A stretch of 64,000 bases of DNA from Patescibacteria group bacterium (GTDB lineage: Bacteria > Patescibacteriota > Microgenomatia > UBA10105 > UBA927): positions 64,596 to 128,595 of the forward strand of contig DATKGN010000013.1 of the NCBI GenBank assembly GCA_035510735.1, in the 5' to 3' direction. The position numbers were made by a program, and so were the translations under genes. The first letter of the stretch is position 1. Each line of letters opens with the position of its first letter. This document shows, in pieces, positions 1 to 64,000 of this stretch. A model generated the notes under the pieces. The model was not told the origin of the DNA. It saw only the letters and a program-made list of their open reading frames with translations, and searched no databases.

Positions 1-988
1 TCGGGTAACTATGAAGGGTATTCCCGGACAAATAGAAAACGACACTACCTAGGAATGCCCGCCAGTCCCACACGAGAAACGGGAGCATAAGGGCAAGACT
101 TACAAATCCGGTCACAAACGTGTAAATCACTATAGATTTCAGTGCGTTTTTGGAGGTAAACCAGACGTAACCAATGAGGAGCGGAAAAGCAAACCACGCG
201 GTCTGCTTTGTCATCATCGCGAGGGCAAATGCGATAGCGCTCAGTATCAGATGTTTCTTATCTACCAGAAAAAGTGCAAGAACAAACCAGAACAGCACCT
301 GGACATCGCTTCTTCCCTCTATAAAATAATTAATCGTCGCAGGATTGAATGCGGTAAGCACAACGGCAATCCGTGCAATATTCTTGTCTTTTATCCAAAT
401 AAAAAGAAGAAATAAGAGACCGAGCATTGAAGCTAAAAGCGGCATCCTGCCATCGAAATATCCGAGCGTTCTCATGGAGACAAAATAAAACGGGTAAGCG
501 CTCAGAAGATACCACGGCGGCATAACGAAATGATAAAGAGCAGGATTTACCGCGTCTTTTCCATCTTCAGCGTAATGCCAGCTCTCCATCGGCGTCCCGA
601 AATAAGTCTCTTTATAGGGATTTTTACCCTTTGTGACGTAGCGGATAGCTGCTTCAAGCTGCAAAATGATGTCATGGGTCTGATAATTTTGACCGGGGGC
701 TATTTTCCCTCGATCCGCGATCGACGTCCACATGGCGCCTACCAGCGCTATAGTGATAATCCCCCACATCGCAGTATTTTTTATAATGGTAAAGAAGCGG
801 CCGGTTGTGTCGGCCCAAAAGGAATATAAAATATTAAAAAAATTAAGGACAAAAAAAATCAAAAAAACCGCGTAGGATGTGCTTTCAACAGGAAAAATCC
901 GGTATTGCATGACCACTGGTGTTGAGAGTGCAAAAAGAAGAGTCGCCTCAAATAAGCAAAGGAGCCTTTTGGAATCCATTGATTTCAT
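1..988 (-). CDS. Polytopic membrane protein, GT-C-like (DUF2029/GT87-like, tentative). The C-terminus lies beyond the window edge. It is a paralog of 28791..29948.
   Basis: Manual minus-strand translation from the ATG at 986-988 (MKSMDSKRLLCLFEATLLFALS...) is open all the way to position 1. It is not in the ORF track because no stop falls inside the window. The protein is hydrophobic and multi-TM. Shared motifs with 28791..29948 include KGKNPY/HKNPY, HxPxxYxPLW-like and AFNPATI/ALNPLVI. It overrides the short ORFs 330..515, 530..829 and 879..1112. Confidence 0.5.
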   Translation of the reverse strand, partial: MKSMDSKRLLCLFEATLLFALSTPVVMQYRIFPVESTSYAVFLIFFVLNFFNILYSFWADTTGRFFTIIKNTAMWGIITIALVGAMWTSIADRGKIAPGQNYQTHDIILQLEAAIRYVTKGKNPYKETYFGTPMESWHYAEDGKDAVNPALYHFVMPPWYLLSAYPFYFVSMRTLGYFDGRMPLLASMLGLLFLLFIWIKDKNIARIAVVLTAFNPATINYFIEGRSDVQVLFWFVLALFLVDKKHLILSAIAFALAMMTKQTAWFAFPLLIGYVWFTSKNALKSIVIYTFVTGFVSLALMLPFLVWDWRAFLGSVVFYLSGNTLHSYP

Positions 989-1027
989 AACCAATTCTTC
1001 TTATTGTACCACGCTCGAGCCTAATTC

Positions 1028-2506
1028 TCAGTGCTCATATTCATATATCGTTGAAACTCCCACCCTCGTCGACCCGACATTCTTCCACTTCCAAATATCC
1101 AGGATCGGATAATCAAATTTACATAAAAAATCGTAACACATAGTGTATATACGCTCATTCATATGGATCTCATCTATCGTAGGACACTGTCCGCTCTCAC
1201 ACACCAAAAATAACAGATTATAATTTTTGGTATCGATTGGTTGAACAGCGATATGACGTAGCATAAAAAAGAACCGGTAATGAAAATCAGAAAATGAGGG
1301 TGAGGATATAATCGTAAATGAAAACGGTTTTCCGCCGGCCAGCCGGATGATGGCGTCCGTATTAATTTTGGCACGGAGAATATCCCGATTACCGGGTTGG
1401 AGTAAGTCGGTGTGCAATACCATCGTAAAAGCCAATATGATAATAATTCCGTAAACAAACATGTTTGGAATACGCCGGGCAAGCACATACAACGCTTCTC
1501 CCAAGAGAAGAAAGACAAATGGAATCAAACTATACGCATATTGCCGTTGAAGCTTATCCTGATAAAACGCTAGTATCGCGATGCTGAATAAAACAAAAAG
1601 AGAAATATAGCGGGCACTTTTCCGTTTGCTCAGAAAAGCGATGAACAGAATAATAACGACAAATATTAATGAGATATATCGCTGTAAAATCGGTAATAGA
1701 TAATTACCAAGCCACGAACATAACGTTATAACATTATTTATATATACGTGTTTAGAAAAGGCTAAACCCTTTGCTTTAGAAAAAGTAACAAGCGAACCCG
1801 TGATATCAATAAATCCTTTATGCCACTCATAAATCAAGAACGGAAAAAGAGATAATATTCCCAGAAGTACAGCGACGATAAGCCACACTAAATACGTTTT
1901 AACTAATTTATTCCTGAACGCTTCAATGAAAGTAATAACAAGATAAACAAAGGAGGCAATAATCAGGATACCGTTTGCGTAGTGCAGCTGGATAAGTATG
2001 ACGTCAGATAGCATGAGAAGAACAATTGCCCAATATTTATTTCTAGACATCAAGTAGATAGAATTCAAAACCAATAAGGTAAAAAAGGGAACGGTTGTTG
2101 GAGGCCACAAGATTCGATCCTGATGTATAAGCATTGGAGACAAAGCGTAAAGCATGCTTACACCATAACCAAGACTAAAACCAAATAGTGAAGACGCAAG
2201 CATCAGCATGAGGATAACGGAAAATATTTCTATGATACTCATCTCGATAGCCGGAACCACAGGGTTAAAGTGAGACAAAATAAACGATGGGGCAATGAAA
2301 TAATAATAGAAGGGCCCCGTATATTGACCTGTACTAAGAGGAGGCCCGTACACAGGAAACTGTCTCTGTGTAACGAAGTTCATAATGGCGACGCCGTCCC
2401 TACCCTGATCTCCCAAAAACTGCGTTAAATCACTAATTCTGTACAACCGAGCGAATGAAGCCGTAAGAACAAGAACGAGGATTAATAAAATTCTTTTTAT
2501 GTTCAT
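1028..2506 (-). CDS. Polytopic membrane protein with an N-terminal 'RLYRISDLTQFLGDQGRDG' loop. Likely a GT-C fold glycosyltransferase (ArnT/PMT-like DE-type motif). Paralog of 30704..32311.
   Basis: 492-aa ORF with more than 10 predicted TM segments. The FLGD(Q/E)GRD motif sits after the first TM, as in its paralog. Its stop abuts the start of 2507..4183. Confidence 0.55.
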   Translation of the reverse strand: MNIKRILLILVLVLTASFARLYRISDLTQFLGDQGRDGVAIMNFVTQRQFPVYGPPLSTGQYTGPFYYYFIAPSFILSHFNPVVPAIEMSIIEIFSVILMLMLASSLFGFSLGYGVSMLYALSPMLIHQDRILWPPTTVPFFTLLVLNSIYLMSRNKYWAIVLLMLSDVILIQLHYANGILIIASFVYLVITFIEAFRNKLVKTYLVWLIVAVLLGILSLFPFLIYEWHKGFIDITGSLVTFSKAKGLAFSKHVYINNVITLCSWLGNYLLPILQRYISLIFVVIILFIAFLSKRKSARYISLFVLFSIAILAFYQDKLQRQYAYSLIPFVFLLLGEALYVLARRIPNMFVYGIIIILAFTMVLHTDLLQPGNRDILRAKINTDAIIRLAGGKPFSFTIISSPSFSDFHYRFFFMLRHIAVQPIDTKNYNLLFLVCESGQCPTIDEIHMNERIYTMCYDFLCKFDYPILDIWKWKNVGSTRVGVSTIYEYEH

Positions 2507-4183
2507 TTATAAAGATGAATCTGTTTTTAATACTGATGAGGGTGTCGCCTGATAATTCACAATCTGAAATGCTTCTGAACCACCTCTCCATGATACGGTC
2601 TCCAAAAGTCTATCGTTTACTCCAAGTACACATCCCCCGCGGCGAATAAGCAATATATGCAGTTTGTCCGATATCATATTGTAATCTTTGCTCTGGTTAA
2701 AAGACGGACAATCATAAGGAACAAAAACATATTTATCGAAACCCTGATAATCCAAATCGCGGTGTGATCCAGATGCCTGATATTTCAAAGGATCATATGC
2801 GCTGAAAAATAGAAAATATATATATGGGCTTTCATTTCCTTTGGTAACAATTATTTTGCTATAAGAATTATAATATTTTGGTATTTCCGTTACGAGTTGT
2901 TTATAAGCAAAACCTCGATAAAAAGGGAAATGCACAGGCTGATGTACAAAGAATTCTTCGGTGAAAAATGAAAAATTGATAACGTAAAAAACACCGATTC
3001 CAATCAGTATAAATTTTACACCCAAAACCTTTCTCATCCCTTGACTGAATTCGGTTATTCCTGTTGCGATTAGCGCAGACAAGGGTAACGCGTTAATTAT
3101 GTAACGGTGAATATTCGGAGTCTCGTCAGATGCGAAGGAAAGCAAGGCCGGTGTTATCAGAAGCCAGGAAATAATAAAATATCCCCATCGATATCTTTTG
3201 TGAAATACAGTATAAATACCGTATAACAAAAACGGAAGATCGATTAAATAAAGAATACCAACACTCGGGATAACTTCTCTCCTGGGCTGACCGGCTTCAT
3301 AAAAAAGATAATCAAAACTGAAGTACTGCATGTAATTATGCATAAGATATCGACCATATTCGGATATTTTATTATGAAATAGTCTCGCGGTTTTAGCACC
3401 AATTTGCTGTACCCCGTCCTCTCTGAATTTTTCCTGCAGCGGCAGCATGACTCTGTCGGTCGTAAAAATGTTAACTTGTCCGAGCCGGGCTCCCGAAGAA
3501 TTTAAGGTTAAATATCCCACAGAAATAATCATGAAAATATACAAAACAACCAAATATATTAACCATCTGCCCTTCCAAGTATTCCGTTTAAAATACCAAA
3601 GCAGCGGAATAATAATAGGTACAAATAACCGCGGAATATAATATGTCACCATACTGACACTTAAACTAATCATTGCAGTAAAAAACCATATGAGTTTCCC
3701 GTTATTTTTCCACTTCAGAATAGCGATTAATCCCAAGATAACAAAATCAGAAGCCAATAATGCCGGTTCGCTCTCACGTGATACAAGAATTGTCATTGGC
3801 ATAAGTGCGGACAATCCTGCTGCCAACAGTGATAGGTTATCGCGCTTCGTCAGGTCCTGTATGAATAAAAACGTCAGTAGCACCAAAAGAACACCGCTGA
3901 GAGCCGATGGTAGTCTCGTTGCGAATTCGGTAAGACCGAACATGTAAATAAATGGTATCGAAAGGTATGAATAAAGCGTGCCTTTATAATCCCCGAAGGA
4001 TTTCATTATTATTGGCAATAATTCTCCGTATTCATCTTTTCCGGTTTTCAGAATGGAATATGCGTTATATCCGAATGCCGCCTCATCCGCATGAAAACCC
4101 TCCGGAATCTGACCCAATCGGTAAAAGCGAAGTGCTGTAGACAAAAGAAGAATACACAATAGTATTCCGGTAGTTTTATTCAT
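2507..4183 (-). CDS. GT39 / PMT_2-family (ArnT/PMT-like) phospholipid-carrier-dependent glycosyltransferase.
   Basis: The N-terminus reads 'LRFYRLGQIPEGFHADEAAFGYNAYSIL...FGDYKG', the classic DE-motif loop of GT39/PMT_2 proteins. It is a 558-aa polytopic membrane protein. Confidence 0.7.
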   Translation of the reverse strand: MNKTTGILLCILLLSTALRFYRLGQIPEGFHADEAAFGYNAYSILKTGKDEYGELLPIIMKSFGDYKGTLYSYLSIPFIYMFGLTEFATRLPSALSGVLLVLLTFLFIQDLTKRDNLSLLAAGLSALMPMTILVSRESEPALLASDFVILGLIAILKWKNNGKLIWFFTAMISLSVSMVTYYIPRLFVPIIIPLLWYFKRNTWKGRWLIYLVVLYIFMIISVGYLTLNSSGARLGQVNIFTTDRVMLPLQEKFREDGVQQIGAKTARLFHNKISEYGRYLMHNYMQYFSFDYLFYEAGQPRREVIPSVGILYLIDLPFLLYGIYTVFHKRYRWGYFIISWLLITPALLSFASDETPNIHRYIINALPLSALIATGITEFSQGMRKVLGVKFILIGIGVFYVINFSFFTEEFFVHQPVHFPFYRGFAYKQLVTEIPKYYNSYSKIIVTKGNESPYIYFLFFSAYDPLKYQASGSHRDLDYQGFDKYVFVPYDCPSFNQSKDYNMISDKLHILLIRRGGCVLGVNDRLLETVSWRGGSEAFQIVNYQATPSSVLKTDSSL

Positions 4184-4286
4184 AAAATAAATTCAATCAA
4201 TATTGCGTACCGGTATTATAACGACTGTTTACCATTATATCCAACGCTTTCAAATTGGTGTGGTCTGTGAAATAATGCGGTAAAAT

Positions 4287-6695
4287 ATGGATTGTGTCCG
4301 AAAATTTATGAGGTCGTATTGGCCGCTCGTCAGCATTATCATCATCATTCTCCTGTTTTTTTACAAAACTGTTATTTTTGGAAAAATTCCGTTTCCGGGC
4401 GATTTACTTCTCTCTGAATATGCGCCGTGGCGGCATGCGTCATACTTCGGCTACGCGCCGGGCGCAATTCCGAGTAAAGCACAGTACTTTGATGTCGTAC
4501 GGGAACTTTATCCGTGGAAAACCCTGGTCATTGACCAGTTGAAAAAATTTCAAATACCGCTCTGGAATCCGTATAATTTTTCGGGAACCCCGCTTCTTGC
4601 CAACTATCAGTCGCAAGTGTTCTACCCACTTGGGATACTCTATTTTATTCTTCCCCAAAAGACAGCGTGGACCGTGCTTCTTATTCTCCAACCCATTCTC
4701 GGATCGGTATTTCTATACTTATTCGCTACGGAAATCGGTCTTTCCGCCACAGCTGGCTTATTAGCTGCACTCCTTTTTAATTTTTCAAGTTTCGCAAATG
4801 TCTGGATGGAATTTAACACCGTTTGGCATACAATTCTCTGGCTTCCCTTACTTCTGTATCTCCTCGAACGAAGCATCCGTGAGAAAAAAATTCCACTTAG
4901 CCGAAAATTAATTTTTATCTTCGTGCTGTTTTCCTCAATTACAGGAGGCCATCCGCAGGATTTTATCGATACTTTTATTTTCCTTTCCGTTTATGAAATT
5001 ATCCGACTAATATCAATCAAAATTTGGACTCCTCAATTCAAACGGACATTTATAATACAACTGTTTTCCATGACAATAATCCCTTTTTTGCTTGCAGGTC
5101 CGCAACTACTTCCGACTATAGAGCTTTTCCGACTCTCTTCACGTGTACCACATGATTTAGCCTTTATTCTCACGACTATGCTCGTCCAATGGTGGCAACT
5201 TCCCATGCTCATCGTCCAAGACTTTTTTGGCAATCCGGCAACGCATTCATACTTTCTCCTTGATACGTATGTCAATAAATCGCTCTCCATCGGGGTCACT
5301 GGTTTTATTCTCGTTGCGGCCTCGTTATTCCAAAAGAAACGCGGCTGGCACCAGAAATTTTTTATCGGCGTGGTCCTCACCGTACTTCTTCTCACCGTTA
5401 ATACTCCGTTTGCGCTGGTATTTTACCGGTTTCCGATTCCAATACTCTCAACTGGAAGTCCAACACGTATACTTTGGATGCTTGCTTTGGCTTTTTCCAT
5501 ACTCGCCGGTTTCGGGTTTGATCGAATCAAAGAGCTATCGTTTAAACAATTCATTCCTCCTTTAATCGTAAGCTTCATGAGTATAGGAATACTGTGGGTT
5601 ATTACGCTCATTCATCCCTCATTCGGAAACGTGATCATGAATACCACAACAACCAAACATGCGCTTATTATCGCGACAGGTATTATTATTTGTCTTTCAT
5701 TTTTACTTTTTATAAAACACCTTCATAAATTTCTTGTATACGGGATAATCCTAATAACCATATTTGAACTCGCGTATTCGTTTATGAAATTCAACCCCTT
5801 TGTCCCCCAAGAATTCATGTATCCTTCACATGCGGTTTTAACCTACTTACAGACTTATGCAGGTATTAACCGATATTGGGGATACGGGACAACACGGATG
5901 GAATCTAATCTAAACGCGCAGTACCAACTGTATACGACAGACGGCACGGATCCGCTCAATCTCGCCTTATACAACAAACTTATCCAGGCAAGTTCCAATG
6001 GAAAAATCGCTGAAGTTTTTGACCGCACAACCAGATCGGATGTCGCTATCGTGAAAGGATACGGCCCCACCGATTTGCCGGACAATCAGTATCGACTCCG
6101 CCTCATGGATCTGTTGGGAGTAAAATATGTCCTTGACCGTTTTGACAACCCTAAAAATAATACAACGTTTTCCGCTGATCATTTTTCACCTGTCTACTCC
6201 ACCCAGGACGGGTATACGATCTATAGAAATGTTAAGGCATTACCACGAGCATTTCTCGCCGACTCGGTCATTACGTATGCTTCGGACAGCCAGTTTGAAA
6301 AACTATTTTTCGATACAGCATTTAACCCGCAAACTACGGTACTCGTACCAGCAACGTCAACAATTCCTAAAACGGAACAAACAGAAAAGAAAGTCGCAGC
6401 CATCACTTCATACACACCGAATTCAGTTGAAATTAGAGCATCAACGGATAAACCGCAAATTCTGTTTCTTTCAGATACATTCGCGCCGGGCTGGAATGCA
6501 ACGATTGATAATAAGCCAACACCGATATTGTTAGCTGACTATGCGTTTCGTGCCGTCGCGCTGCCTCCAGGAGATCATATCGTACGATTTGTCTACTGGC
6601 CGAGGAGTTTTGAGCTCGGTCTAGTTGCAATGGTTATTGGAATCCTTATGACAATTTCTGTTGTTGTGCTTGATACTCTTAAACGAAACGGCTAA
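4287..6695 (+). CDS. YfhO-family membrane protein (GT-C-type glycosyl transferase for teichoic-acid or protein glycosylation), paralog 1.
   Basis: It carries 'LWNPYNFSGTPLLANYQSQVFYP' and the C-terminal 'FAPGWNATIDNKPTPILLADYAFRAVALPPGDHIVRFVYWP' block, both typical of YfhO (PF09586). It is 802 aa with many TM segments. Confidence 0.7.
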   Translation: MDCVRKFMRSYWPLVSIIIIILLFFYKTVIFGKIPFPGDLLLSEYAPWRHASYFGYAPGAIPSKAQYFDVVRELYPWKTLVIDQLKKFQIPLWNPYNFSGTPLLANYQSQVFYPLGILYFILPQKTAWTVLLILQPILGSVFLYLFATEIGLSATAGLLAALLFNFSSFANVWMEFNTVWHTILWLPLLLYLLERSIREKKIPLSRKLIFIFVLFSSITGGHPQDFIDTFIFLSVYEIIRLISIKIWTPQFKRTFIIQLFSMTIIPFLLAGPQLLPTIELFRLSSRVPHDLAFILTTMLVQWWQLPMLIVQDFFGNPATHSYFLLDTYVNKSLSIGVTGFILVAASLFQKKRGWHQKFFIGVVLTVLLLTVNTPFALVFYRFPIPILSTGSPTRILWMLALAFSILAGFGFDRIKELSFKQFIPPLIVSFMSIGILWVITLIHPSFGNVIMNTTTTKHALIIATGIIICLSFLLFIKHLHKFLVYGIILITIFELAYSFMKFNPFVPQEFMYPSHAVLTYLQTYAGINRYWGYGTTRMESNLNAQYQLYTTDGTDPLNLALYNKLIQASSNGKIAEVFDRTTRSDVAIVKGYGPTDLPDNQYRLRLMDLLGVKYVLDRFDNPKNNTTFSADHFSPVYSTQDGYTIYRNVKALPRAFLADSVITYASDSQFEKLFFDTAFNPQTTVLVPATSTIPKTEQTEKKVAAITSYTPNSVEIRASTDKPQILFLSDTFAPGWNATIDNKPTPILLADYAFRAVALPPGDHIVRFVYWPRSFELGLVAMVIGILMTISVVVLDTLKRNG

Positions 6696-9016
6696 ATCGG
6701 CTTCCGTTTACTCACGTTCACAGAAATTCCCAAGAGCATTACGAAACTTACTATTGAAAGTGCCATAGATTCATTCCAACCCGTAGGGGTATAGCTGAAA
6801 AAAACCGTAGATTTCCCCTGTGGAACGACTACGGCCCTAAAATTATAGTTTGCCCTGTACAACACGGTCCCGCGGCCGTTAACCGTAGCATTCCATCCGG
6901 GGTAGTATGCGTCTGAAACGTAAAATATGGCAGGCACGGTTGTATTCACCGAAAACTCCTGTGAATTAAGCGTCGTACGAATGAGTGACGCCGAACCGGT
7001 TCCCTCGTGAATAACAACTGGTAGTTTCGATTCGAGAAGCACCGTGGAAGTCGTATCGACTGCGTCGGTTCCCAGTATATGAAGAATTGAATTACCGGAC
7101 AAATTGTCTTTTACATTATAAAATAGGCCGAATCGCTGGTGTGACTCTTCATTCCTATATACATCCAACCGGTCATTTGAAAATACGCGCGTCAAATCCG
7201 CCATATATTTCGGGGTTAAAAAATATACAGTAGATGGAAATGTACCAGCTGGCGCAACAATATATTTAACACCCAAAAAGTCAAGAGTCCTTTTGAGATT
7301 AGGTTCATACGATAAATAATATTTATTAACCGGCAAAGATCCTGTAGGGTGACCCATCAGCGTATTGAGTAATACGGCGGTCCTTTCAGGATATAAAGGG
7401 TTATATGTTTCAACACTATAAATTCCGAAATACGTCGGTAATTCAGGCTCAATGAATCCGAAAACCCGATCAAGCGTTTTATCAGTATGAGATTTGATGA
7501 ATGAAGTTACGTCAGAATTCGGGTACAAAAACTTGGTATTGGAAAAAGTGAGAAACCGGTATCCGACACGGAACAAATCAAAATAGGTTAAAAAAACCAC
7601 TGCGATAACAAATACCGTACCTGCTAAATAACTGAATTTCTTTCTTGTGATGAAATATAAAATGGTTATTACCAGAAATAAACAAAGAATAATTATGGGA
7701 AACTTAAGATTTGCTACAACAGGAAACGGTACGTGAAGCAGTTTTGCAAAAATTAAGGATGCCACGAATGTCAAGACGACGAACCCACCATAAATCAAAA
7801 TCGATACAATACTGCGTTTGTCTTTAGACTGGTGTACAAATTCGGATATACCGAACCCGGCAAGCATTGCACCGCATGCTTCCGTTATAAAAAATAACCG
7901 TGCGCCTGACCCGCTTGTGATAACCGGTATTCTTAACCAATAAAGTAATTGGGCCACTCCGTCTAGTGAGAACAATATCCCCAGGCAAAATAAGACAGTA
8001 AACAACCGTACAATTGTATTTTTCCTTTGTACGATCATTGCGTAGATTGCAAAGAATAGCGGGATAATTCCGAAATATCCGCTTTGCTCGATATAGCTTA
8101 TATGCAGATCATGAGTGAGCGGATTTCCGAAAAAATCTGGGGCCAATAACCGAAGAAGCTGATAGGGCTTGAGGAGATCTCCTGAAAATACGGTATATGC
8201 GCTTTCGATGCCCCGATATGAAGAGCGGAACATTTCGAAACTCGGAATAATCTGGACAGCACTTACTCCCAATCCCAAGATCATGGAAATTCCCAAAAAC
8301 ATATATTGCTTTAACGCCGCATGGACAACCTTCCCGTAAATAAACAAAAAGCTAAGCACGATAATCATTTCGTATGCCAAATACTGTAAATGTCCGGCGA
8401 ATACCACGCAGGCGAGACTCAGTCCCAATCCCAATAGCCATGCGCCCCGCGGTATATCAAGATATTTTTTTACGAGAAACAAAAATAGCGGCAGCCATAA
8501 CAATGCATTTCCGTCTGATCCGAATTCCAAGACGCCGACCATGAGCGTGCTGAATGCAAAAGCAATCCCCGACAATAATGATGCGCTTCGGCGAAGTCCG
8601 AGGCTTCGCATGAAGAGATACATAAAAAACATGCTTCCGAATAGTTGAAAAAGAAGTAGTGCATGCCATGAAGCGATCTCTCCTAAAGGGAATAACAGGT
8701 TTATCGGGTACCATACCATCGGCTTCATGCCCGCCATAAACGGCATACCCGTAAATTGATACGGGTTCCAAAACGGAATTTGTCCGTGAGTCAAGGAATT
8801 GAAGGCGAGATGTCGCCACGGAAATAACTGCAAAATACTGTCCTGCATATATGCATTCTTAAGAAGAATGGTGCTCGCGAAGTGCCAGGGAGAATAATTA
8901 CTCACCAGAAGGTCAAGTGGCAACAACACTAACCCCTGGAAAATGGGGTAGACGTAGATAATGGTCAGAATAAATATCAATACAATAAATCCGTATCGCG
9001 CCACTGCTTTACCCAT
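6692..9016 (-). CDS. YfhO-family membrane protein, paralog 2.
   Basis: It carries 'FWNPYQFTGMPFMAGMKPMVWYP' and the C-terminal 'YYPGWNATVNGRGTVLYRANYNFRAVVVPQGKSTVFFSY' block. It is convergent with YfhO-1, and the two stop codons overlap at 6692..6695. Confidence 0.7.
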   Translation of the reverse strand: MGKAVARYGFIVLIFILTIIYVYPIFQGLVLLPLDLLVSNYSPWHFASTILLKNAYMQDSILQLFPWRHLAFNSLTHGQIPFWNPYQFTGMPFMAGMKPMVWYPINLLFPLGEIASWHALLLFQLFGSMFFMYLFMRSLGLRRSASLLSGIAFAFSTLMVGVLEFGSDGNALLWLPLFLFLVKKYLDIPRGAWLLGLGLSLACVVFAGHLQYLAYEMIIVLSFLFIYGKVVHAALKQYMFLGISMILGLGVSAVQIIPSFEMFRSSYRGIESAYTVFSGDLLKPYQLLRLLAPDFFGNPLTHDLHISYIEQSGYFGIIPLFFAIYAMIVQRKNTIVRLFTVLFCLGILFSLDGVAQLLYWLRIPVITSGSGARLFFITEACGAMLAGFGISEFVHQSKDKRSIVSILIYGGFVVLTFVASLIFAKLLHVPFPVVANLKFPIIILCLFLVITILYFITRKKFSYLAGTVFVIAVVFLTYFDLFRVGYRFLTFSNTKFLYPNSDVTSFIKSHTDKTLDRVFGFIEPELPTYFGIYSVETYNPLYPERTAVLLNTLMGHPTGSLPVNKYYLSYEPNLKRTLDFLGVKYIVAPAGTFPSTVYFLTPKYMADLTRVFSNDRLDVYRNEESHQRFGLFYNVKDNLSGNSILHILGTDAVDTTSTVLLESKLPVVIHEGTGSASLIRTTLNSQEFSVNTTVPAIFYVSDAYYPGWNATVNGRGTVLYRANYNFRAVVVPQGKSTVFFSYTPTGWNESMALSIVSFVMLLGISVNVSKRKPI

Positions 9017-9077
9017 ATCTCTAACTTCCTTATCTTCTCTTATGGACTTTACTCAAATCCGTCATATAATCTAACAA
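9017..9077. promoter_or_regulatory. Divergent promoter region between YfhO-2 (minus) and GT39-2 (plus). A TATAAT box lies at 9065..9070, 7 nt upstream of the ATG at 9078, so the transcript is possibly leaderless.
   Basis: This is the only 61-bp non-coding gap between divergent genes here. It contains an exact TATAAT hexamer. No Shine-Dalgarno sequence precedes the ATG. Confidence 0.3.
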
Positions 9078-10724
9078 ATGGTAACATTTTTAAAAAGAAA
9101 TATACAATTAATCATTATATTCCTTATTGCTATTGGCCTACGAACGATTCATCTCGGGACAATTCCAAACGGCTTTCATGTTGATGAACTCGACGCAGGG
9201 TACATAGGGAGATACATCTGGACACATGGCAAAGATATTTTGGGCAACTATTTACCCTTTGTATATAACAAATTCGGTGATTACCGGCCGACAGGAATAT
9301 TTTATCTGTCCGGACTTTCCGCACTTATTTTCGGATCAACCGAATTTGCCGTACGATTTCCTGCAGCTCTCATAGGGGGGATCACAGTGGTTGCGATATA
9401 TTTTTTAGCTTTGGAATTCTTTTCAAATAAGTCGATTGCACTTTTTTCTGCAATTCTCTTGGCTGTAATGCCCTGGCATCTCGTGCTTTCCCGGGCAACC
9501 TCAGAAGGCATCATCGGCTTATTTTTTGTGATTCTCGGACTAGGGTTACTCATGAAAAGCTACAGAACCAATTCCCCCAGAATGATGATAGTTGCGGGAT
9601 TATCCCTTATTGCAAGTTATCTGTTTTATCATCCTTTTCGGATTCTCGTTCCGCTGTGCCTCCTCCCCCTATTATTTACCCCCGGACGGCATAAACATAT
9701 TAAGCTCGCTTCAATAATTCTGTTTTGCCTTGCATCTTTCTTCACCTTACTCACCGTATTTACAGTCGCCGGAAACGGAAGACTCAATCAGGTCGCTTTT
9801 TACCAAAACCCTGATCTGGCGACATTAACACAGGATCTCATCGCCGGAGAAGGCCCGAATAATGTCTTAGAGGCGCGTATTTTCCATAACAAAATCGTCG
9901 CATTTACCCAGGAATTTGTGAAACAATACTCAAGCTATTTTTCTACTGAATTTTTAATACAAACCGGCGGATTACCCAAACGATATGCCGTTCCTCAGGA
10001 GGGACTTATCTACGTTTCATTTTTTGTACTGTTCATCATAGGATTACTCACAATAATCTCGTATAAGGTGAAATGGAAGAGTTTATACATATTATACCTT
10101 CTGGTAATCGCCCCACTGCCCGCTGCCGTCACGTACGAAGATACTCCGAACATTCACCGGGCTGTATTTTTGATACTCCCTATTATTCTTCTCACCGCAT
10201 ATGGGTTGTATAGACTGCTGGATTTAGTAAAATCGAAAACAAAGAATTATATATTTCTTCTCATCATTGTGCTGTGTATTATTTCAGTCGAAACGATCAA
10301 TTTCTGGCACTACTACACGATTTTTGCACCATCGTCTGAAAGTTATTCACGTGATGATGGGTTGGCTCAGCTTGTACAATTAGCATACGCGGAAAAGGGA
10401 AAATACAAATATATTTATCTCCCAGGATATGAAAACCTTCCGCTGTATTATCTATTTTATACATCAGATTATCAAAACATACACTTCCGGAATAACCCAA
10501 ATGATGTTCTTCTTGATAAAATAGACAATGTCATATTCGTACCCGACTGGTGCTCCACGCGTTATCTTAGATGGAAAAATCTTCTTGCCCCGTCAACGCT
10601 TATTATAGACAGAGATGATTGTGAAGGATTTACCGGTATCGGGAAAATTGGTGAAATCGATAGAAAAGATTTAACGAAAGCATTCAAACTTCTCAGATTT
10701 ATCCCTGAAGAATACCATAAATAA
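9078..10724 (+). CDS. GT39 / PMT_2-family glycosyltransferase, paralog 2.
   Basis: The loop 'LRTIHLGTIPNGFHVDELDAGYIGRYIW...FGDYRPTG' is the same DE-motif loop as in 2507..4183. It is 548 aa and polytopic. Confidence 0.7.
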   Translation: MVTFLKRNIQLIIIFLIAIGLRTIHLGTIPNGFHVDELDAGYIGRYIWTHGKDILGNYLPFVYNKFGDYRPTGIFYLSGLSALIFGSTEFAVRFPAALIGGITVVAIYFLALEFFSNKSIALFSAILLAVMPWHLVLSRATSEGIIGLFFVILGLGLLMKSYRTNSPRMMIVAGLSLIASYLFYHPFRILVPLCLLPLLFTPGRHKHIKLASIILFCLASFFTLLTVFTVAGNGRLNQVAFYQNPDLATLTQDLIAGEGPNNVLEARIFHNKIVAFTQEFVKQYSSYFSTEFLIQTGGLPKRYAVPQEGLIYVSFFVLFIIGLLTIISYKVKWKSLYILYLLVIAPLPAAVTYEDTPNIHRAVFLILPIILLTAYGLYRLLDLVKSKTKNYIFLLIIVLCIISVETINFWHYYTIFAPSSESYSRDDGLAQLVQLAYAEKGKYKYIYLPGYENLPLYYLFYTSDYQNIHFRNNPNDVLLDKIDNVIFVPDWCSTRYLRWKNLLAPSTLIIDRDDCEGFTGIGKIGEIDRKDLTKAFKLLRFIPEEYHK

Positions 10725-12686
10725 CTAATACATAATCTGATAAATTGCACCGCCAGACGTGGTAACTATCTTACGGAAATGATTATCACCGTCAAACCAC
10801 ACGGGTTGATTTTCCGTCAATATATACCGGACATGATACGTACGATACAACATATCTAATGCCGCGAGTGATCTGGTCCGTGCCAAAGATGCTACAGAAA
10901 ATTGAGCTGACATGAATGACTCGGCTATAGGTAAACGATTCTTCCACAACTCATCATAGCGAAACTGAACGACTTCACCGCCAAGAAATATCCGTTTACC
11001 TGCAAAAGCCGGAACATACGGCAGGGAAATGTACTTCGCCCATGACGTAAACTCTGCTGCCGAGTATTTCTGCATTTTCGGTAATTCCAATACCACATCT
11101 GAATATGATCCGATTGATGCTAACTCTGTATAGAATACCAAGTGAGCTTTCGAAACGGGTATACGGTCGTCATTCATAATGAAATTTAATTTCCAAATTG
11201 CAGAGGGAAGTGTTCCTAAAATAATAATCACGGCAGCTATCACGGCGACAGTTTTGGAGAGTTTTTCTACGATTCTTCCGATGCCAATACCGCACAAAAT
11301 ACCGATAAATACCATAAAATACCAAAAAAACTGAATCATGTTATACGCCCCAATGGGTTGAATAAACAACATGGGCATAATAAAGGATATGCATAATGTG
11401 AGTAGTATTGCCCATGTAAGCGTATTAAACTTTTTCGGAAACGGAATAAATCCAAAAAAACCGATAATCCGTGTTCCGATATTTCCCAATAGAAAAAAAA
11501 CAACTGCTTCGAATTCTAATTTTAGGACGCCTTTCACACTGCCTATAGCAAGAAGCGTCTGTCTTTTAAGCTCCCAATTCGTAAAATTCAATGTTCCCTG
11601 CATAACTCTGTTAGGCGGCCAGAGAAACTCGAATATGAGAAAACCGTATGACGCATTAAGGGGAAAGAAAACTAAGGCGCTAACAATCCCGCTTAGAATA
11701 AGAATGAGAAGCATCACCCATTGCTTTTTAAATACACCGTCGTAAAGGCAAATAAAACTTAATGTCCCCATAACGATGACACCTGCGTACACTTTAATTC
11801 CAACACTCACACCGGAAAGCAGTACAATCAACAACCCGATTAACCAACTTTTCCTGTGAATAAATTCACAAAGAAGTAAATACGTCCAAATAAGAACAAC
11901 GATAGATAACGTTACTGAGGGGCTAAGTAATAACGAAATTGGCTGTGTAATTCCGAAGCTGTCATCGAAACTTAAGGGTCTGTGATATATGTATGGCAGG
12001 ATAAATGAAAAACTACCGCCGAAAATAGCGAAAAAAGTTCCCCATAACGCCAGACTCTTCTTACGACACAATGCCTCGGCAAGTGCGTAAATTCCATAAA
12101 CAAATAAAAGGGACATCAGGATTGCTGCGAAGTGATAATGAAGATTGAGGATTGATATGGGAACAATTCGCGCTATCTCTCCAATCCAAAGATTATAAAA
12201 AATGTGATAACCCTTGAGAGGTGCTCCTGCTATGGACGGGTGCTGCGGCGGAAAATTTTCTTTCAACTCCCTCGCAAGGGCTATGTTCCATATCCCATCC
12301 TGACCGTTAACCGAGCGCAGTAATAAACCATTTGGCACAATCCAACCGCTCGTTACAACGGACAATGAAAAAACAAAGGCGAATATCAACAGAAGTACAT
12401 GGGGAGCTTCCCAACCAGTTTGTATTTTCTTCCACCATCTTTTCCATCGGAGAAATGCGATAACGTCAAAAACTGCTAACGTAATTGGCCCGCCTATCCG
12501 GAAACCAGCCATCCCAAAGCCGTAGGCCAGACCGATCATTAAGACTATTCCAACTGTTAAACCAAGCGTTACACGACGCCAGCCGGAATACGGAATCGAT
12601 CCGAAAGAAAATATTCCCTCCGCAGGCATTAACATCAGAAATATGACCGCGAAGGAAAAAAGAAGAAAATCGATAATAAAATTCAT
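10725..12686 (-). CDS. Large polytopic membrane protein (653 aa) with a C-terminal extracytoplasmic domain. Family unknown. It is a candidate GT-C or Wzy-like polymerase/ligase partner of the flippase.
   Basis: The ORF is uninterrupted with about 14 hydrophobic segments. It sits inside the glycosylation island directly upstream of a GT2 and is convergent with GT39-2, with zero gap. Confidence 0.5.
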   Translation of the reverse strand: MNFIIDFLLFSFAVIFLMLMPAEGIFSFGSIPYSGWRRVTLGLTVGIVLMIGLAYGFGMAGFRIGGPITLAVFDVIAFLRWKRWWKKIQTGWEAPHVLLLIFAFVFSLSVVTSGWIVPNGLLLRSVNGQDGIWNIALARELKENFPPQHPSIAGAPLKGYHIFYNLWIGEIARIVPISILNLHYHFAAILMSLLFVYGIYALAEALCRKKSLALWGTFFAIFGGSFSFILPYIYHRPLSFDDSFGITQPISLLLSPSVTLSIVVLIWTYLLLCEFIHRKSWLIGLLIVLLSGVSVGIKVYAGVIVMGTLSFICLYDGVFKKQWVMLLILILSGIVSALVFFPLNASYGFLIFEFLWPPNRVMQGTLNFTNWELKRQTLLAIGSVKGVLKLEFEAVVFFLLGNIGTRIIGFFGFIPFPKKFNTLTWAILLTLCISFIMPMLFIQPIGAYNMIQFFWYFMVFIGILCGIGIGRIVEKLSKTVAVIAAVIIILGTLPSAIWKLNFIMNDDRIPVSKAHLVFYTELASIGSYSDVVLELPKMQKYSAAEFTSWAKYISLPYVPAFAGKRIFLGGEVVQFRYDELWKNRLPIAESFMSAQFSVASLARTRSLAALDMLYRTYHVRYILTENQPVWFDGDNHFRKIVTTSGGAIYQIMY

Positions 12687-12698
12687 GTGTGCGATTAA

Positions 12699-13619
12699 CT
12701 AGAGAGCTAAATCCTTATCAGAACGCTTCCATTTTGCTTTTAGCGCTTGCCGCTTTTTGAGAGCGGAAGGAAGCATGCCCAGTGCAAGAAAAAATCCCTG
12801 AATATGTATGAAATCGCCACGAAATAACGACTGACACAGTCGAACCGGTGTCCAAAAAACATGATCTATCATTATTGACAGATCGGTCAGATTTTTCCAA
12901 ATAAAAATAAATTGGTTACGGTATGCTATTCGTTTTACATCATCGGGAGTAAATTCACTCTTAATTTTTCCCTCTTCATGATAGTGATTCACAATGCTCT
13001 TCGGTTCAAAGATTATATCCCAACCCATCTTCCGGGCGCGATATGACAAATCAATATCTTCCCAGTAAAAGGGATTAAACAACTTATCCATGCTGTCCAG
13101 CTCACTCCATATGGATCTCCGGAAAGCTGCGCTTCCGCCAGAGGCCCACGCCGTATCACTTCCACCCACATCACCCCGCGAATGAATATAATATCCCTTT
13201 TCCCAATGGGCTAATCCACGACCACGCAGAATAACGCCGCCATTCTCAAAACTCCGTTCCAGACAACCTACGGCAAATACCCTGGAATCAGAAAAATGCT
13301 GAAGAAGCGGCGGCAAAAAATCTTTATCCGGCTCAACATCAGTGTTAAGAAGAATAACGATATCACCTGTTGCTTTTAAAACGCCGGAATTAACGTTCCC
13401 GGCAAAACCTTCGCGTTTTGTATTAGCGACAACGACGACATTCGGGAAACTGTTACGTAAATATTCTACTGACCCATCAGAAGACATATCGTCAGCAACG
13501 ACGATTTCCGCTTTTGGGGCCGCCAAAATAACATTCTTCAGATGCTTTTTCATTAGATAAACACCGTTCCAGTTCGGGATGACGATTGAAACGCTCAGGG
13601 GATGATTATTATTTTTCAT
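12699..13619 (-). CDS. GT2 glycosyltransferase, rhamnosyltransferase (WbbL)-like.
   Basis: 'VSIVIPNWNG...VVADDMSSDGS...LLNTDVEPDKDFL' carries the GT2 DXD and N-terminal signatures. It is a paralog of 19983..20915. Confidence 0.75.
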   Translation of the reverse strand: MKNNNHPLSVSIVIPNWNGVYLMKKHLKNVILAAPKAEIVVADDMSSDGSVEYLRNSFPNVVVVANTKREGFAGNVNSGVLKATGDIVILLNTDVEPDKDFLPPLLQHFSDSRVFAVGCLERSFENGGVILRGRGLAHWEKGYYIHSRGDVGGSDTAWASGGSAAFRRSIWSELDSMDKLFNPFYWEDIDLSYRARKMGWDIIFEPKSIVNHYHEEGKIKSEFTPDDVKRIAYRNQFIFIWKNLTDLSIMIDHVFWTPVRLCQSLFRGDFIHIQGFFLALGMLPSALKKRQALKAKWKRSDKDLAL

Positions 13620-13630
13620 AAACTTTGAAA

Positions 13631-15889
13631 TTAACGGTATATTAGATCAACTGAATGAGACCCTGTTGGCACGAGAACACCCATGAAAACATAATTCGTA
13701 CGGTATATCGCTGTAGCTTTCTTGTCAATGTATGCATGCCAGCCGGAAATATAGGAATTACTCACAACGAGTAACCTCGGTACCATCGTACTCACCTTAA
13801 AAGAAATCTGATCATCAGCATACCGTTTTATCTCAACTGTTTCCGAGGTTGTAAGCGGAACATTGATAGTTTGTACGGGATATTCTACAACTGCGGATAT
13901 ACCTGGTTTGAACGCCGGATTGTAAAGTTTATTCATGATGGCTTGTTTATTTATCAAAAATATCGGCTGCTCTACTAGATACGCCCGCGGGAGGAAATTT
14001 GGGGCCACAAACAACATTGTTTTTCCTTCAGTCAGTACTTTTTGAAATCCCATTCGACTTAAATCATCAAACGAAAGAACATATTGAACGTTGAATAATG
14101 GAAGAAGCGGCGATTGCACATTTTTCGGCACGAGGATGCGGTTAAAACCGAATGGTGGAGAAATATTCGGTGACCCCCGCCCCATAGCGGCAGCAAATTC
14201 CTCATACCGTGATGAATAAAGGGGATCGTATCCGTTAATCGATTCAATTCCGTAAAATTCATTAACGTTCGGCGGTAATATTCTGTCATCCGTCGTCATA
14301 ATACGAAATGGCTTCGGTTGCTTCTGCAGGTATGAAATAATTTTTGTCGTCGGGAAAAAATAGGAAGTGTCTGTAAAGGGCGTAAATTTCCATCCGAATC
14401 TGAATAGGTCGACAACAGTGAACAATATAATACATGAAGTTAACAACGGCAAAAATTTATTATGACGCTTTAACGTAATCAGTAACATAAGGAGCAGGCC
14501 TGATCCGATAAATATAACGGTGGGCACTACGAGGTTACGTTTTATTAAAATAACCTTATCGAGTGGAATACCGAATAATTTCGGGGCAAACGCGCCAAAC
14601 CACAAAACAACCAACAGAAGGAATAGAACCGAAACCCATTGAAATGCTTTTTTATGTTTTATAGTATCCGTTATCGCAGATAATCCGTATGCGGCAAGCA
14701 CCGAGAGACTAAAATCAATGATGACCAATAGTCTTGTCGGCTGTAAAGATGAAATGAGCGGGAGATGAAGCTGAAATGGCAAATAGGCAACCGGTGATGC
14801 TACAGCAAAAAGCAAGCTGATGATGACCATGAATAGCCAAAACATGGTTTGTGACCCTATCCCGATGAGCGCCAATAGTAGCCCCCCAACTCCGACATAT
14901 CCAACCATTTCACCATAATTCCACATTCCCCAATAATTGAGTGTTGCTGGATTTCCAAAATAATCGGGAGCAATAAATTGAACGAGATGCCGGAAGGGAA
15001 TAAAAAATCCTTCGGATTGCCATGCAGAACTTGTGAGTAGTCGACTTGTCTGAGGAAACCATTCAATAATTCTGAACATCTGCGGAGCTATCAGAATGTA
15101 TACGACGCACAAGCCAGTGAGATACATATAGGAATTCCGTAATAGAAATGCGCGTCTGTGGAACCATAAGGTGTATAAAACAATGAAAAGGGTGCTATAG
15201 AGAAAAATCTGACTGTGACCTGCGAAAAACGAGCATGCGATCGATAATCCCGCAATAAAAGCCCAAACCATTCGATTCCTGTTCTTCTCGTCAAAAATGT
15301 TATCGACCGCAAGTAGAGTCAACGGAGTCCACAACCATGAGGAAATCATTGTCCCCCATGTTAACCATGCAATAGAAAATCCGGAAAACGAAAAACAAAT
15401 TGCACCGAACAATGAGGGCAAGTTGCCTAATTTCTTATGACGCAGATATATATACAAAAATATTCCTGACAACAACGGCTGACTTATGATAAGCATCGTC
15501 CAGGCAGCCGCAAACGGAAATAATAAAAATAATATATTTAACGGATAAAGTGCACCGCTTTGTATGTTTGCTAAAAGCGGAGCTCCTGAGAAAGAATACG
15601 GGTCCCACAAGGATATCTTTCCCTGCCGCAGAGAATCGGTGAATGATTTGCGCCAGGGAATTTGCTGGCGGATGGGATCAGTGATAAGAAAATTTTTGAA
15701 GGGTATACCATTTGGATATTGAACCGCATAGGCATCTCTATAGGGTGAATAGAGTCCGACAAGAGCATCGGAAGGAACGGGCAACTTACCAAATACAATC
15801 GTCCGGTAAAAAAATACGCCCACGATAACCGTAAAAAGTAATACAAAAATCCAGTCGCTAAAACGTTTCAAACGTAATAATGATTTCAT
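13631..15889 (-). CDS. YfhO-family membrane protein, paralog 3.
   Basis: It carries 'LWDPYSFSGAPLLANIQSGALYP' and the C-terminal 'YISGWHAYIDKKATAIYRTNYVFMGVLVPTGSHSVDLIY' block. Its start overlaps the stop of the upstream GT4 by 4 nt. Confidence 0.7.
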   Translation of the reverse strand: MKSLLRLKRFSDWIFVLLFTVIVGVFFYRTIVFGKLPVPSDALVGLYSPYRDAYAVQYPNGIPFKNFLITDPIRQQIPWRKSFTDSLRQGKISLWDPYSFSGAPLLANIQSGALYPLNILFLLFPFAAAWTMLIISQPLLSGIFLYIYLRHKKLGNLPSLFGAICFSFSGFSIAWLTWGTMISSWLWTPLTLLAVDNIFDEKNRNRMVWAFIAGLSIACSFFAGHSQIFLYSTLFIVLYTLWFHRRAFLLRNSYMYLTGLCVVYILIAPQMFRIIEWFPQTSRLLTSSAWQSEGFFIPFRHLVQFIAPDYFGNPATLNYWGMWNYGEMVGYVGVGGLLLALIGIGSQTMFWLFMVIISLLFAVASPVAYLPFQLHLPLISSLQPTRLLVIIDFSLSVLAAYGLSAITDTIKHKKAFQWVSVLFLLLVVLWFGAFAPKLFGIPLDKVILIKRNLVVPTVIFIGSGLLLMLLITLKRHNKFLPLLTSCIILFTVVDLFRFGWKFTPFTDTSYFFPTTKIISYLQKQPKPFRIMTTDDRILPPNVNEFYGIESINGYDPLYSSRYEEFAAAMGRGSPNISPPFGFNRILVPKNVQSPLLPLFNVQYVLSFDDLSRMGFQKVLTEGKTMLFVAPNFLPRAYLVEQPIFLINKQAIMNKLYNPAFKPGISAVVEYPVQTINVPLTTSETVEIKRYADDQISFKVSTMVPRLLVVSNSYISGWHAYIDKKATAIYRTNYVFMGVLVPTGSHSVDLIYR

Positions 15890-16950
15890 ATTATTTTATT
15901 TGTACCCGTTATATCTAATAATAATGCATCAAATGACCGGCAAAATCGGTCCTTCGTGAATGCGGTTGAACTTTTGAGAGCAGCCGCTGCCATGGCGCTT
16001 CGTAGCTCCGTATTTTTAATGAGTGTCGTGGTTTCCTGGATCAGCTCCTCCGTTGTATTCCAGAGGAATCCGCTTTTCCGATTCGCAATTATTTCCGGTT
16101 GCCCCCCTCCGTCAAAAACGACCGGTACGGCTCCTGCTGCCATGGCCTCAACTGTCGTTATTCCGAAATGCTCCATATGTTCCGGTTTTGTTTCCCCGTA
16201 GCCTGCTGCATGCCAATAGATAGAAGCGGCGGAATAGTGAGTATTAAGCGTTTCGTACGAACAATTAGGGTAAAATTCGACGGGCAAGCCTTTTGCTTTC
16301 AGTTTCAGGGAATTGAAATAGTCGGTATCACTTGATAATAATCCACCCGCAATGACAAGCTTCCACCCCTTTAAGAGCGGGCTCTTATATAGTTTACGGA
16401 ATGTCTCGATGAGCACATTCTGTTTCTTTGCTCCATAATGCCCGTTAAATCTGCCGACTGACAAAAGTATCTTCGATTTTCTGCCGGGCTTTAGTGCGCT
16501 CACATCAACAGGCGGGTAAATAACCGTTCTGGGGATGACAAGGTGAGGATCAAGGTGCTTTTTCGTAAATTCCGAATTGCATACAATCCGCTGATAACGG
16601 AATGCTTTCCAAAAAGGCATCGAAATATGAGAAAACGGCACCTGAAAATGAAGTATATTGTATTTTGCAGCAGATAATGGAATACTTCCGTCACTCAGGA
16701 AAAAAATAAGATCGTATGAGCTCGTGGTCATTAACTTCCCAATACTATTTCCCAACTGGAACACATTTGCGACAATACTCACTTTTGCTAGGTCAATACT
16801 AAATCTCTTTTGAACCTCAGCTTTCACTTTATTATCATCCCAGAACACGCTAACATTGTGTATTTGGGACCAATGTTCAGCCAGGCTAAACACATAACGC
16901 TCCCCTCCTCCAAGAGAATCTAAATATGGACTATATATACCGATTTTCAT
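15886..16950 (-). CDS. GT4 (GT-B fold) glycosyltransferase.
   Basis: The C-terminal block 'GITTVEAMAAGAVPVVFDGGGQPEII' matches the EX7E-type GT4 motif. The protein is 354 aa. Confidence 0.75.
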   Translation of the reverse strand: MKIGIYSPYLDSLGGGERYVFSLAEHWSQIHNVSVFWDDNKVKAEVQKRFSIDLAKVSIVANVFQLGNSIGKLMTTSSYDLIFFLSDGSIPLSAAKYNILHFQVPFSHISMPFWKAFRYQRIVCNSEFTKKHLDPHLVIPRTVIYPPVDVSALKPGRKSKILLSVGRFNGHYGAKKQNVLIETFRKLYKSPLLKGWKLVIAGGLLSSDTDYFNSLKLKAKGLPVEFYPNCSYETLNTHYSAASIYWHAAGYGETKPEHMEHFGITTVEAMAAGAVPVVFDGGGQPEIIANRKSGFLWNTTEELIQETTTLIKNTELRSAMAAAALKSSTAFTKDRFCRSFDALLLDITGTNKII

Positions 16951-19256
16951 ATTACGGAAGCTAAAAACACTCCAGAAAATATTATTACAAAACCCATTAC
17001 GGCAAACATAAATCCGACACGCAGGCTATCCGGAAAATAAACAAATTGAACGATATGACCACCGGCCGGGATGGCCACCGCACGAAAATCATAGTCTGCG
17101 CGATAGATCTCCGATGGCTTACCATCAACAGTCGCGTGCCATCCCGGATCAAATACATCCGACAAAAAAAGCAATTTTGGAACTACTGAAGAAGTTTTTA
17201 CGGTCACGTTGTTTGGTTTGTAGGACACAATATCCGCTGACCCTGAACCGATTCTCGGCTTAATCGCAGGCTCCTTCTCAAGTATCAATGATTCTCTCCG
17301 ATCAAAAGTGCTATCGAAAAGCGTTTGAATAATTGCGGTGTCACTTTGAATGGTCGTAAAGGACGAAGCAAGAAAGGCCCGTGGGTAAGCCTTTACATAT
17401 TCAAATATCTCATAGCTGTTATCAGAGTAAATTTGTTTCATAGATGAATCAGGTAAATATTCCCAAAATGGAAATGCCCAAATATTTCTCCCGTCGCTAA
17501 TCCTGTGGTAAATATAACGGACGCCTAACAGTTGAAGTATATCTGTTTTATATATTCCCTCTTTATCAAATAACACGACGGAACGGCCTCCGGGGGAAAT
17601 ATACCCGTTTGACGATGCATTAATGAACTGTGCGTAGCGGCCCTGATAGAGAGCGTCATATCCTTCGATAAGCGGCAAATGGAACGTTCCTCCTACTTCA
17701 TTCCCGATGTTACCGAACACCCGGTCATTCCCGATTTTCGATTGAAGAACCATCAATGATTTTTCTTCGGGATAAATATACTGCCTGGGGTCAAACGGCA
17801 TCCACTTCGTTACGAACCGGTACGAATCAAAAAGGATCAATCCCAAAATAAGACCTGTTACGACGACACGCATATATTTTTGCTTTAAAGATCCCGCAAA
17901 CATTAACACAAAAGTTACGATTGCAAACAGCGTTGGCAATACGAAGTTTCTCTTCGCGATTGTTAATTTATCTATGGGTAATGGTTTTCCTAATAACAGA
18001 AATACCCAGAGAAAAATAACAACGAACAGAGCAATAACTATAAATCGAATCGGAGATTTTTTTCCGAACCGCCAATAGTCTACAAGTTCATCAAATCCAT
18101 AAGACGCAAGCACGGTAAGAGAAAAACTAAACAGTACGATAATTCTTGAAGCCGCGCTCGTTGATAGTGCCGGTATTTTCAGCCGGAATAGAAGGTCATT
18201 AACCGGCGTCGGATACGCAAGAAGTAATGCCAAAGCGGCGAGAGTAATAAAAAATTTCTTGTCCGATTTAAAATTCCTCACACTCCCGAAAACCGCTAAA
18301 AGAAAAGGCACAACTCCTATATAGGAAGACCATTCCGCATAATGTCCGAACCAGTCGTTCCGTGTCACCGGATTGCCGAAGAAATCCGGTGCGAATGTGG
18401 TCACGATATATTGCCAGGGAATTACCTCTAATTTTGCATAACTCGCCCCCCGTGTTGACGCCCTATACGCATCAAGTGTTAGCAATAATTGCGGTGCAGC
18501 AATAAATAATCCGCCGATACTATAAAGAAGCAATGCGGCCCCCTGCAACCACTTGCGGGAATCTGCAGCTTTAAAAATGATATATAACACCACCGTCGCC
18601 ATCACATACAGGCTGATCTGAAAATGCCCCGAAACGAACGATAATGCAACGCTTGCTGCGAGAATTAAGCGGGCTATTGATGATTTCCTAATAAAGTCAG
18701 TTGTGACTGCCCATAAAGACCATGGGAGAAATGCTATAGCGTAACCAAGCGTGCCGTATGCCATCCAGGTTGTCATAAAGCCGCAAAACATAAATCCTAT
18801 GGCTCCGATAAGTGCCCCTGTTTTTGACCGGGAGAGTCTTCTTACAAACAAATAGGTTCCAATACCTGCTATGAGAGGTTGCAGAAGAATGAGAACGCTC
18901 CATGCATCAATAAACGGAAGAATCATAAATAGCAGGTTCATCGGGGAAAATACAGCCGATTGATAGTTAGCTGCAAGCGGAGTACCGGAGAAACTATAAG
19001 GATTCCAAAGCGGTATTGCCCCGTTCTTCCAGATATCGATAGTAAGTTTTCTCCAGGGATACATCTGAGATATCACATCCGGCATCGCATTATTTTTGAC
19101 AGGCATACCGTTCATGGCATTCCAAGGAGGAAAAAATGTAACTAAATATTTCGACGGAAACGGGATAAGTCCGCGGACAAAATACGGTGAGGAAAAAACA
19201 AACCAAAGAATGATAATCACGATAATCGGCCAAAATCTCGTAAGGAATTGTCTCAT
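16947..19256 (-). CDS. YfhO-family membrane protein, paralog 4.
   Basis: It carries 'LWNPYSFSGTPLAANYQSAVFSP' and the C-terminal 'FDPGWHATVDGKPSEIYRADYDFRAVAIPAGGHIVQFVYFP' block. The start was moved to the internal ATG (MRQFL...) at 19254-19256, which forms an ATGA overlap with the upstream GT2 stop. The track ORF extends to 19280. Confidence 0.7.
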   Translation of the reverse strand: MRQFLTRFWPIIVIIILWFVFSSPYFVRGLIPFPSKYLVTFFPPWNAMNGMPVKNNAMPDVISQMYPWRKLTIDIWKNGAIPLWNPYSFSGTPLAANYQSAVFSPMNLLFMILPFIDAWSVLILLQPLIAGIGTYLFVRRLSRSKTGALIGAIGFMFCGFMTTWMAYGTLGYAIAFLPWSLWAVTTDFIRKSSIARLILAASVALSFVSGHFQISLYVMATVVLYIIFKAADSRKWLQGAALLLYSIGGLFIAAPQLLLTLDAYRASTRGASYAKLEVIPWQYIVTTFAPDFFGNPVTRNDWFGHYAEWSSYIGVVPFLLAVFGSVRNFKSDKKFFITLAALALLLAYPTPVNDLLFRLKIPALSTSAASRIIVLFSFSLTVLASYGFDELVDYWRFGKKSPIRFIVIALFVVIFLWVFLLLGKPLPIDKLTIAKRNFVLPTLFAIVTFVLMFAGSLKQKYMRVVVTGLILGLILFDSYRFVTKWMPFDPRQYIYPEEKSLMVLQSKIGNDRVFGNIGNEVGGTFHLPLIEGYDALYQGRYAQFINASSNGYISPGGRSVVLFDKEGIYKTDILQLLGVRYIYHRISDGRNIWAFPFWEYLPDSSMKQIYSDNSYEIFEYVKAYPRAFLASSFTTIQSDTAIIQTLFDSTFDRRESLILEKEPAIKPRIGSGSADIVSYKPNNVTVKTSSVVPKLLFLSDVFDPGWHATVDGKPSEIYRADYDFRAVAIPAGGHIVQFVYFPDSLRVGFMFAVMGFVIIFSGVFLASVI

Positions 19257-20017
19257 GATGTCCTTTTCTGCAGTTCCCAAAGCTTCGCGTACGTAATAAA
19301 CATGCTGAATGCCTGATAAATGCTTTCAATTAACCCGACCGTACCCGCTTTCCAGCCCCCCTGGCGGATAAACGAATCAAAAAAAGCGGTCATCATGACG
19401 CGAAGAAGTCTCCACCAGGAAATGAGTGGATGATGACTTTTAAACCGTAACTCTGCTTCTAAAGCAGACCATTTATTAGTTTTATCGACCATTTCCTCAA
19501 GCGTTCGGTGCGTTTTGTGAATAAAGCAATTGCGAAGCGTTGAAATTGGCCCATGAACGACCGCATGCTCATGCAGAACTCCGTCCCACTGCGAGAGGGC
19601 ATCGTTTCGGATCAAGCGAACCATACCATCCCTACTGGGCCACAACAAGCCGAGGTAATAATTCTGTCGGGGAATAAAATAAGCGCGTGAAGCATGCTCA
19701 CCAGTTATTTCGCTCATAATTTCTTCGCGAAGCGGCGGCGGGACCAATTCATCGGCGTCCACGTAAAGAAGCCATATACCATGCGCTGCTTTAGCACCGT
19801 TATTCCGAAGCAGCGAAAAGTTATTACTCCGTACATTTACAACTATAGCGCCGCATTTTTTTGCGATAAGCGCTGTTTCATCCGTTGAAGCGTTATCAAT
19901 AACAATGCACTCATCTGCCCATGAAAGGCTCTGTAAACACCCCTCCAAGCGTTTTGCTTCATTTCTGGCAATAACAATCGCACTAAGAAGTATTCTTCTT
20001 TTCATACTGTTTTCCAA
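19253..20017 (-). CDS. GT2 glycosyltransferase (WaaE/KdtX-like clade).
   Basis: 'LSAIVIARNEAKRLEGCLQSLSWADECIVIDNASTDET' is the signature. It is a paralog of 20912..21823. Confidence 0.7.
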   Translation of the reverse strand: MENSMKRRILLSAIVIARNEAKRLEGCLQSLSWADECIVIDNASTDETALIAKKCGAIVVNVRSNNFSLLRNNGAKAAHGIWLLYVDADELVPPPLREEIMSEITGEHASRAYFIPRQNYYLGLLWPSRDGMVRLIRNDALSQWDGVLHEHAVVHGPISTLRNCFIHKTHRTLEEMVDKTNKWSALEAELRFKSHHPLISWWRLLRVMMTAFFDSFIRQGGWKAGTVGLIESIYQAFSMFITYAKLWELQKRTS

Positions 20018-20915
20018 ACCTACCGGTTAAGGCATCAATAATAGCTTTCCGGCGTATAGGTGATTTACCGAATAGAAATTTGGTTCCTTCCCGAAGCAAT
20101 GCGACTTTTGTCCTCAAAGGAGCATACCGGAGGCCAAACAACAATCTATTCCGGGTAAAATAATACTCATGCAATGGGTTTCCCGGCCTCCCGGATGAAC
20201 CGGCATTCACATGCCAGACAATGGATGTAGGCGCATACAACGTCTTGTAACCGGCTTTTTGAATTCTGAGGCTCCAATCCAAATCTTCTAAATAAAGGTA
20301 ATACGCATCATCAAGCATACCGACCCTTCGTACAACGTCACTTCGAACCACGAAGGAGCAACCGGTGATAAATGGTGTTTCAATTGGGGCATCGTATTGA
20401 CCGTGATCGACTTCATCTACTCCTCGGTGTGATGCATACATATTATCCCAATCGACGAGCCCTCCCGCGTACCAAAAAACCCGTCCGCGCTCTTCTTTCG
20501 CATACCGGTCGTTGTGATACTCATGGCCAGGCGCGAAGTAAATTTTACTACCGCAGGCGCCAACCGTTGGGTCATCAAAAACGTTCAAAAATGATAAAAC
20601 GTCTTTGTCCACTTCCGTGTCGTTATTCAAAAGCCACACAAAATCTGCTTTATGTTCCAGGGCATGCTGGATGCCGACATTATTACCGCCGGTAAACCCT
20701 AAGTTCTTGCCTGTCGGAATTACCTGAACCCATGGAAATTTCGATTGAAAATAAACTACGGAATCATCCGATGATCCGTTATCAACAACAAGAATATGCA
20801 CGTCATGACCAAATTTGAATATTTTATGAAGAGAAATCAAACAGGTTTCAGTATCTTTTTTCCCGTTCCAATTTACAACAACAATATATATACATAAACC
20901 GGTTGCTTGTTTCAT
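19983..20915 (-). CDS. GT2 glycosyltransferase, rhamnosyltransferase-like.
   Basis: 'IVVVNWNGKKDTETCL...VVDNGSSDDS...GFTGGNN' is the signature. It is a paralog of 12699..13619. Confidence 0.75.
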   Translation of the reverse strand: MKQATGLCIYIVVVNWNGKKDTETCLISLHKIFKFGHDVHILVVDNGSSDDSVVYFQSKFPWVQVIPTGKNLGFTGGNNVGIQHALEHKADFVWLLNNDTEVDKDVLSFLNVFDDPTVGACGSKIYFAPGHEYHNDRYAKEERGRVFWYAGGLVDWDNMYASHRGVDEVDHGQYDAPIETPFITGCSFVVRSDVVRRVGMLDDAYYLYLEDLDWSLRIQKAGYKTLYAPTSIVWHVNAGSSGRPGNPLHEYYFTRNRLLFGLRYAPLRTKVALLREGTKFLFGKSPIRRKAIIDALTGRFGKQYEKKNTS

Positions 20916-21823
20916 GAGTGAAACCCAATTAATTTTCTCTCAAATTTTCCTTTTATTTTTTTTAACACATTTTTTGATTCCCCGATGGTCATCGTCAAAA
21001 TCCAATATCTTGCTTCTTTTCCTCTCTGAGTAAGTTCACTCTCAATGGCTTTCGGTGTTATATCGCGATCAGGAAACCCCTGCATTTCCCAATATTTTGC
21101 AAAAACGGCAAAAGAATAAAAAGCCTGGAATAATGCAAGAACCAATCCGTGTAGGCCATCTTTAAACCCACCTTCCGCGAAGTAAATCTTTAGAAAATCC
21201 GATAACGGAAACCGGATTGCGTCATACCAAACGAACTGATGATTCATTTCTTTCAGTGTTAACGCTTCACTTGTCGATGCGCGGTCAATTTTTGTCAAAT
21301 ATTGATGCACCGACTCATAATTATGGTGGACATACGGCAGTGTTAATTCGCCCACCTGACCGTCAACAGCTATATATTCGTGAATGTGAATACACGGAAA
21401 TTTCCCAGCTCCCCGCCTAAATAAACGGATTTGCTTATCCGGCCACCACAACCCATGAGTAATCCACTTGCCGAATGAATAGTTTTTGCGTTTAATCCAG
21501 AATCCATTCTCTTTCGGATTATTTCTTACAACCGATTGAATTTCCTTGGCAAGATCAGGCGGAATCTCTTCATCCGCATCCAAATTGAGAATCCAGTCGC
21601 TTTTTACCTTTGTAAAGCCATAATTTTTATTACTATTCAACATTAACTCGTTAGGACGAGTAAAAACTGATTTAGTAAATTTATGGGCTATTTCAGGAGT
21701 TTTATCTGATGAGGTATTATCGACAACAATTATTTCATCGGCAAACGATACCGAGGTTAGACACCTTGAGAGCGTTCTTTCTTCATTAAATGCCGATACA
21801 ACAACCGAAATAGTTTGTTTCAT
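20912..21823 (-). CDS. GT2 glycosyltransferase (WaaE/KdtX-like clade).
   Basis: 'ISVVVSAFNEERTLSRCLTSVSFADEIIVVDNTSSDKT' is the signature. A 4-nt overlap links it to the downstream GT2. Confidence 0.7.
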   Translation of the reverse strand: MKQTISVVVSAFNEERTLSRCLTSVSFADEIIVVDNTSSDKTPEIAHKFTKSVFTRPNELMLNSNKNYGFTKVKSDWILNLDADEEIPPDLAKEIQSVVRNNPKENGFWIKRKNYSFGKWITHGLWWPDKQIRLFRRGAGKFPCIHIHEYIAVDGQVGELTLPYVHHNYESVHQYLTKIDRASTSEALTLKEMNHQFVWYDAIRFPLSDFLKIYFAEGGFKDGLHGLVLALFQAFYSFAVFAKYWEMQGFPDRDITPKAIESELTQRGKEARYWILTMTIGESKNVLKKIKGKFERKLIGFHS

Positions 21824-21826
21824 ACG

Positions 21827-23272
21827 CTACCGGGATATATGGATAATATCGAGAATCCGTTCTTTCTGCTTCACCCAAACCACACCTCCGTACAGTATAA
21901 CACCCGCTCCGGCGACGATAACTAACCGCGGTATGCTGTATGGCATGCTGCCGCGGGCCACGTAGTACAAGGCGCCCTGCAATAGACCTGCCAATACAGG
22001 CCATTTGATATATTCGACAAATGAGAAAGCTGCAAAACGCTGGGTAATCTTAACAACGATAAAAATCGTAAGAGATTGGATTAAGAGCCCGACGGCAAAC
22101 CCGTTAAATCCGATGAAGTGAATCAGTGTTATTGTCAAAATCCACGTTGCAACCGTCCAAAAAATCATAAGCATCATCGTGATTTTAATTTGCCCGACGG
22201 CATTAAGCGCATTAGTGAGAGGGGTCGAAAGCCCGGCGATTATCGCTGAGATAACGAAGATGAAAAATGAAACGAGCGCCGGCTCCCATTTCCCATATTT
22301 TGGTATAAGGAAAACCGCAGGTTGAACGAAAAATAGCAAGCCAACTGAAATGGGAATTATCGTAGTCGCGAGACCAAAAAGAGTTTTTTCAATCGCTTTT
22401 CCGAGCATTTCTTTTGAATGCTGAAGTCGGGAAAATGCTGGAAACGTGACTTGTATAACACTATCCATGATGAGCCGAAGCGGAACTTCGGCCCATTTTT
22501 TCGCCCACCCGATATATCCGACCTGGGCAAACGGCAATATTTTCCCTAAAAATACGGTCATAAGATCATCTTTAAGGAGAGCCAAAAACGAATTCATTTG
22601 GAATGGGATGCCGAACCTCAGGAGTTTTTTCGCAACCGGCTTTGATATTCCGAACTGAATCCGCCACGGTGAAATAATGTAGATAACGATTAATCCTACT
22701 ACCGCTCTCACACAAACCGCCCACGTAAAACTTGTGATACCAAAACCTTTCCAGGCCATGATGACTGCGACGAGGTAAAATCCTATTGTCTCTACAATTT
22801 GCGGAATGACGAGTTTTTTAAATTCTAGGTTGCGTTCAAGAAGAATTGACGGTATTGTTTTAAGTGAAGAGATAAAAAACGACACGACGAGTGCGCGTAA
22901 GAGCATAACACCGGCAGCATCTAGTTTATAAAAAGCTGCAACGAGCGGTGCGACCGCAAACGTAATGATGCTTATAGGGAACACAAGCAATTGCTGGATC
23001 GTGAATGTTGTCGACAGATCTTCCGGCGTGAGGGGTTCCTTTTTTTGAATGAGCGCAGCAGCGAGCCCGATATCGGCAAAATATTGCAAAAAATTAATGA
23101 TCGCGGAAACCACATAAAAAATCCCGAATATGGTGGGCGTCAGGAAAATAGTCAGAAGGAGTGTCGCGCCGAAAGCGATGAGCTGTAACAAAAATGTTTG
23201 AGAAGTCAGCGCTACGATCCCCGACAGCGATTTCTTTTTGATGAGTGCGATATCAATTTCTTCCATAATCAT
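21827..23272 (-). CDS. wzx: Wzx-type oligosaccharide/polysaccharide flippase (MOP superfamily).
   Basis: 481 aa with about 12-14 TM segments. The N-terminus reads 'LSGIVALTSQTFLLQLIAFGATLLL...IFGIFYVVSAIINFLQYFADIGLAAALIQKKE', typical of the polysaccharide biosynthesis protein family. Confidence 0.65.
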   Translation of the reverse strand: MIMEEIDIALIKKKSLSGIVALTSQTFLLQLIAFGATLLLTIFLTPTIFGIFYVVSAIINFLQYFADIGLAAALIQKKEPLTPEDLSTTFTIQQLLVFPISIITFAVAPLVAAFYKLDAAGVMLLRALVVSFFISSLKTIPSILLERNLEFKKLVIPQIVETIGFYLVAVIMAWKGFGITSFTWAVCVRAVVGLIVIYIISPWRIQFGISKPVAKKLLRFGIPFQMNSFLALLKDDLMTVFLGKILPFAQVGYIGWAKKWAEVPLRLIMDSVIQVTFPAFSRLQHSKEMLGKAIEKTLFGLATTIIPISVGLLFFVQPAVFLIPKYGKWEPALVSFFIFVISAIIAGLSTPLTNALNAVGQIKITMMLMIFWTVATWILTITLIHFIGFNGFAVGLLIQSLTIFIVVKITQRFAAFSFVEYIKWPVLAGLLQGALYYVARGSMPYSIPRLVIVAGAGVILYGGVVWVKQKERILDIIHISR

Positions 23273-24002
23273 ATATCATTCTCTTCCATGGTCTGATAAC
23301 CAATAATCGCCATAAACCCTCCAAATCCCCCTGAGCCGTTTTTACAACCCGCACGGTTGAACCCGGGTTGTCGATCCACGTCACTCCCTCTTCATAAATG
23401 CGAAATCCCAGCTTTTCAGAAAGAATCAATAATTCAGTATCAAAAAACCATGCATTATCCTCGGTATACGGTAAAATCTTTTTTGCACAACGGTCAGTAA
23501 TCGCCTTAAAACCGCACTGGGCATCGCTAAATTTGACCCAAAAAAACAGTTTAATAAGAGAAATATACACTTTTGAGGTCAGTGTCCGTAGCCAATTTCT
23601 ACCGTACACGCGGGAGGCTCTCGCGTTCCTTGTCCCGATAGCAAGATCATATCCACGAAGCAGTGAACGAACAAGAGGCGGAAAGTGCTTGAGATCTGTT
23701 GAGAGATCAACATCCATATAACAATGGATATCGGCATCGGTGTGAAGCCAGGCGTATTTTACTGCACGTCCCCTGCCTTTTTGTTTCAGATGGACTGCGT
23801 GCACTTGCCGGAATCGTTTTGATAGTATTTTAGCAATAGCAAGCGTTTGATCCGTCGACGCGTTATCTGCGATGGTAATACTCCATTCAAAATCCATTAA
23901 ATATGATTGCAGATAGCGGATAAGCGTCTCCACGTGATCCGCTAATTCAACTTCTTCATTAAAAACAGGTATGACGATATCAAGTTTTGGTTTTTTTCCC
24001 AT
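23253..24002 (-). CDS. GT2 polyprenol-phosphate sugar synthase-like (Dpm1/GtrB-like), short form.
   Basis: 'LDIVIPVFNEEVEL...ITIADNASTDQTLAIAK...QKGRGRAVKYAW' is the signature. It is 249 aa with no C-terminal TM. Confidence 0.6.
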   Translation of the reverse strand: MGKKPKLDIVIPVFNEEVELADHVETLIRYLQSYLMDFEWSITIADNASTDQTLAIAKILSKRFRQVHAVHLKQKGRGRAVKYAWLHTDADIHCYMDVDLSTDLKHFPPLVRSLLRGYDLAIGTRNARASRVYGRNWLRTLTSKVYISLIKLFFWVKFSDAQCGFKAITDRCAKKILPYTEDNAWFFDTELLILSEKLGFRIYEEGVTWIDNPGSTVRVVKTAQGDLEGLWRLLVIRPWKRMIYDYGRN

Positions 24003-25656
24003 ATGTGAGAACTCCTCCGACTAAAACGAATGAAATAACACTCAACACATTTCCGACAATGCGGATGGGAGTATTGGTAAGACTCGCTTCAAATGTCGAT
24101 TTACCCTTCGATAGTACCATGCGGGGCTCGCCCTGAACAATGGTAGGACGAACGAGGAGACCGTTTATTTTATAAATCCATCCGGGGAATACGGCCTTCT
24201 GAAAAACTGTCTGTTGGTCAATGTTACTTTCAAGAATAGCTTTATAGTTGGTATCGGAATCGGTAATTTCGGTAACTCTAAGATTTTCATTGCCTATAAT
24301 TGGCGCTGTTATAATCTCTGATGCACTTATCGGTTTTTTAATTCCCGGCGGCAAATATTCATCAGATATCTTGGAAATTCGAAAACGAAGTTCGTCCGTT
24401 GTCTCAAACGCTTTTGAATCCTGCGCATACAGGTATTGCGGCGCGAATAATTTTGCATTCATAAATAGACAAATACCGACCACCACGATCGCAAGTAATA
24501 TCTGATGCGTACGTTGCTGTATCGTTGAAATGAAAAAACTTGCTGATATGCCCATGGCGAGCATTACAAAGGCTAATAGACGCCACGGGTATTGAATAAA
24601 CGACACAAAAGGCACTATCAACCATAATGATTTCGAAACATCAATCATTCCTACAACAGATAATACGAAAAGAATTACTCCAATCGTTGCCATCGCCGTA
24701 ATGGTCGACTTCTTTTTATTCTTTAGTGAAACTACCCACATCAAAGCGGCTATCATCGTCACTATTAACTGGAGTTTACCGAGCTTAAATGACATGCCGT
24801 CGACGCACCCGGGCGCTGAACCCGCATAACCCCACGGGGAATCCCATAACTGCAACGGACATACAAAATGATCGAAAAAATTCGTTGGCGCGCGCGAAAT
24901 CATAGATGACACGGATGTCGATCCCATTTCAACAAAAGCGGGAAGCCAAAAAAATGCGCTAAGCCCGAAGCCTAGTAAAACCGACATGAATAAATGCATC
25001 ATTAACTGCGCATCAAAAGACTTTCGGATGAATGCGTAGAGTGAATATAAAAGAATGCCTCCGATAACTAATCCTGAAGTTAAAAATCCCAAAATTGTGT
25101 GTGAGACAATGACACACGCAAACCCGATGCCACCTACAACAATCCCTATAGATGTTTTTTTCTTTACGATAAGGGAAAATCCCCAGAGTATGAGTGGAGC
25201 AAATGCTATTGCCCAATATTCCCCAACAGCCCCTCTGATATACACCTGAACGGCATGATAGGGTGCGTAAGAGAAAAGCAACGTGCCGACGATAGCGCTG
25301 ATTGTACCGAAAATATAATCAGCAAAAAAATAAAAAAATACAACGGCGAGGAGGATGCCTGCGGCAAACATAGTTTTTGTCGCTACAATGCTGTCTACCC
25401 CAAACGCATGGAGTGTACCTCCGAAATAGTAAGGGAGCGGGGCATAAAAGTTGTATAAGGGATATCCGTAACCGTATCCGAGGTCTGAAACCCATCGCAC
25501 AGGAAATTGTCCCTCACGAAGCGCCCTTCCCATTACAACAACGCGCGCAACCTGTGTATCATCATGCATGGGAAAATATCCTGGTCCGACCAGTGGTTTA
25601 ATGAGAAACCAAGACAAAAGCAACACAACGATGAATCCTATCAATGTAAATTTCAT
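23980..25656 (-). CDS. Polytopic membrane protein, GT-C-like, with a conserved 'FPMHDDTQVARV...LREGQFPVRWVSDLGYGYGYP' N-terminal loop. Possibly PF10131 PTPS-related-type; family assignment is low confidence. Paralog 1.
   Basis: 558 aa and multi-TM. The N-terminal loop motif is shared with the adjacent paralog. Confidence 0.55.
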   Translation of the reverse strand: MKFTLIGFIVVLLLSWFLIKPLVGPGYFPMHDDTQVARVVVMGRALREGQFPVRWVSDLGYGYGYPLYNFYAPLPYYFGGTLHAFGVDSIVATKTMFAAGILLAVVFFYFFADYIFGTISAIVGTLLFSYAPYHAVQVYIRGAVGEYWAIAFAPLILWGFSLIVKKKTSIGIVVGGIGFACVIVSHTILGFLTSGLVIGGILLYSLYAFIRKSFDAQLMMHLFMSVLLGFGLSAFFWLPAFVEMGSTSVSSMISRAPTNFFDHFVCPLQLWDSPWGYAGSAPGCVDGMSFKLGKLQLIVTMIAALMWVVSLKNKKKSTITAMATIGVILFVLSVVGMIDVSKSLWLIVPFVSFIQYPWRLLAFVMLAMGISASFFISTIQQRTHQILLAIVVVGICLFMNAKLFAPQYLYAQDSKAFETTDELRFRISKISDEYLPPGIKKPISASEIITAPIIGNENLRVTEITDSDTNYKAILESNIDQQTVFQKAVFPGWIYKINGLLVRPTIVQGEPRMVLSKGKSTFEASLTNTPIRIVGNVLSVISFVLVGGVLTYGKKTKT

Positions 25657-27224
25657 GAACTCTTTTTTGTCTTCTTAACGGTCTTTTGAGCAATCTTTTT
25701 CTTACGTTTCAAATATAAAATCGACACAATAACAAAAATGATACTGATAACAAGCGAACACATATCTGCAATAAATCTCGATATTGTTTCCCGAAAACTT
25801 GCGATAACATGATGAACGCCTGCCGGAATAGTTACACGGATAAGGCCTAAGTCATTTTTATAATCAATTGTTGCTAATTCTCCGTCAACACTGACTCCCC
25901 ACCCGGGGTAATACATCGTGTTTATCTGAAGAATGCTCTCATCCTTCGCATCAACGACAACATCGATATTTTCCGTCGTCACCTGGTTCTCCCGAATGTT
26001 GCCTGACCCCTTCAATATCTCTAATCTGGTTTCTGCGCGATTTATCGGCGATACGGTTACCCATTTGGGCATATACTCGTCGTGAACGGTCGTTGTGGCT
26101 TCATTCGTCGAATAATACGTATCGGGATGATATTCGTAGCTAATTCCCCTGTAGATACTGTTCAGATGCAGTGTCCATAGAAGAATAAGGGCAATACTGG
26201 CAGGAAGTAAAAATTTTTTCAAAGAATCAAGATACAATGCAGTTAACCACGCCATTGTGAACAGAGAAAGTGACAATAACCTGAACGGAAATTGAAATAA
26301 TACACCAAGAAGCTTAGTATGCCACAGAAATGAGGTCAACGAGGTGGCCATAACCATAGAGAAAATACCTATCAACAGCATATACGTAAGCAATTGATGT
26401 TTCGTACGGCGGATCAACAAAATGGCGGAAACAATAATACCGCTTATTCCGAGAAGCCAAATATTGGTATTTTTAATAAAGTAATCAAACGGATTTGATA
26501 TAATCGACCGTTCAAATACAATATATTTTTGTTCGTACAATGCGGGCATCCAGAAAAAAGAAGCCATTCCGATACCGAACACCAACCAAATGAAGTACTC
26601 TCGCGCCACTTTACGGACCAACAAATACCCGCAGTAAAACCCTATACACAGGACTGCAAGCGAATTATGGGCAAGAATAAGAAGCCCGACAGAAAGAGAA
26701 AACAGCCAAGGCTGACCCAATTCAATGCTATATAGCCCCATCCCAGCCACACTGAAGGCAAGTAATTCTCCGACAGATCCCCGAGAGTAAAGGTCAAATA
26801 ACAAATACGGCCCTGTCATGAAAGAAAGGGCTCCGAAAAGACTCGACGTCGTTTTAAAAAACTTCCGTAACCACAGGTAGATCCAAATGCCGCCGGATAC
26901 TAGAGACACGCCAAGGATTATTTTCACCGTCGTTACGAACGAAAAGCCGGCAATATGTATGAGGGAACCAATATAAAGAAATCCGGGGTATAGAAAATTA
27001 GCGACGGGATATCCGTAACTATGATTCAGTCTTCCTAAAAAACGAACGGGAAACTGCCCCTCACGGAAGCTTTGATAGAACGCGCTTAACCTAATGATCA
27101 TCCAACTGCCGTCATCGGTCACTATGAATCCGCGATGAAATAACGGCAGAAGAAGCATGAGCCCTACAAATATGATCACAACAAATGGAAAGAGCTTTTT
27201 GAAAGTAAGGCTCATAAATAACAA
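25653..27224 (-). CDS. Polytopic membrane protein, the same family as 23980..25656. Paralog 2, a tandem duplicate.
   Basis: The N-terminal loop reads 'FIVTDDGSWMIIRLSAFYQSFREGQFPVRFLGRLNHSYGYP'. A 4-nt overlap links it to paralog 1. Confidence 0.55.
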   Translation of the reverse strand: MLFMSLTFKKLFPFVVIIFVGLMLLLPLFHRGFIVTDDGSWMIIRLSAFYQSFREGQFPVRFLGRLNHSYGYPVANFLYPGFLYIGSLIHIAGFSFVTTVKIILGVSLVSGGIWIYLWLRKFFKTTSSLFGALSFMTGPYLLFDLYSRGSVGELLAFSVAGMGLYSIELGQPWLFSLSVGLLILAHNSLAVLCIGFYCGYLLVRKVAREYFIWLVFGIGMASFFWMPALYEQKYIVFERSIISNPFDYFIKNTNIWLLGISGIIVSAILLIRRTKHQLLTYMLLIGIFSMVMATSLTSFLWHTKLLGVLFQFPFRLLSLSLFTMAWLTALYLDSLKKFLLPASIALILLWTLHLNSIYRGISYEYHPDTYYSTNEATTTVHDEYMPKWVTVSPINRAETRLEILKGSGNIRENQVTTENIDVVVDAKDESILQINTMYYPGWGVSVDGELATIDYKNDLGLIRVTIPAGVHHVIASFRETISRFIADMCSLVISIIFVIVSILYLKRKKKIAQKTVKKTKKSS

Positions 27225-27233
27225 TGAATCGGT

Positions 27234-28751
27234 CTATTTTTTAATGAGTGCAGGATTTATTTGATATAATCTCATTTTTGTCGCAGAATTCGTACCTTTT
27301 TGATAAGCGGAAATAAACGAAATCGGCCAGTCCGGTATTATCTGCAGTTGATTAAATACCATATATGTCGGGTGGATTGCTGCATCTTTTACCATCGCGT
27401 CAGGGATAATCTGAGGAATCGGCCAGATGCTCTTAATGGTCACATTATGGTTGTCAAGCTGGTACATCTCAAATGCATACGGAAGAAGGCCGAATGTGCC
27501 ATCGGTATAGATGGTTATTTTAGAGTTTTTGGAATGTTCGGTGATAAATGCATTAACTTCCCGCACTCCCCAACCGGCCGGCCAATCGTTGAGAAGCTGA
27601 CCGCTATCAGCCTTGGGGATGGGAGCTTTCAACGGATTAGTTAGAATATAATAATCGGTCCAAATACTCGCACCAAATACAACGACGCATAAAAGTAGCA
27701 TAATTATCTTTTGCGGTATCTTTTTCCCCAATTCAATTAAACCGATTGACACTAATACGAGAAGTGGCATTGCCATAAACAAAATAAATCTTGGATAAAG
27801 AACCCGGCCAAATAACGCTAAAGCCACGATCGGAGCGTAACACCAACCATATAGTAAAATTTTTTCTTTCGTTAATTTCCGGAAAAAAACAATCGGAAGA
27901 AAAGATGTGATAAAAACCGGAATAGTTAAATAATGAATGAGCCAGTCCAAAAGCCCATGCATGTTACCTTGAAGAAAGTTAAACGGATGAGACAGCCACT
28001 CCTTAAATGAATAGACAAATACCGCATCCTTTGCAGTAACCATATTAAAGAGCGGCGACAGCCTCAAAACGCTGTACATTACCTCAGACAGGAATGCTGA
28101 AAGCAGAACCAAGCCTATCCATTGCAGTAATCGCGACATTATTTTTTTCTTTTTCCAGTCAAAAAGAAGGAGCGTCCCGGGAAGCATATATAAGCTCAAA
28201 AAACCGGATGATTTGTTGAGCATCCCCATGCCGAGTGTCATACCCAAAATAAGGGCGACATCAAGCCGCACATAGCGGACGAGGAGGATAGCCATATACA
28301 GATTCCAGATGGAGAACGCCGCAACAAGCGAATCATAGAGCGCTAACCGGTCATACATGAGCGTAAACGGACACACGAGATAGATGAAGCTGGTCAAAAA
28401 ACTCACCCGTTTACTATGAGTGACCTCAAAGCTCAGGAACCAAATTCCTACCATGCTCAATAATCCGGCGCCTACAGAAACCAGCCTGCCTGCTGTTAAC
28501 GGATCCTTAATAAACCGTAAAACAACCATCATAATCCATGTAAACATCGGCTGTTTGCCGTCAACGAGTGAGATGAACCGCCAACTGGCGTCCCTACTCC
28601 CGATCTGCGACCAGCGGATATAAATAGCCTCATCGGTAAATATAGGCAAAAGGGTTAAATGATAAAGGCGCGTCACAAAATACGCACCTAATAGTAGAAG
28701 CACGAACAGGCCGCCAAGTGTCCAGGTTCTTTTCCTCATCCCCATATTCAA
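27234..28751 (-). CDS. ArnT/PMT-like (GT39/GT83-type) membrane glycosyltransferase, paralog 3.
   Basis: 'RLYHLTLLPIFTDEAIYIRWSQIG' is a DE-motif first periplasmic loop. The protein is 505 aa and polytopic. Confidence 0.55.
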   Translation of the reverse strand: MNMGMRKRTWTLGGLFVLLLLGAYFVTRLYHLTLLPIFTDEAIYIRWSQIGSRDASWRFISLVDGKQPMFTWIMMVVLRFIKDPLTAGRLVSVGAGLLSMVGIWFLSFEVTHSKRVSFLTSFIYLVCPFTLMYDRLALYDSLVAAFSIWNLYMAILLVRYVRLDVALILGMTLGMGMLNKSSGFLSLYMLPGTLLLFDWKKKKIMSRLLQWIGLVLLSAFLSEVMYSVLRLSPLFNMVTAKDAVFVYSFKEWLSHPFNFLQGNMHGLLDWLIHYLTIPVFITSFLPIVFFRKLTKEKILLYGWCYAPIVALALFGRVLYPRFILFMAMPLLVLVSIGLIELGKKIPQKIIMLLLCVVVFGASIWTDYYILTNPLKAPIPKADSGQLLNDWPAGWGVREVNAFITEHSKNSKITIYTDGTFGLLPYAFEMYQLDNHNVTIKSIWPIPQIIPDAMVKDAAIHPTYMVFNQLQIIPDWPISFISAYQKGTNSATKMRLYQINPALIKK

Positions 28752-28790
28752 ATTATACCTGAAATGGAGAATTCAGATCAAATTAGCAGC

Positions 28791-29948
28791 CTAAAATAGA
28801 GGTTTATGACGAATCATCCGCTGGGTAGCATACAGAATCATAGACAATCCGATAGGTATAAGAGTCACCCACAACTCAATAGTCGGTACCGGTTTATTCC
28901 AGTCCCCGTAATAAAAATAGGGCGCATAGCGAAGAAGAAGTCCTAAGGAAACCCCGAAGGCCACAATGATACTTACTTCGTTATCAGGTAGAAGCGCAAT
29001 AAACGGCATAATCCATATAAAATACCATGCAAGTACTTCGCGCTGAAATAAGACGAGAATTAGTCCGACACACATCGCGATAAGCGCGAATATCCGCCGG
29101 TAGCCAAAAACGATGACAGGATAAAGAAACAGGGTCATTAACTTTGCCCCGACGGAAAGAGCCAGGAATAAATATGCCAGTATTCGTTTTTTTGTGATGT
29201 AAAAAAACAGTGACATCATTGCAAACGCCATCATCTCAATATCGTTATGTGCGCTTACCAATGTCTCAAAAATAACGAGCGGATTAAGGGCAAAAATCGC
29301 AACCCCGAGATCTCTTTTGTCCACATCAAGGATATCTAATATTTTTGCAATAAACCAGATGGTGAGAAGATAAAACCCGAGGGCAAGAAGCTTGAAATTC
29401 TCAAGAATAAGGAGAAAGTAACCAAATCCGAGTATATACGCCGGAAGACTGATAAAAATCCAGAGCGGTGTGTAGGCGCTTGGAAGATGTGTCCAGCGCA
29501 TAAATGAAAGCCATGGTTCAACTCCGGTAAACTGCAGAGGGATAACCATATACGGATTCTTGTGATAGACAAGCACTGTTTTTGCCGTAAACATGTAATT
29601 ATATATGTCATATGAAAAGGCAGGATATGAAAAAATGGTCAAAACAGAAAGAACGATGATGATCGTCCATAACTGTTTCGTTGAAATCAATTTACGTTTT
29701 ACTGCAATAAGCGCAATCGCATAAAGTGCGAAATAAACGATCAGTAACCCGATAAACCAACTTGTCGCGACCGGACGCTGGTAAAATCCGATATGTTGAA
29801 ATATTTTTTCGATCATCTGGAAGATACTAACCTGGCTTAGGGTTAAACTTAAATCAACCTGGGTATAAGAAAATAAAAACAAGCCGATACTTACAAGTGA
29901 GTAGGTGCCTAACAAAAATGGAAATAGTGATGCGCGTCTTCTTGTCAT
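28791..29948 (-). CDS. Polytopic membrane protein, GT-C-like (DUF2029/GT87-like, tentative). Paralog of the edge gene 1..988.
   Basis: 385 aa with about 10 TM segments. It shares the motifs 'VLVYHKNPY', 'HLPSAYTPLW', 'ALNPLVIFETLVSAHND' with 1..988. Confidence 0.5.
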   Translation of the reverse strand: MTRRRASLFPFLLGTYSLVSIGLFLFSYTQVDLSLTLSQVSIFQMIEKIFQHIGFYQRPVATSWFIGLLIVYFALYAIALIAVKRKLISTKQLWTIIIVLSVLTIFSYPAFSYDIYNYMFTAKTVLVYHKNPYMVIPLQFTGVEPWLSFMRWTHLPSAYTPLWIFISLPAYILGFGYFLLILENFKLLALGFYLLTIWFIAKILDILDVDKRDLGVAIFALNPLVIFETLVSAHNDIEMMAFAMMSLFFYITKKRILAYLFLALSVGAKLMTLFLYPVIVFGYRRIFALIAMCVGLILVLFQREVLAWYFIWIMPFIALLPDNEVSIIVAFGVSLGLLLRYAPYFYYGDWNKPVPTIELWVTLIPIGLSMILYATQRMIRHKPLF

Positions 29949-29951
29949 GAC

Positions 29952-30695
29952 TTATGTATAATACCCTTTCCATGCGTTGTAACGGATCCGCAAAATATCA
30001 ACGAGTCCCTGAATAGAGTCAGTAATGGGATTGACACGCCTTGTCTCCACATAGTGCCATTCGACCGGAACCTCTTTGATTTTATATCCCCGTTTTTTTG
30101 CAAGAAAAATTACCTCAATATCAAAGCCCGCGGTCACCATGGAACCAGCGACTTTATGTTTTTCACCATATAGCCGCAAACTATGAAATATATCTTTTGC
30201 AACCTCACGTTTAAACGCCTTAAACCCGCACTGTGTATCAATAATACCCTTAAGTCCTAAAATCGAACCCCGCAGCATCATAAAACCGCGGGCCATCAAA
30301 AGCCGGAAGAATGGTGCTCCCTCACGTTTTGAACTCCTTGAACCGATAACGACATCAAAGTCTTGTTCAAAATACGGCAGTATCCTCTCAACCTCACAAA
30401 TCGGCGTTGCCTGGTCAAGATCGGTAAACAGCACGATATCGCCTTTAGCTGTCAACATACCAGTCATTACTGTACTTGCCTTACCCATATGCGGATTATG
30501 GATAACACGAAAATTCTTATTCGTATGAGTAAAATCATCAAGAAGTTTTGACGATCCGTCAATCGACCCGTCATCAACAAGAATTACTTCCCACGAATAC
30601 GGCTGATGCTCGAGATATAACGACACTTTATCGAGCGACCCCAACCGGATATTTTTTTCTTCGTTATATGCCGGAATAACAACGGATAATTGCAT
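29952..30695 (-). CDS. GT2 polyprenol-phosphate sugar synthase (Dpm1/GtrB-like).
   Basis: 'LSVVIPAYNEEKNI...VILVDDGSIDGSSKLL...GKASTVMTGMLTAKGDIVLFTDLD' is the signature. Confidence 0.65.
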   Translation of the reverse strand: MQLSVVIPAYNEEKNIRLGSLDKVSLYLEHQPYSWEVILVDDGSIDGSSKLLDDFTHTNKNFRVIHNPHMGKASTVMTGMLTAKGDIVLFTDLDQATPICEVERILPYFEQDFDVVIGSRSSKREGAPFFRLLMARGFMMLRGSILGLKGIIDTQCGFKAFKREVAKDIFHSLRLYGEKHKVAGSMVTAGFDIEVIFLAKKRGYKIKEVPVEWHYVETRRVNPITDSIQGLVDILRIRYNAWKGYYT

Positions 30696-30703
30696 ACTAT
30701 TCT

Positions 30704-32311
30704 CTACGTTCCTTTGTAATGAACTAGTTTATAAATTTTTACGAACGGCACGTCCCAAGAACCCACAATATCTGCCCTGCCAAATCCGGCAACTTCCCAC
30801 AGAGAGTTCCCGAGCGGTTTACAGTTCATGGTTTCACAAATCACTATCAACTGATTGGTGACCGTCTTTCGGTCCGGATCAGCACCCGCGGGCTCTATAG
30901 TAACCGGTGCTCTTCCCCAAATTTCAAAGAAGTACCGGTACGCATGATCAGAATTTCCTTCGGTGATGAGTGCAAAATTAAACGGCTTACCGTCTGTTCT
31001 TTCAAGCGCTACGCGTGCGATTGTCTGAATCTGCGATAATTGGTTGTTCGGGGGAAAAACGAAAGGGCGTCCCTGCCAATTAAAGAACAGGAGCGCCCCC
31101 CATAGAATAACGGTCATTACTTTGCCGACGGAACCGATCCAAAGTCTTGACAATGTAAACCCCAAAAAAAGAAAAGGCAGCCAGAATACGATCCCGAAGT
31201 AATAATCGTAAATCGCTTTCCGATAGAGTCCGAAAAGTAGAATGACGGTAAAAAACCAAACTAAGAGAAGAAATATCGCCTCAATAGAATAACCGGAATG
31301 ACCCGTCACCCGATCAATAGTTGAAACCCAACTCTTCGCTATTTTGGTCCTGACTTTTTTAAAAGATAATCCCGTAATAAGAATAAAAAGGAGAACGGGG
31401 ACATATATCGTCGCTTTTGTCAGTATAACGAGAACAAGAACATACCAATGCGGATAATTGTTCCACAGCGGCTCCTCAGGAATTCGATAGAGTAACCGGG
31501 CAAAAATTCGGAAAATAACGTCGCTGATCGTAGGGAAATATTGGGCCCAAGAAAATCCGGTGTCTTTACCCGCAAGTAAAAACTGAATAATAGATTTCGT
31601 ATTCGGAAATCCGTGCCGTACCTCAAAAGCTAAAAAGGGCAAAAAACCTATGATGAATCCGACGATTGTTTTAATAACGGTCCGGAAAAAATGAATTCGC
31701 CGAATCTGCAGGAGATACCAAACACCAACAACAACGAACAGAAACAAAAACAGGTAATGCAACTGGATCCCGATCCCTAGGGCGATACCGATAATGATCG
31801 CATCATATTTACCTGGTTTAACCACGAGCTTCCACAGGTAGTAAAGTAAACATAGTGAAAAAAACGGAACAATATTCGGATTCCAGGATGATCGGGAGTA
31901 CGCAATAACGAGCGGGGATGCAGCATAGATACTCGCGGCAATGAGGCCTGCTAATTTGTTAAAAAAATCGGTGCCGGTTTTATACACGAGGTAAATCGTC
32001 GCAATACCGAATAATGCAACCATGACAGCGGGTCCTACCGGGTCAAGTTTAAAGGCCCAAAGAAAAGGCAGCATAAAATAGTAATAAATGGGCCCGAGGA
32101 AAAATCCTCCGACGGAAGCCGTTGGGCCCAAAAGAGTGAATTTATGATTCACAATCATGTGCATGACGATAAGAACATCCCTGCCTTCATCTCCTAAAAA
32201 GGTCATGTAATTCCTAATCATATAGAGCCGTAAATACGCCCCGAGAAGAAGAATGAAGATAAGTACGATCTGTGACCAATATTTTAATATGAAGGGTTTT
32301 ACTGGTTTCAT
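30704..32311 (-). CDS. Polytopic membrane protein with the 'MTFLGDEGRDV' loop. Paralog of 1028..2506 and a likely GT-C glycosyltransferase.
   Basis: The start was trimmed to the internal ATG (MKPVKPFILKYW...) at 32309-32311. The track ORF to 32449 would overlap the upstream gene by 118 nt. Confidence 0.55.
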   Translation of the reverse strand: MKPVKPFILKYWSQIVLIFILLLGAYLRLYMIRNYMTFLGDEGRDVLIVMHMIVNHKFTLLGPTASVGGFFLGPIYYYFMLPFLWAFKLDPVGPAVMVALFGIATIYLVYKTGTDFFNKLAGLIAASIYAASPLVIAYSRSSWNPNIVPFFSLCLLYYLWKLVVKPGKYDAIIIGIALGIGIQLHYLFLFLFVVVGVWYLLQIRRIHFFRTVIKTIVGFIIGFLPFLAFEVRHGFPNTKSIIQFLLAGKDTGFSWAQYFPTISDVIFRIFARLLYRIPEEPLWNNYPHWYVLVLVILTKATIYVPVLLFILITGLSFKKVRTKIAKSWVSTIDRVTGHSGYSIEAIFLLLVWFFTVILLFGLYRKAIYDYYFGIVFWLPFLFLGFTLSRLWIGSVGKVMTVILWGALLFFNWQGRPFVFPPNNQLSQIQTIARVALERTDGKPFNFALITEGNSDHAYRYFFEIWGRAPVTIEPAGADPDRKTVTNQLIVICETMNCKPLGNSLWEVAGFGRADIVGSWDVPFVKIYKLVHYKGT

Positions 32312-32330
32312 AGTACAAGGTGACTTCAAC

Positions 32331-33449
32331 TTATTTTTTCCAAATGACTTTTGAATACATGAAATAATTCCAAACAAGGAGAAGCGCCGTTCCACCAAGG
32401 AAGTAAATAAAATAGTGCCGATCACCATATAATCGGACGCCAAGTTCAATTATTCCAGTTTGAATAACAATAACGCCGAATGCGGATGTGGCGTAAAACT
32501 GCAGGAGTTTCAGAAGGTACTGGCGGAAACCGGAAATTTTTTTGTGACCGAATGTCCATAAATTATTTAAATTATAGTTTGAAAAAATCGCAACACCGGC
32601 TCCGATAAGGTTAGCAACTGATGCTGTGAAATGAACCCAATTATGAAAAATCATCAGGAGCACAGCGTTAATTGCGAACCCAATTCCTCCGACAATAAGA
32701 AACTTAGAAAAAGATCCGGAAAATAATTCCTGCATTCGGGATTCAAAAATATACAGAAAAATATTTTTGATATATTCTGCCGGAGCGATTTTTGAGTGAC
32801 CGTAAAGTCGGTCGGTAAAATGAAAAGGAACTTCTAAAATCTTGGCACCGTGATGGATTGCCTTATGTAAAAACGCTATTTGAAAAACGTAACCGCTGTA
32901 TTTCGACAGCTCGGAATGTATCTCGACATAAAACTTTTTCGTATACGCGCGAAATCCACCGGTCCAATCATTAACGTGAATATGGCCTAAGCCGAACCGC
33001 ACAATTGAGTTTCCTAAGACGCTGTATATTTTTCGATGCATTCCCCAGTTTTCCGGAATCGAGCCGCCTTTAATGTATCTGCTTCCGACAACAAAATCAT
33101 ATCCGCGATCAAGAGCACGCAAAAATTCTGGTGCAACCTTGGGGTCATGCGACAAATCCGCATCTATCTGTAACACCGCATCAGCATCCATGTGGTCAAA
33201 GGCATAGGTCATGCCGCGGAGTATAGCTTTCCCTAATCCTTCTTTTTTACCCGTTATTATTTCAACGTTTTTATGCGTTTTTTTATATGCAACAACAGCA
33301 TCCCGCGTTCCGTCCGGAGACGTATCATCAACAACAAGATAAGATATGGCATGGTTTTTCACCACGCTAAATGCTTGGGTTAGTTGGCTAAGGAGCGAAG
33401 CGATATTTTCTCGCTCGTTATACGTGGGAACGACAACGACAACCTTCAT
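32331..33449 (-). CDS. Fusion protein: an N-terminal GT2 polyprenol-phosphate glycosyltransferase (Dpm1/GtrB-like) joined to a C-terminal GtrA-family flippase-like 4-TM domain.
   Basis: The N-terminal part reads 'MKVVVVVPTYNERENI...YLVVDDTSPDGT...GKKEGLGKAILRG...QIDADLSHDP'. The C-terminal part reads 'FLIVGGIGFAINAVLLMIF...ANLIGAGVAIFSNYNLNNLWTF', the GtrA/PF04138 pattern. The start was set at the ATG 33447-33449; the track uses TTG at 33476. Confidence 0.65.
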   Translation of the reverse strand: MKVVVVVPTYNERENIASLLSQLTQAFSVVKNHAISYLVVDDTSPDGTRDAVVAYKKTHKNVEIITGKKEGLGKAILRGMTYAFDHMDADAVLQIDADLSHDPKVAPEFLRALDRGYDFVVGSRYIKGGSIPENWGMHRKIYSVLGNSIVRFGLGHIHVNDWTGGFRAYTKKFYVEIHSELSKYSGYVFQIAFLHKAIHHGAKILEVPFHFTDRLYGHSKIAPAEYIKNIFLYIFESRMQELFSGSFSKFLIVGGIGFAINAVLLMIFHNWVHFTASVANLIGAGVAIFSNYNLNNLWTFGHKKISGFRQYLLKLLQFYATSAFGVIVIQTGIIELGVRLYGDRHYFIYFLGGTALLLVWNYFMYSKVIWKK

Positions 33450-33457
33450 AAATAATA

Positions 33458-34417
33458 CTAAACCCGTTCTCGCCAATAGTTCAGGAGGTCTTCCATCGTC
33501 TTTTTAAACGGTATCTCAGGTTTCCAACCGGTCTTCGCAATAAACTTTTTATTATCTCCCTGTAACACCGGCACATCGGAGGGACGCATGCGTGCCGGAT
33601 CTGGCTTAATTTCAACTTTTGTCTTTGACATGGAAAGGAGCATTTGGAGCATATCTCCGATCCTAATTGTTGAACCGGTACAGATATTATACACATCTCC
33701 GGGATCGCACTTTTCAACAGCTAAAAGATACGCGCGCACCATATCCCGCACATCTGTATAATCCCGACTGGCATCCAGATTACCGACATGAATAATGGGA
33801 TCTTGTTTCCCTTTTTCAATAAGTGCTATCTGTTTGGCAAAATTCGACTCAGCAAACGTATCACCGCGTCGTGGTCCGGTATGGTTAAATCCGCGGGTTC
33901 GCACTACTCGCACTTTATATGACTGATAATATTGATAGCCCAGATAATCCATGGCGAGCTTAGAAACCGCATACGGACTAAGCGGTCGTAATGGGTTTGT
34001 TTCTTTAATCGGTATTTCGTTTTCGTGAACCAATCCGTATTCCTCTGAAGAACAGGCAATCTGAATGACAGGATCAATCCCTGCCATACGTACCGCTTCA
34101 AAAAGATTCGCAGAACCTACAATATTAACCTCCAAGGTCACCGAAGGAGATACCCACGACGTCGGAACGAACGATTGTGCTGCCAGATGAAATATATACA
34201 TCGGTTTTATCCGCGATATCGTTGCGTAAAGACTATGTGTGTCGAGCAAATCCGCATCCTCAAGATGCAGTTTATTGATAATCGACTCGATATGGTCAGT
34301 TTTACTTCTCGCACGGAGTAATCCATATACCTCATAGCCCTGCGACAACAGTAGTTCTGCCAAGTGGCTTCCTACAAATCCCGCAATACCGGTAATAAAC
34401 GCTTTTTTAGCTGCCAT
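33458..34417 (-). CDS. GDP-mannose 4,6-dehydratase family SDR (Gmd/Rmd-like). It is short-form and possibly a GDP-4-keto-6-deoxymannose reductase.
   Basis: 'FITGIAGFVGSHLAELLLSQGYEV', 'SPYAVSKL', 'FNHTGPRRGDTF' and 'GNLDASRDYTDVRD' align with the Gmd/Rmd family. The protein is 319 aa. Confidence 0.6.
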   Translation of the reverse strand: MAAKKAFITGIAGFVGSHLAELLLSQGYEVYGLLRARSKTDHIESIINKLHLEDADLLDTHSLYATISRIKPMYIFHLAAQSFVPTSWVSPSVTLEVNIVGSANLFEAVRMAGIDPVIQIACSSEEYGLVHENEIPIKETNPLRPLSPYAVSKLAMDYLGYQYYQSYKVRVVRTRGFNHTGPRRGDTFAESNFAKQIALIEKGKQDPIIHVGNLDASRDYTDVRDMVRAYLLAVEKCDPGDVYNICTGSTIRIGDMLQMLLSMSKTKVEIKPDPARMRPSDVPVLQGDNKKFIAKTGWKPEIPFKKTMEDLLNYWRERV

Positions 34418-34477
34418 ACGTCCTCCTTAAAATATGCATTATCCCTCGACTTCACTCGGGATGACACCGAAACGCCG

Positions 34478-35776
34478 TCACATTCTCCCTACACCATAAT
34501 ACATGAATCCAAGCTGCTTTACACGTGTAGGCTCATAGATATTGCGCCCGTCAAACAACACCAGAGATTTAAGACCCTTTGCGAGTTTGACGAGATCTAA
34601 CTGCTGAAACTCATTCCATTCCGTCAATACAACAACACCGTCAGCCCCATTTGCGGCCTCGTATGGATTTTTTGCGAACGAAACATCTTTAGGCAATAGT
34701 GGTTTTGCGTTATCCATAGCAACGGGATCGTAGGCGATAATTTTTGCCCCCTGTTTGACTAGTTCATTGATGATCGTAATTGAAGGGGCCTCCCGCATAT
34801 CATCGGTATTTGGCTTAAATGAAAGCCCGAGAACCGTGAGTGTTTTTTTGTGAAGGTTATTATTATAATGACGAAGAATTTTATCGACAAAATGCTTCCC
34901 TGCCTGTTTATTCACCTCATCCACAGCTTTAAGTAATGCAAAATTATAGCCATGCTCTTCCGATATCGCGATAAGCGCCTTCACATCTTTAGGGAAACAG
35001 CTGCCGCCGTAGCCGACACCCGGATAAAGAAATCCGCGTCCGATCCGCCGATCAAGGCCGACACCCTCCAATACCTGCTCAACGTCCGCGCCCACTTTTT
35101 CTGAAAGAAATGCTACCGCATTTGCAAATGATATTTTTGTCGAAAGCAAAGAATTGCTCGCATACTTGATAAGCTCGGCGGTTTCTACATTGCATAAAAC
35201 TTTTTTACCATCGATAGATTTATGAAGCTCCAATAATAGCTCTCGTGCCCGATCAGACGTAGTGCCAATAATTACCCGATCAGGATGAAGCGTATCCTCA
35301 ATGGCAGTCCCTTCTCGTAAAAATTCAGGAACCGAAGCGATAGCGAATGTTGCACCTTCAGGCTTATATTTCGTTATGACCTGTGAAACTTTTTGATTCG
35401 TACCGGGAGGAACAGTACTTTTTGTGACGACAACTTTATAACCAACCAACGCTTTTCCTATACTTTCTGCAGCGGCAAAAACGCTGGTTAAATCTGCTTC
35501 CCCTGTTGCCTTTGGCGGCGTGCCGACGCAGATAAAAATAATCGAGGACGGGGCCACCGCCTGTTTATAATCAAGTGTAAAAACGAGCCGCCCTGCATCA
35601 ACATTCCGTTTGACTAACTCTGATAACCCGGGTTCATAGAATGGAGCAATACCTCTTTTTAGCTTTTCGATTTTCTCCTTCGTCCTGCCGACCACCCAAA
35701 CAGTATTGCCCAAATCAGCAAAAACGGTAGCTGTCACTAACCCTACGTAGCCATGTCCTACAAATGTTACTGTCAT
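34478..35776 (-). CDS. ugd: UDP-glucose 6-dehydrogenase family (nucleotide-sugar dehydrogenase).
   Basis: 'VTFVGHGYVGLVTATVFADLG', 'ICVGTPP' and 'GGSCFPKD' are the family signatures. The start was set at the internal ATG (MTVTFVG) at 35774-35776. Confidence 0.8.
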   Translation of the reverse strand: MTVTFVGHGYVGLVTATVFADLGNTVWVVGRTKEKIEKLKRGIAPFYEPGLSELVKRNVDAGRLVFTLDYKQAVAPSSIIFICVGTPPKATGEADLTSVFAAAESIGKALVGYKVVVTKSTVPPGTNQKVSQVITKYKPEGATFAIASVPEFLREGTAIEDTLHPDRVIIGTTSDRARELLLELHKSIDGKKVLCNVETAELIKYASNSLLSTKISFANAVAFLSEKVGADVEQVLEGVGLDRRIGRGFLYPGVGYGGSCFPKDVKALIAISEEHGYNFALLKAVDEVNKQAGKHFVDKILRHYNNNLHKKTLTVLGLSFKPNTDDMREAPSITIINELVKQGAKIIAYDPVAMDNAKPLLPKDVSFAKNPYEAANGADGVVVLTEWNEFQQLDLVKLAKGLKSLVLFDGRNIYEPTRVKQLGFMYYGVGRM

Positions 35777-35781
35777 ATCGT

Positions 35782-35812
35782 GAAGAAAAATGTGGACGCT
35801 ACTCGCGCGTCC
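35782..35812 (-). terminator. Intrinsic-terminator-like hairpin between rmlD and ugd on the minus strand. The stem is GGACGC/GCGTCC and it is followed by a U-rich tract.
   Basis: The plus-strand sequence is tggacgctactcgcgcgtcc, with gaagaaaaatg just 5-prime of it. As minus-strand RNA this reads GGACGCGCGAGUAGCGUCC-ACAUUUUUCUUC. Confidence 0.3.
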
Positions 35813-35842
35813 CACCCACCTATATTACCATATTTTGTGCTG

Positions 35843-36730
35843 TCATTCTTCCTGACGTTTCATTTCTTTGATGCCATTTCGGAATGTATGCATTGTGACA
35901 CCCAGAGATGTAATTTTATCATTGGTGAGTGCCACGTACTGCGGCGTCGGAGCGCGGTCACGAAACATATCGGCAAAGGCAATTGATTTAATAAGTGCCG
36001 AATCACATCCGTATTCTGCTGCGATGGTAACTGCGGCTTCAAAAGGCGATATCGGACTGTTCCCGACAACGTGGTAGACACCATGCGCATCGTGAGTAAT
36101 CAGTGCGTCAATAGCATACGCAATATCGTCGATAAAAGTCGGTACGAAAAGTTGATCTTTCGGAGCCGTAATTCCCTGTTTCGATTGTAACCGTTCAAGC
36201 ATTTTATGGACAAAGTCTTTCTTACCTGGCTGTACCGCCAGGCCAACTGGGTGAGCGCGATAGGGATTTGAGATTCTGATAACTAACCCTTGATTTCCAA
36301 GCTCAAGAACTCGTTTAGCGCCTTCAAATTTTGTTTTTGCATACCATCCGAGAGGGTTAGGAACATCGTCTTCCGAATACTTGGATTTTTTTCCGTCGAA
36401 TGCATAATCAGTATCAATATAGAGGACTTTTTTTGAACACTTTACAGCATTATCAATAATTGACTGAGTGGCGGCGACATTTATTTTCCATGCAATACTC
36501 TTTTCTCCAAGAGATCGCTCCTTCTCAGCTCCCTGTACATCGGTAAATGCGGCAAAATGGAAAACCCAATTAGCGTCTGACTTGTCGAAAAATTGTTTTA
36601 CGCTTTGCGCATCGGTGATATCGACGCCGGTCTCAAGACTTAAATTTTCAAATGAATAACGGGAAGCAAGAAGTTCTGTGACTCTCGATCCGACAAGCCC
36701 TGATAATCCCGTCCCCAACACGTTGATCAT
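35843..36730 (-). CDS. rmlD: dTDP-4-dehydrorhamnose reductase.
   Basis: 'VLGTGLSGLVGSRV' and 'DTDYAFDG' carry the RmlD YxxxK/STDYVFDG-type signatures. The protein is 295 aa. Confidence 0.75.
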   Translation of the reverse strand: MINVLGTGLSGLVGSRVTELLASRYSFENLSLETGVDITDAQSVKQFFDKSDANWVFHFAAFTDVQGAEKERSLGEKSIAWKINVAATQSIIDNAVKCSKKVLYIDTDYAFDGKKSKYSEDDVPNPLGWYAKTKFEGAKRVLELGNQGLVIRISNPYRAHPVGLAVQPGKKDFVHKMLERLQSKQGITAPKDQLFVPTFIDDIAYAIDALITHDAHGVYHVVGNSPISPFEAAVTIAAEYGCDSALIKSIAFADMFRDRAPTPQYVALTNDKITSLGVTMHTFRNGIKEMKRQEE

Positions 36731-37743
36731 ACGCCGCTCCCGTATTGTTGTTTATAGTACGTTTGATACGCACCAGTTTTGACGCGGCGCCACCATGATT
36801 CATGTCCTTTGTACCAATCGATTGTTTTCGTTAACCACTCATCAAAATCATGAAGAGGCGCCCACTGAAGCTCATCGCGAATCTTCGTCCAATCCATTGC
36901 ATATCGGCGGTCGTGACCCGGTCGGTCTTTCACAAATTCTATACATGACTCATCTTTGCCCATTTTTGTAAGTATTTGTTTCACAACTTCAAGATTATTA
37001 ATGTCGCGTGTCACACCGCCAATGCAATATGTCTCTCCTATTTTGCCTTTTATAATAACTGCCTCTATTGCCCGGCAATGATCTTCGACGTACAACCAGT
37101 CACGTACATTTTTACCGTCTCCGTAGAGTGGCACTTTTTTCTCCTCGAGAATGTTGGTTATCGCAAGCGGAATAAATTTTTCCGGAAAGTGGTACGGCCC
37201 GAAATTATTCGAACAGTTGGTGATACTTATAGGTAATCCAAACGTATGGTAATACGCGCGTACTAAGTGATCTGAGCCTGCCTTACTTGCTGAATATGGA
37301 CTTCTGGGGTCATATATTGTTCGTTCATTAAATTTATTCGAATCATCTAGTTTAAGCGAACCGAACACCTCATCTGTCGATACGTGATGGAACCGGGAAA
37401 CTTTGTGAGAGAGCGCTGCCTCCAACAGAATCTGCGTCCCGAGCACATTCGTCCGCACGAAAGGCATCGGATCGTGAATCGATCGGTCCACATGACTTTC
37501 TGCGGCAAAATGCACGACGACATCTACGCCTTTCATCGCACGGTTTACTACATCAGGATTACAAATATCTCCGTGTATGAATGTATATCGTGGATTTTTT
37601 TCGACCTCAACGAGGTTTTCTAAATTCCCTGCATACGTTAAGGCATCAAGGTTGACAACTTCATCTCCCGAATGTCCCCGCATCCAATAAAGAATGAAGT
37701 TGGATCCGATAAACCCTGCGCCGCCGGTTACAAGTAATTTCAT
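36727..37743 (-). CDS. rmlB: dTDP-glucose 4,6-dehydratase.
   Basis: 'MKLLVTGGAGFIGSNF', 'HFAAESHVDRSI' and 'YSASKAGSDHLVRAY' are the RmlB signatures. Confidence 0.85.
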   Translation of the reverse strand: MKLLVTGGAGFIGSNFILYWMRGHSGDEVVNLDALTYAGNLENLVEVEKNPRYTFIHGDICNPDVVNRAMKGVDVVVHFAAESHVDRSIHDPMPFVRTNVLGTQILLEAALSHKVSRFHHVSTDEVFGSLKLDDSNKFNERTIYDPRSPYSASKAGSDHLVRAYYHTFGLPISITNCSNNFGPYHFPEKFIPLAITNILEEKKVPLYGDGKNVRDWLYVEDHCRAIEAVIIKGKIGETYCIGGVTRDINNLEVVKQILTKMGKDESCIEFVKDRPGHDRRYAMDWTKIRDELQWAPLHDFDEWLTKTIDWYKGHESWWRRVKTGAYQTYYKQQYGSGV

Positions 37744-37749
37744 AGAGGA

Positions 37750-38226
37750 TTACGTAATCTTCTTATTTGTAATAGGTAGACCCTTCGTCCAATCATATCC
37801 GATTTCGGGATCGTTATATGGAATTCGTCCTTCTTCGGCCAAAGAATAAACACCGCTTGTCACATAGACAAGATCAGCAGGACCCTTTAACACCTTGAGT
37901 CCGTGGGCGACACCGGCCGGAATCTTCAGCACGATATTCGGTTTACCTGGCTCACCCAGAATAAATTCGTTTAATTCCTTATACGTTTTTGAGGATTTTC
38001 TCACGTCATACACTGCTGCCTTAATAACCCCTGATGCGACGTACCACCAATCAATCTGTGTTTTATGAAGATGCCAGGCTTTCACAACCCCCTTTACCAT
38101 ATAGGAATGCGACATCTGCGCAAACCCTTCTGTAAAGAAGCTGTCCGTAATCCGTATTACTTCCTCAAAATATCCACGTTCATCAGGATGTCTGACTAAC
38201 TCTTTGATTTTTACCCCATCTATCAC
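37750..38226 (-). CDS. rmlC: dTDP-4-dehydrorhamnose 3,5-epimerase (cupin).
   Basis: 'HPDERGYFEE' and 'AWHLHKTQIDWWYVASG' are the signatures. The protein is 158 aa. Confidence 0.75.
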   Translation of the reverse strand: MIDGVKIKELVRHPDERGYFEEVIRITDSFFTEGFAQMSHSYMVKGVVKAWHLHKTQIDWWYVASGVIKAAVYDVRKSSKTYKELNEFILGEPGKPNIVLKIPAGVAHGLKVLKGPADLVYVTSGVYSLAEEGRIPYNDPEIGYDWTKGLPITNKKIT

Positions 38227-38960
38227 AGTTTCTTCTCCTGTACAAGTTGAGCGACGTTATTGTTCGCTTTCAATAATTCGTCAAACGAAGTTCCTGCATC
38301 AATCCACCAATCAATAATCTGACAATGAAGACTGCCGTCCTTTAAATAACAATTATTGAGATCTGTTACTTCAAGTTCTCCGCGGAGAGACGGTTTTAGG
38401 CTTTCAATGAACGAAAACACCCGACTGTCGTACATATATATTCCTGTCTGGGCAATATCTGATTTAGGATGAGCGGGTTTCTCTTCTAATGAAAGAACTT
38501 TACCGGATTTATCAACTTCAATAACACCGTATTGTTTAGAATCAGTGTTAAGATGAATACCGAAAATCATCGCACCCTTCTTTAATTCAGTCATTTTTTT
38601 GACTGATGGACGGAGATCGAAGTTGAAAATATTATCCCCTAAAATAACCAATATCGGCTCATTTCCAGCGAATTCTTTCGCAAGAGCAATTGCCTGAGCG
38701 ATTCCGCCTTTTGGATTCTTTTGTATAGCGTAATAGAGCTTCAGATTAAATTCTTCACCGGCTCCGAGTAGATTTGCAAAGTGTCCCGCATGATCCGGCG
38801 CAGTTGATAACAAAACTTCTTCGACTCCAGCCCGATGCATCGCTTCAAGCGGATAATAGATCATCGGCTTATTATAAATGGGTAGTAAATGTTTATTGGT
38901 GACTCGAGTCAATGGCTGAAGTCTGGTGGCCATGCCGCCTGCTAATATGACACCTTTCAT
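38223..38960 (-). CDS. rmlA: Glucose-1-phosphate thymidylyltransferase.
   Basis: 'MKGVILAGGMATRLQPLTRVTNKHLLPIYNKPMIYYPL' is the signature. The start was set at the internal ATG 38958-38960; the track ORF carries an implausible 43-aa leader. Confidence 0.85.
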   Translation of the reverse strand: MKGVILAGGMATRLQPLTRVTNKHLLPIYNKPMIYYPLEAMHRAGVEEVLLSTAPDHAGHFANLLGAGEEFNLKLYYAIQKNPKGGIAQAIALAKEFAGNEPILVILGDNIFNFDLRPSVKKMTELKKGAMIFGIHLNTDSKQYGVIEVDKSGKVLSLEEKPAHPKSDIAQTGIYMYDSRVFSFIESLKPSLRGELEVTDLNNCYLKDGSLHCQIIDWWIDAGTSFDELLKANNNVAQLVQEKKL

Positions 38961-38974
38961 ATAGTTGTTAAGGC

Positions 38975-39226
38975 TTAATGCTTGAGTACTGTCGCCAGTA
39001 AAACAATTGCAATAGCTCCTATGAGCACATATTCTACCACAATCTTCTGATGTAAGTCGCGGTTCATTGCATGATGGATAAATCCCCAAAGAACGTAAGC
39101 CACCGAAGTTACAACACCGATGATAAACTGGGTGTCAGTGTTAGGCGCAGCATAATAAAACGCGCCTATACCGCCGGCTAATATTAATAATAGAACGATG
39201 TAATGAATAATGTGGGCGTTTTTCAT
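38975..39226 (-). CDS. Small 3-TM membrane protein (83 aa), hypothetical.
   Basis: Three clear hydrophobic helices are present. It is tightly packed between the CAP-domain gene and rmlA. Confidence 0.4.
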   Translation of the reverse strand: MKNAHIIHYIVLLLILAGGIGAFYYAAPNTDTQFIIGVVTSVAYVLWGFIHHAMNRDLHQKIVVEYVLIGAIAIVLLATVLKH

Positions 39227-40161
39227 AATAACGATCCCCTCGCCGTCATTCCAGCCAATATAACAATAGCACTCAAAAATAAGAAATGCGCAATATTATG
39301 GCCTGCAACCCGCACAATTTTTCTACGCGAAACTACCCAGGCATCAATGGCCAATACGCCAAGCAGCACTCCGGCAAATACGAACACAATATCACGGGTT
39401 AACGTTGGAATATTAATTGCCGGTGTTCGCGTAACACCCAAAAATTCACTTCCGAGACTTTGCTGTGCTGAAGCAAGAGCTGCCGGGGCTTGAGTGGGTA
39501 TGGCTTGTGCTACCTGCGGGGCTTGTTGTGTGGAAACGGCCTGATCAATAACCACAGGAGGTTTACTTGGAGTCGAAGCCTCAGCAAGTGAGTCTACCGA
39601 TGTACCGAACATCTGAACAACAAGCGTTGTATCCTCACCATTTATTTTCCCATTCACGACGGCAAAACCGATATCTTTGTAATTCGGTTTCACGATATTT
39701 GCCTTATGACTCGGAGACGCCATCCATGCATCAACGACAGCCTGGCTTGTGGAAAAATTCTTGGCCAAATTTTCTCCTGCCAAAACGTAACGGTACCCCG
39801 CTCCTGAAATAAAATCCCACGGTGTTTGCCCGGCTGGACTATTGTGTGCCCAGTAGTCTTTGGCGAACATATCCTGCGCTTTATTTGCTGCGGCAACCGA
39901 TAACTCGCTATTAAGCGTCAGGGGTGATAATCCGGCGGCGGCCCGTTGAGCGTTCGTGTCATCCAATAACTGTTGAACATGAATATCTGTGGCATATCCT
40001 AAAACGTCCGGTATCTGTCGGTGGACAAACCCGAGGCCGTAATTAAAGATCGCAAACGCGAGTACATATACGAGTAGGATATCAATATGAAGCGCCTTTG
40101 ACCGGTGATTATTGGTGTGATGCGGTATGAAAAAATGATACAGAGTCATCCCGAATGACAT
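39223..40161 (-). CDS. CAP/SCP/PR-1-like domain protein (YkwD-like) with an N-terminal TM helix and a C-terminal Ala/Pro/Gln/Ser-rich tail plus a second TM.
   Basis: 'GENLAKNF...AWMASPSHKANIV...YKDIGFAV' matches the CAP-domain consensus. Confidence 0.6.
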   Translation of the reverse strand: MSFGMTLYHFFIPHHTNNHRSKALHIDILLVYVLAFAIFNYGLGFVHRQIPDVLGYATDIHVQQLLDDTNAQRAAAGLSPLTLNSELSVAAANKAQDMFAKDYWAHNSPAGQTPWDFISGAGYRYVLAGENLAKNFSTSQAVVDAWMASPSHKANIVKPNYKDIGFAVVNGKINGEDTTLVVQMFGTSVDSLAEASTPSKPPVVIDQAVSTQQAPQVAQAIPTQAPAALASAQQSLGSEFLGVTRTPAINIPTLTRDIVFVFAGVLLGVLAIDAWVVSRRKIVRVAGHNIAHFLFLSAIVILAGMTARGSLL

Positions 40162-40282
40162 ATATATCCATAATACGCAGATTCGCGCGGATTTACCATA
40201 CCCTCGTTATGGATCCTCACGGCCTAATCACACACGCGAATGGCACCCATGTATATCGCTTTGCGAACCGTTACGATTAAGC

Positions 40283-40879
40283 TTATTCGGACGGTGTTTC
40301 GGTCGCCGTATCGGTGCCTAGAACAACCACAATATCGGTCTCTTTATTACCCGAAGCCTGGGTTATAGAAAGGGATCCTGACATCGTTCCCTTTGTCACA
40401 CCAGATGTCGTCGTACCGCTGGTACTGAACGTCGAAGTTTCTTTCCAGCCGCTCGTTGTGAGTGCGCTTTTATAGTACGCGTCAACTTTATCAAAGCTGT
40501 CCGCGGTCGTTAGCGTTACCCAAAATCCGTTCGACTTACCCTGTTGGGCCCCTGACAATGAACTGGTGACCTTCGCACCGGGATAAATCGGGAAGTCTTT
40601 CGGAAATGTATCAGGTATCTGCCCTGAGCTTATATCCATTTTTGCACCGGTTTTCTGATCGGTGAGCGTCATTTTTCCATTTTGGAGATCCTGCAGATTG
40701 GTTTTGACTCCGGTTCTGCTCTCAATTGCCGATTGCAATAAGCCTGTTCCTATCCGCTTTGCAAAAAACCGCATGATAATCGAACTTGCAATACCCAAAA
40801 CAACGAGAAGAACTAAACACCCGATTCCAACAAATACCAATGGGTTTGTCCCTTTCTTTTCCGGTTTAGTTTCTGCCAT
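40283..40879 (-). CDS. Membrane-anchored secreted protein with a Ser/Thr/Gly-rich C-terminal region, hypothetical.
   Basis: An N-terminal TM is followed by 'STFSTSGTTTSGVTKGTMSGSLSITQASG...GTDTATETPSE'. Confidence 0.45.
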   Translation of the reverse strand: MAETKPEKKGTNPLVFVGIGCLVLLVVLGIASSIIMRFFAKRIGTGLLQSAIESRTGVKTNLQDLQNGKMTLTDQKTGAKMDISSGQIPDTFPKDFPIYPGAKVTSSLSGAQQGKSNGFWVTLTTADSFDKVDAYYKSALTTSGWKETSTFSTSGTTTSGVTKGTMSGSLSITQASGNKETDIVVVLGTDTATETPSE

Positions 40880-40930
40880 ATAACTCCTTTACTCAATCTG
40901 TCTACAGAAATCATTCATGATTTCGTAAAA

Positions 40931-40989
40931 ACAATTGTAAACGGATCGTGTATGTAAAATAACAAATCAGTACTTGGACAATTGTAAAC
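40931..40989. repeat. Two copies of a 12-bp direct repeat, ACAATTGTAAAC, each containing the 8-bp palindrome ACAATTGT. They lie 47 bp apart in the intergenic region upstream of 40283..40879. This is a candidate operator pair.
   Basis: Exact copies were seen at 40931..40942 and 40978..40989. Confidence 0.4.
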
Positions 40990-40990
40990 A

Positions 40991-41299
40991 TTAATAGGTC
41001 GGCGTTGCAAGTCCCTTATCATCATTAACCGGAATCTGGAGTAAAAAGCCGAGCGCATTTGCGATAGAAACACCAACACGAAGCCCCGTAAATGAGCCAG
41101 GACCCGTAATTACGGTAATACCTGTTATATCTTTTAGGGATATATGTTTTTCCTTGAGGAGCTCTTCAATAAGCGGTAAAACAGTTTGCGACTTCATCAC
41201 CTTCGATTCACGTATTTTTTCAAAACGCTTTCCGTCAATCTCGATAGCTACCTTTGCTGTATTGATGGCCGATGTGTTAATAAAAAGTGTACCAGACAT
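40991..41299 (-). CDS. tsaB: Minimal TsaB (YeaZ)-like protein, the N-terminal ASKHA half only (102 aa).
   Basis: 'ITGITVITGPGSFTGLRVGVSIANALGF' is the TsaB/YeaZ hallmark. The C-terminal half is missing. Confidence 0.5.
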   Translation of the reverse strand: MSGTLFINTSAINTAKVAIEIDGKRFEKIRESKVMKSQTVLPLIEELLKEKHISLKDITGITVITGPGSFTGLRVGVSIANALGFLLQIPVNDDKGLATPTY

Positions 41300-41301
41300 A
41301 A

Positions 41302-42042
41302 TTAATCCTTCATTTTCCGCAACTTAAAACTAATAAACATCGGTGTATGATTTCTGACGACTTCAGTCATTTTCTCCTTCAACAGTGCCCTATTATTCGG
41401 CTCACGGGTCTCCTCCAAAAAAAGGTGATTCACGGCAAATGAATTCAGATATTGGGACAGTAACCAATGATAATGTGGGAATCCTTCATATTTGTCTATG
41501 ACAAGACCGGGGGTAAAGTAATCGGTAATAACACGGCCAACCTCCACCCCTTTCTTATCATGAAGCGGATATGCTTTATGCGCATTCTCAAAACACGGAT
41601 GCTGTGTACTTATAACAATTAATCCACCCGGTTTTGTCACCCGGGCAATTTCCGCTACTGCACGATCAAGATTCGCCAAATCCATAAGGACCATGTTACA
41701 CAACACGACATCGAAAAGGGCGTCAGAAAGTTGTAGCGCTTCCAGATTTTCAACTTTATATTCAATATTATGGAAATTTTGACTTCGCGTGATAGCTATC
41801 TCGACCAGTTTTTCAGTAAAATCAACCCCGACAACTTTTTTTGCAGTCTTTGCCATTTTACGTGAGATGTATCCGTTCCCGCAGCCGGCATCAAGAACAG
41901 TTTTACCATGTAAATCTCCAAGGAATTCGCCAACGATAGGATTTATCACCAATTCATGACGGATATCACCCTTTTCTCCGATTCCTTTATCCCAAATATC
42001 GGCAATTTGCTCCCAACGAAGCTTATTAACTGCTTTTTTCAT
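41302..42042 (-). CDS. Class I SAM-dependent methyltransferase (type 11).
   Basis: 'VLDAGCGNGYISRKMAKTAKKVVGVDF' is motif I. The gene sits between tsaC and tsaB with 4-nt overlaps. Confidence 0.65.
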   Translation of the reverse strand: MKKAVNKLRWEQIADIWDKGIGEKGDIRHELVINPIVGEFLGDLHGKTVLDAGCGNGYISRKMAKTAKKVVGVDFTEKLVEIAITRSQNFHNIEYKVENLEALQLSDALFDVVLCNMVLMDLANLDRAVAEIARVTKPGGLIVISTQHPCFENAHKAYPLHDKKGVEVGRVITDYFTPGLVIDKYEGFPHYHWLLSQYLNSFAVNHLFLEETREPNNRALLKEKMTEVVRNHTPMFISFKLRKMKD

Positions 42043-42614
42043 ACTACTGTGACCGCTCCTTGCCGGATAATGGTGTATGGTTCGACTGAACAGTCAACGA
42101 CAGTTGATGCCTGACCCACGCTGCAAACACCAGGTACGACATAATCAACAAGCTTCATAAGTTCAGGATTAAGATCGGTCAAGGAATAGGGGGTGGGATC
42201 TCCGTGAAAATTTGCAGACGGTCCTAAAATCGGAACCCCCACTGCTTTTATGATTTGTATTATTGTCTGATTATTCGGCATTCGAAGACCAATCGTTTTT
42301 CCGCCGCCGCGGATAGGGGAGTAGATCAAATCAGTTTTACACGGAGCCACGATTGTCAGCGCACCGGGCCAATAATCGTGCATTAAACGTCGCACAATAT
42401 TAAAAGGCTGAAGATAATAGGCGAGTGCCTTATCTATGGAATCAACTAAGACCGGAGTTGCCTTCGACAACGGCCGTTTACGTATTTCGAAAAGCCTGTC
42501 CACAGCCTGCTCACTATCAATCCGGCACCCTATGCCAAAGGCTGTATCGGTGGGAAAAATGATAATCCCTCCCTTATTGAAAGCCTCTACAGCCCCTTTG
42601 TCATAATCTTCCAT
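42039..42614 (-). CDS. tsaC: L-threonylcarbamoyladenylate synthase, YrdC-type (TsaC).
   Basis: 'GGIIIFPTDTAFGIGC' is the signature. The protein is 191 aa with a YrdC domain only. Confidence 0.7.
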   Translation of the reverse strand: MEDYDKGAVEAFNKGGIIIFPTDTAFGIGCRIDSEQAVDRLFEIRKRPLSKATPVLVDSIDKALAYYLQPFNIVRRLMHDYWPGALTIVAPCKTDLIYSPIRGGGKTIGLRMPNNQTIIQIIKAVGVPILGPSANFHGDPTPYSLTDLNPELMKLVDYVVPGVCSVGQASTVVDCSVEPYTIIRQGAVTVV

Positions 42615-42626
42615 ACATTATATATA

Positions 42627-43091
42627 CTATAGCGCCCCGTCAATTTGTATACGATGTGAGTCATCAGGAAGGGTGGAAAAACGTATATCCGTCCTATTCG
42701 CCGGTAACAGTCGCCCTAGTCGTTCAGCCCATTCAATGATAATGAATGCCTCGGGATCCGTTACCATCTCTGAAAATCCTAACGCATTGATATCATCGAC
42801 AGATGACAGACGATATAAATCAATATGGTACAGCAAAGAATTTCTCTTCGTAGTATAACGTCGCACAATAATGAAGGTAGGCGAGAGTAGGCGATCTTTT
42901 ATACCAAGTCCTTTTGCAAATCCTTGGGTAAACGTAGTCTTTCCGGCCCCAAGGTCACCATACAGACAAACAACTGCCGCTGACGTTTTTCCACCCGCTC
43001 CCCTCTTGAATGACAAAGCAAGCATCCGGCCGATTTCTGCAGTTTCAAAAGGCGTATATGTTGTAAATGTCTTATGAATCATAGAGTTCAC
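42627..43091 (-). CDS. tsaE: tRNA t6A biosynthesis ATPase TsaE (YjeE).
   Basis: The Walker A 'LYGDLGAGKTTFTQGF' and 'SPTFIIVRRY' are present. Confidence 0.7.
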   Translation of the reverse strand: MNSMIHKTFTTYTPFETAEIGRMLALSFKRGAGGKTSAAVVCLYGDLGAGKTTFTQGFAKGLGIKDRLLSPTFIIVRRYTTKRNSLLYHIDLYRLSSVDDINALGFSEMVTDPEAFIIIEWAERLGRLLPANRTDIRFSTLPDDSHRIQIDGAL

Positions 43092-43112
43092 GGCAGTGGC
43101 ACAATTATACCA

Positions 43113-43940
43113 TCAGACTGAGGTTTTGGACTGATCTTTTGTATGGATCCATCGCTCCCAGACAAATACTCCCGACAATATGCCCATCCCCAGGCCGACA
43201 CATATGAATGAAAATAAGAGAGGACGGAGGATGTTTCCTGATTTGGTTGCCGTCGATACCGACGTAGGAGTAGCACTTATTTCATCTCCTAGTACCGAAA
43301 ATTCCCCGCTCGCGGTCGAAAAGAACGAAATAGGAGTTACGGAAATAATATGAGACGGCGTAACGGTACGCATTACGATCGGCGTGGATGTCGGTGTGGG
43401 TGTTAGCGTTGATGTAGGCGACGGCGTCAACGTAGGAGTTGGCCTATTTGTTGGGGTCGGCGTATTCGTGGGCGTAGGATCAGGTTCATTTATAGTTACC
43501 GTAAGCGCGTTGGAGGACCAGTTCACGTTTGTCGCGCTCCCATAATAAAACCCAACTTTCAAACTATAATCGCCTTCTCCTTTATACCCGCTGTCAGTAA
43601 AATCGCTTTTCACCACGAGAGAGCCATCCCACTCGCCAATTTTAATTGACCGCTGACTCGTATTCCCGGCACTGTTTTTTACCCACTCATCACCGCTTTT
43701 TGTGTACCCAAAATAATTGCTTGAACCAGATTGATAAAATGCCCCCTTAATATAGATTGTTTCTCCTTCCGTAAATCCTGATGCAGAAGCCGTGATAGTA
43801 AACTCTTCATCACCCAATAGTGTTGTTTTATCACCCATTATCGACAATGTCCGTGAGGCATAAACAGGAGAAACAAGAAGTAAATATAGTAATACAAATC
43901 CTAATATCTGAAATCCGGGCAGACGGATCATTAACCTCAA
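43113..43940 (-). CDS. Secreted protein with a Pro/Thr-rich linker and a C-terminal TM anchor, hypothetical.
   Basis: A signal-peptide-like N-terminus is followed by 'EPDPTPTNTPTPTNRPTPTLTPSPTSTLTPTPTSTP' and a C-terminal hydrophobic helix. Confidence 0.5.
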   Translation of the reverse strand: MRLMIRLPGFQILGFVLLYLLLVSPVYASRTLSIMGDKTTLLGDEEFTITASASGFTEGETIYIKGAFYQSGSSNYFGYTKSGDEWVKNSAGNTSQRSIKIGEWDGSLVVKSDFTDSGYKGEGDYSLKVGFYYGSATNVNWSSNALTVTINEPDPTPTNTPTPTNRPTPTLTPSPTSTLTPTPTSTPIVMRTVTPSHIISVTPISFFSTASGEFSVLGDEISATPTSVSTATKSGNILRPLLFSFICVGLGMGILSGVFVWERWIHTKDQSKTSV

Positions 43941-43984
43941 ATTTTACAGAATGAAAAGAAGAAAATATGTAACGCTTCTAACAA

Positions 43985-45205
43985 TTAGATTGATATTCTA
44001 TCAATCTCATATATGCTATGTAATGGATAATGGTCTGCAAAAGAAATTTTGTGTCCATTCGGAACAAAAGGATCGTTCATTATATAGTTTCCACCCGAAC
44101 CACTTATGAGCACAACAAAATGCGTATCTCCATTTGAGTATTTTATTCCAACAACTACGGGACGACCAGAACCCAATTCACTATCAATTTCTGAAGAAAT
44201 TCTTGAACTCGTCGTTCCGTCGGCTACAATCGTTCTATTTAAAAATGCAGGATAATATGCGGCGAAATTTGATGCGTTAGCGTTTATTGTAAGCGGGGTT
44301 ACATTTTTATGTCCAAAATGGGTATAAATCATTGCCATAGAGGTCAAAAGGCAACCATCAGAAGCAATGCTGTACTGTGTATTATTTAACGCAACGTTAC
44401 CCCACTGGCTGTCCCGTTGATTATAATAACAACCCCAGTCATCACAGACCGTTTGATTGGTAAGAATTGTCGCGCCTCCCTGACTTGATGCGAAACCTGA
44501 AAAACCTGCTAACTGTGCTTTCGCCTGAGCGAGAAGCTGTTGATAGACAGATTCTTGGCCTTGAGTTTGAGCGAGGAGTGCATTCTCCTCTTGCTTTTGC
44601 TGAGCAAGTTCATCATTCTGCTGCTGAAGCTCTGTCTGTATTTCCAGAAGCTGACTTTTTTTCTCCTCACGCACTTGTTTACTTTCGTTATAACTATTTT
44701 GCGTTGCTTTCACCTGAAACACTAACGCGGCGTCCTCCTGCTGTACGGTCTGAATATACTTTGCCCGTTCGATAAAATCTGCCACATTTTTGCTGAATAA
44801 AAGTAATCCAAATTGGGGAGTTGAAGACCGTTTGTACGCTTCAGGAATCCTATGAAGAAGCAGCGCAAGCCGGGAAGTTAAAACACTCTCCAACCGCACA
44901 ACTTCAGTTTCTAATTGGCTAATTTCATTAAGCAATGTAGTTATTTTCGTTTTGGTCGCGTCAATACGGAGAGTAGTCAACTGAATCTGACTATTCATGT
45001 ATTTTATTTTAGAAGCCAGTGTATCACTTTGATTCCGACATGCATCGCTAATGCTCTGATAGCAACTGGATTTTTGGGGATCATTATTAGCAAAATGAGC
45101 ACATGGGTCTTGGTCAGTACTCGGGCATGTCTCTTGTGCAGCAATTCTAACCGGTAGCCAAAATGATAGAAAAACGAGGATAAAAACCCATTTGATATTC
45201 TTCAT
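43985..45205 (-). CDS. Secreted coiled-coil protein with a C-terminal papain-like (C39-like) cysteine peptidase domain. It is a PcsB/CwlO/EnvC-type candidate FtsEX-regulated cell-wall hydrolase.
   Basis: It starts with a signal peptide. A long Gln/Glu/Leu-rich heptad region follows (residues ~60-230). The C-terminal domain carries Cys in 'SDGCLLTSMAMIY' and His in 'NGDTHFVVLISG...NYIMNDP'. It lies immediately downstream of ftsX. Confidence 0.55.
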   Translation of the reverse strand: MKNIKWVFILVFLSFWLPVRIAAQETCPSTDQDPCAHFANNDPQKSSCYQSISDACRNQSDTLASKIKYMNSQIQLTTLRIDATKTKITTLLNEISQLETEVVRLESVLTSRLALLLHRIPEAYKRSSTPQFGLLLFSKNVADFIERAKYIQTVQQEDAALVFQVKATQNSYNESKQVREEKKSQLLEIQTELQQQNDELAQQKQEENALLAQTQGQESVYQQLLAQAKAQLAGFSGFASSQGGATILTNQTVCDDWGCYYNQRDSQWGNVALNNTQYSIASDGCLLTSMAMIYTHFGHKNVTPLTINANASNFAAYYPAFLNRTIVADGTTSSRISSEIDSELGSGRPVVVGIKYSNGDTHFVVLISGSGGNYIMNDPFVPNGHKISFADHYPLHSIYEIDRISI

Positions 45206-45212
45206 GCATGTG

Positions 45213-46106
45213 TCAAAATTTCAAATAGCGGCTTAAAGCCACAAAACTTCCAATCGATCCGAGAAGAAACCCAACCAGACCTAAAAATAACAAAAATCCT
45301 CCCGCTACTCCGGCGAATGCCCACGTGGTAAGCGATCCGAAGATCGTCGAGATAAGCGGTATCATACCTAAAAATCCCATAAGCATAGGACGGAGCCATA
45401 GCATGACTCCCATGATAATCATCCACGAGACGATTGCCCCGAGCGTTCCGTATAATCCGCCTTCAACAATAAACGGCGTCTGTATATACCATGGTGATGC
45501 ACCGACCAATTTTAGTATTTCGATCTCATCTTTTTTAAGCGCAATTTTCATTCCGATGATAGTCATAACGATAAGAATCGAATTGAGGGATAGCAACCCC
45601 ACAAGTATTCCTCCGACCCACCGGACCGCATGAGTCCAGCGGAGAAGTGAGTCAACGACATCTTTTTGAAATACCACTTCTTCAACACCCTGTGCTTTTC
45701 TTATAATCGGGTCGAGATCACGCAAATAATTCGGGTCTGTTGCTGAAACCTCAAGAGACGCGGGTAATATATCTGCCGTGACCATCTCAAGAAGGAGCGG
45801 ATCGTTTTTATTCTGCTGACGGTAAATTGCAAGTGCATCGTCTTTGGAAACATATTTGAGCGATGCAACCTTTCCCGTCGACTCCAGTGTTTTTTTAAGC
45901 GAATCCGCATCCGTCACCGTCGCTTTGTCTGCAAAGAAAACGGTTATCTGTGGTTTGCCCTCAAAATACTGGAGAACTAACGATGAAAAAATTGTAGCAA
46001 GGAAGAACAGTCCTGCGAGGAGCATCGTCAAAAACATGGTTACAACCGCCGCAAGGGTTTGATACGGCGATCGGCGCATATGGGTCCACACATTAAGAAT
46101 CCGCAT
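45213..46106 (-). CDS. ftsX: Cell division permease FtsX.
   Basis: It has four TM segments and a large first extracellular loop. It sits downstream of ftsE. The start was trimmed to the ATG 46104-46106 to avoid a 77-nt overlap with ftsE. Confidence 0.7.
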   Translation of the reverse strand: MRILNVWTHMRRSPYQTLAAVVTMFLTMLLAGLFFLATIFSSLVLQYFEGKPQITVFFADKATVTDADSLKKTLESTGKVASLKYVSKDDALAIYRQQNKNDPLLLEMVTADILPASLEVSATDPNYLRDLDPIIRKAQGVEEVVFQKDVVDSLLRWTHAVRWVGGILVGLLSLNSILIVMTIIGMKIALKKDEIEILKLVGASPWYIQTPFIVEGGLYGTLGAIVSWMIIMGVMLWLRPMLMGFLGMIPLISTIFGSLTTWAFAGVAGGFLLFLGLVGFLLGSIGSFVALSRYLKF

Positions 46107-46812
46107 GTTCTTTTTTTCCTTTCTCATGGATGGTAACGTGATATTTTCCTTTTTCTTCATCCCGGACAATCCGGCCTTTATTGAGCGTAATCGTCCGTCT
46201 CTTTAACTCATTGACGACATTCACGTTATGTGTCGCCATAATTATTGTCGTACCGATTTTTTGAATTTCTTTTAAGATATCAAGAATATCCCACGACGTC
46301 TGTGGGTCCAGATTGCCGGTCGGTTCATCGGCAAGAAGGATACTGGGTCCCCCGACAATTGCTCTTGCTATACCCGTCCGCTGCATTTCGCCGGCAGAAA
46401 GTTGCAACGGAAAACTATTCCGTTTATCCGCCAATCCGACAAGCTCAATAACATCAAGGACACGCGTTGATATATCTTTGGAATTTTTTCCGAGAATCTC
46501 TAATCCCAACGCCACATTTTCAAAAACAGTGCGATCGGTTAATAGTTTAAAATCCTGAAATACCGTCCCTACCTTCCGGCGTAATAAATAAATTTTACTT
46601 GAGGGAAGCGTGCTTATATTCCAATCATCAATATGGATAACGCCCTTCGTTGAAACGGTATCACGGATAAGCAAGCGCAGGAATGTGGTTTTGCCGGCTC
46701 CCGAGGGACCGATGAGGAAAACAAATTCGCCGTCTTTAATCTCAACGGTTATGTCGGACAGGGCGCTCGTATGCCCGGAAAATTGCTTTGAGACATTGTC
46801 AAATCGAATCAT
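46093..46812 (-). CDS. ftsE: Cell division ABC ATPase FtsE.
   Basis: 'MIRFDNVSKQF...GPSGAGKTT...LSAGEMQRTGIARA...LLADEPTGNLD' carries the ABC signatures. The start was set at the ATG 46810-46812; the track begins at GTG 46851. Confidence 0.8.
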   Translation of the reverse strand: MIRFDNVSKQFSGHTSALSDITVEIKDGEFVFLIGPSGAGKTTFLRLLIRDTVSTKGVIHIDDWNISTLPSSKIYLLRRKVGTVFQDFKLLTDRTVFENVALGLEILGKNSKDISTRVLDVIELVGLADKRNSFPLQLSAGEMQRTGIARAIVGGPSILLADEPTGNLDPQTSWDILDILKEIQKIGTTIIMATHNVNVVNELKRRTITLNKGRIVRDEEKGKYHVTIHEKGKKEHADS

Positions 46813-46814
46813 TC

Positions 46815-47318
46815 CTATTGGAGTTCTACCTTTCCTACGTCCATTAGCCACGCTACATTTTTAGCTGCCATCGTTTGCCCCCACACTTTTACCTTTTTTC
46901 CGGCGAATTGGTCGAGGTCTACAACGGAAGAAATGAGGTAAACCGTTTGTGAAGGTCCGCCGTCACGGATTAACTGGTGAGATCCTTCCCCGTCAGACGC
47001 GCCACCCTTTTGGATAACACCAACGGCAGAATCCTTAAACGTGGTTGAATCAGTACTACCCACAACCTTATCTGTTTTAATCGAACCTGAAGCGGAATTT
47101 GCGGTACTCCCCGCAGCCGTTCCGGCTTTCTTAGACAAGAGATACCCCGTTCCGATTCCGAGCAGTACTAAAACCCCGTAAACGACGAAAACGATTTTTG
47201 AGTTATTTTTCATAGTCATATCATCTGATTTCGGCTCTTCAGCTTCCACCGTACGATTTTGTACGTGAGGATTAGGTTTCACGGGTGGCATCGCCACCTT
47301 TTCATTTACTCGTTGCAT
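46815..47318 (-). CDS. Membrane-anchored hypothetical protein with a Ser/Thr/Gly-rich stretch.
   Basis: It has one TM (IVFVVYGVLVLLGIGTGYLL) followed by 'TAAGSTANSASGSIKTDKVVGSTDSTT'. Confidence 0.45.
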   Translation of the reverse strand: MQRVNEKVAMPPVKPNPHVQNRTVEAEEPKSDDMTMKNNSKIVFVVYGVLVLLGIGTGYLLSKKAGTAAGSTANSASGSIKTDKVVGSTDSTTFKDSAVGVIQKGGASDGEGSHQLIRDGGPSQTVYLISSVVDLDQFAGKKVKVWGQTMAAKNVAWLMDVGKVELQ

Positions 47319-47352
47319 ACACTTCCCCCCTCGTGCACTCCATTATCACCTC

Positions 47353-48372
47353 TTACGATATTTTTTTCAAGTATGCGATAATGAAGTCATCAAGATCCCC
47401 GTCCAACACACGATCGGTATTCCCCGTTTCATGCTGCGTCCGCAAATCCTTGACCATGTGATACGGATGAAGCACATACGAACGAATCTGATTCCCCCAT
47501 CCAGGCGTTTTATATTCTCCTTTCACTTTGCTCTGTTCATCGCGCACCTTTTCCTGTTGCATCGCCCATAATTTTGCCTGAAGAATCTTGAGCGCATACT
47601 CTCTGTTTTGCCCCTGATACCGCTGTGCCTGGCTTGCAACGATAATGCCGGTCGGTTTATGACGGAGCCGTACGGCTGTTGAAACTTTATTCACATTCTG
47701 ACCGCCTTTTCCGCCTGCCCGATAAAAATCCCATTCCAAGTCTTCCTCCTTCACTTCCACTACGGCCTCTTCATCAAAAACCGGCCAGACTTCCGCCATA
47801 GCAAACGATGTTTGACGGAGATTATCTGCGTTAAACGGAGACTGCCGTACCAGACGGTGGACTCCCGCTTCCGCCTTTAAAAATCCGTACGCGTAACTGC
47901 CCGTGACGGTAATCGTTACGCTTTTAATCCCTGCCTCATCTCCCGGAGTAAAATCAATTTCCTCACAGTCCCAACCTTTTCGCTCAACATAGCGCGTATA
48001 CATCCGGTAAAGCATCGAGGTCCAATCCATCGCCTCCGTACCGCCCTGACCCGCATGAAGCGCAAGGATGGCATCATTAGCGTCATACGGTCCAGATAAG
48101 TACAGTGCGAATTCCAGCCGGTCTACTTCACGGGTTAATTCGGTTGTGTTTCCGTCAGAAATGAGAAGTTCAAGCATCTCTCCCTGTTCCAATTCTTTCT
48201 GGAGGATGGCCATTCGTTTCATCTTTTTAGCAGCAGCCTTGGAATCACCCCAAAAATTCTGATGGGTGCTTTCTGCCTCGATTTCCCGGATTGCTTTGCG
48301 CTTTCCGTCCAAATCGAGTTTGGCAAGTACATGGGTGGCCCGGGTCTTTAAATCTTCATCCATGAGGCTCAT
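47353..48372 (-). CDS. prfB: Peptide chain release factor 2, with no programmed frameshift.
   Basis: The SPF tripeptide sits in '[16 protein letters not shown]' and GGQ in '[19 protein letters not shown]'. The N-terminus aligns with RF2: '[17 protein letters not shown]' matches E. coli 'LRGYLDYDAKKERLEEV'. The start was set at ATG 48370-48372. Confidence 0.8.
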
Positions 48373-48397
48373 TGTAGCAGAATAAACGGAAGAATTC

Positions 48398-48769
48398 CTA
48401 TTTTTTAGCAGGTGGTTTACAGAGCGCCTGCTGGATTTCCTGCTTTTGATCAGCGGGTAATTTGTCAAACTGCGCCGTTAACTGATTCACGGCATTTTTA
48501 ACAATAATCGTTTGAATCCTTGACTGTACAGCTCCTTCTGCTGCTCCAACCACGCCGCTAACGATCTGCCCAGCGTTTAAGGGCTTTACGTGAGCCTCAT
48601 CGGATACTCCGAGCACATTTGCCGACTGTTCTCCTATCGACGTTTTGAGGACTACATCATGAACCTGTTGTATGATTGACGGGCGCTTCTGTGCGGTTAG
48701 TCTCGGCCATAATAAACTCCCACCCGCAAGCGTGATCACTGAAACGATGAGTGCAAAAATAAAATTCAT
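48398..48769 (-). CDS. Small membrane-anchored hypothetical protein (123 aa).
   Basis: It has an N-terminal TM. A TATAAT box lies 14 nt upstream at 48784..48789 on the minus strand. Confidence 0.45.
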
Positions 48770-48835
48770 ACGTCTTAGAACGTATTATACGCCAAAAGTG
48801 ACAAGCACACCCTCCCCATGATATAACTATCGTCG
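48770..48835. promoter_or_regulatory. Divergent promoter region. On the plus strand, GTGACA-17nt-ATATAA precedes ruvC. On the minus strand, TATAAT precedes 48398..48769. Both leaders are short and lack a Shine-Dalgarno sequence.
   Basis: The hexamers were read directly: gtgacaagcacaccctccccatgatataact on plus, and ggcgTATAATacg on minus. Confidence 0.3.
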
Positions 48836-49324
48836 ATGATTATTATGGGTGTAGATCCTGGTTTTGCGCGTGTCGGATGGGCGATTATCGAGCACAAAGC
48901 CTCACGTATCACTCCGAAAGCATATGGGTGTATTGAAACGGAAAAGACTGAGACGTTGCCAAACCGCCTGATGATTACGCATAACGCAATTCAAACACTT
49001 ATCAAACGGTTTTCTCCGGACTGCATGAGCGTCGAAGAATTATATTTTGCAACCAATGCAAAAACGGCGATCAGTGTCGGGCAGGCGCGTGGGGTTATTC
49101 TTCTTGCCGCTGCACAGAAAAATATTCCCGTGGTATCATATTCACCATTGACGATAAAACGCACAATTTGCGGTGACGGAAAAGCGGATAAATCACAGAT
49201 AGGTCGTATGGTCACGAAAATTCTGAAGCTTAAAGAGATTCCGAAGCCCGACGATACAGCCGATGCGCTCGCAATCGCACTCACACACGGCTATTCATTC
49301 CGTCTGACAGACAAATTTATATGA
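48836..49324 (+). CDS. ruvC: Holliday junction resolvase RuvC.
   Basis: 'IIMGVDPGFARVGWAII' and the catalytic-Asp pattern are present. The protein is 162 aa. Confidence 0.85.
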   Translation: MIIMGVDPGFARVGWAIIEHKASRITPKAYGCIETEKTETLPNRLMITHNAIQTLIKRFSPDCMSVEELYFATNAKTAISVGQARGVILLAAAQKNIPVVSYSPLTIKRTICGDGKADKSQIGRMVTKILKLKEIPKPDDTADALAIALTHGYSFRLTDKFI

Positions 49325-49896
49325 TAGGAAGATTAACAGGAACTATCGAAACGACCGGACAGTCACCGCTTATCATCGACGTCCACGATGTGGGATATAC
49401 AGTATTTGTGACGTCAACGGAGCAAAAAAACCTCAAAAGCGGTCAGAAGACAACATTATATATTCACACACACGTGCGGGATGATGCGCTTGACCTGTTT
49501 GGGTTCAGCCAAATTGAAGATCTCAAGCTATTTAAACTACTACTCACCGTTTCAGGAGTCGGTCCGAAGACAGGGCTTTCGATTATTGACCGCGGGGCAA
49601 ACGGTGTTGAGAAAGCAGTCATGAATGCCGATATCGATTTTTTTACGACTATCCCCCGGCTCGGTAAAAAGAACGCACAAAAAATTATTATTGAATTGAA
49701 AAATAAACTCGGTGGATTACGCGATATCGATCTCTCGGATTCCGGAGGGAGCGAAACAAAGCAAATACTTGATGCCTTAACTGCAATGGGTTTTGACCGG
49801 CGCGACGCCACGGAAACAATACGCCAGTTAAACCCCGCTGACACGCTGGAGCAAAAAATCCGTTCATCATTAAAGTTATTAGGAAAACGAGCATAG
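49321..49896 (+). CDS. ruvA: Holliday junction DNA helicase RuvA.
   Basis: 'MIGRLTGTI...GYTVFVT' is the RuvA signature. A 4-nt overlap links it to ruvC. Confidence 0.85.
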   Translation: MIGRLTGTIETTGQSPLIIDVHDVGYTVFVTSTEQKNLKSGQKTTLYIHTHVRDDALDLFGFSQIEDLKLFKLLLTVSGVGPKTGLSIIDRGANGVEKAVMNADIDFFTTIPRLGKKNAQKIIIELKNKLGGLRDIDLSDSGGSETKQILDALTAMGFDRRDATETIRQLNPADTLEQKIRSSLKLLGKRA

Positions 49897-49897
49897 T

Positions 49898-50938
49898 ATG
49901 GCCAAAAAGAAGAAAGACAAAAAAATAAATGAGGTGATCGTCGAGACAACGGCGATTGAAGAGGAAAAACTTTTTACGTCGCTTCGCGCCGTATCCTGGG
50001 ATGAATTCCAGGGACAGGAAGCGATCAAAGAAAATCTCCATATTGCAATCGCGGCAGCAAAAAAACGGAAACAGGCAATTGAACACATACTTCTCTATGG
50101 TCCGCCCGGAATAGGCAAAACGACGCTTGCCCATCTCATCGGACGCGAGATGGGAGTAAATGTCAGGGTCACATCGGGTCCCGCTCTCGAACGCGCGGGA
50201 GATCTTGCCGCGATTTTAACGAACCTTGAACCTAAAGATATATTGTTTATTGACGAAATACATAGGCTCAATAAAGTTGTGGAAGAAACACTCTATCCCG
50301 CTATGGAAGATTTCGCTCTGGATATTGTCCTGGGCAAAGGCCCCTCTGCGAGAACCCTCAGGCTTGACCTGCCGCAATTTACGATTATCGGGGCAACGAC
50401 GCGGATCGGACTTATGTCCTCACCCATGCGTGACCGGTTCGGCGTTATTGCCCGGCTTCCGTATTATGATGTAAAAGATCTGGAAAAAATTCTCGCGAAG
50501 GCTGCACAAAAATTGGAGATTAAAGTAGAACAACATACACTCCATGAAATCGCTAAACGCGGGAGAGGAACGCCCCGCATTGCCCTACGATTATTGAAGC
50601 GGATCCGCGATGTCGCGGAAGTGAGGGGCGTTGGCATTGTTACCGACACAATATTACAGCAATCGCTCGCGATGCTTGAAGTCGACGAGATGGGATTGGA
50701 TGCATCAGACCGGCGGCTTCTTACAACCCTTATCGATCACTTCAACGGCGGTCCGGTCGGCGTTGATACCCTTGCGTTATCGCTCTCAGAAGATATCGGG
50801 ACGGTAGAAGAAGTCCTTGAACCCTATCTTATGCAGATCGGCATGCTTAAGAGAACTTCGCGGGGCCGTGTCGCGACAAAAAAAGCATTTACGCATTTAG
50901 GTAAGATCATCCCCAAAGCTCTCCTGGAATTTATTTAA
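49898..50938 (+). CDS. ruvB: Holliday junction DNA helicase RuvB.
   Basis: 'LLYGPPGIGKTTLAHLI' and 'LFIDEIHRL' are the RuvB signatures. Confidence 0.9.
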   Translation: MAKKKKDKKINEVIVETTAIEEEKLFTSLRAVSWDEFQGQEAIKENLHIAIAAAKKRKQAIEHILLYGPPGIGKTTLAHLIGREMGVNVRVTSGPALERAGDLAAILTNLEPKDILFIDEIHRLNKVVEETLYPAMEDFALDIVLGKGPSARTLRLDLPQFTIIGATTRIGLMSSPMRDRFGVIARLPYYDVKDLEKILAKAAQKLEIKVEQHTLHEIAKRGRGTPRIALRLLKRIRDVAEVRGVGIVTDTILQQSLAMLEVDEMGLDASDRRLLTTLIDHFNGGPVGVDTLALSLSEDIGTVEEVLEPYLMQIGMLKRTSRGRVATKKAFTHLGKIIPKALLEFI

Positions 50939-51125
50939 TTTTTCATCACTATTTGCAATTATTCATTCAAATGCCAAAGGAGCAAACTGGCACTCATCGA
51001 AATAGAGCGCCACAGAAGGAAAAACGAATTAATATTCTAAGAAAATTTATCGATTATCCCGATGCAATAGTCTAAACTACGATTTATGCTGTATTTAGGC
51101 CATTGTAATGCTCCGCGCTTAAATA

Positions 51126-51479
51126 TTACGAAACAATGCCGATTGCGATAAAACGCGCTGTCCGGGTTGTAACATTCTTCATTGTATGCGTCTCACCCGG
51201 TTCTGCAACGAGTGCATCCCCTTTTTCCAATAGCACGTCCTGCCCGTCTATCGACGCTATAACGCGGCCTGAAACAATGATAAAAACTTCCTGCATCGTG
51301 CGGTGTGTATGCGCGCTAAACGATCGGTTCGGATACAATACTGCCCAATTGACCATTTGAATATCTCCTCGGGCTAAATCGTGAAGATGGAACAATACTT
51401 TCTTGACGACCCCGGGATCATTTGGATCTTCATGACCGGCTGGTTCCAAGGTTAACTGTTTTGATCGAACTATTTTCAT
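51126..51479 (-). CDS. Cupin-domain protein (117 aa). It may bind metal via H/H/E/H residues.
   Basis: 'SAHTHRTMQEVFIIVSG...GETHTM' is a two-motif cupin pattern. A 4-nt overlap links it to cbiO. Confidence 0.6.
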   Translation of the reverse strand: MKIVRSKQLTLEPAGHEDPNDPGVVKKVLFHLHDLARGDIQMVNWAVLYPNRSFSAHTHRTMQEVFIIVSGRVIASIDGQDVLLEKGDALVAEPGETHTMKNVTTRTARFIAIGIVS

Positions 51480-52291
51480 ATAGTATGCGTATGACCGACA
51501 TGAATATGCTCCTGCCGGCGCTCACGCCCCCGACGGCCATGCCGGTGATCATGGATAAGATTATGCTTGACAAGAAACTTCGTATCACCAAGAACTTTGT
51601 CTACTGTCGCGTCGGCAACGAGCTTATGATCTTCCGATAAAACCAGCACCCGATCTGCCATCTCAGCAAGAAGCGATAAGTCATGTGTTGTCATGATGAG
51701 CGTTTCTCCGCGTTTTTTTGCTTCATCTATAAAATCAATAAGCCGGCTTTGGCTCTTCGGATCAAGACTCGCAAGCGGCTCATCCATAAGCCAAACGATA
51801 GGCTTCATGGATAATATCGATGCGATGGCAACACGTTTCTTTTCCCCGCCAGACAACGTGAATGGTGTGCGGTCACGAAGCGATTTGATGTTAAGGACGT
51901 CTAGTGCCCATTCCCCTCGTTTTATTACATCATCCGCGCTCAAATTCATCTGTAAAGGGCCGAAAATGATTTCATCCCAAACCGTTTGGTTAAACAGCTG
52001 AACATCCGGATCCTGAAACACAAAACCGACTTTCTGCCGGAACGCATACTCATGCTCACCTGATTCGAAATATGAGGCAGTCAGTGGTTTCCCAAAGAAC
52101 GATAGTTGACCGCCCGTCGGAAATTCCAGACCATTCAACAGTTTGAGTAATGTGCTTTTACCCGAACCGTTTGCTCCCAGGATTGCTATCCGTTCCCCGG
52201 CATGTATCTCAAAGGACACAGAATCCAACACATGGGATTTTTCATATTCAAACGAAAGGTTATTTGCTTCAAATATTTTTTGGGTATTCAT
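51476..52291 (-). CDS. cbiO: ECF transporter ATPase (CbiO/EcfA) with a His-rich C-terminal tail.
   Basis: The Walker A 'GANGSGKSTLLKLL', 'LSGGEKKRVAIASIL' and 'LMDEPLASLD' are present. The tail reads 'HDHRHGRRGRERRQEHIHVGHTHTI'. Confidence 0.75.
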   Translation of the reverse strand: MNTQKIFEANNLSFEYEKSHVLDSVSFEIHAGERIAILGANGSGKSTLLKLLNGLEFPTGGQLSFFGKPLTASYFESGEHEYAFRQKVGFVFQDPDVQLFNQTVWDEIIFGPLQMNLSADDVIKRGEWALDVLNIKSLRDRTPFTLSGGEKKRVAIASILSMKPIVWLMDEPLASLDPKSQSRLIDFIDEAKKRGETLIMTTHDLSLLAEMADRVLVLSEDHKLVADATVDKVLGDTKFLVKHNLIHDHRHGRRGRERRQEHIHVGHTHTI

Positions 52292-52296
52292 ACGCT

Positions 52297-53106
52297 TTAT
52301 GCGGATAAAAATCCGATGCCGATTATCCCGATTAATGATAATCCTACCAATACATCTCTGGAATGAAATATAAAATTGTTTACGGTTCGGATTTTCCCGG
52401 TGTATCCGCGACTCACCATCGCATCACGCACTTCACCGCTTAATGTAATTGATTTTACCATGAGATTCCCCGCAATAATCCCGACGCCGCTTCGTGCCGC
52501 TCCTGCCGATTGCCGTCCTACGGTTCTACTCTTTCTCGCAAGCATCATATCAAGAGCCGCTGTTAACAACACATTAATATAGCGATATGTCAGCGACAAT
52601 ACAAATAAGACACCCGGGGGAATATGGAAAAACTCAAATGCTTTCATCATATGATCCCACCGGCTTGTAAAAAGGACTGCCTGAACGCTCGTCACACAGA
52701 CGGCAATGCGAAGGAGAAACCGCGCTGCTAATAATAGTCCCTCAAGCGTTATGGATGTACTTCCGAATAAATGCACGATTGATCGTCCCGGTGTCACAAA
52801 CGAAAAAATAAGCGGCACGGACAGAAAAAGCGAAAAGAACGGCAGGATGAGCCAAATCCGAAACATTTTTGCCGGCTTCAAATATGATGCTATCATCGAT
52901 AATAAACATATGATGTAGAGAAATAATAAATACAGAAGTGAGGCTTTGATACTTGCCATGAGAATAATGGTTAATGACGCAATCATTTTAACCCGTGGAT
53001 CGAGTCGTTGGAGAAACCCGCTCTTTCCGATGGAATCAGAAGTAAACATTGTCTTATTGAGACCAGATACCAGGTCATGAATATTTTTATCGAGTATTGA
53101 GGTCAT
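52297..53106 (-). CDS. cbiQ: ECF transporter transmembrane T component (CbiQ/EcfT).
   Basis: The protein is 269 aa and multi-TM. It carries the C-terminal 'RDAMVSRGY' Ala-Arg-Gly-type coupling motif. Confidence 0.65.
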   Translation of the reverse strand: MTSILDKNIHDLVSGLNKTMFTSDSIGKSGFLQRLDPRVKMIASLTIILMASIKASLLYLLFLYIICLLSMIASYLKPAKMFRIWLILPFFSLFLSVPLIFSFVTPGRSIVHLFGSTSITLEGLLLAARFLLRIAVCVTSVQAVLFTSRWDHMMKAFEFFHIPPGVLFVLSLTYRYINVLLTAALDMMLARKSRTVGRQSAGAARSGVGIIAGNLMVKSITLSGEVRDAMVSRGYTGKIRTVNNFIFHSRDVLVGLSLIGIIGIGFLSA

Positions 53107-54119
53107 GTTGAAGTAGTAGACGTTCGTTTTTTACGTATCCGCCGAGACACAAAAATGCTTATAGCGACAATTGCAAGTATAAGAATGACTCCGCTGAGTG
53201 CAGACACTATGTATCCTGCGGCAGAGTTATGAAGCAATGGAAGATTATAACCGGATAATGGAGCGCTCCAAATCGAATTCCACCGGTCAAACCCTTGTGG
53301 TATATAACTCAACCCCCGACGGAACAACTCAGCTCTCCCCCATTCCCCCCACGCAGTGCCGTGTGCGAGTAATCCTATCGGTGCAATGACAATTAACACT
53401 GCTATGCCAAGAACGATCGGTTTCCATGAAATCGGTAGATTTGCTGCAGTCTGTTGATGAAGTAATTTAGGAAACCGCCTTTGGATCCACGAATAGGCAA
53501 AAAACGTTATGAATCCTTCGGCGAGCCCCGCAAGCGCTAAATGGCCGATCATCATTGCGGGAACCGATATGGCCAGTGGATATGGGAAATATAATGCATG
53601 TCCGTTTGACGAATGAAATAACAACGGCTGAAGCCCAAGCTCAACTCCTGCACAGAAGGCAGCGACATTAATGGCAATATATCCGCTGACTGCGGCAAGA
53701 AATGGTTCAAGTGACTCTCTTTGAGTAATTTTTTTAAGCAGGAGGAAAAGCCCGTAGCCAACAATCGACATGACGACGGCCATATTAAAGATATTGGCGC
53801 CAAGCGCTAAAATTCCACCGTCCCCGAAAAAGAAGGCCTGTATGACGAGAGCGAGAGTGACCGATACCATAGAAAGCCAGGGGCCTAACACGAGTGCGGT
53901 AATGACTGTGCCGACTGCATGACCCGTCGTCCCGCCCGGAAGGGGCAAATTAAACATCATGATAAGGAATGAAAACGCGCCGAATACGCCGACCAGCGGT
54001 AAGGTAAGTTTGTTGTATTTTTTTTCGAGTTGTCTTGACGCTTTCACTAAAAACGGAGCAGTAGCGGCAGCCATAAGTGCTTCTGTTTGGGGACTTAAAT
54101 ATCCGTCAGGGATATGCAT
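53103..54119 (-). CDS. cbiM: Cobalt/nickel ECF substrate component CbiM with a C-terminal CbiN-like extension (fused CbiMN).
   Basis: The N-terminus 'MHIPDGYLSPQTEA' is the CbiM/NikM metal-binding start. At 338 aa versus about 230 for CbiM alone, it has an extra C-terminal TM. Confidence 0.65.
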   Translation of the reverse strand: MHIPDGYLSPQTEALMAAATAPFLVKASRQLEKKYNKLTLPLVGVFGAFSFLIMMFNLPLPGGTTGHAVGTVITALVLGPWLSMVSVTLALVIQAFFFGDGGILALGANIFNMAVVMSIVGYGLFLLLKKITQRESLEPFLAAVSGYIAINVAAFCAGVELGLQPLLFHSSNGHALYFPYPLAISVPAMMIGHLALAGLAEGFITFFAYSWIQRRFPKLLHQQTAANLPISWKPIVLGIAVLIVIAPIGLLAHGTAWGEWGRAELFRRGLSYIPQGFDRWNSIWSAPLSGYNLPLLHNSAAGYIVSALSGVILILAIVAISIFVSRRIRKKRTSTTST

Positions 54120-54136
54120 ATATGTATTGAGGTATC

Positions 54137-55228
54137 TTATGCTCTTGGAGTACCAATTTCAACATTCCGCTCCACCATACCGCTCGTGAGTTCTCCGATT
54201 AATTGCGGTCCTTCAAAAATGATACCGGTGATTAGTTGTACTAAATCAGCGCCGCACGCGAGTTTATCAATAACATCATCTATAGTAAATACTCCGCCGC
54301 AACCGATAAGTGCAACGTCGCGGCCGAATTTTTTCCTCGTATGGGCAACGAGCGCATTTGCATTTATAGCGGTGGGCTTTCCGCTGAAGTTTCCTTTATA
54401 ATTCTTAAATTTTTCCATCTCCTCTTTCACGAAAACAGGATTTTTCCGGTTTTTCACGAGATTTGAAAAAATAAATCCCCGCACTTCTGACGTAAGTGCG
54501 ATTCGGACCAAGGCATCGGAATCGGCCGGAGCTATTTCATTCGGCATTTTCACAAATATTGGTTGCCTGATCTTCAGCGAGACCACTTCCCTCACAAGTT
54601 TTTTAAAATTACGGGTGTCGGTAAACGATTCCGTCATTGCTGTATTGGGGCAGCTGATATTAAGCTCGAAATATTTCACGTATGGTTTTTCCTTGAACAC
54701 TTCAAAGGTATAGAGATAGTCTTCAATGGCTTTGGGAATGGTGTTCACGATCGGCAAATTCGTACTTCCGACGCTTAATCCGATCGTATGACCGGTCAGA
54801 TTTTTGCCGTCCAGACGTTTAGCTATACGGTCCGCACCTTCGGATTTAAAGCCTTTATTGACAAGGAGAGATTGGGATTTTGGCAAGCGCCCCAATCGTG
54901 GATACAGATTCCCGGGACTTGATTTTGCCGTCACTGTTCCAACTGTATTAAATCCGAATCCGACATATTTCATAATTTTTGCTACATGACCGTCATTATC
55001 AAATCCTGCCGAAAGTCCGATGGGATTTTCAAATTCCACACCCAATACATTCTTTTTTAACGATGGATTTTGGTAACTGAATACGGCAGCAACAAGGGGT
55101 GCCGCAAATTCAAGATGTTCGCCGAGAGAAGAGATTGAATTGTGAATAAATTCTGCGTCGAACTGAAACGCAAGTGGTTTGAAAACAGTGCGGTATAACG
55201 AACCGATTATCGTACGATGAGGTGACAT
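54137..55228 (-). CDS. pyrD: Dihydroorotate dehydrogenase, class-2-like architecture, with Cys in the catalytic loop.
   Basis: 'FENPIGLSAGFDNDG', 'GFGFNTVGTVTAKSSPGNLYPRLGRL', 'NISCPNT', 'MPNEIAPAD' and 'GCGGV...LVQLITGIIFEGPQLIGEL' align block by block with E. coli PyrD. Confidence 0.75.
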   Translation of the reverse strand: MSPHRTIIGSLYRTVFKPLAFQFDAEFIHNSISSLGEHLEFAAPLVAAVFSYQNPSLKKNVLGVEFENPIGLSAGFDNDGHVAKIMKYVGFGFNTVGTVTAKSSPGNLYPRLGRLPKSQSLLVNKGFKSEGADRIAKRLDGKNLTGHTIGLSVGSTNLPIVNTIPKAIEDYLYTFEVFKEKPYVKYFELNISCPNTAMTESFTDTRNFKKLVREVVSLKIRQPIFVKMPNEIAPADSDALVRIALTSEVRGFIFSNLVKNRKNPVFVKEEMEKFKNYKGNFSGKPTAINANALVAHTRKKFGRDVALIGCGGVFTIDDVIDKLACGADLVQLITGIIFEGPQLIGELTSGMVERNVEIGTPRA

Positions 55229-55230
55229 GA

Positions 55231-55701
55231 TTAACCAAGGATAAGCACCGGCTCTTCGCCGTCGTCCACAGGGAACAATTTTTGGTCAAAGAGTTTGATT
55301 CTCAGAGGTTTAATTAAGTACATGCGGCCGATAACGATTTTCTTCATCATATTTTCATAGGTTAATTCGGGATCCTTAACCCCGAGGGACGATTTCCATA
55401 AGGAAAGTGCGTGTTTTATTTTCGCAACTTCAGGTATTCGCTTCGCAATACCGGATATCTGCATACCGCGCTTCAATTTGTTTATTTCCTGATGGCTGTC
55501 AGCGATCGATACGGAAACTCTGTTATTTTTTTCAATCTGTTTACTGTGGAGCGTTGTTGGTGAGCTTAAAAAATAGAGGTTTAAATTGTTATCAAACGTA
55601 TAGTAAACGGATGCAATCCACGGAAATTTGCCGTATGTTGCGACTACCATGAATTTATATTCTCCAAGGAAGTCCAGAATCTGTTGGCGTGTTAATTCCA
55701 T
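55231..55701 (-). CDS. Pyridoxamine 5-prime-phosphate oxidase family protein (FMN-binding split barrel).
   Basis: 'ILDFLGEYKFMVVATYGKFPWIASVYYTFD' is the family signature. A 3-nt gap separates it from pyrD. Confidence 0.55.
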   Translation of the reverse strand: MELTRQQILDFLGEYKFMVVATYGKFPWIASVYYTFDNNLNLYFLSSPTTLHSKQIEKNNRVSVSIADSHQEINKLKRGMQISGIAKRIPEVAKIKHALSLWKSSLGVKDPELTYENMMKKIVIGRMYLIKPLRIKLFDQKLFPVDDGEEPVLILG

Positions 55702-55727
55702 TACTGCTATTATACTACGTGATCTCT

Positions 55728-56270
55728 TTACAAAAAACCGTCTCTCTGGAATATTCTTTCAATAACAGCGACTGACTCATCCCTATTAAATATATTCGTA
55801 TCAATTATGTCTACGGCTAACTCTTGTGCTTGTTTACGCAGCAAATCTCGCCAATTATCCATTATGTCTGTTGCGAGCTCAGGTTGCATCCTCTCTTCAA
55901 CCAATCTACTGCGAACTATACTTTTATTGCAATCTATTAACACTGTTGTATAGTCGAAAAAATCATGTGCTTTAAAACTGTCTTTAATAAAGTTGAGATT
56001 TACTTGGCCCTCAAAAATGATCACTGTCTTATCTTGATGCTCAGTTAGCATCTTTTGAACCCACGTTTGTGTAGTTTCTTTCTGCCAATTTTCTTCAGAG
56101 CCATATTCACTTTTCATCTCATCTTTAGACGGAACACCCATTGCATCAAAGTGAAGAAAGAGCCAACCGGGTTTATTTCTATATTTTCCCTCAAGTTGAG
56201 AAACTAATGTGGTCTTTCCGACACCAGATGCACCCGTAATGAAGTAAATGTGTGGATTGCTACCTTTCAT
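55728..56270 (-). CDS. P-loop NTPase / nucleotide kinase-like protein.
   Basis: The Walker A 'ITGASGVGKTTLVSQL' is present. The protein is 180 aa. Confidence 0.5.
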   Translation of the reverse strand: MKGSNPHIYFITGASGVGKTTLVSQLEGKYRNKPGWLFLHFDAMGVPSKDEMKSEYGSEENWQKETTQTWVQKMLTEHQDKTVIIFEGQVNLNFIKDSFKAHDFFDYTTVLIDCNKSIVRSRLVEERMQPELATDIMDNWRDLLRKQAQELAVDIIDTNIFNRDESVAVIERIFQRDGFL

Positions 56271-56288
56271 AATATAGTCGATGACTAG

Positions 56289-59024
56289 TTATCCTGTCTT
56301 CGGATAATGGCATTTTTTCCACTTTTTGCCGCTACCACACCAGCATGGATCATTGCGGCCGAGCTTTTTTGCGGCATTAACGACCGGAACTGGGGTGGAT
56401 TCGCTGTTGGTCCTCATCTTTTTTGCCGCCTGGCTCAGTTTTGTTTCAATTTCCGGTGTCTCATTTTTTCCGGCCGGTTGAAACTGCGGAGCCGGCTGAG
56501 CCTGCATCGGTTGCACTACCTGATTCGGCGATGCCTGTACCTGTACTTTATAAATTCTATGGACTATTTCACTGTCAATGGTCGCTATTAAGCTCTCAAA
56601 CATATTAAACGCTTCATTTTTGTATTCAACAAGCGGATCAAGCTGACCATACCCACGAAGACCGATGCCCTCCCGTAAATCATCTATAGCGTCTAGATGA
56701 TCCATCCATAAATTATCGATCACATTTAGACTAACCCAGCGTTCAATCTGACTCATCACCTCAGGAGACACCTGTTTTTCACGCGCATCATACATATCAG
56801 TGACAAGTTTCGTCAAAAAATCGGACATTGGGGCTGCCCCGTGTATCTGTTCCAATTGATGAAGTAATTGCTGCTGCGACGCAGGATCAAAAGGAATAAT
56901 CGAACAGAATTCGGATGCAATCTTTTCCCGGTCAAATGTTGATTCCTTTTCGGAAGAATAAATCGTTACAAGGTTAACCACTTCACCTGTCGCATTCTCA
57001 AGAATGGAATCCCGCTGCCGTTCCCCTTCTAAAATTTTACGACGCCTTCTGTATACAATCTCTCTCTGTTTGTTTAAAACATCATCGTAATCAACGAGAT
57101 GTTTCCGGGAGTCAAAATGAAATCCCTCAACTTTTATCTGGGCCTGCTCTATGGCTCTTGAAACCATCGGATGCTCAAGAGGAACATTTTCCGGAAGCTT
57201 AAAAACGGTCATGAGTTTTGCGACCTGATCACCGCCGAAAAGTCGCATGATGTCGTCTTCAAGCGACACGTAAAATCGAGTGGAACCGGGATCACCCTGA
57301 CGACCCGACCGGCCGCGAAGCTGATTATCAATCCGGCGTGACTCATGGCGTTCGGTGCCAATCACATGGAGTCCGCCTAAGGCCACAACCTCATCATGGC
57401 GTTTTTTCCACACAATCTCTTCTTTTTCCCATTGTTTATCGTTCCCGACTTCCCACTTTTCCCGACGCGAACCACCGAGAATAATATCAACTCCCCGGCC
57501 GGCCATATTGGTCGCAACGGTCACCGATCCGCGATTTCCCGCCTCAGCGATGATGGAGGCTTCCTGTAAATGATTTTTTGCGTTTAACACCTGATGAGGG
57601 ACGCCTTTGCGCTTCAGAAAATCGCTGATGATTTCATTCTTATCGATTGATGTTGTGCCGACAAGCACCGGTTGACCCCGTTTATGACATTCAGCGATGT
57701 CTTCAACGATCGCTGCATATTTCGCCCGCGGTGTTTTATACACGCTGTCGGCAAAATCATTACGGACCATATTCCGATGCGTCGGGATCACAACAACGTC
57801 AAGATTGTAAATCTTATGAAACTCTTCAGCCTCCGTTGCCGCAGTTCCGGTCATGCCGGCAAGCTTTTGATACATACGGAAGTAATTTTGAAGGGATACG
57901 GTGGCAAGCGTTTTACTCTCCTGTTGGATTGCAACACCCTCTTTAGCCTCAATAGCCTGATGAATTCCCTCGCTGAATCTGCGTCCGACGAGGAGCCGTC
58001 CGGTAAATTCATCAACGATAACGACTTGTCCGTCCTTGACGATGTAATCTTTCTCCCGCTGAAACAGCGCCCTGGCCTTTAATGCCGCTTCAATATGATG
58101 CACGGTTTCAAAATCTTTTTCGTAAATATTTCCGATGCCGAGCATTTTTTCAACTTTCAAAATGCCGTGATCCGTGAGGTGGGATGTGCGTAATTTCTCG
58201 TCGATACTGAAATCCGTATCTTTATTTAATTTATCGACGAGTTTTGCGTAATCATAGTATGCGTGCGTTGCCTCCATATCGGGCGCTGAAATAATGTGCG
58301 GCGTACGGGCCTCATCGATAAGGACCGAGTCTACCTCATCAACAACCGCGTAATGATAATCCCGCTGAACGACCTGCGTAATATCTGACACCATGTTGTC
58401 CCGCAGGTAATCAAACCCATATTCGCTGTTGATGCCGTACGTCACATCCGCAAGATACGCATCGCGCCTCGAAATTGGCTTGAGATGTTTTAAGCGCCAG
58501 TCGGTTGCATTGGGATCATCAAACGCGGGATCATAAAGAAACGACTGCTCACTAATCATCGCGGCAATTTTGAGTCCTAAAAGATGAAATATCGGTCCCA
58601 TCCATCCTGCGTCTCGTCGGGCCAAATAATCGTTGACGGTCACAAGGTGTACGCCCCGTCCGGTTAATGTATTTAAGTAAAGCGCCGGAATTGCCGATAA
58701 TGTTTTGCCCTCCCCTGTCTTTTGTTCAGCTACTTTCCCTTCGTGGAGCACCGTTGCTGCAATAAGCTGCACGTCAAAGTGCCGTTGCCCGAGCGCCCGC
58801 AGTGATGCTTCGCGTACGAGCGCAAACGCTTCCGGCAATAGTTCATCAAGGCTGCTACCACCTGAAAGGCGCTCCTTGTATTCCGCCGTTTTTTTAACGA
58901 AATCAGTATCCTTGAGGCGTTTCATATCCGACTCATGAGCATTAATTGACGTGACAATTTTTCTGATTTTGGCTAGCTCTTTTTCGTTACTGTCGAGAAG
59001 TTTTCCGATGAAGTTAAACATCAT
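56289..59024 (-). CDS. secA: Preprotein translocase ATPase SecA.
   Basis: The protein is 911 aa with DEAD-like motor motifs. The C-terminal zinc finger reads 'GRNDPCWCGSGKKWKKCH'. Confidence 0.9.
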   Translation of the reverse strand: MMFNFIGKLLDSNEKELAKIRKIVTSINAHESDMKRLKDTDFVKKTAEYKERLSGGSSLDELLPEAFALVREASLRALGQRHFDVQLIAATVLHEGKVAEQKTGEGKTLSAIPALYLNTLTGRGVHLVTVNDYLARRDAGWMGPIFHLLGLKIAAMISEQSFLYDPAFDDPNATDWRLKHLKPISRRDAYLADVTYGINSEYGFDYLRDNMVSDITQVVQRDYHYAVVDEVDSVLIDEARTPHIISAPDMEATHAYYDYAKLVDKLNKDTDFSIDEKLRTSHLTDHGILKVEKMLGIGNIYEKDFETVHHIEAALKARALFQREKDYIVKDGQVVIVDEFTGRLLVGRRFSEGIHQAIEAKEGVAIQQESKTLATVSLQNYFRMYQKLAGMTGTAATEAEEFHKIYNLDVVVIPTHRNMVRNDFADSVYKTPRAKYAAIVEDIAECHKRGQPVLVGTTSIDKNEIISDFLKRKGVPHQVLNAKNHLQEASIIAEAGNRGSVTVATNMAGRGVDIILGGSRREKWEVGNDKQWEKEEIVWKKRHDEVVALGGLHVIGTERHESRRIDNQLRGRSGRQGDPGSTRFYVSLEDDIMRLFGGDQVAKLMTVFKLPENVPLEHPMVSRAIEQAQIKVEGFHFDSRKHLVDYDDVLNKQREIVYRRRRKILEGERQRDSILENATGEVVNLVTIYSSEKESTFDREKIASEFCSIIPFDPASQQQLLHQLEQIHGAAPMSDFLTKLVTDMYDAREKQVSPEVMSQIERWVSLNVIDNLWMDHLDAIDDLREGIGLRGYGQLDPLVEYKNEAFNMFESLIATIDSEIVHRIYKVQVQASPNQVVQPMQAQPAPQFQPAGKNETPEIETKLSQAAKKMRTNSESTPVPVVNAAKKLGRNDPCWCGSGKKWKKCHYPKTG

Positions 59025-59025
59025 C

Positions 59026-59685
59026 CTATTTTAACACAAAGAAGAATATATTCCTCAAAATTCTCTTACTCTCAACCAATTGAAAAATACGGGATAATCT
59101 GCCAAAAACTTTGCCTGATTTCGCCGGTTGATCACTGAAACTAAAATAATTCATCATCATTGCGCCATCTGGATGGAGTATTTGTTTAACATCGTGTAAG
59201 AAAGCATTTTCGGTGACAAATGCGGGAACATCGTTTGCTATATAGATATCAATGACAACAAGGTCAAAACGGTGGATATTACTTTTCTTTTTCACAAAGT
59301 CTCTTGCATCGCAAACGACGAGTTTCGTATTCGTTAGGGTATTGAGCCCAAAATATTTCTTTGAAAGGCCAATAACTTCACTATCTTTATCAACTCCGGT
59401 GATATAGGCGTCGGGATAGATATTCTGCAACTGAAATAATACGCCCCCGCCACCGACACCAAAAACAACTATACTTTTAACCGGCAAATTGTGCCAATGT
59501 CGAAGGTATCTAAGGCCCTGACGAAACAATGCATCTACGTATTTGCCGGTTTGTTCTATCCCGTTCACGCGAAGTGTCCGCCTGCCATGATTATCGACAA
59601 CAGCAATGTCACGGTTAACTGGCGAATGAGTTTCAGAAATAAGTGGAGTTTGAAATAACTTGCCAAGCCACGATCGTATGCTCAC
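59026..59685 (-). CDS. Spermidine-synthase-like class I methyltransferase-fold protein.
   Basis: 'IVVFGVGGGGVLFQLQNIYPDAYITGVDKDSEVI' and 'DLVVIDIY' are the signatures. It is operonic between serS and secA. Confidence 0.5.
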   Translation of the reverse strand: MSIRSWLGKLFQTPLISETHSPVNRDIAVVDNHGRRTLRVNGIEQTGKYVDALFRQGLRYLRHWHNLPVKSIVVFGVGGGGVLFQLQNIYPDAYITGVDKDSEVIGLSKKYFGLNTLTNTKLVVCDARDFVKKKSNIHRFDLVVIDIYIANDVPAFVTENAFLHDVKQILHPDGAMMMNYFSFSDQPAKSGKVFGRLSRIFQLVESKRILRNIFFFVLK

Positions 59686-60986
59686 CGTTTAATCACTTCC
59701 TTGCCCATAAACGGTTGAAGCACTTTGGGGATCCGAATAGATCCGTCTTTCTGCTGATAATTTTCAAGTATTGCAATAAGAATCCTAGGAGACGCTATCG
59801 CCGTGTTATTCAGTGTATGACAAAAATTCATTCTTCCGTCTTTGGCCTTATAGCGGATTTTAAGCCGCCTTGCCTGAAAATCTCCCATGAATGAATTGGA
59901 CATGGTCTCTCCGTATCCGCTCCGGCCCGGCATCCAGGTTTCCAAATCATATTTTTTAACCTGCGGCTCTCCCATATCTCCTGTACACATAAGGAGAACG
60001 CGATAAGGCAACTCTAAATCTTGAAGAATTTCCTCTGCGTTCGCCAATAATTCTTCATGTAGAGTAAGAGAATTACTCATTTCTGCAGTTGAGATAATTA
60101 CTTGTTCAACTTTATTAAATTGGTGGACTCGATAAGCACCTTTCGTATCTTTTCCGTAACTGCCGGCTTCACGGCGGAAACAAGGTGAAAATGCAACGAA
60201 TTTCTTTGGCAAGTCTTTTTCCACCAACACCTCGTTAGCATAATAAGCAGTTACAGGAACTTCAGCAGTACCTGCCAGATAAAGGTCATCCTTCTCCAGA
60301 TGATAGACCTCTTCCCTGCCCCATGGGAACTGACCGTTGCCAAACAATGTAAAGTCGCGTACTAGGCTTGGTGCGATGAGCGGTGTGTACCCTTTGTCTA
60401 TCAGCTTCCGGAATGTGAAGAAAAGCAAGGCAAACTCGAGCAGTGCTGCTTCATTTTTTAGGTAATATGCACGAAACCCGCCTACTTTCGCCCCTCGCTC
60501 AAAGTCGATGAGATCAAGGGACTTAGCAAGCGCTGTGTGATCTTTGACCGGAAAATCAAATACAGGAACCTTTCCCCATTTCTTTATTTCTTTATTTCCT
60601 GATGCATCCTTACCTATCGGCACGCTTTTATCCGGCACATTAGGAACCGTTAACATAAGAAGATTAAACTGCTCTTCAATAGGACGAAGTTCTTCCTCTA
60701 GTTGATCTAACTCCTTCGGTTGTTGCAGCGCTTTAAGCGCCCCAGCTATCGCCTTTTTCCTTTCTGATTCTATAGCAGCTTTCTCGGGTGATAATTTTTG
60801 TAAAGCTGCTTTTATAGCTTCATTGGATTTATTCTTTTCAGATTTCAGTCTATCTCTCTTTTCAATAAGTTCACGGCGCTTCTCATCAAGAGAAAGTAAT
60901 TTATCCCACGCGACTTCGCGGTTTTTATTTTTCGCCGCTTCCTTACACAATTCTAAATTTTCGCGAATATATTTAATGTCAAGCAT
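59682..60986 (-). CDS. serS: Seryl-tRNA synthetase.
   Basis: It has an N-terminal coiled-coil arm, the class II motifs 'FRREAGS' and 'GRMNFCHTLNNTAIA', and is 434 aa. An AAGGAG lies 7 nt upstream of the ATG. Confidence 0.85.
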   Translation of the reverse strand: MLDIKYIRENLELCKEAAKNKNREVAWDKLLSLDEKRRELIEKRDRLKSEKNKSNEAIKAALQKLSPEKAAIESERKKAIAGALKALQQPKELDQLEEELRPIEEQFNLLMLTVPNVPDKSVPIGKDASGNKEIKKWGKVPVFDFPVKDHTALAKSLDLIDFERGAKVGGFRAYYLKNEAALLEFALLFFTFRKLIDKGYTPLIAPSLVRDFTLFGNGQFPWGREEVYHLEKDDLYLAGTAEVPVTAYYANEVLVEKDLPKKFVAFSPCFRREAGSYGKDTKGAYRVHQFNKVEQVIISTAEMSNSLTLHEELLANAEEILQDLELPYRVLLMCTGDMGEPQVKKYDLETWMPGRSGYGETMSNSFMGDFQARRLKIRYKAKDGRMNFCHTLNNTAIASPRILIAILENYQQKDGSIRIPKVLQPFMGKEVIKR

Positions 60987-61070
60987 ATACTCTCCTTGTC
61001 ATCCTCGGGCTTGACCCGAGGATCTGCCTTATTTCAGATTCCGGATTCCCGCCTTCGCGGGAATGACAGG
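60987..61070 (-). promoter_or_regulatory. Structured 84-nt serS leader / rdgB 3-prime region. Two GC-rich hairpins are enclosed by an outer stem that pairs with the serS Shine-Dalgarno region.
   Basis: The minus-strand RNA reads CCUGUCAU-UCCCGCGAAGGCGGGAA-...-CCUCGGGUCAAGCCCGAGG-AUGACAAGGAGAGUAUAUG. Hairpin 1 is auucccgc/gcgggaau with a GAAG loop. Hairpin 2 is ccucggg/cccgagg. The outer stem CCUGUCAU/AUGACA(A)GG overlaps AAGGAG. Confidence 0.35.
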
Positions 61071-61688
61071 TTATATTAACAATAAGGTTCTTATCGCTGG
61101 TTTTAATTTTTCAAGTGCCTTCTTCCTGTGATTGTATACTTCATTCTCCTCGGACGTCAATTCGTGAGTGTCATAAAATTTGTTAAGCTTGGGAAGAAAC
61201 AGGAGGGAGCGGTATGGGAATCCTGGCGTCCGGTGGTTTGCGGGTCGTAGGGGAATAGTTCCGCGGGTTATGGCTTCCGCTGTAACGACTTTACCTGAGG
61301 GTAGAACAAGTGCAAGCACCGCCCGGAGCTGCGCCCCTCGCTTCCCAACTGGAACATCTTGTAACTTTTGAAATGTATAGGTAATAAGCTCCTCGTCATC
61401 GTCATCGCGGTCGCCATTAATCCACCGATGTGATTTAACCCCCGGCGCGCCGCCTAAGGCGTCAATTTCGAGTCCCCCATCATCGCCAATGGTGGGGAGT
61501 CCCGATAATTTCGAATAAAATTTCGCCTTGAGAACCGCATTCTCCTTAAACGTATTCCCAGTTTCATTTGCCTTCTCTCTAATACCGAGATCTGATAGGC
61601 TTACAAGCGTGATAGGTAACTCACCTAAAAAATGGCGAATCTCTGCAAGTTTACCGGGATTTGTCGTTGCTATAAGCAATCGCCGCAT
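61071..61688 (-). CDS. rdgB: Non-canonical purine NTP pyrophosphatase (RdgB/HAM1 family).
   Basis: 'LLIATTNPGKLAEIRHFLG' and 'GDDGGLEIDALGGAPGVKS' are the family signatures. Confidence 0.8.
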   Translation of the reverse strand: MRRLLIATTNPGKLAEIRHFLGELPITLVSLSDLGIREKANETGNTFKENAVLKAKFYSKLSGLPTIGDDGGLEIDALGGAPGVKSHRWINGDRDDDDEELITYTFQKLQDVPVGKRGAQLRAVLALVLPSGKVVTAEAITRGTIPLRPANHRTPGFPYRSLLFLPKLNKFYDTHELTSEENEVYNHRKKALEKLKPAIRTLLLI

Positions 61689-61710
61689 AAATTATTTAGA
61701 TACGAATGTA

Positions 61711-61730
61711 TTAACATGTTAGCATGTTAA
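61711..61730. repeat. Perfect 20-bp palindrome, TTAACATGTTAGCATGTTAA. It sits between the HD-hydrolase stop and the rdgB start. It is a candidate operator or weak terminator hairpin.
   Basis: Read directly from the sequence at 61711..61730. Confidence 0.4.
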
Positions 61731-61748
61731 TAAACTACATTGGCTATA

Positions 61749-62312
61749 CTAAAGCCCCAACTCTTCGTGGTGCTCCTGCATTGTTTTCAACGTGATCTCA
61801 ATAAATTCGTTCAAAGAAATACCTAATTTTTCTTCACACAGCGCAATTTGGGAACGATCCACAGGCTTGGCAAATTCCTTAGTTTTCCATTTCTTCATGA
61901 TTGAATGGAGGGACACGGTGTCAAGTTGTTTATCCGGACGCACCAAAGCCACTGCTACGATAAATCCCGTCAGTTCATCACAGGTTTCGAGCGACCATTC
62001 CATAAGTCCGGTAAGTTCAGCAAGATGTGTGCGTTTCGTGTTATGTGACATGAGCGCATGAACAATAGTGCCATCAGTTATTCCTCTATCTTTGAGCCAC
62101 GCAAGCGTATGTTTTGTGTGCTCATCCGGGGTATCTTTTGTTTCCTCCCAATCCGCATCATGCAAAAGCCCTAATGTTTCCCAAACGTCGGGGTCGCCGT
62201 TTAATTTCCCCGCCAATGCGCGCATGGTGTATCCAACCGCGTACATGTGCCTGCGGAGATTCTGATTTTTCGTGTGTTCGTGAAGTAAATCAAGCGCTTG
62301 TTGTCTATTCAT
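61749..62312 (-). CDS. HD-domain phosphohydrolase (HDIG-type).
   Basis: 'HMYAVGYTMRALAGKL...LLHDADWEE' is the HD motif. The protein is 187 aa. Confidence 0.65.
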   Translation of the reverse strand: MNRQQALDLLHEHTKNQNLRRHMYAVGYTMRALAGKLNGDPDVWETLGLLHDADWEETKDTPDEHTKHTLAWLKDRGITDGTIVHALMSHNTKRTHLAELTGLMEWSLETCDELTGFIVAVALVRPDKQLDTVSLHSIMKKWKTKEFAKPVDRSQIALCEEKLGISLNEFIEITLKTMQEHHEELGL

Positions 62313-64000
62313 TTCACCACTCCCTGGAATTCAATAGTCCCGCCGCAATATTTTAAGATTAGCTGAGTGGACTCCCGAAGCGACTGTTCAACCTGTTCCG
62401 GGGTTATATCGAAAACGCCGTCAACGTTTATCCATAAATTTTTGGTATTTTCTGTCACCATCGTCCGTTGTGCATCACGAAAATTGAAATCTATATTATA
62501 CCCGCCATCTTTATCGTAATAAGCCAACTCTTTTTCTGTGTAGAGGGTCGGTTCTTTATCCCCCAAAAGGAGTATTTTATCTCCCGCACCTGCATATCGA
62601 AGTGCTGTCGGAAACTTTACATTATCCGAATCAAATGCGCCGACGGATATCCGGTGCTTCATCACAACAAGATTATACGAATCCACACAAGTATTTACGG
62701 TATAAAGACCCTTTCCGAGCGCCACGCGACGAAGCAATGCTTCAGGGCTCGGGCGCCGCGAATGCCAATCAACTCCCATTTCCTTATACAATTTGCGGTA
62801 ATTGATAACCTCCGGATACGTTCCCAGCGTTTCCGTCGTTAACCCGGCAAGACTAGCCAAAAATGCGTTTTTCTCTTTTTCTAGAGCTGGATTCGATTTT
62901 GTCACATGGACACCCTTAATGAGAGCAACCCCTATGGAAACCGATGGGTATTTTTCCCTAAGAGACTTATCAATTTCAAAATATTCCGACTTCTGAACGA
63001 ACTGAATTGTTGTCTTCTTTGCCGCTTCAGGTTTGCCCTTGTTTAAATTCAGACGCGCTATAACAATATCTTTCGGAAATTTCTTAAGAAGCCAACCGGC
63101 CCGTGGCCCGTGCTTTTTATCTAACACCGCGATATAAAGAGCCTCAAAGGCTGTTTTTGAGTCAATATTTTTTTTCTTAGCAAGCTGAAAAATCTCTGAT
63201 TGAAGCTTTTCCGGGTCTTCAGCACTTTCCCAAACTACGGCTAAATCATTTAGAAAGCTCCACTGAATATCCGAAAGATCAGTCTCACTCAATGGCGTTA
63301 TGGATATCTGAAATCGGTATTCATCTGGGGCGTAATTGCTTAACCATATAGCCGTATCAGTTAATCTATCACCTGCTATTTTTTCTTCACCTTCTGTTAA
63401 CTCCGAGCCTTTCAGTTGAGCCAATCGCTCGAATAAATCTACATTAGGAAGTTGTCTTAAATTCGCTATGTCTCTGAATCTTGGAATATACATTCCTTTT
63501 ACTTTTTTTGGTATATCATTAATCTGAGACAAGACAAATGCTCGCGTAAGATTCTCATCACCATCATTGTTGTATGCCTGCCAACAACGGTCATATTCAT
63601 CGAATAAATCAGGAATCGCCATGGTCCCAACCGGGTCAAATTCAATCGCCTGCCGGTAATCGGTGCGTGTAAATAGAAACCGTCCGACTGAAGCCGGCAA
63701 AACACCGGTCAAATCCCGTCCTTTGAGTCCTAATCCTTTGGAGGATGACATTTTCTTACCGCCGATCAGAAAAAATTCATACGGCAGATTATACGGGTTA
63801 TCGATATGAAACACTTCTTTGCACAATTCTTTGGCGATATCACGCGATCCGCCCGCCGAAGAGTGGTCTTTCCCCGCTCCTTCAATCGTTACCCCAAGCA
63901 CTTTCCAATGCGCGGGCCAGTCCACTTTCCAGGGTAATTTACCGGGATGATGTGCCGAGTTCTTCGGATCGGTAAACGGACTTGTTTTCCCTGTGAATCC
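62309..64000 (-). CDS. lysS: Class I lysyl-tRNA synthetase with a C-terminal PheT-type B3/4 domain fusion. It is 5-prime partial: the N-terminus lies beyond the window.
   Basis: The frame stays open from 63925 to the window edge (...HHPGKLPWKVDWPAHWKVLGVTIEGAGKDH). The KMSKS variant 'KMSSSKG' is characteristic of LysRS-I. The C-terminal ~230 aa carry the B3/4 signature 'NTCVDSYNLVVMKHRISVGAFDSDNV', cf. PheT 'NxVDxTNYVxLExGQPLHAFD'. The track's M at 63925 is really a GTG (Val) codon. Confidence 0.55.
   Translation of the reverse strand, partial: GFTGKTSPFTDPKNSAHHPGKLPWKVDWPAHWKVLGVTIEGAGKDHSSAGGSRDIAKELCKEVFHIDNPYNLPYEFFLIGGKKMSSSKGLGLKGRDLTGVLPASVGRFLFTRTDYRQAIEFDPVGTMAIPDLFDEYDRCWQAYNNDGDENLTRAFVLSQINDIPKKVKGMYIPRFRDIANLRQLPNVDLFERLAQLKGSELTEGEEKIAGDRLTDTAIWLSNYAPDEYRFQISITPLSETDLSDIQWSFLNDLAVVWESAEDPEKLQSEIFQLAKKKNIDSKTAFEALYIAVLDKKHGPRAGWLLKKFPKDIVIARLNLNKGKPEAAKKTTIQFVQKSEYFEIDKSLREKYPSVSIGVALIKGVHVTKSNPALEKEKNAFLASLAGLTTETLGTYPEVINYRKLYKEMGVDWHSRRPSPEALLRRVALGKGLYTVNTCVDSYNLVVMKHRISVGAFDSDNVKFPTALRYAGAGDKILLLGDKEPTLYTEKELAYYDKDGGYNIDFNFRDAQRTMVTENTKNLWINVDGVFDITPEQVEQSLRESTQLILKYCGGTIEFQGVVK

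Follow-up and report, generated by a model that had tools for sequence, protein, structure and literature searches.

Glycosyltransferases of the GT-C type act at the outer membrane face. Known precedents for the locus described here are systems comprising a GT-A enzyme, a flippase and a GT-C enzyme, as well as systems in which a GT-C polymerase or ligase acts after Wzx (PMC8035078, PMC10821137). Most of the YfhO and PMT_2 enzymes characterised in bacteria have teichoic acids or wall polysaccharides as substrates (PMC8035078), and the GtrB + GT-C and Pgf systems of streptococci glycosylate S/T-rich regions (PMC12041528). With regard to donor supply, the part of the locus in the window, with a donor synthase to GT-C ratio of about 3:14, differs from teichoic-acid decoration systems, in which GT-A and GT-C enzymes are paired 1:1, and is similar to the mycobacterial assembly of LM, LAM and arabinogalactan, in which one or two lipid donors serve a large number of GT-C enzymes.

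The window, i.e. the whole 64,000-nucleotide stretch of DNA that was analysed, belongs to a Candidatus Gottesmanbacteria host (Microgenomates, CPR; SecA 75-82% identical to that of Gottesmanbacteria MAGs), in agreement with the CPR-like host guessed from the sequence alone. We consider it probable (roughly 75%) that positions 1-39089 form the right end, 39 kb long, of a cell-surface glycan assembly locus of at least 85 kb that is chromosomal and inherited vertically, where Wzx-flipped lipid-linked oligosaccharides would be extended, branched or transferred outside the membrane by numerous GT-C enzymes drawing on a few common lipid-sugar donors. The host is a groundwater CPR bacterium with a tiny genome, its size being inferred from relatives.

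Gene content and arrangement

The 29 genes in positions 1-39089 are densely packed; 27 lie on the minus strand and two on the plus strand, and their spacing is operon-like (mostly -4 to +12 nt). Fourteen encode GT-C-type membrane glycosyltransferases, one of them truncated at the window edge: four YfhO, five PMT_2-like, two YfhO/PTPS-related-like, two GT87/MptA_B-like and F653. GT-C coding sequence occupies 24.75 of 39.1 kb (63%), a density beyond what chance could yield. The other genes encode seven GT2 enzymes, three of which are DPMS/GtrB/ArnC-like polyprenyl-phosphate-sugar synthases, one GT4, a Wzx flippase, RmlABCD, Ugd and an Rmd-like reductase. All functional assignments are based on homology and gene context. 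Gene-caller coordinates are given below, with longer ORFs in brackets.

2-988, minus: GT87/PMT_2-like, N-terminal 329 aa of a 425-aa polytopic protein running off the left window end; about 8 TM helices, HD motif at residue 105
1028-2506, minus: PMT_2-like GT-C, 492 aa, by paralogy to the 30704-32311 protein; FLGDxGRD at residues 30-37, about 9 TM helices
2507-4159 (ORF to 4183), minus: PMT/PMT_2 GT-C, 550 aa; PF02366 35.6 bits, PF13231 33.0 bits, HADE motif after TM1
4308-6695 (ORF from 4287), plus: YfhO GT-C, 795 aa; PF09586 102.6 bits, 27-33% identity to the other three YfhO
6692-9016, minus: YfhO GT-C, 774 aa; PF09586 77.2 bits
9078-10724, plus: PMT_2 GT-C, 548 aa; PF13231 53.8 bits, HVDELD motif
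10725-12686, minus: F653, predicted GT-C fold (STT3/AglB-like), 653 aa
12699-13619, minus: cytoplasmic GT2, 306 aa; PF00535 83 bits
13631-15889, minus: YfhO GT-C, 752 aa; PF09586 56.8 bits
15886-16950, minus: GT4, 354 aa; PF00534 88.5 bits
16947-19256 (ORF to 19280), minus: YfhO GT-C, 769 aa; PF09586 62.9 bits
19253-20005, minus: GT2, 250 aa; PF00535 59 bits
19983-20915, minus: rhamnosyltransferase-like GT2, 310 aa; PF13641 and PF00535, TIGR01556 rhamnosyltransferase E 1.6e-14, under the curated cut-off
20912-21823, minus: GT2, 303 aa; PF00535 81 bits
21827-23272, minus: Wzx-type MOP flippase, 481 aa; PF13440 (Polysacc_synt_3) 178 bits, PF01943 89 bits, about 11 TM helices
23253-24002, minus: small GT2 of the polyprenyl-phosphate-sugar synthase subfamily, 249 aa; top PDB matches DPMS 5mlz (E 7e-12), ArnC and GtrB, top NCBIfam names PgfS, ArnC and Dol-P-hexose transferase
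23980-25626 (ORF to 25656), minus: YfhO/PTPS_related-like GT-C, 548 aa; MHDD...REGQFPVRW...YGYP, PF10131 E 1.8e-4, under the cut-off
25653-27215 (ORF to 27224), minus: YfhO/PTPS_related-like GT-C, 520 aa, by AF2 fold
27234-28703 (ORF to 28751), minus: PMT_2 GT-C, 489 aa; PF13231 42.9 bits, FTDEA motif
28791-29948, minus: MptA_B/GT87-like GT-C, 385 aa; precomputed PF26314 MptA_B_family match, about 10 TM helices
29952-30695, minus: small GT2 of the same synthase subfamily, 247 aa; top PDB matches DPMS, ArnC and GtrB (E ~5e-14), NCBIfam PgfS 2e-20 and ArnC 8e-20, both under cut-offs
30704-32311 (ORF to 32449), minus: PMT_2 GT-C with FLGDxGRD, 535 aa; PF13231 41 bits
32331-33449, minus: DPMS-like polyprenyl-phosphate-hexose synthase, 372 aa; GT2 (PF00535) fused to a 4-TM GtrA-like domain (PF04138)
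33458-34417, minus: Rmd-like SDR of the GDP-6-deoxy-4-keto-hexose reductase/dehydratase family, 319 aa; top PDB match 2pk3 (Rmd GDP-6-deoxy-D-lyxo-4-hexulose reductase, E 1.6e-82), then GDP-heptose and GDP-mannose 4,6-dehydratases
34478-35815, minus: Ugd, UDP-glucose 6-dehydrogenase family, 445 aa; PF03721, PF00984 and PF03720, all strong
35843-36730, minus: rmlD; PF04321 175 bits
36727-37743, minus: rmlB; PF16363 273 bits
37750-38226, minus: rmlC; PF00908 87 bits
38223-38960 (gene-caller start; longest ORF to 39089), minus: rmlA; PF00483 195 bits
38975-39226, minus: 83-aa DUF5656-like ORF, right locus border
39223-40161, minus: membrane-anchored CAP/YkwD-like protein with an S/T/P-rich linker, right locus border

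The sequence-only reading had proposed at least 13 GT-C-type transferases, including a 653-aa unknown, and the 14 counted here, with the GT-C fold predicted for F653, bear this out. Its near-uninterrupted minus-strand array holds except for the two plus-strand genes. We recovered its four YfhO paralogs (57-103 bits against a PF09586 cut-off of 28.5), its two paralogous FLGDxGRD proteins (1028-2506 and 30704-32449), its two HDD..REGQFPVR..YGYP proteins, its eight GT2/GT4 enzymes (GT2 at 12699, 19253, 19983, 20912, 23253, 29952 and 32331; the GT4), its Wzx flippase and, by Pfam or PDB match, its nucleotide-sugar genes. Of the three PMT/ArnT(GT39)-like proteins it listed, the PMT_2/ArnT-like character stands, four proteins exceeding the PMT_2 cut-off (2507-4183, 9078-10724 on the plus strand, 27234-28751 and 30704-32449), while membership of GT39 is not demonstrated.

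Assignment of the GT-C proteins

Nine of the 14 polytopic candidates pass Pfam cut-offs for GT-C families, and five have no above-threshold match; no NCBIfam match reaches its curated cut-off. Two of these five adopt GT-C folds in AlphaFold models (pLDDT 91), the top PDB matches being STT3, PglB, AglB, AftA and ArnT. For the 25653-27215 protein (pLDDT 91.3, pTM 0.91), the top 30 Foldseek matches are all GT-C enzymes (STT3, AftD, PglB, AglB, ArnT, ALG12 and AftB), and its family numbers at least 1381 patescibacterial proteins, a few of which carry PF09586 or PF10131. For the three remaining proteins, the link to GT-C families comes from paralogy, profile comparison or sub-threshold matches. The 1028-2506 protein, which has no Pfam match of its own, shares 27% identity over 536 aa with the PMT_2 protein at 30704-32311 (E 6e-29). 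The HDD/TDD...REGQFPVR...YGYP motif is common to 23980-25656 and 25653-27224 (E 9e-37), a further paralog, located immediately beyond the left window end, scores above the PF10131 cut-off (32.7 bits), and the PTPS-like trio aligns with YfhO in hhalign (probability 95.7%, E 8.7e-9). The 28791-29948 protein scores 23.8 bits for GT87 against a cut-off of 25 and matches TIGR03459, an alpha-1,6-mannosyltransferase (E 6.6e-8). The call for the 2-988 protein is the weakest of the 14 and is not secure: Pfam GT87 gives E 1e-3, NCBIfam NF046093 (cell surface glycopolymer formation protein) E 4e-4, and hhalign a probability of 91% (E 1e-6) for the PMT_2-like profile and 36-55% for the MptA_B-like pair. 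An acidic motif after the first core TM helix is kept in all 14 proteins, which we count in support of their probable catalytic competence.

Conservation and extent of the locus

At least five independent SRA-run assemblies reproduce the left part of the locus, with 100% identity over 12.5 kb, as well as the middle and the housekeeping junction. In the complete genome of a relative, OY969569.1 (995 kb, i.e. 0.995 Mb), the genes are arranged in the same order and lie equally far from secA. As independent assemblies agree and order and position recur in a complete relative, the locus is not a chimera. An artefact, in which the assembly would be chimeric or the polytopic proteins would be transporters or degenerate pseudo-enzymes, retains a negligible probability: the five proteins without an above-threshold Pfam match speak for it, while the identical contigs from several runs, the synteny in a closed genome, the predicted GT-C folds and the conserved acidic motifs of the catalytic loop speak against it. 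No polytopic protein was assigned to a transporter family and no transporter occurs among the significant fold matches. We rejected this explanation as far as sequence data reach.

Orthologs in OY969569.1 are one-to-one, with 43-62% identity for the GT-C proteins, 63-88% for the cytoplasmic enzymes and 76% for SecA. The synteny check proposed with the sequence-only reading reveals a conserved core, in the order Wzx-GT2-GT2-GT2-YfhO-GT4-YfhO-GT2-F653, the part YfhO-GT4-YfhO-GT2-F653 being found in at least ten metagenome loci. The outer array varies in copy number among relatives (an extra YfhO in L093, a methyltransferase insertion in L091). Such variability would suit a locus devoted to decoration only, with ordinary three-component systems whose GT-C enzymes each add one side-chain sugar to a teichoic-acid-like or rhamnan backbone made elsewhere, offering many alternatives, for example for phage escape. 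The three GT2 donor synthases adjoin GT-C genes (32331/30704, 29952/28791 and 23253/23980), as in CsbB/YfhO and Csd pairs (PMC8035078). We nevertheless regard decoration alone as unlikely. The one-to-one orthologs in a relative whose SecA is so divergent indicate that the GT-C paralogs are old and individually retained rather than a fast-turnover set, and the YfhO and F653 genes sit inside the Wzx/GT2/GT4 core instead of being appended to it. Moreover, about three donor synthases for 14 GT-C enzymes, rather than a 1:1 pairing, favour assembly over decoration.

The extent of about 39 kb proposed earlier describes a dense locus correctly, but its left boundary is a window artefact. On the same contig and on identical contigs, glycosylation genes run on for at least 45.9 kb past the left window end, with a second Wzx-like gene, a second F653 paralog, more PMT_2/PTPS-like genes, GT2, GT4, SDRs and methyltransferases. 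This brings the whole locus to at least 85 kb and its GT-C-like genes to 21-27, the assignment of five polytopic proteins of the extension (x379, x366, x756, x325 and x646) not being secure. This tiny CPR genome devotes at least 85 kb to the synthesis of cell-surface sugars, with an unusually high proportion of GT-C-type enzymes. To the right, the 40-64 kb stretch encodes housekeeping proteins (TsaB, TsaE, Sua5, FtsEX, RF2, RuvCAB, SecA, SerRS and LysRS).

Another reading is a classical Wzx/Wzy-dependent O-antigen or capsule cluster, possibly a genomic island acquired horizontally, for which Wzx, rmlABCD, ugd and the many GT2/GT4 genes would be typical. However, neither our Pfam scans of the window nor, for the extension, precomputed Pfam calls and our scans of some genes recognised a priming phosphoglycosyltransferase (WecA/WbaP type), an LCP ligase, a Wzy_C ligase, a chain-length regulator (Wzz/PCP) or an export domain. 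Hence the first and last steps of the pathway are either absent or lie with proteins that escaped recognition. GC is even (0.39-0.45 across the locus, 0.41-0.47 in flanking genes), the window contains no tRNA, integrase, Rfam element or other mark of a mobile island, and the housekeeping neighbours are the same in the complete relative. Together with the GT-C share of the DNA, this makes such a cluster very improbable, in line with the earlier statement that this is not a classical O-antigen cluster.

Proposed assembly pathway and acceptors

In the glycan assembly that we favour, the sugar supply is shown by homology, with RmlABCD (the dTDP-L-rhamnose pathway) producing dTDP-L-rhamnose, Ugd UDP-glucuronate and the Rmd-like SDR a GDP-6-deoxyhexose; no Gmd or ManC gene adjoins the latter in the window. 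The GT2-GtrA fusion, which matches P. furiosus DPMS 5mlz over its full length (residues 9-379 against 22-372, E 7.7e-39), and the two small GT2 of the DPMS/ArnC/GtrB subfamily probably charge polyprenyl phosphate with single sugars; no free-standing GtrA flippase was found. An oligosaccharide attached to a carrier lipid could then be assembled by the core's soluble GT2 and GT4 enzymes and flipped by Wzx. Outside, each of the GT-C enzymes, 14 of them encoded in the window and at least 21 across the locus, would make one specific linkage from polyprenyl-phosphate sugars, and F653, given its STT3-like fold, may polymerise the flipped unit or transfer it to an acceptor. The product would be a complex surface glycoconjugate with rhamnose, uronate and deoxyhexose. 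Candidate acceptors are a wall-linked polymer, a lipid anchor and surface proteins rich in Ser/Thr.

A locus dedicated mainly to protein O-glycosylation is a tentative alternative, somewhat less doubtful than decoration alone. The PMT/PMT_2/YfhO-type enzymes would glycosylate Ser/Thr-rich regions of S-layer proteins, pilins or membrane-anchored proteins, and F653 would be an STT3-like oligosaccharyltransferase placing the Wzx-flipped glycan on protein. This is consistent with the streptococcal precedents, with two window proteins passing the PF02366 (PMT) cut-off, with PgfS as the best NCBIfam name of the small GT2, and with the membrane-anchored proteins with S/T/P-rich linkers that adjoin the locus (25 of 30 residues S/T/P in the 43113-43940 protein). 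Furthermore, the top structural matches of the predicted F653 fold are protein oligosaccharyltransferases, for the membrane domain and the C-terminal domain alike. Nevertheless, F653 exhibits neither the WWDYG motif nor an STT3 Pfam match, no PMT_4TMC or MIR domain was found, the substrates of the characterised YfhO and PMT_2 enzymes are mostly of another kind, and the rhamnose supply and many GT2/GT4 genes point to a polymer. The GT-C enzymes, at least 20, also exceed by far those of protein-glycosylation pathways; we know of no such pathway with anywhere near this number.

F653, for which there is no Pfam or NCBIfam family model, founds a sizeable GT-C family that is linked to Wzx and has no name in any database. 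One fusion protein, P0236, shares 46% identity with the window Wzx and 27% with F653, being a single metagenomic prediction that may be a gene-calling merge. In all longer metagenome loci, F653 is flanked by GT-C arrays.

GT-C proteins of the window

The first part of the window (positions 1-39089) comprises 29 genes with almost no intergenic DNA, as judged from the ORF listing and Pfam scans, and the spacing between genes is mostly -4 to +12 nt. The almost uninterrupted minus-strand array described in the sequence-only reading holds for 27 of the 29 genes, the exceptions being two plus-strand genes at 4308-6695 and 9078-10724. That reading had also counted at least 13 GT-C-type enzymes, which are membrane glycosyltransferases acting on the outer face from polyprenyl-phosphate sugars, in a surface-glycosylation array. 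This count is confirmed: based on the family and fold assignments and on an acidic motif that all 14 proteins keep in the loop following their first core helix, the window holds 14 GT-C-type genes by homology or structure prediction, and these represent 63% of the first 39 kb.

GT-C-type genes of the window. Gathering cut-offs are 28.5 bits for PF09586, 26.1 for PF13231, 26.4 for PF10131 and 25 for GT87.
2-988 (-): part of a 425-aa protein cut by the window edge, weakly GT87-like
1028-2506 (-): FLGDxGRD protein
2507-4159 (-): PMT_2, PF13231 33.0 bits
4308-6695 (+): YfhO, PF09586 102.6 bits
6692-9016 (-): YfhO, PF09586 77.2 bits
9078-10724 (+): PMT_2, PF13231 53.8 bits
10725-12686 (-): F653, a 653-aa protein
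13631-15889 (-): YfhO, PF09586 56.8 bits
16947-19256 (-): YfhO, PF09586 62.9 bits
23980-25626 (-): HDD/YGYP protein
25653-27215 (-): HDD/YGYP protein
27234-28703 (-): PMT_2, PF13231 42.9 bits
28791-29948 (-): MptA_B/GT87-like protein
30704-32311 (-): PMT_2 with FLGDxGRD motif, PF13231 41.0 bits

The four YfhO proteins are all above the PF09586 cut-off and, with pairwise identities of 27-33%, are old paralogs. An Asp residue is invariant in all four, in the motif D-x(5)-[YFI]-P-W (D69 numbering). Two of the four PMT_2 proteins also pass the PF02366 (PMT) cut-off (35.6 and 27.9 bits). No locus protein matched the PMT_4TMC or MIR domains in the Pfam scans, so the earlier label of PMT/ArnT (GT39)-like proteins is kept as PMT_2/ArnT-like, and GT39 is dropped. 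The FLGDxGRD motif is real: 30704-32311 passes the PMT_2 model, and 1028-2506, for which no Pfam match was found, is assigned to PMT_2 solely as its paralog (E 6e-29).

The two proteins with the HDD..REGQFPVR..YGYP pattern (23980-25626 and 25653-27215) are likewise real paralogs (E 9e-37). The former scores 20.6 bits against PF10131, under the cut-off, and the latter exhibits no PF10131 match; a third paralog, located just left of the window, is above the cut-off with 32.7 bits. As a group, these three proteins match the YfhO quartet with an hhalign probability of 95.7%. The predicted structure of 25653-27215 (pLDDT 91.3, pTM 0.91, 39-sequence alignment) has only GT-C proteins among its best 30 PDB matches in Foldseek (STT3, AftD, PglB, AglB, ArnT, ALG12 and AftB) and ends with a beta-sandwich followed by a C-terminal TM helix, the same ending as in YfhO proteins. 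The ORF (25653-27224) begins at a TTG, and gene callers place the start later. Structure models cover two of the 14 GT-C proteins, this one and F653, both with a pLDDT of 91.

The protein at 28791-29948 has a precomputed match to PF26314 (MptA_B_family, E<=1e-5), reaches 23.8 bits against GT87, for which the cut-off is 25, and matches TIGR03459 with an E-value of 6.6e-8 and a score far under the cut-off of that model. The edge protein at 2-988 is the least secure of the 14 assignments: the part within the window matches GT87 (E 1e-3) and NF046093 (E 4e-4), and the whole 425-aa protein matches a PMT_2-like profile in hhalign (91%) and, weakly, the MptA_B-like pair (probability 55%). As no glycosyltransferase of the window scores above a curated NCBIfam cut-off, no sugar specificity can be assigned.

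Extent and conservation of the locus

Right of the locus, from 40 to 64 kb, the window contains housekeeping genes throughout, including those for TsaB, TsaE, Sua5, FtsEX with a PcsB-like hydrolase, RF2, RuvCAB, an ECF CbiMQO transporter, DHODH, SecA, SerRS, Ham1 and class I LysRS. The SecA protein is 75-82% identical to that of Candidatus Gottesmanbacteria MAGs vs 47-56% for other CPR and ordinary bacteria; complete Gottesmanbacteria relatives are 0.995 and 1.218 Mb in size. In NCBI, the same proteins are found on a contig of 299 kb, with the locus tags VMR81_*. A chimeric assembly, which would have joined several contigs, is contradicted by the presence of the locus on independently assembled contigs from at least six sequencing runs, which are 100% identical over the left 12.5 kb and also cover the middle and the housekeeping junction.

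These identical contigs allowed the locus to be traced beyond the window. Although an extent of about 39 kb had been proposed, glycosylation genes run at least 45.9 kb past window position 1, which gives a lower bound of 85 kb for the total. ORFs of this extension were classed by precomputed Pfam matches, our own Pfam scans and hhalign; the NCBI proteins HUD20154.1 to HUD20172.1 belong to this part. The whole locus contains at least 21 GT-C genes (22 securely assigned when the second F653 is counted); with probable members included, the number may be as high as about 27.

Genes of the leftward extension, from the window leftward (L118 and L123 are retrieved contigs).
Remainder of the 425-aa edge protein, two PMT_2, PTPS_related, GT2
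x379 (8 TM, L118 8329-9468), DUF5667, MptA_B, PTPS-like 542-aa protein (probability 100%)
GT4, x366 (7 TM, L118 13765-14865), GT2, second Wzx-like gene
GT2, GT4, PMT_2, two GT2, two SDRs, methyltransferase
GT4, PMT_2, two GT2, methyltransferase
Two PMT_2-like paralogs of 575 and 579 aa (probability 68-79%)
SDR, GT4, methyltransferase, GT2, methyltransferase
x756 (756 aa, 9 TM, L123 10718-12988), 'GGDD' motif after TM1
x325 (325 aa, L123 12985-13962)
x646 (646 aa, L123 14003-15943), weak AftD-type GT-C match (E 4.5e-3)
Second F653 paralog (probability 98%), two further SDRs, GT4

The closed 0.995-Mb Gottesmanbacteria chromosome OY969569.1 exhibits the same gene order as the window: RmlB-RmlD-Ugd-Rmd-DPMS-PMT2b-GT2-MptA_B-PMT_2-PTPSl-PTPSl-GT2-Wzx-GT2x3-YfhO-GT4-YfhO. 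Orthologs are one-to-one, with identities of 43-62% for the GT-C proteins, 63-88% for the cytoplasmic locus enzymes and 76% for SecA. Given these one-to-one orthologs and the greater divergence of the GT-C proteins, the locus is ancestral and chromosomal, its paralogs have been individually retained, and the outward-facing enzymes evolve fastest. A mobile genomic island was also considered, but GC content is even (0.39-0.45 inside the locus vs 0.41-0.47 outside), tRNA and Rfam scans of the 64-kb window found no tRNA and no Rfam family, and the right border lies beside the same housekeeping genes in OY969569.1.

The distance between the locus and secA is about 16 kb in OY969569.1 vs 18.5 kb in the window, because the ECF/DHODH block is missing from the former. 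In the window, this block lies between ruvB and secA (51126-55701) and encodes a cupin, ECF-type CbiO, CbiQ and CbiM-PDGLE, a dihydroorotate dehydrogenase and a PNPOx-like protein. CbiM, CbiQ and DHODH had no match at the corresponding place in OY969569.1, so that an insertion or deletion seems to have occurred locally.

The F653 family

F653 belongs to the conserved core of the locus, Wzx-GT2-GT2-GT2-YfhO-GT4-YfhO-GT2-F653. It has no Pfam match at E<=10 and no NCBIfam match, and its profile gave only noise against PDB sequences. Its predicted structure (pLDDT 91.1, pTM 0.92, 32-sequence alignment) nevertheless matches GT-C proteins exclusively in Foldseek at E<=0.005, namely PglB (1e-6), STT3, DPY19, AftA and ArnT. 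Direct membership in the STT3/PglB/AglB family would account for these matches, but F653 exhibits no STT3 Pfam domain and neither the WWDYG nor the WWD motif, it is only 11-13% identical to STT3, AglB and PglB, and it carries about three additional N-terminal TM helices, which many members of its own family lack. The likeness is thus one of fold alone.

Whereas no relative of F653 emerged when GTDB species genomes were scanned by pattern, a word-indexed search retrieved 35, and an exhaustive profile search gave 2054 cluster representatives, of which 960 reach E<=1e-30 and are mostly full-length. As the exhaustive search reveals a large family, amounting to about 1000-2000 clusters when sequences are grouped at 50% identity, the empty pattern scan reflects the method and not rarity. 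Where a representative has a source name, the label is Patescibacteria or Gottesmanbacteria. On the basis of the structural model, F653 would represent a sizeable, unnamed STT3-like GT-C family.

In 26 F653 loci from metagenomes and Logan assemblies, GT-C arrays surround F653 wherever neighbours are visible; two of these loci contain nine GT-C-like ORFs each in about 20 kb. The string YfhO-GT4-YfhO-GT2-F653-YfhO is found again in relatives that are 39-62% identical. In P0236, a predicted 1639-aa protein, a Wzx (46% identical to that of the window), an extracytoplasmic domain of about 470 aa and an F653 domain are fused in this order. This fusion, the invariable neighbourhood of Wzx and F653, and the STT3-like fold suggest that F653 acts on a unit flipped by Wzx.

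The 470-aa extracytoplasmic domain, which has a weak DUF3863 match, also occurs at the N-terminus of other family members, of about 1150 aa (P0200 type). This domain is not present in the window, in the F653 loci or in the island loci, and its single match among the loci searched lies near secA in a Daviesbacteria locus (L011).

Donor supply, proposed assembly and neighbouring genes

With regard to sugar supply, four consecutive genes match PF00483, PF00908, PF16363/PF01370 and PF04321, which correspond to RmlABCD and to the dTDP-L-rhamnose pathway by Pfam families; on sequence grounds, the assignments of RmlABCD and Ugd are clear. For the third sugar pathway, described earlier as Gmd/Rmd-like, Rmd is indeed the nearest relative of the SDR (2pk3, E 1.6e-82); neither Gmd nor ManC lies nearby. 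The protein at 32331-33449 aligns over its full length with the solved Pyrococcus DPMS 5mlz (E 7.7e-39), including the 4-TM GtrA-like domain (GtrA_DPMS_TM). The small GT2 proteins at 29952-30695 and 23253-24002 have DPMS, ArnC and GtrB as best solved relatives and PgfS, ArnC and Dol-P-hexose transferase as best NCBIfam names; neither exhibits a TM segment, so that the membrane-interacting C-terminus of such synthases is not recognised in them. All three adjoin GT-C genes and are likely makers of lipid-linked single sugars. The other four GT2 proteins and the single GT4 protein of the window are soluble. The Wzx identity is unambiguous from its PF13440 score (Polysacc_synt_3, 178 bits) and its approximately 11 TM helices, a MOP flippase having 10-14.

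From these assignments, made by homology or structure prediction for the nucleotide-sugar enzymes, the three candidate polyprenyl-phosphate-sugar synthases, GT2/GT4, Wzx and the 14 GT-C proteins, we propose that the core builds a lipid-linked oligosaccharide, which Wzx would flip. The GT-C enzymes would then add sugars outside the membrane from lipid-monophosphate donors, and F653 may polymerise or transfer the flipped unit. Since about three donor synthases serve 14 GT-C enzymes in the window and each paralog has long been retained, the data point to a probable stepwise extracytoplasmic assembly of a complex glycan, as for mycobacterial LM, LAM and arabinogalactan and unlike optional 1:1 decorations.

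A conventional Wzx/Wzy-dependent O-antigen or capsule cluster would also contain a Wzx, but HMMs recognised no Wzy, chain-length regulator, priming phosphoglycosyltransferase or ligase/export parts. More precisely, no priming transferase, LCP or other ligase, Wzy or acceptor was recognised in the window and the 46-kb extension (mainly by precomputed Pfam for the latter), and neither were a chain-length regulator or export parts in the Pfam scans of the window and, for the extension, in precomputed Pfam matches and scans of some genes. Wzy proteins are frequently missed by HMMs, and x366 and x379 are candidates; x366 neighbours the second Wzx-like gene and may be a polymerase of the Wzy type.

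The locus shares its three parts with the multi-component transmembrane glycosylation systems of Gram-positives, such as CsbB/GtcA/YfhO, GtlA/GtlB, CsdAB/CD/EF with CflA, and GacI/J/K/L (PMC8035078): a polyprenyl-phosphate-sugar GT2, a flippase, which is either Wzx or a GtrA-type domain, and a YfhO/PMT_2 GT-C, with GT2 and GT-C genes likewise adjacent. Known organisms with such systems contain one to four GT-C enzymes in scattered pairs, whereas the first 39 kb of the window contain 14, alongside about three donor synthases, and the 85-kb locus contains at least 21. Here, synthase and GtrA domain form one protein, and the host is a CPR bacterium of about 1 Mb. The rhamnose-rich wall-polysaccharide clusters of lactococci and streptococci (cwps, rgp, gac) comprise a PSP pathway with the flippase WpsG and the GT-C enzymes WpsH/WpsJ, and their GT-C enzymes act after the Wzx flippase (PMC10821137). 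The core, with F653 beside Wzx, fits this logic. Those clusters are 20-30 kb long, they contain one to three GT-C genes, and their rhamnan backbone is handled by an ABC transporter; the present locus is three to four times larger, no ABC exporter, TagO or LCP was recognised in it, and no similarity to a named family can be detected in the F653 sequence. To our knowledge, no teichoic acid or wall polysaccharide has been described in such CPR bacteria.

In mycobacteria and corynebacteria, LM, LAM and arabinogalactan are built outside the membrane by many one-linkage GT-C enzymes (PimE, MptA/B/C, EmbA-C, AftA-D) from one or two common polyprenyl-phosphate sugar donors, with Ppm1 and DPA. MptA_B/GT87-like and AftA/AftD-like fold matches are also present here. 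However, the mycobacterial genes are dispersed over a 4-Mb genome instead of being grouped in a contiguous locus as they are here, YfhO, PMT_2 and PTPS_related are the main families of the present locus, and no evidence of an arabinose or decaprenyl-phosphate pathway or of a mycolate envelope was found.

As far as sequence analysis reaches, the interpretation as a glycosylation array is supported. The enzyme classes are known; the scale and the GT-C dominance, in a minimal-genome lineage, are previously undescribed. In full-text searches, no paper came up in which YfhO, GT-C, ArnT or PMT_2 is connected with CPR, Patescibacteria, Microgenomates or Gottesmanbacteria. One Microgenomates genome paper (PMC7143001) briefly mentions '29 genes of glycosyl transferases', glycans are absent from a 2024 perspective devoted to unexplored biology of Patescibacteria, and a Saccharibacteria pilus study terms glycosylation in Saccharibacteria unexplored. 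CPR genomes measure about 1 Mb, and many core pathways are missing from them. The locus, of at least 85 kb, would occupy about 7-8% of a genome sized like the complete relatives, yet it is kept gene for gene.

A more speculative reading, with a probability of roughly 0.3, is that Gottesmanbacteria, and perhaps many Microgenomates, build a major undescribed envelope glycoconjugate, almost wholly outside the membrane, by means of this 85-kb-plus locus and its 20 or more GT-C enzymes. F653 would then be a new, Wzx-partnered kind of STT3-like enzyme without WWDYG that polymerises or transfers the flipped lipid-linked oligosaccharides, in a Wzy/WaaL/PglB role, and the glycan would be the main interface of these episymbionts with hosts and phages. 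If this reading is right, these cells would carry a large surface polymer or glycoprotein coat, probably governing host attachment and phage recognition. Glycobiology would gain for characterisation both a new STT3-like family and, as a compact natural set, more than 20 GT-C enzymes that have diverged from each other.

Several genes right of the locus deserve mention. Four encode small membrane-anchored proteins with extracytoplasmic Ser/Thr/Pro-rich low-complexity linkers:
39223-40161 (-): Ser/Thr/Pro-rich protein
40283-40879 (-): Ser/Thr/Pro-rich protein
43113-43940 (-): the clearest case, with a signal/TM segment, a globular domain (about 150 aa), the linker 'PTPTNTPTPTNRPTPTLTPSPTSTLTPTPT', in which S/T/P account for 25 of 30 residues, and a C-terminal TM helix
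46815-47318 (-): Ser/Thr/Pro-rich protein

By analogy with streptococci (PMC12041528), these proteins are plausible O-glycosylation targets, which we regard as a lead only. Among tsaE, sua5 and a methyltransferase gene, 40991-41299 (-) encodes a TsaB/TsaD-family protein (PF00814) of 102 aa, probably a strongly shortened t6A-pathway component. The protein at 43985-45205 (-) combines a PcsB-like coiled coil with a Peptidase_C39_2 domain and adjoins ftsX/ftsE (45213-46851, -), an arrangement typical of FtsEX-controlled cell-wall hydrolases in Gram-positives. Directly upstream of prfB (RF2), 48398-48769 (-) encodes a protein that has a single TM helix, at its N-terminus, and matches no family; a programmed prfB frameshift at 48.4 kb was considered and rejected, this being a separate 123-aa ORF and not a short leader. 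Finally, the class I lysyl-tRNA synthetase (PF01921) at 62309-64000 (-), which runs off the right end, exhibits a C-terminal B3_4 domain (PF03483). As this domain normally belongs to the phenylalanyl-tRNA synthetase beta subunit, the fusion is unusual.

Follow-up and report, generated by a model that had tools for sequence, protein, structure and literature searches.

YfhO-family proteins (PF09586) take part in the CsbB-GtcA-YfhO systems of LTA/WTA GlcNAc glycosylation in Bacillus subtilis, Staphylococcus aureus, and Listeria monocytogenes (Lmo2550/Lmo1079). Enzymes of the CsbB/GtlA type are GtrB-like GT2 proteins with two C-terminal TM anchor helices, and B. subtilis YfhO has 13 TM helices with a loop of 389 aa between the last two (PMC5836110). 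Side chains of rhamnose-rich polysaccharides in streptococci and lactococci are attached by GacI/J/K/L, CsdAB/CD, and SccN/M (PMC8035078). O-Glycosylation in Streptococcus mutans involves PgfS, PgfM1, PgfE, and PgfM2, i.e. two YfhO-like GT-C proteins, one GT2, and a sugar epimerase. In mycobacteria, the GT-C arabinosyl- and mannosyltransferases AftD, AftA, EmbA/B/C, and MptA/B act successively on a polymer outside the membrane and use polyprenyl-phosphate-sugar donors. To our knowledge, the polyprenyl-phosphate-sugar synthases characterised to date are all GT2 enzymes, namely GtrB, ArnC, DPMS, CsbB, and GtlA (PMC5836110, PMC8035078).

The DNA analysed here, a stretch of 64 kb termed the window, comes from a Microgenomates (Patescibacteria/CPR) bacterium. 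The CPR/Patescibacteria are ultrasmall bacteria that grow on the surface of host cells and carry genomes of about 1 Mb.

YfhO genes and the surrounding locus

Four YfhO-family reading frames, which an earlier note made from the sequence alone had recognised as diverged copies, were all recovered (Table 1). In a Pfam search each exceeded the PF09586 gathering score of 28.5 bits (56.8–102.6 bits, E 3e-29 to 2e-15). This profile aligned only with the central TM block and the last ~70 residues; in YfhO3 and YfhO4, the best single match covered these last ~70 residues and nothing else. Pairwise BLASTP aligned the four proteins over essentially their full length at 27–33% identity (E 5e-61 to 2e-121), with 33% for YfhO1 versus YfhO4 and 27–28% for YfhO2 versus the other three. 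Because identity is this low, they are diverged paralogs, as the note had supposed, and not assembly duplicates. The WNPYxFxGxPxxAN and PGWxAxxDGKP...DYxFRA blocks that it had quoted for all four copies were exact in YfhO1 and YfhO4 only; they are altered in YfhO2 (WNPY..AG, NYNFRA) and YfhO3 (WDPY, SGWHA, NYVFMG). The most likely start codon of YfhO4 is the ATG at 19256 (769 aa) rather than the TTG at 19280 given in the ORF list, and the public gene call for YfhO1 begins 7 codons further in (795 aa). Judged from their sequences, the four genes are real and encode anciently diverged, predicted membrane glycosyltransferases of a very large CPR cell-surface sugar locus.

Table 1. Features of the glycan locus, in window positions
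Feature	Position	Strand	Properties
Left-flank GT-C-like gene	1028..2506	-	Paralog of the 30704..32449 gene
Left-flank PMT/PMT_2 GT-C-like protein	2507..4183	-	Profile match
YfhO1	4287..6695	+	YfhO-family GT-C glycosyltransferase, 802 aa; PF09586 102.6 bits; variable flank
YfhO2	6692..9016	-	Most diverged YfhO paralog, 774 aa; PF09586 77.2 bits
PMT_2-type GT-C glycosyltransferase	9078..10724	+	548 aa; PF13231 53.8 bits
Orphan GT-C-fold membrane protein	10725..12686	-	653 aa; AF2 pLDDT 91.9
Soluble GT2	12699..13619	-	306 aa; PF00535 83.3 bits; no predicted TM; last gene of conserved core block
YfhO3	13631..15889	-	Conserved core YfhO orthogroup, 752 aa; PF09586 56.8 bits
Soluble GT4 (GT-B family)	15886..16950	-	354 aa; PF00534 88.5 bits and PF13439; ATGA on both sides
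YfhO4	16947..19256	-	Conserved core YfhO orthogroup, 769 aa; PF09586 62.9 bits
GmaR/SunS-like soluble GT2	19253..20017	-	~254 aa; directly upstream of YfhO4
Soluble GT2, rhamnosyltransferase-like	19983..20915	-	Order conserved in related loci
Soluble GT2	20912..21823	-	Order conserved in related loci
Wzx/MOP-family flippase	21827..23272	-	481 aa; PF13440 178 bits
Short DPMS/ArnC/GtrB-type GT2	23253..24002	-	No predicted TM helices; candidate polyprenyl-P-sugar synthase; conserved core
PTPS_related GT-C-like membrane protein	23980..25656	-	Conserved block
PTPS_related paralog, GT-C-like	25653..27224	-	phmmer versus 23980..25656 gene, E 4e-31; conserved block
PMT_2 GT-C-like protein	27234..28751	-	Conserved block
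GT87/MptA-like protein	28791..29948	-	Profile match
Second short ArnC/DPMS-like GT2	29952..30695	-	Matches DPMS, ArnC, GtrB
PMT_2 GT-C	30704..32449	-	Start uncertain
GT2 fused to GtrA/DPMS TM domain	32331..33476	-	381 aa; PF00535 and PF04138
Nucleotide-sugar genes	33458..39089	-	SDR dehydratase/epimerase, UDP-glucose 6-dehydrogenase, RmlD, RmlB, RmlC, RmlA

The glycan locus extends over at least 48 kb, with at least 38 kb in the window (about 1028–39089) and at least 10 kb past its left edge. At least 13 GT-C enzymes are encoded in the window and more outside it. The PMT_2-type gene on the plus strand is a paralog of the left-flank PMT/PMT_2 gene (E 1e-54). The orphan GT-C-fold protein matched no Pfam or NCBIfam family and had no more than 35 homologs, every one from Patescibacteria or a metagenome; STT3, PglB, DPY19, and AftA were its top Foldseek matches (E 6e-7 to 5e-4). 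The flippase matched the NCBIfam O-glycosylation flippase and MOP flippase models (E 1e-29) below their cut-offs. An initiating phosphoglycosyltransferase, a Wzy polymerase, a WaaL/PglL-type ligase, and an LCP transferase were not recognised in the window, which leaves the Wzx-dependent steps of the pathway proposed below incomplete.

The flank that holds YfhO1 and YfhO2 is variable and consists of single genes whose orientation alternates. The convergent arrangement of these two, with overlapping stop codons, also described in the note, was confirmed at 6692–6695 (TAA on the plus strand, TAG on the minus strand). Of 80 related loci, only two (L004 and L041) carried a YfhO1 ortholog, at 52–55% identity, and the convergent pair recurs in one of them (L041). 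YfhO3 and YfhO4 each represent an old orthogroup with a fixed place in a conserved operon. Synteny was assessed in these 80 loci or genomes, many of them incomplete, and counts refer to evaluable loci. The order GT2-YfhO4-GT4-YfhO3-GT2 sits in a conserved 10-gene operon with the Wzx flippase. GT4-YfhO3-GT2 followed YfhO4 in 53 of 62 evaluable loci, and the exact 10-gene order was present in 41 of the 80, incomplete ones included. YfhO4 is the most strongly conserved paralog, with homologs 52–72% identical across Gottesman-, Levy-, and Woesebacteria; YfhO3 orthologs are 36–65% identical. The core gene order is kept across these three groups, an argument that this surface glycan plays a central part in their biology. 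A locus of ~50 kb would occupy ~5% of a ~1-Mb CPR genome, an estimate and not a measurement on the present organism.

Architecture of the YfhO proteins

No solved structure was found for the YfhO family. YfhO4, the sole paralog modelled, was predicted by AF2 (pLDDT 91, pTM 0.91) to consist of helices up to residue 485, an alpha/beta domain (residues 486–742), and a last helix (743–768). Foldseek matched this model with AftD, ArnT, STT3, PglB, DPY19, and Emb (E 1e-8 to 8e-4). All 18 matches with E <= 1e-3 were GT-C enzymes, of kinds that use polyprenyl-linked donors; the similarity is at fold level only (TM-score 0.3–0.45). According to the model, YfhO4 has a GT-C fold. A hydropathy scan placed about 10–12 TM helices up to approximately residue 500 of the YfhO proteins and a terminal TM helix in YfhO1, YfhO2, and YfhO4; neither alignment nor the scan revealed this terminal helix in YfhO3. 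The layout of a block with about 11–12 TM helices, an alpha/beta domain, and a terminal TM helix matches the published topology of B. subtilis YfhO (PMC5836110), with an extracytoplasmic loop that is shorter here (~255 versus 389 aa).

The note had raised the idea that the extracytoplasmic loops are the most divergent regions. This was true for part of the C-terminal extracytoplasmic domain (residues 554–620, 12–15% identity) but not for the first loop, which is the best-conserved region among the YfhO proteins (44% identity). Given a diverged C-terminal domain next to a conserved first loop, the suggestion that the four copies differ in specificity is plausible, and the divergence fits differing acceptors or linkages. 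Within the first loop, D60 (YfhO4 numbering) is invariant in all four paralogs, in an alignment of 62 homologs, and in all aligned orthologs. It corresponds to the conserved acidic extracytoplasmic-loop residue that is a hallmark of GT-C enzymes and is a candidate for a catalytic role. An Asp directly after TM1 was present in 61 of 61 YfhO3 orthologs and also in YfhO1 and YfhO2; the same position in the YfhO4 orthogroup is occupied by T (39), K (16), D (9), S (6), R (6), or N (3) (n = 79). As two old orthogroups differing at one candidate acidic residue, YfhO3 and YfhO4 provide a natural comparison for the family.

Candidate donor synthases, possible roles, and adjoining genes

The donor-synthase candidates, as identified by homology, are placed elsewhere in the locus and not beside the YfhO genes. 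The best candidate for a CsbB-equivalent polyprenyl-phosphate-sugar synthase is the GT2-GtrA fusion, which matched Pyrococcus furiosus Dol-P-Man synthase (5mlz) over its full length (residues 9–379, E 8e-39) and had ArnC and GtrB as its next PDB relatives. The GT2 at 23253–24002, whose position is kept in relatives, had PDB matches to DPMS, ArnC, and GtrB only and matched the NCBIfam models for PgfS, ArnC, AglJ, Dol-P-hexose transferase, and PpgS, all below the cut-offs. Because the two short ArnC-like GT2s have no TM helices and NCBIfam matches far below the cut-offs, a lipid phosphate can be named only as their putative acceptor.

By homology, the locus encodes polyprenyl-phosphate-sugar synthase candidates and a Wzx flippase alongside its GT-C enzymes. 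RmlABCD, Ugd, and the SDR enzyme would, by their gene families, provide nucleotide sugars. In the cytoplasm, these nucleotide sugars would serve as donors for the soluble GT2 and GT4 enzymes (also the two YfhO neighbors), which would probably build a rhamnose-containing lipid-linked glycan, to be flipped by Wzx. The fusion protein and the two short GT2s, as homologs of DPMS, ArnC, and GtrB, would form polyprenyl-phosphate-monosaccharides. Fold and family suggest that the GT-C enzymes, YfhO1–4 among them, would attach these sugars to the glycan or to surface proteins on the outer side of the membrane, with YfhO1–4 drawing on a common donor pool and not on dedicated partners. The most likely role of the YfhO proteins is to add sugars on the outer side of the membrane, using lipid-linked donors that they share. 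We put the probability that YfhO1–4 are functionally distinct YfhO-family GT-C glycosyltransferases, sharing donors in one very large envelope-glycan locus, at roughly 60%.

A more far-reaching proposal is put forward tentatively: a major, lineage-conserved Microgenomates envelope glycopolymer or surface-protein glycan might be built largely outside the membrane by at least a dozen GT-C enzymes, supplied by a few shared polyprenyl-phosphate-sugar synthases. Its core would be GmaR-like GT2/YfhO4/GT4/YfhO3, and YfhO4 would have an altered active site, since its TM1-proximal Asp is lost. Mycobacterial arabinogalactan/LAM assembly offers an analogy. The GT-C types concerned are YfhO, PMT_2, PTPS-related, GT87/MptA-like, and Pfam-orphan.

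We consider it unlikely that YfhO3 and/or YfhO4, or other GT-C enzymes, act on a Wzx-flipped undecaprenyl-PP-oligosaccharide as polymerase, ligase, or oligosaccharyltransferase. Such a role, in place of the addition of single sugars, would agree with the lack of a recognised Wzy, ligase, or LCP in the window despite Wzx and five soluble glycosyltransferases, but these genes could be located outside the window. The structural neighbors of YfhO4 include STT3 and PglB, which are also the top neighbors of the orphan GT-C; however, the matches are at fold level, the monosaccharide transferases AftD and ArnT outscored STT3/PglB for YfhO4, and the WWD motif was not found in the orphan. The YfhO-related PgfM1/PgfM2 act in S. 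mutans protein glycosylation (weak matches; 10.1101/2022.10.10.511621), whereas three polyprenyl-phosphate-sugar synthase candidates imply a demand for GT-C enzymes that transfer monosaccharides.

It is more improbable still that at least one copy, with YfhO4 as the candidate, lacks a conventional catalytic role and instead serves as a scaffold, specificity subunit, or lipid-sugar handling partner of another GT-C. The TM1-proximal position, strictly Asp in YfhO3 orthologs, is indeed unconstrained in the YfhO4 orthogroup. Nevertheless, YfhO4 shows the strongest conservation of the four, it retains D60 and the WNPY block, and many of its loop residues are invariant; moreover, the TM1-proximal Asp is not established as a catalytic residue of YfhO (PMC5836110).

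The GT2 and GT4 genes upstream of YfhO4 and YfhO3 had been taken in the earlier note for dedicated CsbB-YfhO-like partners. The gene arrangement itself is as described there: the YfhO genes are tightly packed against their neighbors, and ATGA overlaps were read at 19253–19256 (GT2 stop/YfhO4 start) and 15886–15889 (GT4 stop/YfhO3 start). At 16947–16950 a third ATGA, absent from the note, links the end of YfhO4 with the beginning of the GT4 gene, and GT2-YfhO4-GT4-YfhO3 therefore forms one coupled string. Of the 22 junctions between same-strand genes of the locus, 7 were four-base overlaps; ATGA or other overlaps were found all along the operon and, in relatives, at every block junction. Overlaps are therefore no mark of GT-YfhO pairs. 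In 72 of 77 evaluable loci the GT2 was the immediate upstream neighbor of YfhO4, and it stayed beside YfhO4 when the order changed, moving together with it in L052, L055, L061, and L071; the GT4 preceded YfhO3 in nearly all loci. The conserved adjacency of the GmaR-like GT2 to YfhO4 may reflect a tie closer than a shared pathway.

No CsbB-like GT2 adjoined any YfhO gene. In a simple Kyte-Doolittle scan, which is not a dedicated topology predictor, neither the GT2 (254 aa) nor the GT4 (354 aa) had a TM helix. GmaR and SunS were the best solved relatives of the GT2 alone (PDB search, E 4e-14) and of its 37-sequence profile (6e-29 and 9e-19, respectively), whereas DPMS (3e-5) and GtrB (6e-3) matched the profile in the N-terminal half only. 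The protein also grouped with a ThuS-like enzyme, is a paralog of the GT2 at 20912–21823 (E 2e-39), and did not match the ArnC, PgfS, and Dol-P-hexose NCBIfam models, which three other GT2s of the locus did. With no TM helices predicted in the two neighbors, a GmaR/SunS-like GT2, a GT4 of the GT-B family where characterised synthases are GT2, and generic overlaps, the idea that the GT2 makes the donor for YfhO4 and the GT4 that for YfhO3 is largely refuted by sequence and, of all the readings, the one to which we give least credence. Teichoic acid as the acceptor likewise found no support; TagF/Tar/LtaS-type pathway genes were not seen among the scanned ORFs of the window. Assigning donor synthesis correctly, to the DPMS/ArnC-like GT2s and not to the YfhO neighbors, matters for attempts to reconstitute the pathway.

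Comparison with described systems

The locus shares with the CsbB-GtcA-YfhO systems GT-C proteins of the same family and overall plan, in which a multi-TM block is followed by a large extracytoplasmic domain and then by the last TM helix, as well as a GT2 polyprenyl-phosphate-sugar synthase candidate and a GtrA-type TM domain. Unlike in those systems, the GtrA-like module forms a fusion protein with a DPMS-like GT2 ~13 kb from the YfhO genes, four YfhO paralogs and many GT-C enzymes would use common donors, and the host is a CPR bacterium with no teichoic-acid genes seen in the window. In comparison with the S. mutans Pgf system, the ArnC-like GT2s matched PgfS, and YfhO1 and YfhO4 matched PgfM2 and PgfM1, all at ~18–73 bits versus equivalog cut-offs of 500–1500. 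The PgfM1/PgfM2 matches, 18–21 bits against a cut-off of 1400–1500 and confined to the C-terminal ~70 residues, do not make the proteins equivalogs.

Mycobacterial AftD is the best structural neighbor of YfhO4 (Foldseek E 1e-8), a likeness at fold level only with ~10% sequence identity. Successive GT-C enzymes would likewise use polyprenyl-phosphate-sugar donors on a polymer outside the membrane, and GT87/MptA-like genes are present here; unlike in mycobacteria, no decaprenyl-P-arabinose pathway genes were seen in the locus. The streptococcal and lactococcal Gac/Csd/Scc loci have in common with it the rmlABCD supply, cytoplasmic GT2/GT4 enzymes, a Wzx-type flippase, a GtrB-like GT2, and GT-C enzymes (PMC8035078). 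An ABC-transporter export module or LCP ligase was not seen here, and those loci hold one to three GT-C enzymes versus at least 13 in the window.

The four YfhO genes within a large glycan locus

Long ORFs were present at all four positions at which the earlier note had placed YfhO-family genes, and each matched PF09586 (YfhO) in Pfam well above the gathering score of 28.5 bits (102.6, 77.2, 56.8, and 62.9 bits for YfhO1-4, respectively). In pairwise BLASTP comparisons, the proteins aligned over nearly their full length (E values of 5e-61 to 2e-121). Because they share only 27-33% identity, the four copies are, as judged from their sequences, old paralogs; an assembly duplication was ruled out on the same ground. 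All sequence and fold criteria testable here place YfhO1-4 in the YfhO family. This assignment is not itself new, since relatives already carry the NCBI annotation "YfhO family protein". Two motifs that had been described for all four copies (WNPYxFxGxPxxAN and PGWxAxxDGKP...DYxFRA) occurred exactly in YfhO1 and YfhO4 and not exactly in YfhO2 and YfhO3. YfhO1, YfhO2, and YfhO4 carry a final TM helix, which is missing from YfhO3; the latter stops at the end of its conserved C-terminal beta-strands ("...VDLIYR").

Inspection of the sequence itself confirmed that the GT2 stop and the YfhO4 start share an ATGA at 19253-19256, that the same holds for the GT4 stop and the YfhO3 start at 15886-15889, and that YfhO1 and YfhO2 converge with overlapping stop codons at 6692-6695. 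A further ATGA at 16947-16950 links YfhO4 to GT4; GT2-YfhO4-GT4-YfhO3 therefore form one unbroken string. The start of YfhO4 is most plausibly the ATG at 19256, giving a product of 769 aa.

The YfhO genes sit in one very large glycan locus, which spans about 1028-39089 and lies largely on the minus strand. In transcription order, rmlA, rmlC, rmlB, rmlD, and genes for a UDP-glucose dehydrogenase and an SDR sugar dehydratase/epimerase come first. The locus further encodes four PMT/PMT_2 proteins, one GT87-like protein, one PTPS_related protein and its paralog, one Wzx flippase, seven GT2 enzymes (among them one fused to a GtrA/DPMS TM domain), one GT4, the four YfhO proteins, and further multi-TM proteins. 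At least 13 genes within the window are of the GT-C type. Beyond the window start, the locus extends for at least 10 kb, in which further PMT_2, PTPS_related, and MptA-like genes lie. For two ORFs, the TTG start given is probably placed too far upstream: in the rmlA ORF, the RmlA domain does not begin until residue 45, and the PMT_2 ORF at 30704-32449 would share 119 bases with the preceding GT2-GtrA gene. No genes for Wzy, WaaL, or LCP proteins were recognised in the window, and this prompted the alternative, which we consider unlikely, that YfhO or other GT-C proteins serve as polymerase, ligase, or oligosaccharyltransferase on an Und-PP-linked glycan.

Features of the glycan locus and its surroundings
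Feature	Coordinates	Strand	Remark
Membrane ORF	1-1027	-	425 aa; cut by window start
PMT/PMT_2	2507-4183
YfhO1	4287-6695	+
YfhO2	6692-9016	-
PMT/PMT_2	9078-10724
Orphan GT-C-type protein	10725-12686	-	653 aa; roughly 12 TM
YfhO3	13631-15889	-
GT4	15886-16950	-	between YfhO4 and YfhO3
YfhO4	16947-19256	-
GmaR-like GT2	19253-20017	-	upstream of YfhO4
Second GmaR-like GT2	20912-21823	-
Wzx	21827-23272	-
ArnC-like short GT2	23253-24002	-
PMT/PMT_2	27234-28751
ArnC-like short GT2	29952-30695	-
PMT_2	30704-32449	-	TTG start
GT2-GtrA fusion	32331-33476	-	381 aa
rmlA	38223-39089	-	TTG start
Lysyl-tRNA synthetase/B3/4 ORF	62309-63925	-	538 aa; GTG start
Part beyond the window start	11519-21479 (source contig, L081)		two PMT_2, PTPS_related, GT2, MptA_B-family gene, 542-aa gene; 379-aa and 166-aa proteins without family

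The window is chromosomal DNA of a CPR bacterium, because the homologs of YfhO4 (52-72% identity) came from Candidatus Gottesmanbacteria, Woesebacteria, and "Microgenomates group" MAGs, one neighbouring protein shared 100% identity with an entry at NCBI that derives from a "Patescibacteria group bacterium" MAG, and the region from 40 to 64 kb holds housekeeping genes (FtsEX, RF2, RuvABC, SecA, and SerRS). No tRNA genes were found in the window. Of a class I lysyl-tRNA synthetase domain, the ORF at its far end covers just the C-terminal segment (profile positions 224-357 of 360), combined with a B3/4 domain; because it starts with GTG, the N-terminal catalytic part may lie in a separate or frameshifted upstream ORF.

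Gene order in relatives and the GT-C fold

Scanning a single genome per species yielded 80 related loci from Gottesman-, Levy-, and Woesebacteria and from unclassified Patescibacteria, and the window proteins were compared with them by tblastn. The conserved order was PMT_2, PTPS-related paralog, PTPS_related, ArnC-like GT2, Wzx, GT2, GT2, GmaR-like GT2, YfhO4, GT4, YfhO3, GT2. The GmaR-like GT2 lay immediately upstream of YfhO4 in 72 of the 77 evaluable loci, and GT4-YfhO3-GT2 came next after YfhO4 in 53 of 62 evaluable loci. Of the 80 loci, many of them truncated, 41 had the exact 10-gene order. In four loci (L052, L055, L061, and L071), the GmaR-like GT2 was on the opposite side of YfhO4, with the four genes still together. 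YfhO orthologs shared 36-72% identity as against 27-33% for paralogs; therefore, YfhO3 and YfhO4 are separate ancient orthogroups.

Clear orthologs of YfhO1 and YfhO2 were restricted to two of the 80 loci (L004 and L041). Other relatives had different extra YfhO paralogs in the same flank, and three or four YfhO genes occurred within 22 kb in 22 of the 80. The YfhO1/YfhO2 flank consists of single genes in alternating orientation. Its divergent gaps at 4184-4286 (103 bases) and 9017-9077 (61 bases) contain promoter-like hexamers, and its convergent junctions (the stop overlap at 6692-6695 and a zero gap at 10724/10725) have neither a spacer nor a terminator-like hairpin. Promoter and terminator counts for 4000-20200 were not above those for shuffled sequence (45 versus 40.3 ± 6.1 and 15 versus 15.9 ± 4.2, respectively), and the promoter-like sites in both divergent gaps carry no statistical weight.

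The AF2 model of YfhO4, built from an alignment of 66 sequences (pLDDT 91, pTM 0.91), showed a helical membrane block up to residue 485, an alpha/beta domain (residues 486-742), and a terminal helix, in agreement with the topology published for YfhO (PMC5836110). At E <= 1e-3, Foldseek gave 18 matches, all of them GT-C enzymes (AftD, ArnT, STT3, PglB, DPY19, and Emb). A sequence search of the PDB with YfhO4 gave no match at E <= 1; thus, there is no solved YfhO to anchor the catalytic residues.

The earlier note had proposed checking whether periplasmic loops are the most divergent parts of the paralogs. The first extracytoplasmic loop (residues 26-106) turned out to be the most conserved part of YfhO1-4, with 44% mean identity and 17 residues that all four share; the last strands (residues 699-738) were also conserved in the four-paralog comparison (48%). 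The most diverged segments were residues 226-253 and residues 554-620 of the C-terminal domain (9-15%). This pattern would fit a common donor and lipid site combined with differing acceptors. The second loop Asp, D60 (YfhO4 numbering), was invariant in all YfhO sequences compared. An Asp directly after TM1 (P-x-D) was present in 61 of 61 YfhO3 orthologs and also in YfhO1 and YfhO2. At the aligned position in the 80 loci, codon 36 of YfhO4 (window 19151), the residue was unconstrained among 79 YfhO4 orthologs (T 39, K 16, D 9, S 6, R 6, and N 3). A non-canonical or non-catalytic YfhO4 appeared highly improbable.

The orphan GT-C-type protein, encoded among the YfhO genes, had no family in Pfam or NCBIfam and only 35 database homologs, the named ones from Patescibacteria. 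Its AF2 model (pLDDT 91.9) adopted a GT-C fold with STT3, PglB, DPY19, and AftA as top Foldseek matches, and D130, P146, P147, H149, and P150 were invariant. The protein looks like an undescribed GT-C family. Judged by motif, an STT3/PglB-type oligosaccharyltransferase was ruled out, WWD being absent.

Glycosyltransferases adjoining YfhO4 and YfhO3

CsbB and GtlA are GtrB-similar GT2 enzymes that are anchored by two C-terminal TM helices and supply C55-P-sugar to a GT-C partner (PMC5836110, PMC8035078). The earlier note had proposed this role for the GT2 and GT4 next to YfhO4 and YfhO3. The proposal was rejected: the GT2 is of the GmaR/SunS kind, the GT4 belongs to a GT-B family, neither has a predicted TM helix, and PDB relatives, NCBIfam, hydropathy, and an ortholog profile together spoke against a CsbB-like role. 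The best solved relatives of the GT2 were GmaR (E 4e-14) and SunS. A profile of 37 orthologs matched GmaR (6e-29), SunS (9e-19), and a ThuS-like enzyme (2e-14), and its matches to DPMS (3e-5) and GtrB (6e-3) covered the generic N-terminal nucleotide-binding half only. A Kyte-Doolittle scan detected no hydrophobic segment in this GT2, and NCBIfam gave no match to the ArnC, PgfS, AglJ, Dol-P-hexose, or PpgS models. To our knowledge, the characterised polyprenyl-P-sugar synthases feeding GT-C enzymes are GT2 proteins.

Three other GT2s of the locus do resemble such synthases. The best match of the GT2-GtrA fusion, spanning the entire protein, was the P. furiosus Dol-P-Man synthase (E 8e-39); ArnC and GtrB came next. 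DPMS, ArnC, and GtrB were the top solved relatives of the two short GT2s, which also matched the PgfS, ArnC, and Dol-P-hexose models of NCBIfam. These three proteins recognised each other in phmmer; the GT2 adjoining YfhO4 matched only the second GmaR-like GT2 among the GT2s of the locus.

The two GmaR-like GT2s are soluble paralogs (E 2e-39) closest to GmaR and SunS/ThuS-like enzymes. GmaR is a flagellin O-GlcNAc transferase, and SunS/ThuS-like enzymes are peptide S-glycosyltransferases; the two GT2s could be protein or peptide glycosyltransferases. Beyond the coverage of known structures, both have a conserved C-terminal region with many invariant His, Glu, and Trp residues (H149, E150, H167, H170, W183, and E187).

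Overlaps between genes had also been taken as a sign of dedicated pairs. Four-base overlaps occur at 7 of the 22 same-strand junctions in the window, five more have longer overlaps, and the rest have gaps of at most 60 bases. In the 80 relatives, overlaps or short gaps are the rule at each block junction, and -4 is the commonest value at every one. Translational coupling is not specific to pairs, and dedicated GT2-YfhO4 and GT4-YfhO3 pairs are the least probable arrangement that we considered.

Proposed pathway and known systems

We propose, with a probability of about 0.6, that soluble glycosyltransferases build a Wzx-exported glycan, and that DPMS/ArnC-like GT2s make the donors that YfhO and other GT-C enzymes use outside. 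Family membership, fold, synteny, and the GT2 subtypes were established here; in the donors, acceptors, and order of steps that we infer, the soluble enzymes of the GT2 and GT4 types, with the two adjoining YfhO genes among them, would act in the cytoplasm with nucleotide-sugar donors on a lipid-linked, probably rhamnose-containing glycan, which Wzx would export. The DPMS/ArnC-like GT2s would form polyprenyl-P-monosaccharides as a donor pool common to YfhO and the other GT-C enzymes, and these would act outside the membrane to extend or decorate either the glycan or surface proteins.

The conserved operon appears undescribed, since no paper on YfhO or GT-C enzymes in Patescibacteria was found; a search for Gottesmanbacteria glycosylation returned unrelated papers only. 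All three ingredients of the Gram-positive multi-component transmembrane glycosylation systems are present in this locus. Its genes do not form CsbB-YfhO pairs, and, with its many GT-Cs, its logic is closer to that of rhamnose-polysaccharide side-chain systems or mycobacterial GT-C assembly lines.

Follow-up and report, generated by a model that had tools for sequence, protein, structure and literature searches.

A conserved Patescibacteria operon encoding a putative bacterial equivalent of the type-III dolichyl-phosphate mannose synthase of archaea together with five predicted GT-C glycosyltransferases

The type-III dolichyl-phosphate mannose synthase (DPMS) of the hyperthermophilic archaeon Pyrococcus furiosus (PfDPMS; PDB entries 5MLZ, 5MM0, 5MM1, and 9EP0) was solved in 2017 and displayed a fused architecture, in which a single chain carries a GT2 catalytic domain, two interface helices, and a four-helix transmembrane (4-TM) domain called GtrA-like; roles were described for its residues E12, D39, D89/D91, R117, R131, S135, R202, and K208 (PMC5526996). 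More recently, type-III DPMS was strictly defined as monomeric and by features including the motif 89-DADxQHPP-96 (x = L, F, or Y), the Dol-P phosphate ligands R117 (SRY), R131, S135, and K178 (KIL), and a TM pocket composed of N248, N277, R341 (or N), and F338 (or Y), and flipping of the product by the PfDPMS TM domain was proposed from a crystal state (Gandini et al., 2026; PMC12992685). The synthase-translocator design has recently been claimed as a hyperthermophilic-archaeal trait. In the three-component systems, namely GtrA/GtrB/Gtr*, CsbB-GtcA-YfhO, ArnC-ArnE/F-ArnT, and the pentofuranose systems (PMC11127046), a GT2 synthase inside the cell, a translocation step, and a GT-C enzyme outside are combined. 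According to PMC11127046, flippase activity of GtrA-family proteins has never been shown directly. A further related scheme is the actinobacterial polyprenyl-phosphate-mannose pathway (Ppm1/Ppm2, Pmt, MptA/MptB, and PimE; PpgS/Rv3632/Rv3779), in which TM-less synthases operate with separate membrane partners and the donor is consumed by PMT-type and MptA/B-type GT-Cs.

We analyzed a 64,000-nucleotide stretch of Patescibacteria DNA (hereafter, the window), for which a sequence-only reading had proposed three Dpm1/GtrB-like polyprenol-phosphate-sugar synthases. The ORFs of these GT2 genes were located exactly at 32331–33449 (synthase 1), 29952–30695 (synthase 2), and 23253–24002 (synthase 3), all on the minus strand, and the public gene calls agreed with products of 372, 247, and 249 aa, respectively. 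All three matched PF00535 (E 1.9e-26 for synthase 2), and their best PDB and NCBIfam matches were DPMS, ArnC, GtrB, PgfS, AglJ, and PpgS, in agreement with the proposed assignment to the polyprenyl-phosphate clade and not to processive GT2s.

The synthase genes belong to an 11-gene block that lies entirely on the minus strand and begins with a gene of the UDP-glucose/GDP-mannose dehydrogenase family (Ugd, 34478–35815; PF03721, PF00984, and PF03720). Directly upstream of synthase 1 lies a gene for a short-chain dehydrogenase of the GDP-sugar family (Rmd/GMD-like, 33458–34417; PF16363, 281 bits), whose top PDB match was the GDP-6-deoxy-D-lyxo-4-hexulose reductase 2PK3 (E 1.6e-82), ahead of dehydratases for GDP-heptose and GDP-mannose. 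Read as transcribed, the genes were then arranged as synthase–GT-C–synthase–GT-C–GT-C–GT-C–GT-C–synthase–Wzx, so that the numbers of GT-C genes following the synthases were one, four, and zero; the claim that one or two GT-C genes come right after each synthase was thus not borne out. The last gene (21827–23272) encodes a MOP/Wzx-family flippase of 481 aa (PF13440, E 2.5e-52; PF01943; NCBIfam MOP flippase models). Genes of the block overlap or are separated by gaps of 45 nt at most, and synthase 3 shares 23 nt with the preceding GT-C gene (23980–25656) and 20 nt with the Wzx gene. Three more GT2 genes and one GT1 gene come thereafter, and rml genes and housekeeping genes flank the operon. Neither an initiating phosphoglycosyltransferase nor Wzy was found within the 64 kb, and no sign of lipomannan-type acceptors was found.

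The block from Ugd to Wzx was colinear in the loci of five relatives (L007, L008, and L010–L012), located on contigs of approximately 0.4–1 Mb, with the Ugd ortholog and the Wzx gene following synthase 3 kept at the same positions; the DPMS orthologs were 62–92% identical, and the synthases considered individually were 62–94% identical to their positional orthologs. Since this order recurs in five other loci and is kept in part in a 44%-identical relative (L009), the gene clustering is not due to chance. The sequence-only reading had likened the locus to phage-encoded serotype-conversion systems. An origin as phage-derived or horizontally acquired Gtr-type cassettes, or else as recent tandem duplications, would be in keeping with the conceptual architecture of a GT2 synthase, a GtrA-type domain, and a GT-C, which the locus has in common with Gtr cassettes. 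The GC content, however, was flat over the region, phage genes were not found, the flanks are housekeeping genes, and the 11-gene colinearity extends to relatives as little as 62% identical. As for duplication, synthases 1–3 were mutual best matches within the window but only at 26–29% identity (E 1e-18 to 7e-14, with other GT2s at 1e-5 or weaker), which in terms of sequence makes them old paralogs. The phage-borne or duplicated cassette was accordingly rejected on the synteny and divergence data, and we consider it extremely improbable. Instead, the region is probably the central part of a cell-envelope glycosylation operon that is inherited vertically on the chromosome of a Gottesmanbacteria-like member of the ultra-small Patescibacteria, a judgment that extends to the mechanism described below.

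Synthase 1, which starts at the ATG at 33449 as in the public gene call, was proposed to carry a C-terminal 4-TM GtrA-type domain, and this was confirmed: PF04138, named "GtrA/DPMS transmembrane domain," matched the long ORF over residues 258–379 (E 2.2e-15; 57 bits, cutoff 26.1), and four hydrophobic peaks were identified at residues 250–268, 272–290, 320–338, and 346–364. A phmmer comparison aligned query residues 9–379 with residues 22–372 of the 374-residue chain of 5MLZ (E 7.7e-39), covering residues 1–350 of PfDPMS, so that the two proteins can be aligned over their full length. Furthermore, an AF2 model of synthase 1 (pLDDT 89) gave 5MLZ as the top Foldseek match (TM 0.66/0.69, E 2.8e-23, 383 columns). 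In PfDPMS numbering, synthase 1 retains E12, D39 (the guanine contact), D89/D91, H94, R117, R131, S135, R202, and K208. The lipid-phosphate ligands R117 (within SRY), R131, and S135 are essentially invariant, while position 178 has V in place of K (VFQ where the definition has KIL).

Despite this similarity, synthase 1 departs from the strict type-III definition at four positions (Q93S, P95D, K178V, and F338L). Its motif at positions 89–96 is DADLSHDP and not DADxQHPP; among its 120 closest relatives, S93 was invariant and position 95 was D or N in 117. Position 338, occupied by the gating F or Y in the definition, is L in synthase 1, and M and V also occur in relatives. The polar pocket N248, N277, and N341, in which N341 is as in the non-Thermococcales members, was kept and was invariant in the 120 relatives. 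In 80 more distant full-length representatives, N277 was retained in 68, N341 in 73, and N248 in 51, with N, Q, or D at position 248 in 74. Hence, by its sequences, this family falls outside the strict "archaea-only" motif definition and yet keeps the polar pocket. Unlike PfDPMS, synthase 1 is a bacterial protein from Patescibacteria metagenomes, its gene shares an operon with GT-C genes, and a bacterial polyprenyl phosphate presumably takes the place of dolichyl phosphate as its lipid acceptor. Taken together, the alignments and the predicted fold identify synthase 1 as a putative bacterial counterpart of the archaeal type-III enzyme, making a polyprenyl-phosphate hexose in which the sugar is probably mannose. 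The GDP-sugar enzyme encoded directly upstream also speaks for this reading. Its catalytic domain was also approximately 40% identical to the product of an actinobacterial plasmid gene annotated as "polyprenol monophosphomannose synthase" (H30), and a second, unannotated protein (H29) was similar. From this identity and the presence of D39, E12, R202, and K208, we infer that synthase 1 has GDP-mannose:polyprenyl/dolichyl-phosphate mannosyltransferase activity.

A fused synthase-flippase of this form had been supposed to be undescribed. The same architecture has in fact been known from P. furiosus since 2017, and all of the 120 best public relatives of synthase 1 carry both domains, many of them being named "dolichol-phosphate mannosyltransferase" by JGI. 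A similar 360-aa GT2+PF04138 protein is encoded on plasmid p1 of Rhizobium rosettiformans (WP_203020266.1/WP_203020268.1 pair; 99% query coverage), where its gene shares a 4-nt overlap with a PMT_2/GT39 gene. This fusion differs in being only 28% identical to synthase 1, in having Q93 and K178 like PfDPMS with H248 and K341 in the pocket, and in standing as a single pair within an O-antigen-ligase/GT cluster, where a multi-synthase operon is lacking. In addition, single polypeptides combining GT2, PF04138, and PMT_2 exist elsewhere, namely P0383, whose 1041 aa are encoded without interruption on its contig, and P0265. The occurrence of synthase, TM domain, and GT-C in one chain, along with the gene overlap in Rhizobium, was counted toward the view that the synthase-TM protein is functionally coupled to PMT_2 enzymes.

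A GtrA/GtrB/GT-C module was further said to be reiterated three times. A phmmer search of all six frames with the PF04138 region, however, found only the copy in synthase 1 and thus no stand-alone GtrA in the 64 kb; no small 4-TM ORF was found either, the sole ORF of 70–220 aa with at least three hydrophobic segments being an 83-aa DUF5656 ORF at 38975–39226. The locus therefore does not comprise three complete modules. As a Gtr-type three-component cassette, it holds up with respect to the GT-C genes, five of which lie between the synthases, but the separate 4-TM GtrA gene of approximately 120 aa is missing, and the locus is not a prophage-borne or variable cassette.

The sequence-only reading had also pictured one fused synthase-flippase feeding several transferases. 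This idea is unsupported; the MOP-family flippase at 21827–23272, whose gene overlaps that of synthase 3, is an equally good candidate for export (compare PMC11127046). One explanation holds that the 4-TM domain of synthase 1 is a mere membrane anchor and polyprenyl-binding platform, while other proteins, either the Wzx/MOP protein or an unlinked scramblase, flip all three lipid-linked sugars. It is consistent with the reports that mutants in the TM domain of PfDPMS had no effect on catalysis, with translocation discussed just as a possibility (PMC12992685), that TMH4 supports the isoprenoid chain in the product complex of 2017 (PMC5526996), and that MATE-family flippases, the fold family of Wzx/MOP, serve three-component systems elsewhere (PMC11127046), as well as with the conserved MOP-family gene at the end of the block. 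A simple anchor would nevertheless hardly account for the strong conservation of N248, N277, and N341, and we rate this explanation as quite possible, though somewhat short of an even chance. We propose only tentatively, and with considerable doubt, that the GtrA/DPMS-type TM domain is a cis-acting translocator of its own product, which would make synthase 1 the conserved start of an assembly line for extracytoplasmic glycans, mycobacteria-style and with several donors, that leads from three synthases to at least five GT-Cs.

Synthases 2 and 3 were shorter, and no TM segment was found in either; both stop where the TM domain of PfDPMS starts and, in contrast to GtrB and ArnC, are devoid of the C-terminal TM helices. 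D89, D91, R117, and R131 were aligned and conserved in both, whereas S135 is A in synthase 2, which retains the G-F pair at PfDPMS positions 158–159. The absence of R202 and K208 from both, and N at position 39 in synthase 3, imply that their donors may differ or that the chemistry may deviate. The missing TM segment and A-loop residues, along with the overlap of synthase 3 with Wzx and the GT2 and GT1 genes that come next, would also fit ordinary cytoplasmic GT2s acting in the elongation of a lipid-linked oligosaccharide exported by Wzx, instead of polyprenyl-phosphate-monosaccharide synthases. Profile and single-sequence searches, in contrast, put DPMS, GtrB, and ArnC first, 4–10 orders of magnitude above other GT2s. 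For synthase 2, these were the top PDB matches, and PgfS (2e-20) and ArnC (8e-20) were the best NCBIfam models, with PpgS, itself TM-less, and the haloarchaeal Dol-P-hexose transferase model matched at near full length. The synthase 3 family profile matched PfDPMS at 1.2e-21, GtrB at 3e-11, and ArnC at 6e-11, with other GT2s at 1e-7 or weaker, and hhalign related it to the synthase 1 family with 98.9% probability. As a control, the four other GT2s of the window ranked MftF, EpsD, and rhamnosyltransferase models first. The phosphate ligands R117 and R131 are kept, TM-less members of the clade are known (human DPM1 and M. smegmatis Ppm1), and the two genes are surrounded by GT-C genes, whose products require donors of this kind. 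The ordinary-GT2 alternative is thus unlikely, and by these comparisons synthases 2 and 3 are closer to the characterized polyprenyl-phosphate-sugar synthases (Dpm1/Alg5/GtrB/ArnC/PpgS clade) than to other GT2s. Both genes overlap or adjoin membrane-protein genes, which is no more than suggestive as a pointer to an attachment partner.

Five GT-C-fold membrane glycosyltransferases are encoded between the synthases. The one following synthase 1 (30704–32311) was an ArnT/PMT-like PMT_2 enzyme (PF13231, E 2.9e-10), for which the public gene call likewise gives 535 aa with the start at 32311, and is the likely user of the synthase 1 product. Synthase 2 is followed by an MptA_B/GT87-like protein of 385 aa with approximately 10 TM segments (28791–29948; PF09594, E 4.2e-5; TIGR03459 (MptA), E 6.6e-8), with PF26314 (MptA_B_family) recorded for an identical protein, and by a second PMT_2 enzyme, with 503 aa also in the public gene call (27234–28745; PF13231, E 7.9e-11). 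The 520-aa protein at 25653–27215 had no Pfam match, and its AF2 model (pLDDT 92.2, pTM 0.92) gave top PDB matches in Foldseek that were all GT-C enzymes (STT3, PglB, AftD, ALG12, and ArnT; prob 1.0, TM 0.38–0.49). Along with D34-D35 after TM1, invariant in 55 sequences, the model indicates a predicted multi-TM GT-C fold whose first extracytoplasmic loop carries acidic residues. Its paralog at 23980–25656 (558 aa; 24% identical, E 1e-36) is a GT-C-clan membrane protein, for which the PTPS_related match (PF10131, E 1.8e-4) lay under the cutoff, whereas that of its ortholog in L011 carries no such mark.

The GT-C families PMT_2 and GT87-like are, like YfhO, those used in the three-component systems. 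The locus differs from those systems in its lack of a stand-alone GtrA, in grouping three synthases with at least five GT-Cs in one operon in place of a 1:1:1 cassette, and in being chromosomal and conserved in the lineage, not phage-borne. With the actinobacterial pathway it shares the mannose-synthase-like catalytic domain, the TM-less synthases, and the PMT-type and MptA/B-type GT-Cs; the membrane partner is, however, a fused GtrA/DPMS domain here and Ppm2 there, and the lineages are unrelated.

As a reasonable working model following the synthase/flippase/GT-C logic, each of the three synthases would move one sugar from a nucleotide sugar onto polyprenyl phosphate, and the lipid-linked sugars would cross the membrane to be taken as donors by the five GT-C-fold enzymes, with proteins or glycopolymers on the cell exterior as presumed acceptors. 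The domain and fold identities, the clade membership, the paralogy, and the conserved synteny are established by the analysis; the sugars, the pairing of synthases with GT-Cs, the acceptors, and any flippase activity are predictions. Synthase 1 would most likely make polyprenyl-phosphate-mannose from a GDP-sugar and pass it to the adjacent PMT_2 enzyme, and its TM domain may carry out the flip itself. Synthases 2 and 3 would function as catalytic-domain-only enzymes like Dpm1, Ppm1, and PpgS, so that other proteins would have to attach them to the membrane and flip their products, and the overlapping Wzx/MOP gene is the obvious flipping candidate for synthase 3. Were synthase 1 indeed to translocate its own product, the natural synthase-TM-GT-C fusions would point to a physical channelling of the donor through its synthesis, flipping, and transfer. 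The glycosylation locus is real but ordinary, its fused design being already known; what it presents is a conserved Patescibacteria operon in which three predicted sugar-loading enzymes are combined with five predicted membrane enzymes that would use the loaded sugars outside the cell.

The 372-aa protein encoded at 32331–33449 (synthase 1) was shown to combine a PF00535 glycosyltransferase (GT2) domain with a C-terminal stretch of ~120 residues matching PF04138 (57 bits; cutoff, 26) and displaying four hydrophobic peaks, which bore out the earlier proposal of a membrane GtrA-type domain at this C-terminus. It aligned end to end with the dolichyl-phosphate mannose synthase of Pyrococcus furiosus (PfDPMS; query 9–379, chain 22–372 of 374, E 7.7e-39). 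The best match of its AF2 model (pLDDT 89) was likewise the PfDPMS structure 5MLZ (E 2.8e-23, TM 0.66/0.69, 383 columns), with ArnC and GtrB ranking behind. Fusion of a synthase to such a domain is not new: the architecture has a solved structure and appears widely in annotations, and the current Pfam name of PF04138 is 'GtrA/DPMS, transmembrane domain'. The novelty claimed for the fusion was accordingly dropped, as the PfDPMS structure was solved in 2017 (PMC5526996) and fused relatives are abundant. Moreover, since a 2026 paper has already proposed that PfDPMS additionally carries its product across the membrane (PMC12992685), the "economical fused synthase-flippase" is a published hypothesis.

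Type-III DPMS has been defined by sequence motifs and concluded to be confined to archaea, all of them hyperthermophiles (PMC12992685). When these motifs were scored on synthase 1 and its 120 closest relatives, D89, D91, H94, P96, S116-R117-Y118, R131 and S135 (PfDPMS numbering) were kept and essentially invariant, as was the polar pocket formed by N248, N277 and N341, the last being the non-Thermococcales variant in this family. E12, D39, R202 and K208 were likewise retained in synthase 1 (residue roles: PMC5526996). Substitutions were observed at Q93 (invariantly S), P95 (D), K178 (V) and F338 (L or M), and synthase 1 therefore fails the strict motif definition, so that by its sequence it would not be classed as a type-III DPMS in that sense. 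DADLSH is presumably also the eukaryotic DPM1 version of the DADxQH motif. Synthase 1 shares the architecture of PfDPMS, its donor and acceptor ligands apart from K178, and a polar pocket that lacks F338. Among 80 wider full-length representatives, R117, R131 and R202 were invariant and K208 was present in 79, while N277 was found in 68, N341 in 73, and N, Q or D at position 248 in 74.

PF00535 was also matched by synthase 2 (29952–30695, 247 aa) and synthase 3 (23253–24002, 249 aa). For all three candidates the closest solved relatives were P. furiosus DPMS, ArnC and GtrB, and the top NCBIfam models were PgfS, ArnC, AglJ, haloarchaeal Dol-P-hexose transferase and PpgS. Synthase 3 was the weakest case; its family profile returned DPMS at 1.2e-21 and GtrB and ArnC at ~1e-11, with no other GT2 stronger than 1e-7. 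Members of this family bear only generic names ('glycosyltransferase involved in cell wall biosynthesis'). In a control with the four other GT2s of the window, MftF, EpsD and rhamnosyltransferase-type models came first and ArnC reached just 3e-5 to 1e-4. The three GT2s thus fall in the polyprenol clade, as had been supposed, rather than in a non-polyprenol one. In the alignment, synthases 2 and 3 stop exactly at the start of the PfDPMS TM domain; both keep the DxD, R117 and R131 and lack R202 and K208, and synthase 3 carries N at position 39. From these sequence features they are read as putative catalytic-domain-only synthases for two other lipid-linked sugars, which, by analogy with Dpm1, Ppm1 and PpgS, would need partner proteins. 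Helical hydrophobic-moment analysis for interface helices gave no separation of these TM-less synthases from the other GT2s.

From ~10.7 kb to ~48.8 kb, every gene lies on the minus strand, and the intergenic gaps in the region are at most 45 nt or the genes overlap. In transcription order, RmlA, RmlC, RmlB and RmlD (39.1–35.8 kb) stand at the head and are followed by an 11-gene block: a UDP-glucose/GDP-mannose dehydrogenase family gene (34478–35815), an SDR gene (33458–34417) directly upstream of synthase 1, synthase 1 itself, a 535-aa PMT_2 GT-C (30704–32311), synthase 2, an MptA_B/GT87-like GT-C (28791–29948), a PMT_2 GT-C (27234–28745), a 520-aa membrane protein (25653–27215), a 558-aa PTPS_related membrane protein (23980–25656), synthase 3, and a Wzx/MOP flippase (21827–23272). 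The two PMT_2 proteins, the MptA_B/GT87-like protein and the PTPS_related protein are of GT-C type by Pfam. Thereafter come three further GT2s, a YfhO, a GT1, a second YfhO and more genes, the flippase being followed by four cytoplasmic GTs. The start codons adopted here (33449, 32311, 28745 and 27215) follow public gene calls of identical proteins (window proteins: HUD20194.1 to HUD20201.1). The mechanical ORF of the 535-aa PMT_2 reaches a TTG at 32449, giving a 119-nt overlap with synthase 1 (32331–32449); in the public calls it starts at the ATG at 32311, hence with a 19-nt gap. Between 21 and 40.5 kb, a sigma-70 scan gave promoter-like sites at or below chance and an intrinsic-terminator scan gave sites slightly above chance, all within coding regions; neither a tRNA scan nor an Rfam scan of the window gave a hit.

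A complete module reiterated three times, as the sequence-only reading had it, is contradicted by the presence of only one GtrA-type domain in the 64 kb. A phmmer search of the six-frame-translated window with the TM domains of synthase 1 and PfDPMS gave no other PF04138-region match, and a hydrophobicity screen of small ORFs across the 64 kb yielded no second stand-alone GtrA. Nor is each synthase followed by one or two GT-Cs, the counts downstream in the direction of transcription being one, four and zero, with synthase 3 leading into the MOP flippase. The synthase 3 gene shares 23 nt with the GT-C gene before it and 20 nt with the Wzx gene after it, and the latter overlap recalls three-component systems with a MATE-family exporter (PMC11127046). 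Recent duplication of the module was ruled out, because the synthases are 62–94% identical to their positional orthologs versus 26–29% to their paralogs.

The 520-aa protein, which has no Pfam match, was assigned to the GT-Cs by predicted structure (pLDDT 92.2, pTM 0.92): the top PDB matches of the model were exclusively GT-C enzymes. The Asp-Asp after its TM1 is invariant, and the 558-aa neighbour is its paralog (E 1e-36). Between ~1 kb and 39 kb (1028–39089), 12–13 GT-C-like proteins were counted, covering PMT, PMT_2, four YfhO paralogs, PTPS_related and MptA_B types and taking in one 653-aa, 13-TM protein without a family match. Besides the five encoded between the synthases, they include the PMT/PMT_2 proteins at 1028–2506 (26% identical to the 535-aa PMT_2), 2507–4183 and 9078–10724 (plus strand), and the YfhO paralogs at 4287–6695 (plus strand), 6692–9016, 13631–15889 and 16947–19280. 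The 653-aa protein (10725–12686, ~13 predicted TM segments, no Pfam match) is flanked by PMT_2 and GT2 genes and may represent a further GT-C or a polymerase. This ~39-kb island also holds seven GT2s, one GT1, one Wzx and the rmlABCD genes; neither an initiating phosphoglycosyltransferase (WecA/WbaP type) nor a recognisable Wzy polymerase was found anywhere in the 64 kb.

The nearest named relatives are from Candidatus Gottesmanbacteria and the Microgenomates group. The 11-gene block is colinear in the related loci L007 (DPMS 92% identical), L008, L010, L011 and L012 (62–73%), and the first eight genes are kept in L009, a more distant relative (44% identical). Upstream of the block, the CAP-domain gene, the DUF5656 gene and rmlACBD are kept in L010–L012, the three of these loci with called genes. 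GC content is flat across the region, and the flanks consist of housekeeping genes (TsaE, Sua5, FtsX, PrfB, RuvB, SecA, SerRS). The operon is old and vertically inherited, and neither a phage cassette nor a recent reiteration. On the whole, the sequence-only reading was right at the domain level and its three-component logic offers a fair working model, while triple reiteration, a phage-like origin and novelty of the fusion were not supported. In the closest relatives this block lies on ~1-Mb contigs, so the genome is probably small, and the island probably makes up a large share of it.

Several side observations were made on these loci. L007 (CAYLQG010000002.1) and L009 (CAZIBP010000005.1) are titled 'uncultured Gammaproteobacteria bacterium' and 'uncultured Pseudomonadales bacterium', respectively, and carry the Patescibacteria-type operon, with single-gene identities of 76–96% between L007 and the window; both assemblies are probably mis-binned or mislabelled. 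An 83-aa, 3-TM ORF with a weak DUF5656 match (38975–39226) lies between the CAP-domain protein and RmlA, a position likewise occupied in L002, L010, L011 and L012. The 538-aa ORF at 62309–63925 matches only positions 224–357 of the 360 in the class I lysyl-tRNA synthetase catalytic model, with a B3_4 domain next; the N-terminal part of the model is absent from this ORF, which may be due to a frameshift, to a split gene or to the proximity of the window end.

As for function, synthase 1 would use a GDP-hexose, most likely GDP-mannose, to form polyprenyl-P-mannose, which the adjacent PMT_2 enzyme would consume. We infer the GDP-hexose donor because the guanine-contacting D39 is retained, the catalytic domain is ~40% identical to H30, a gene from an actinobacterial plasmid that carries the annotation 'polyprenol monophosphomannose synthase', and the adjoining SDR has GDP-6-deoxy-D-lyxo-4-hexulose reductase and GDP-mannose/heptose dehydratases as its nearest matches. 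An Arn/Rgt-like route was also considered, in which Ugd and the SDR supply UDP-GalA, UDP-Xyl or Ara4N for a polyprenyl-P-uronate or -pentose used by an ArnT-like GT-C; it was ruled out by the affinity of the SDR to GDP-sugar enzymes and not to UDP-GlcA decarboxylases/epimerases. For the operon as a whole, the donor used by each GT-C, the acceptors and the protein flipping each product are putative assignments from gene order alone.

PF00535 and PF04138 occur together in all of the best 120 relatives of synthase 1 (366–393 aa) in a collection of 5.8 billion proteins, many named members of which bear the JGI name 'dolichol-phosphate mannosyltransferase'. Among 50%-identity representatives, 638 relatives were found at E≤1e-30, and 80 of the best 150 representatives are full-length fused proteins (31–55% identity). 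Relatives with at least 80% query coverage are encoded on 29 plasmid records, mainly of Rhizobium, with Sphingomonas and Martelella. Plasmid p1 of Rhizobium rosettiformans encodes a 360-aa GT2+PF04138 protein whose gene shares 4 nt with a PMT_2/GT39 gene; this pair (locus L013, 5986–8555; NZ_CP032406.1, 360686–363255) belongs to a cluster that also holds GT25, O-antigen-ligase-family and GT1 genes. GT2, PF04138 and PMT_2 are joined in a single chain in P0265 (851 aa) and in P0383 (1041 aa; L014, 1019–4144), which is called as one uninterrupted ORF on its 8.8-kb contig. P0342 combines GT2 and the GtrA/DPMS TM domain with DUF6798, and P0382 joins GT2 directly to PMT_2 without PF04138. The triple-domain fusions support a predicted pairing of synthase 1-type synthases with PMT_2 transferases. 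None of the papers searched described the bacterial fusion. For this operon or such GT2-GtrA fusions in CPR/Patescibacteria, the literature yielded only a brief remark that a Saccharibacteria genome has dolichol-phosphate mannosyltransferase in three copies alongside a GT87 enzyme (PMC6031116).

The operon is a standard feature of public genomes of this lineage, and its three synthases and five GT-Cs, within an island of 12–13 GT-C-like genes in a probably small genome, suggest for this uncultured lineage a heavy investment in extracytoplasmic, lipid-donor-dependent glycosylation of the envelope. What remains of note is how widely the DPMS-type TM domain and its conserved polar pocket occur in bacteria, together with the natural triple fusions and the conserved multi-donor operon. 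That a very large bacterial family has the full PfDPMS architecture and largely keeps the intramembrane polar pocket tempers the published confinement of type-III DPMS to hyperthermophilic archaea, and it offers non-thermophilic, even cultured (Rhizobium) homologs for tests of the proposed flipping, the cultured alphaproteobacterium R. rosettiformans being a tractable model for the synthase-flippase idea.
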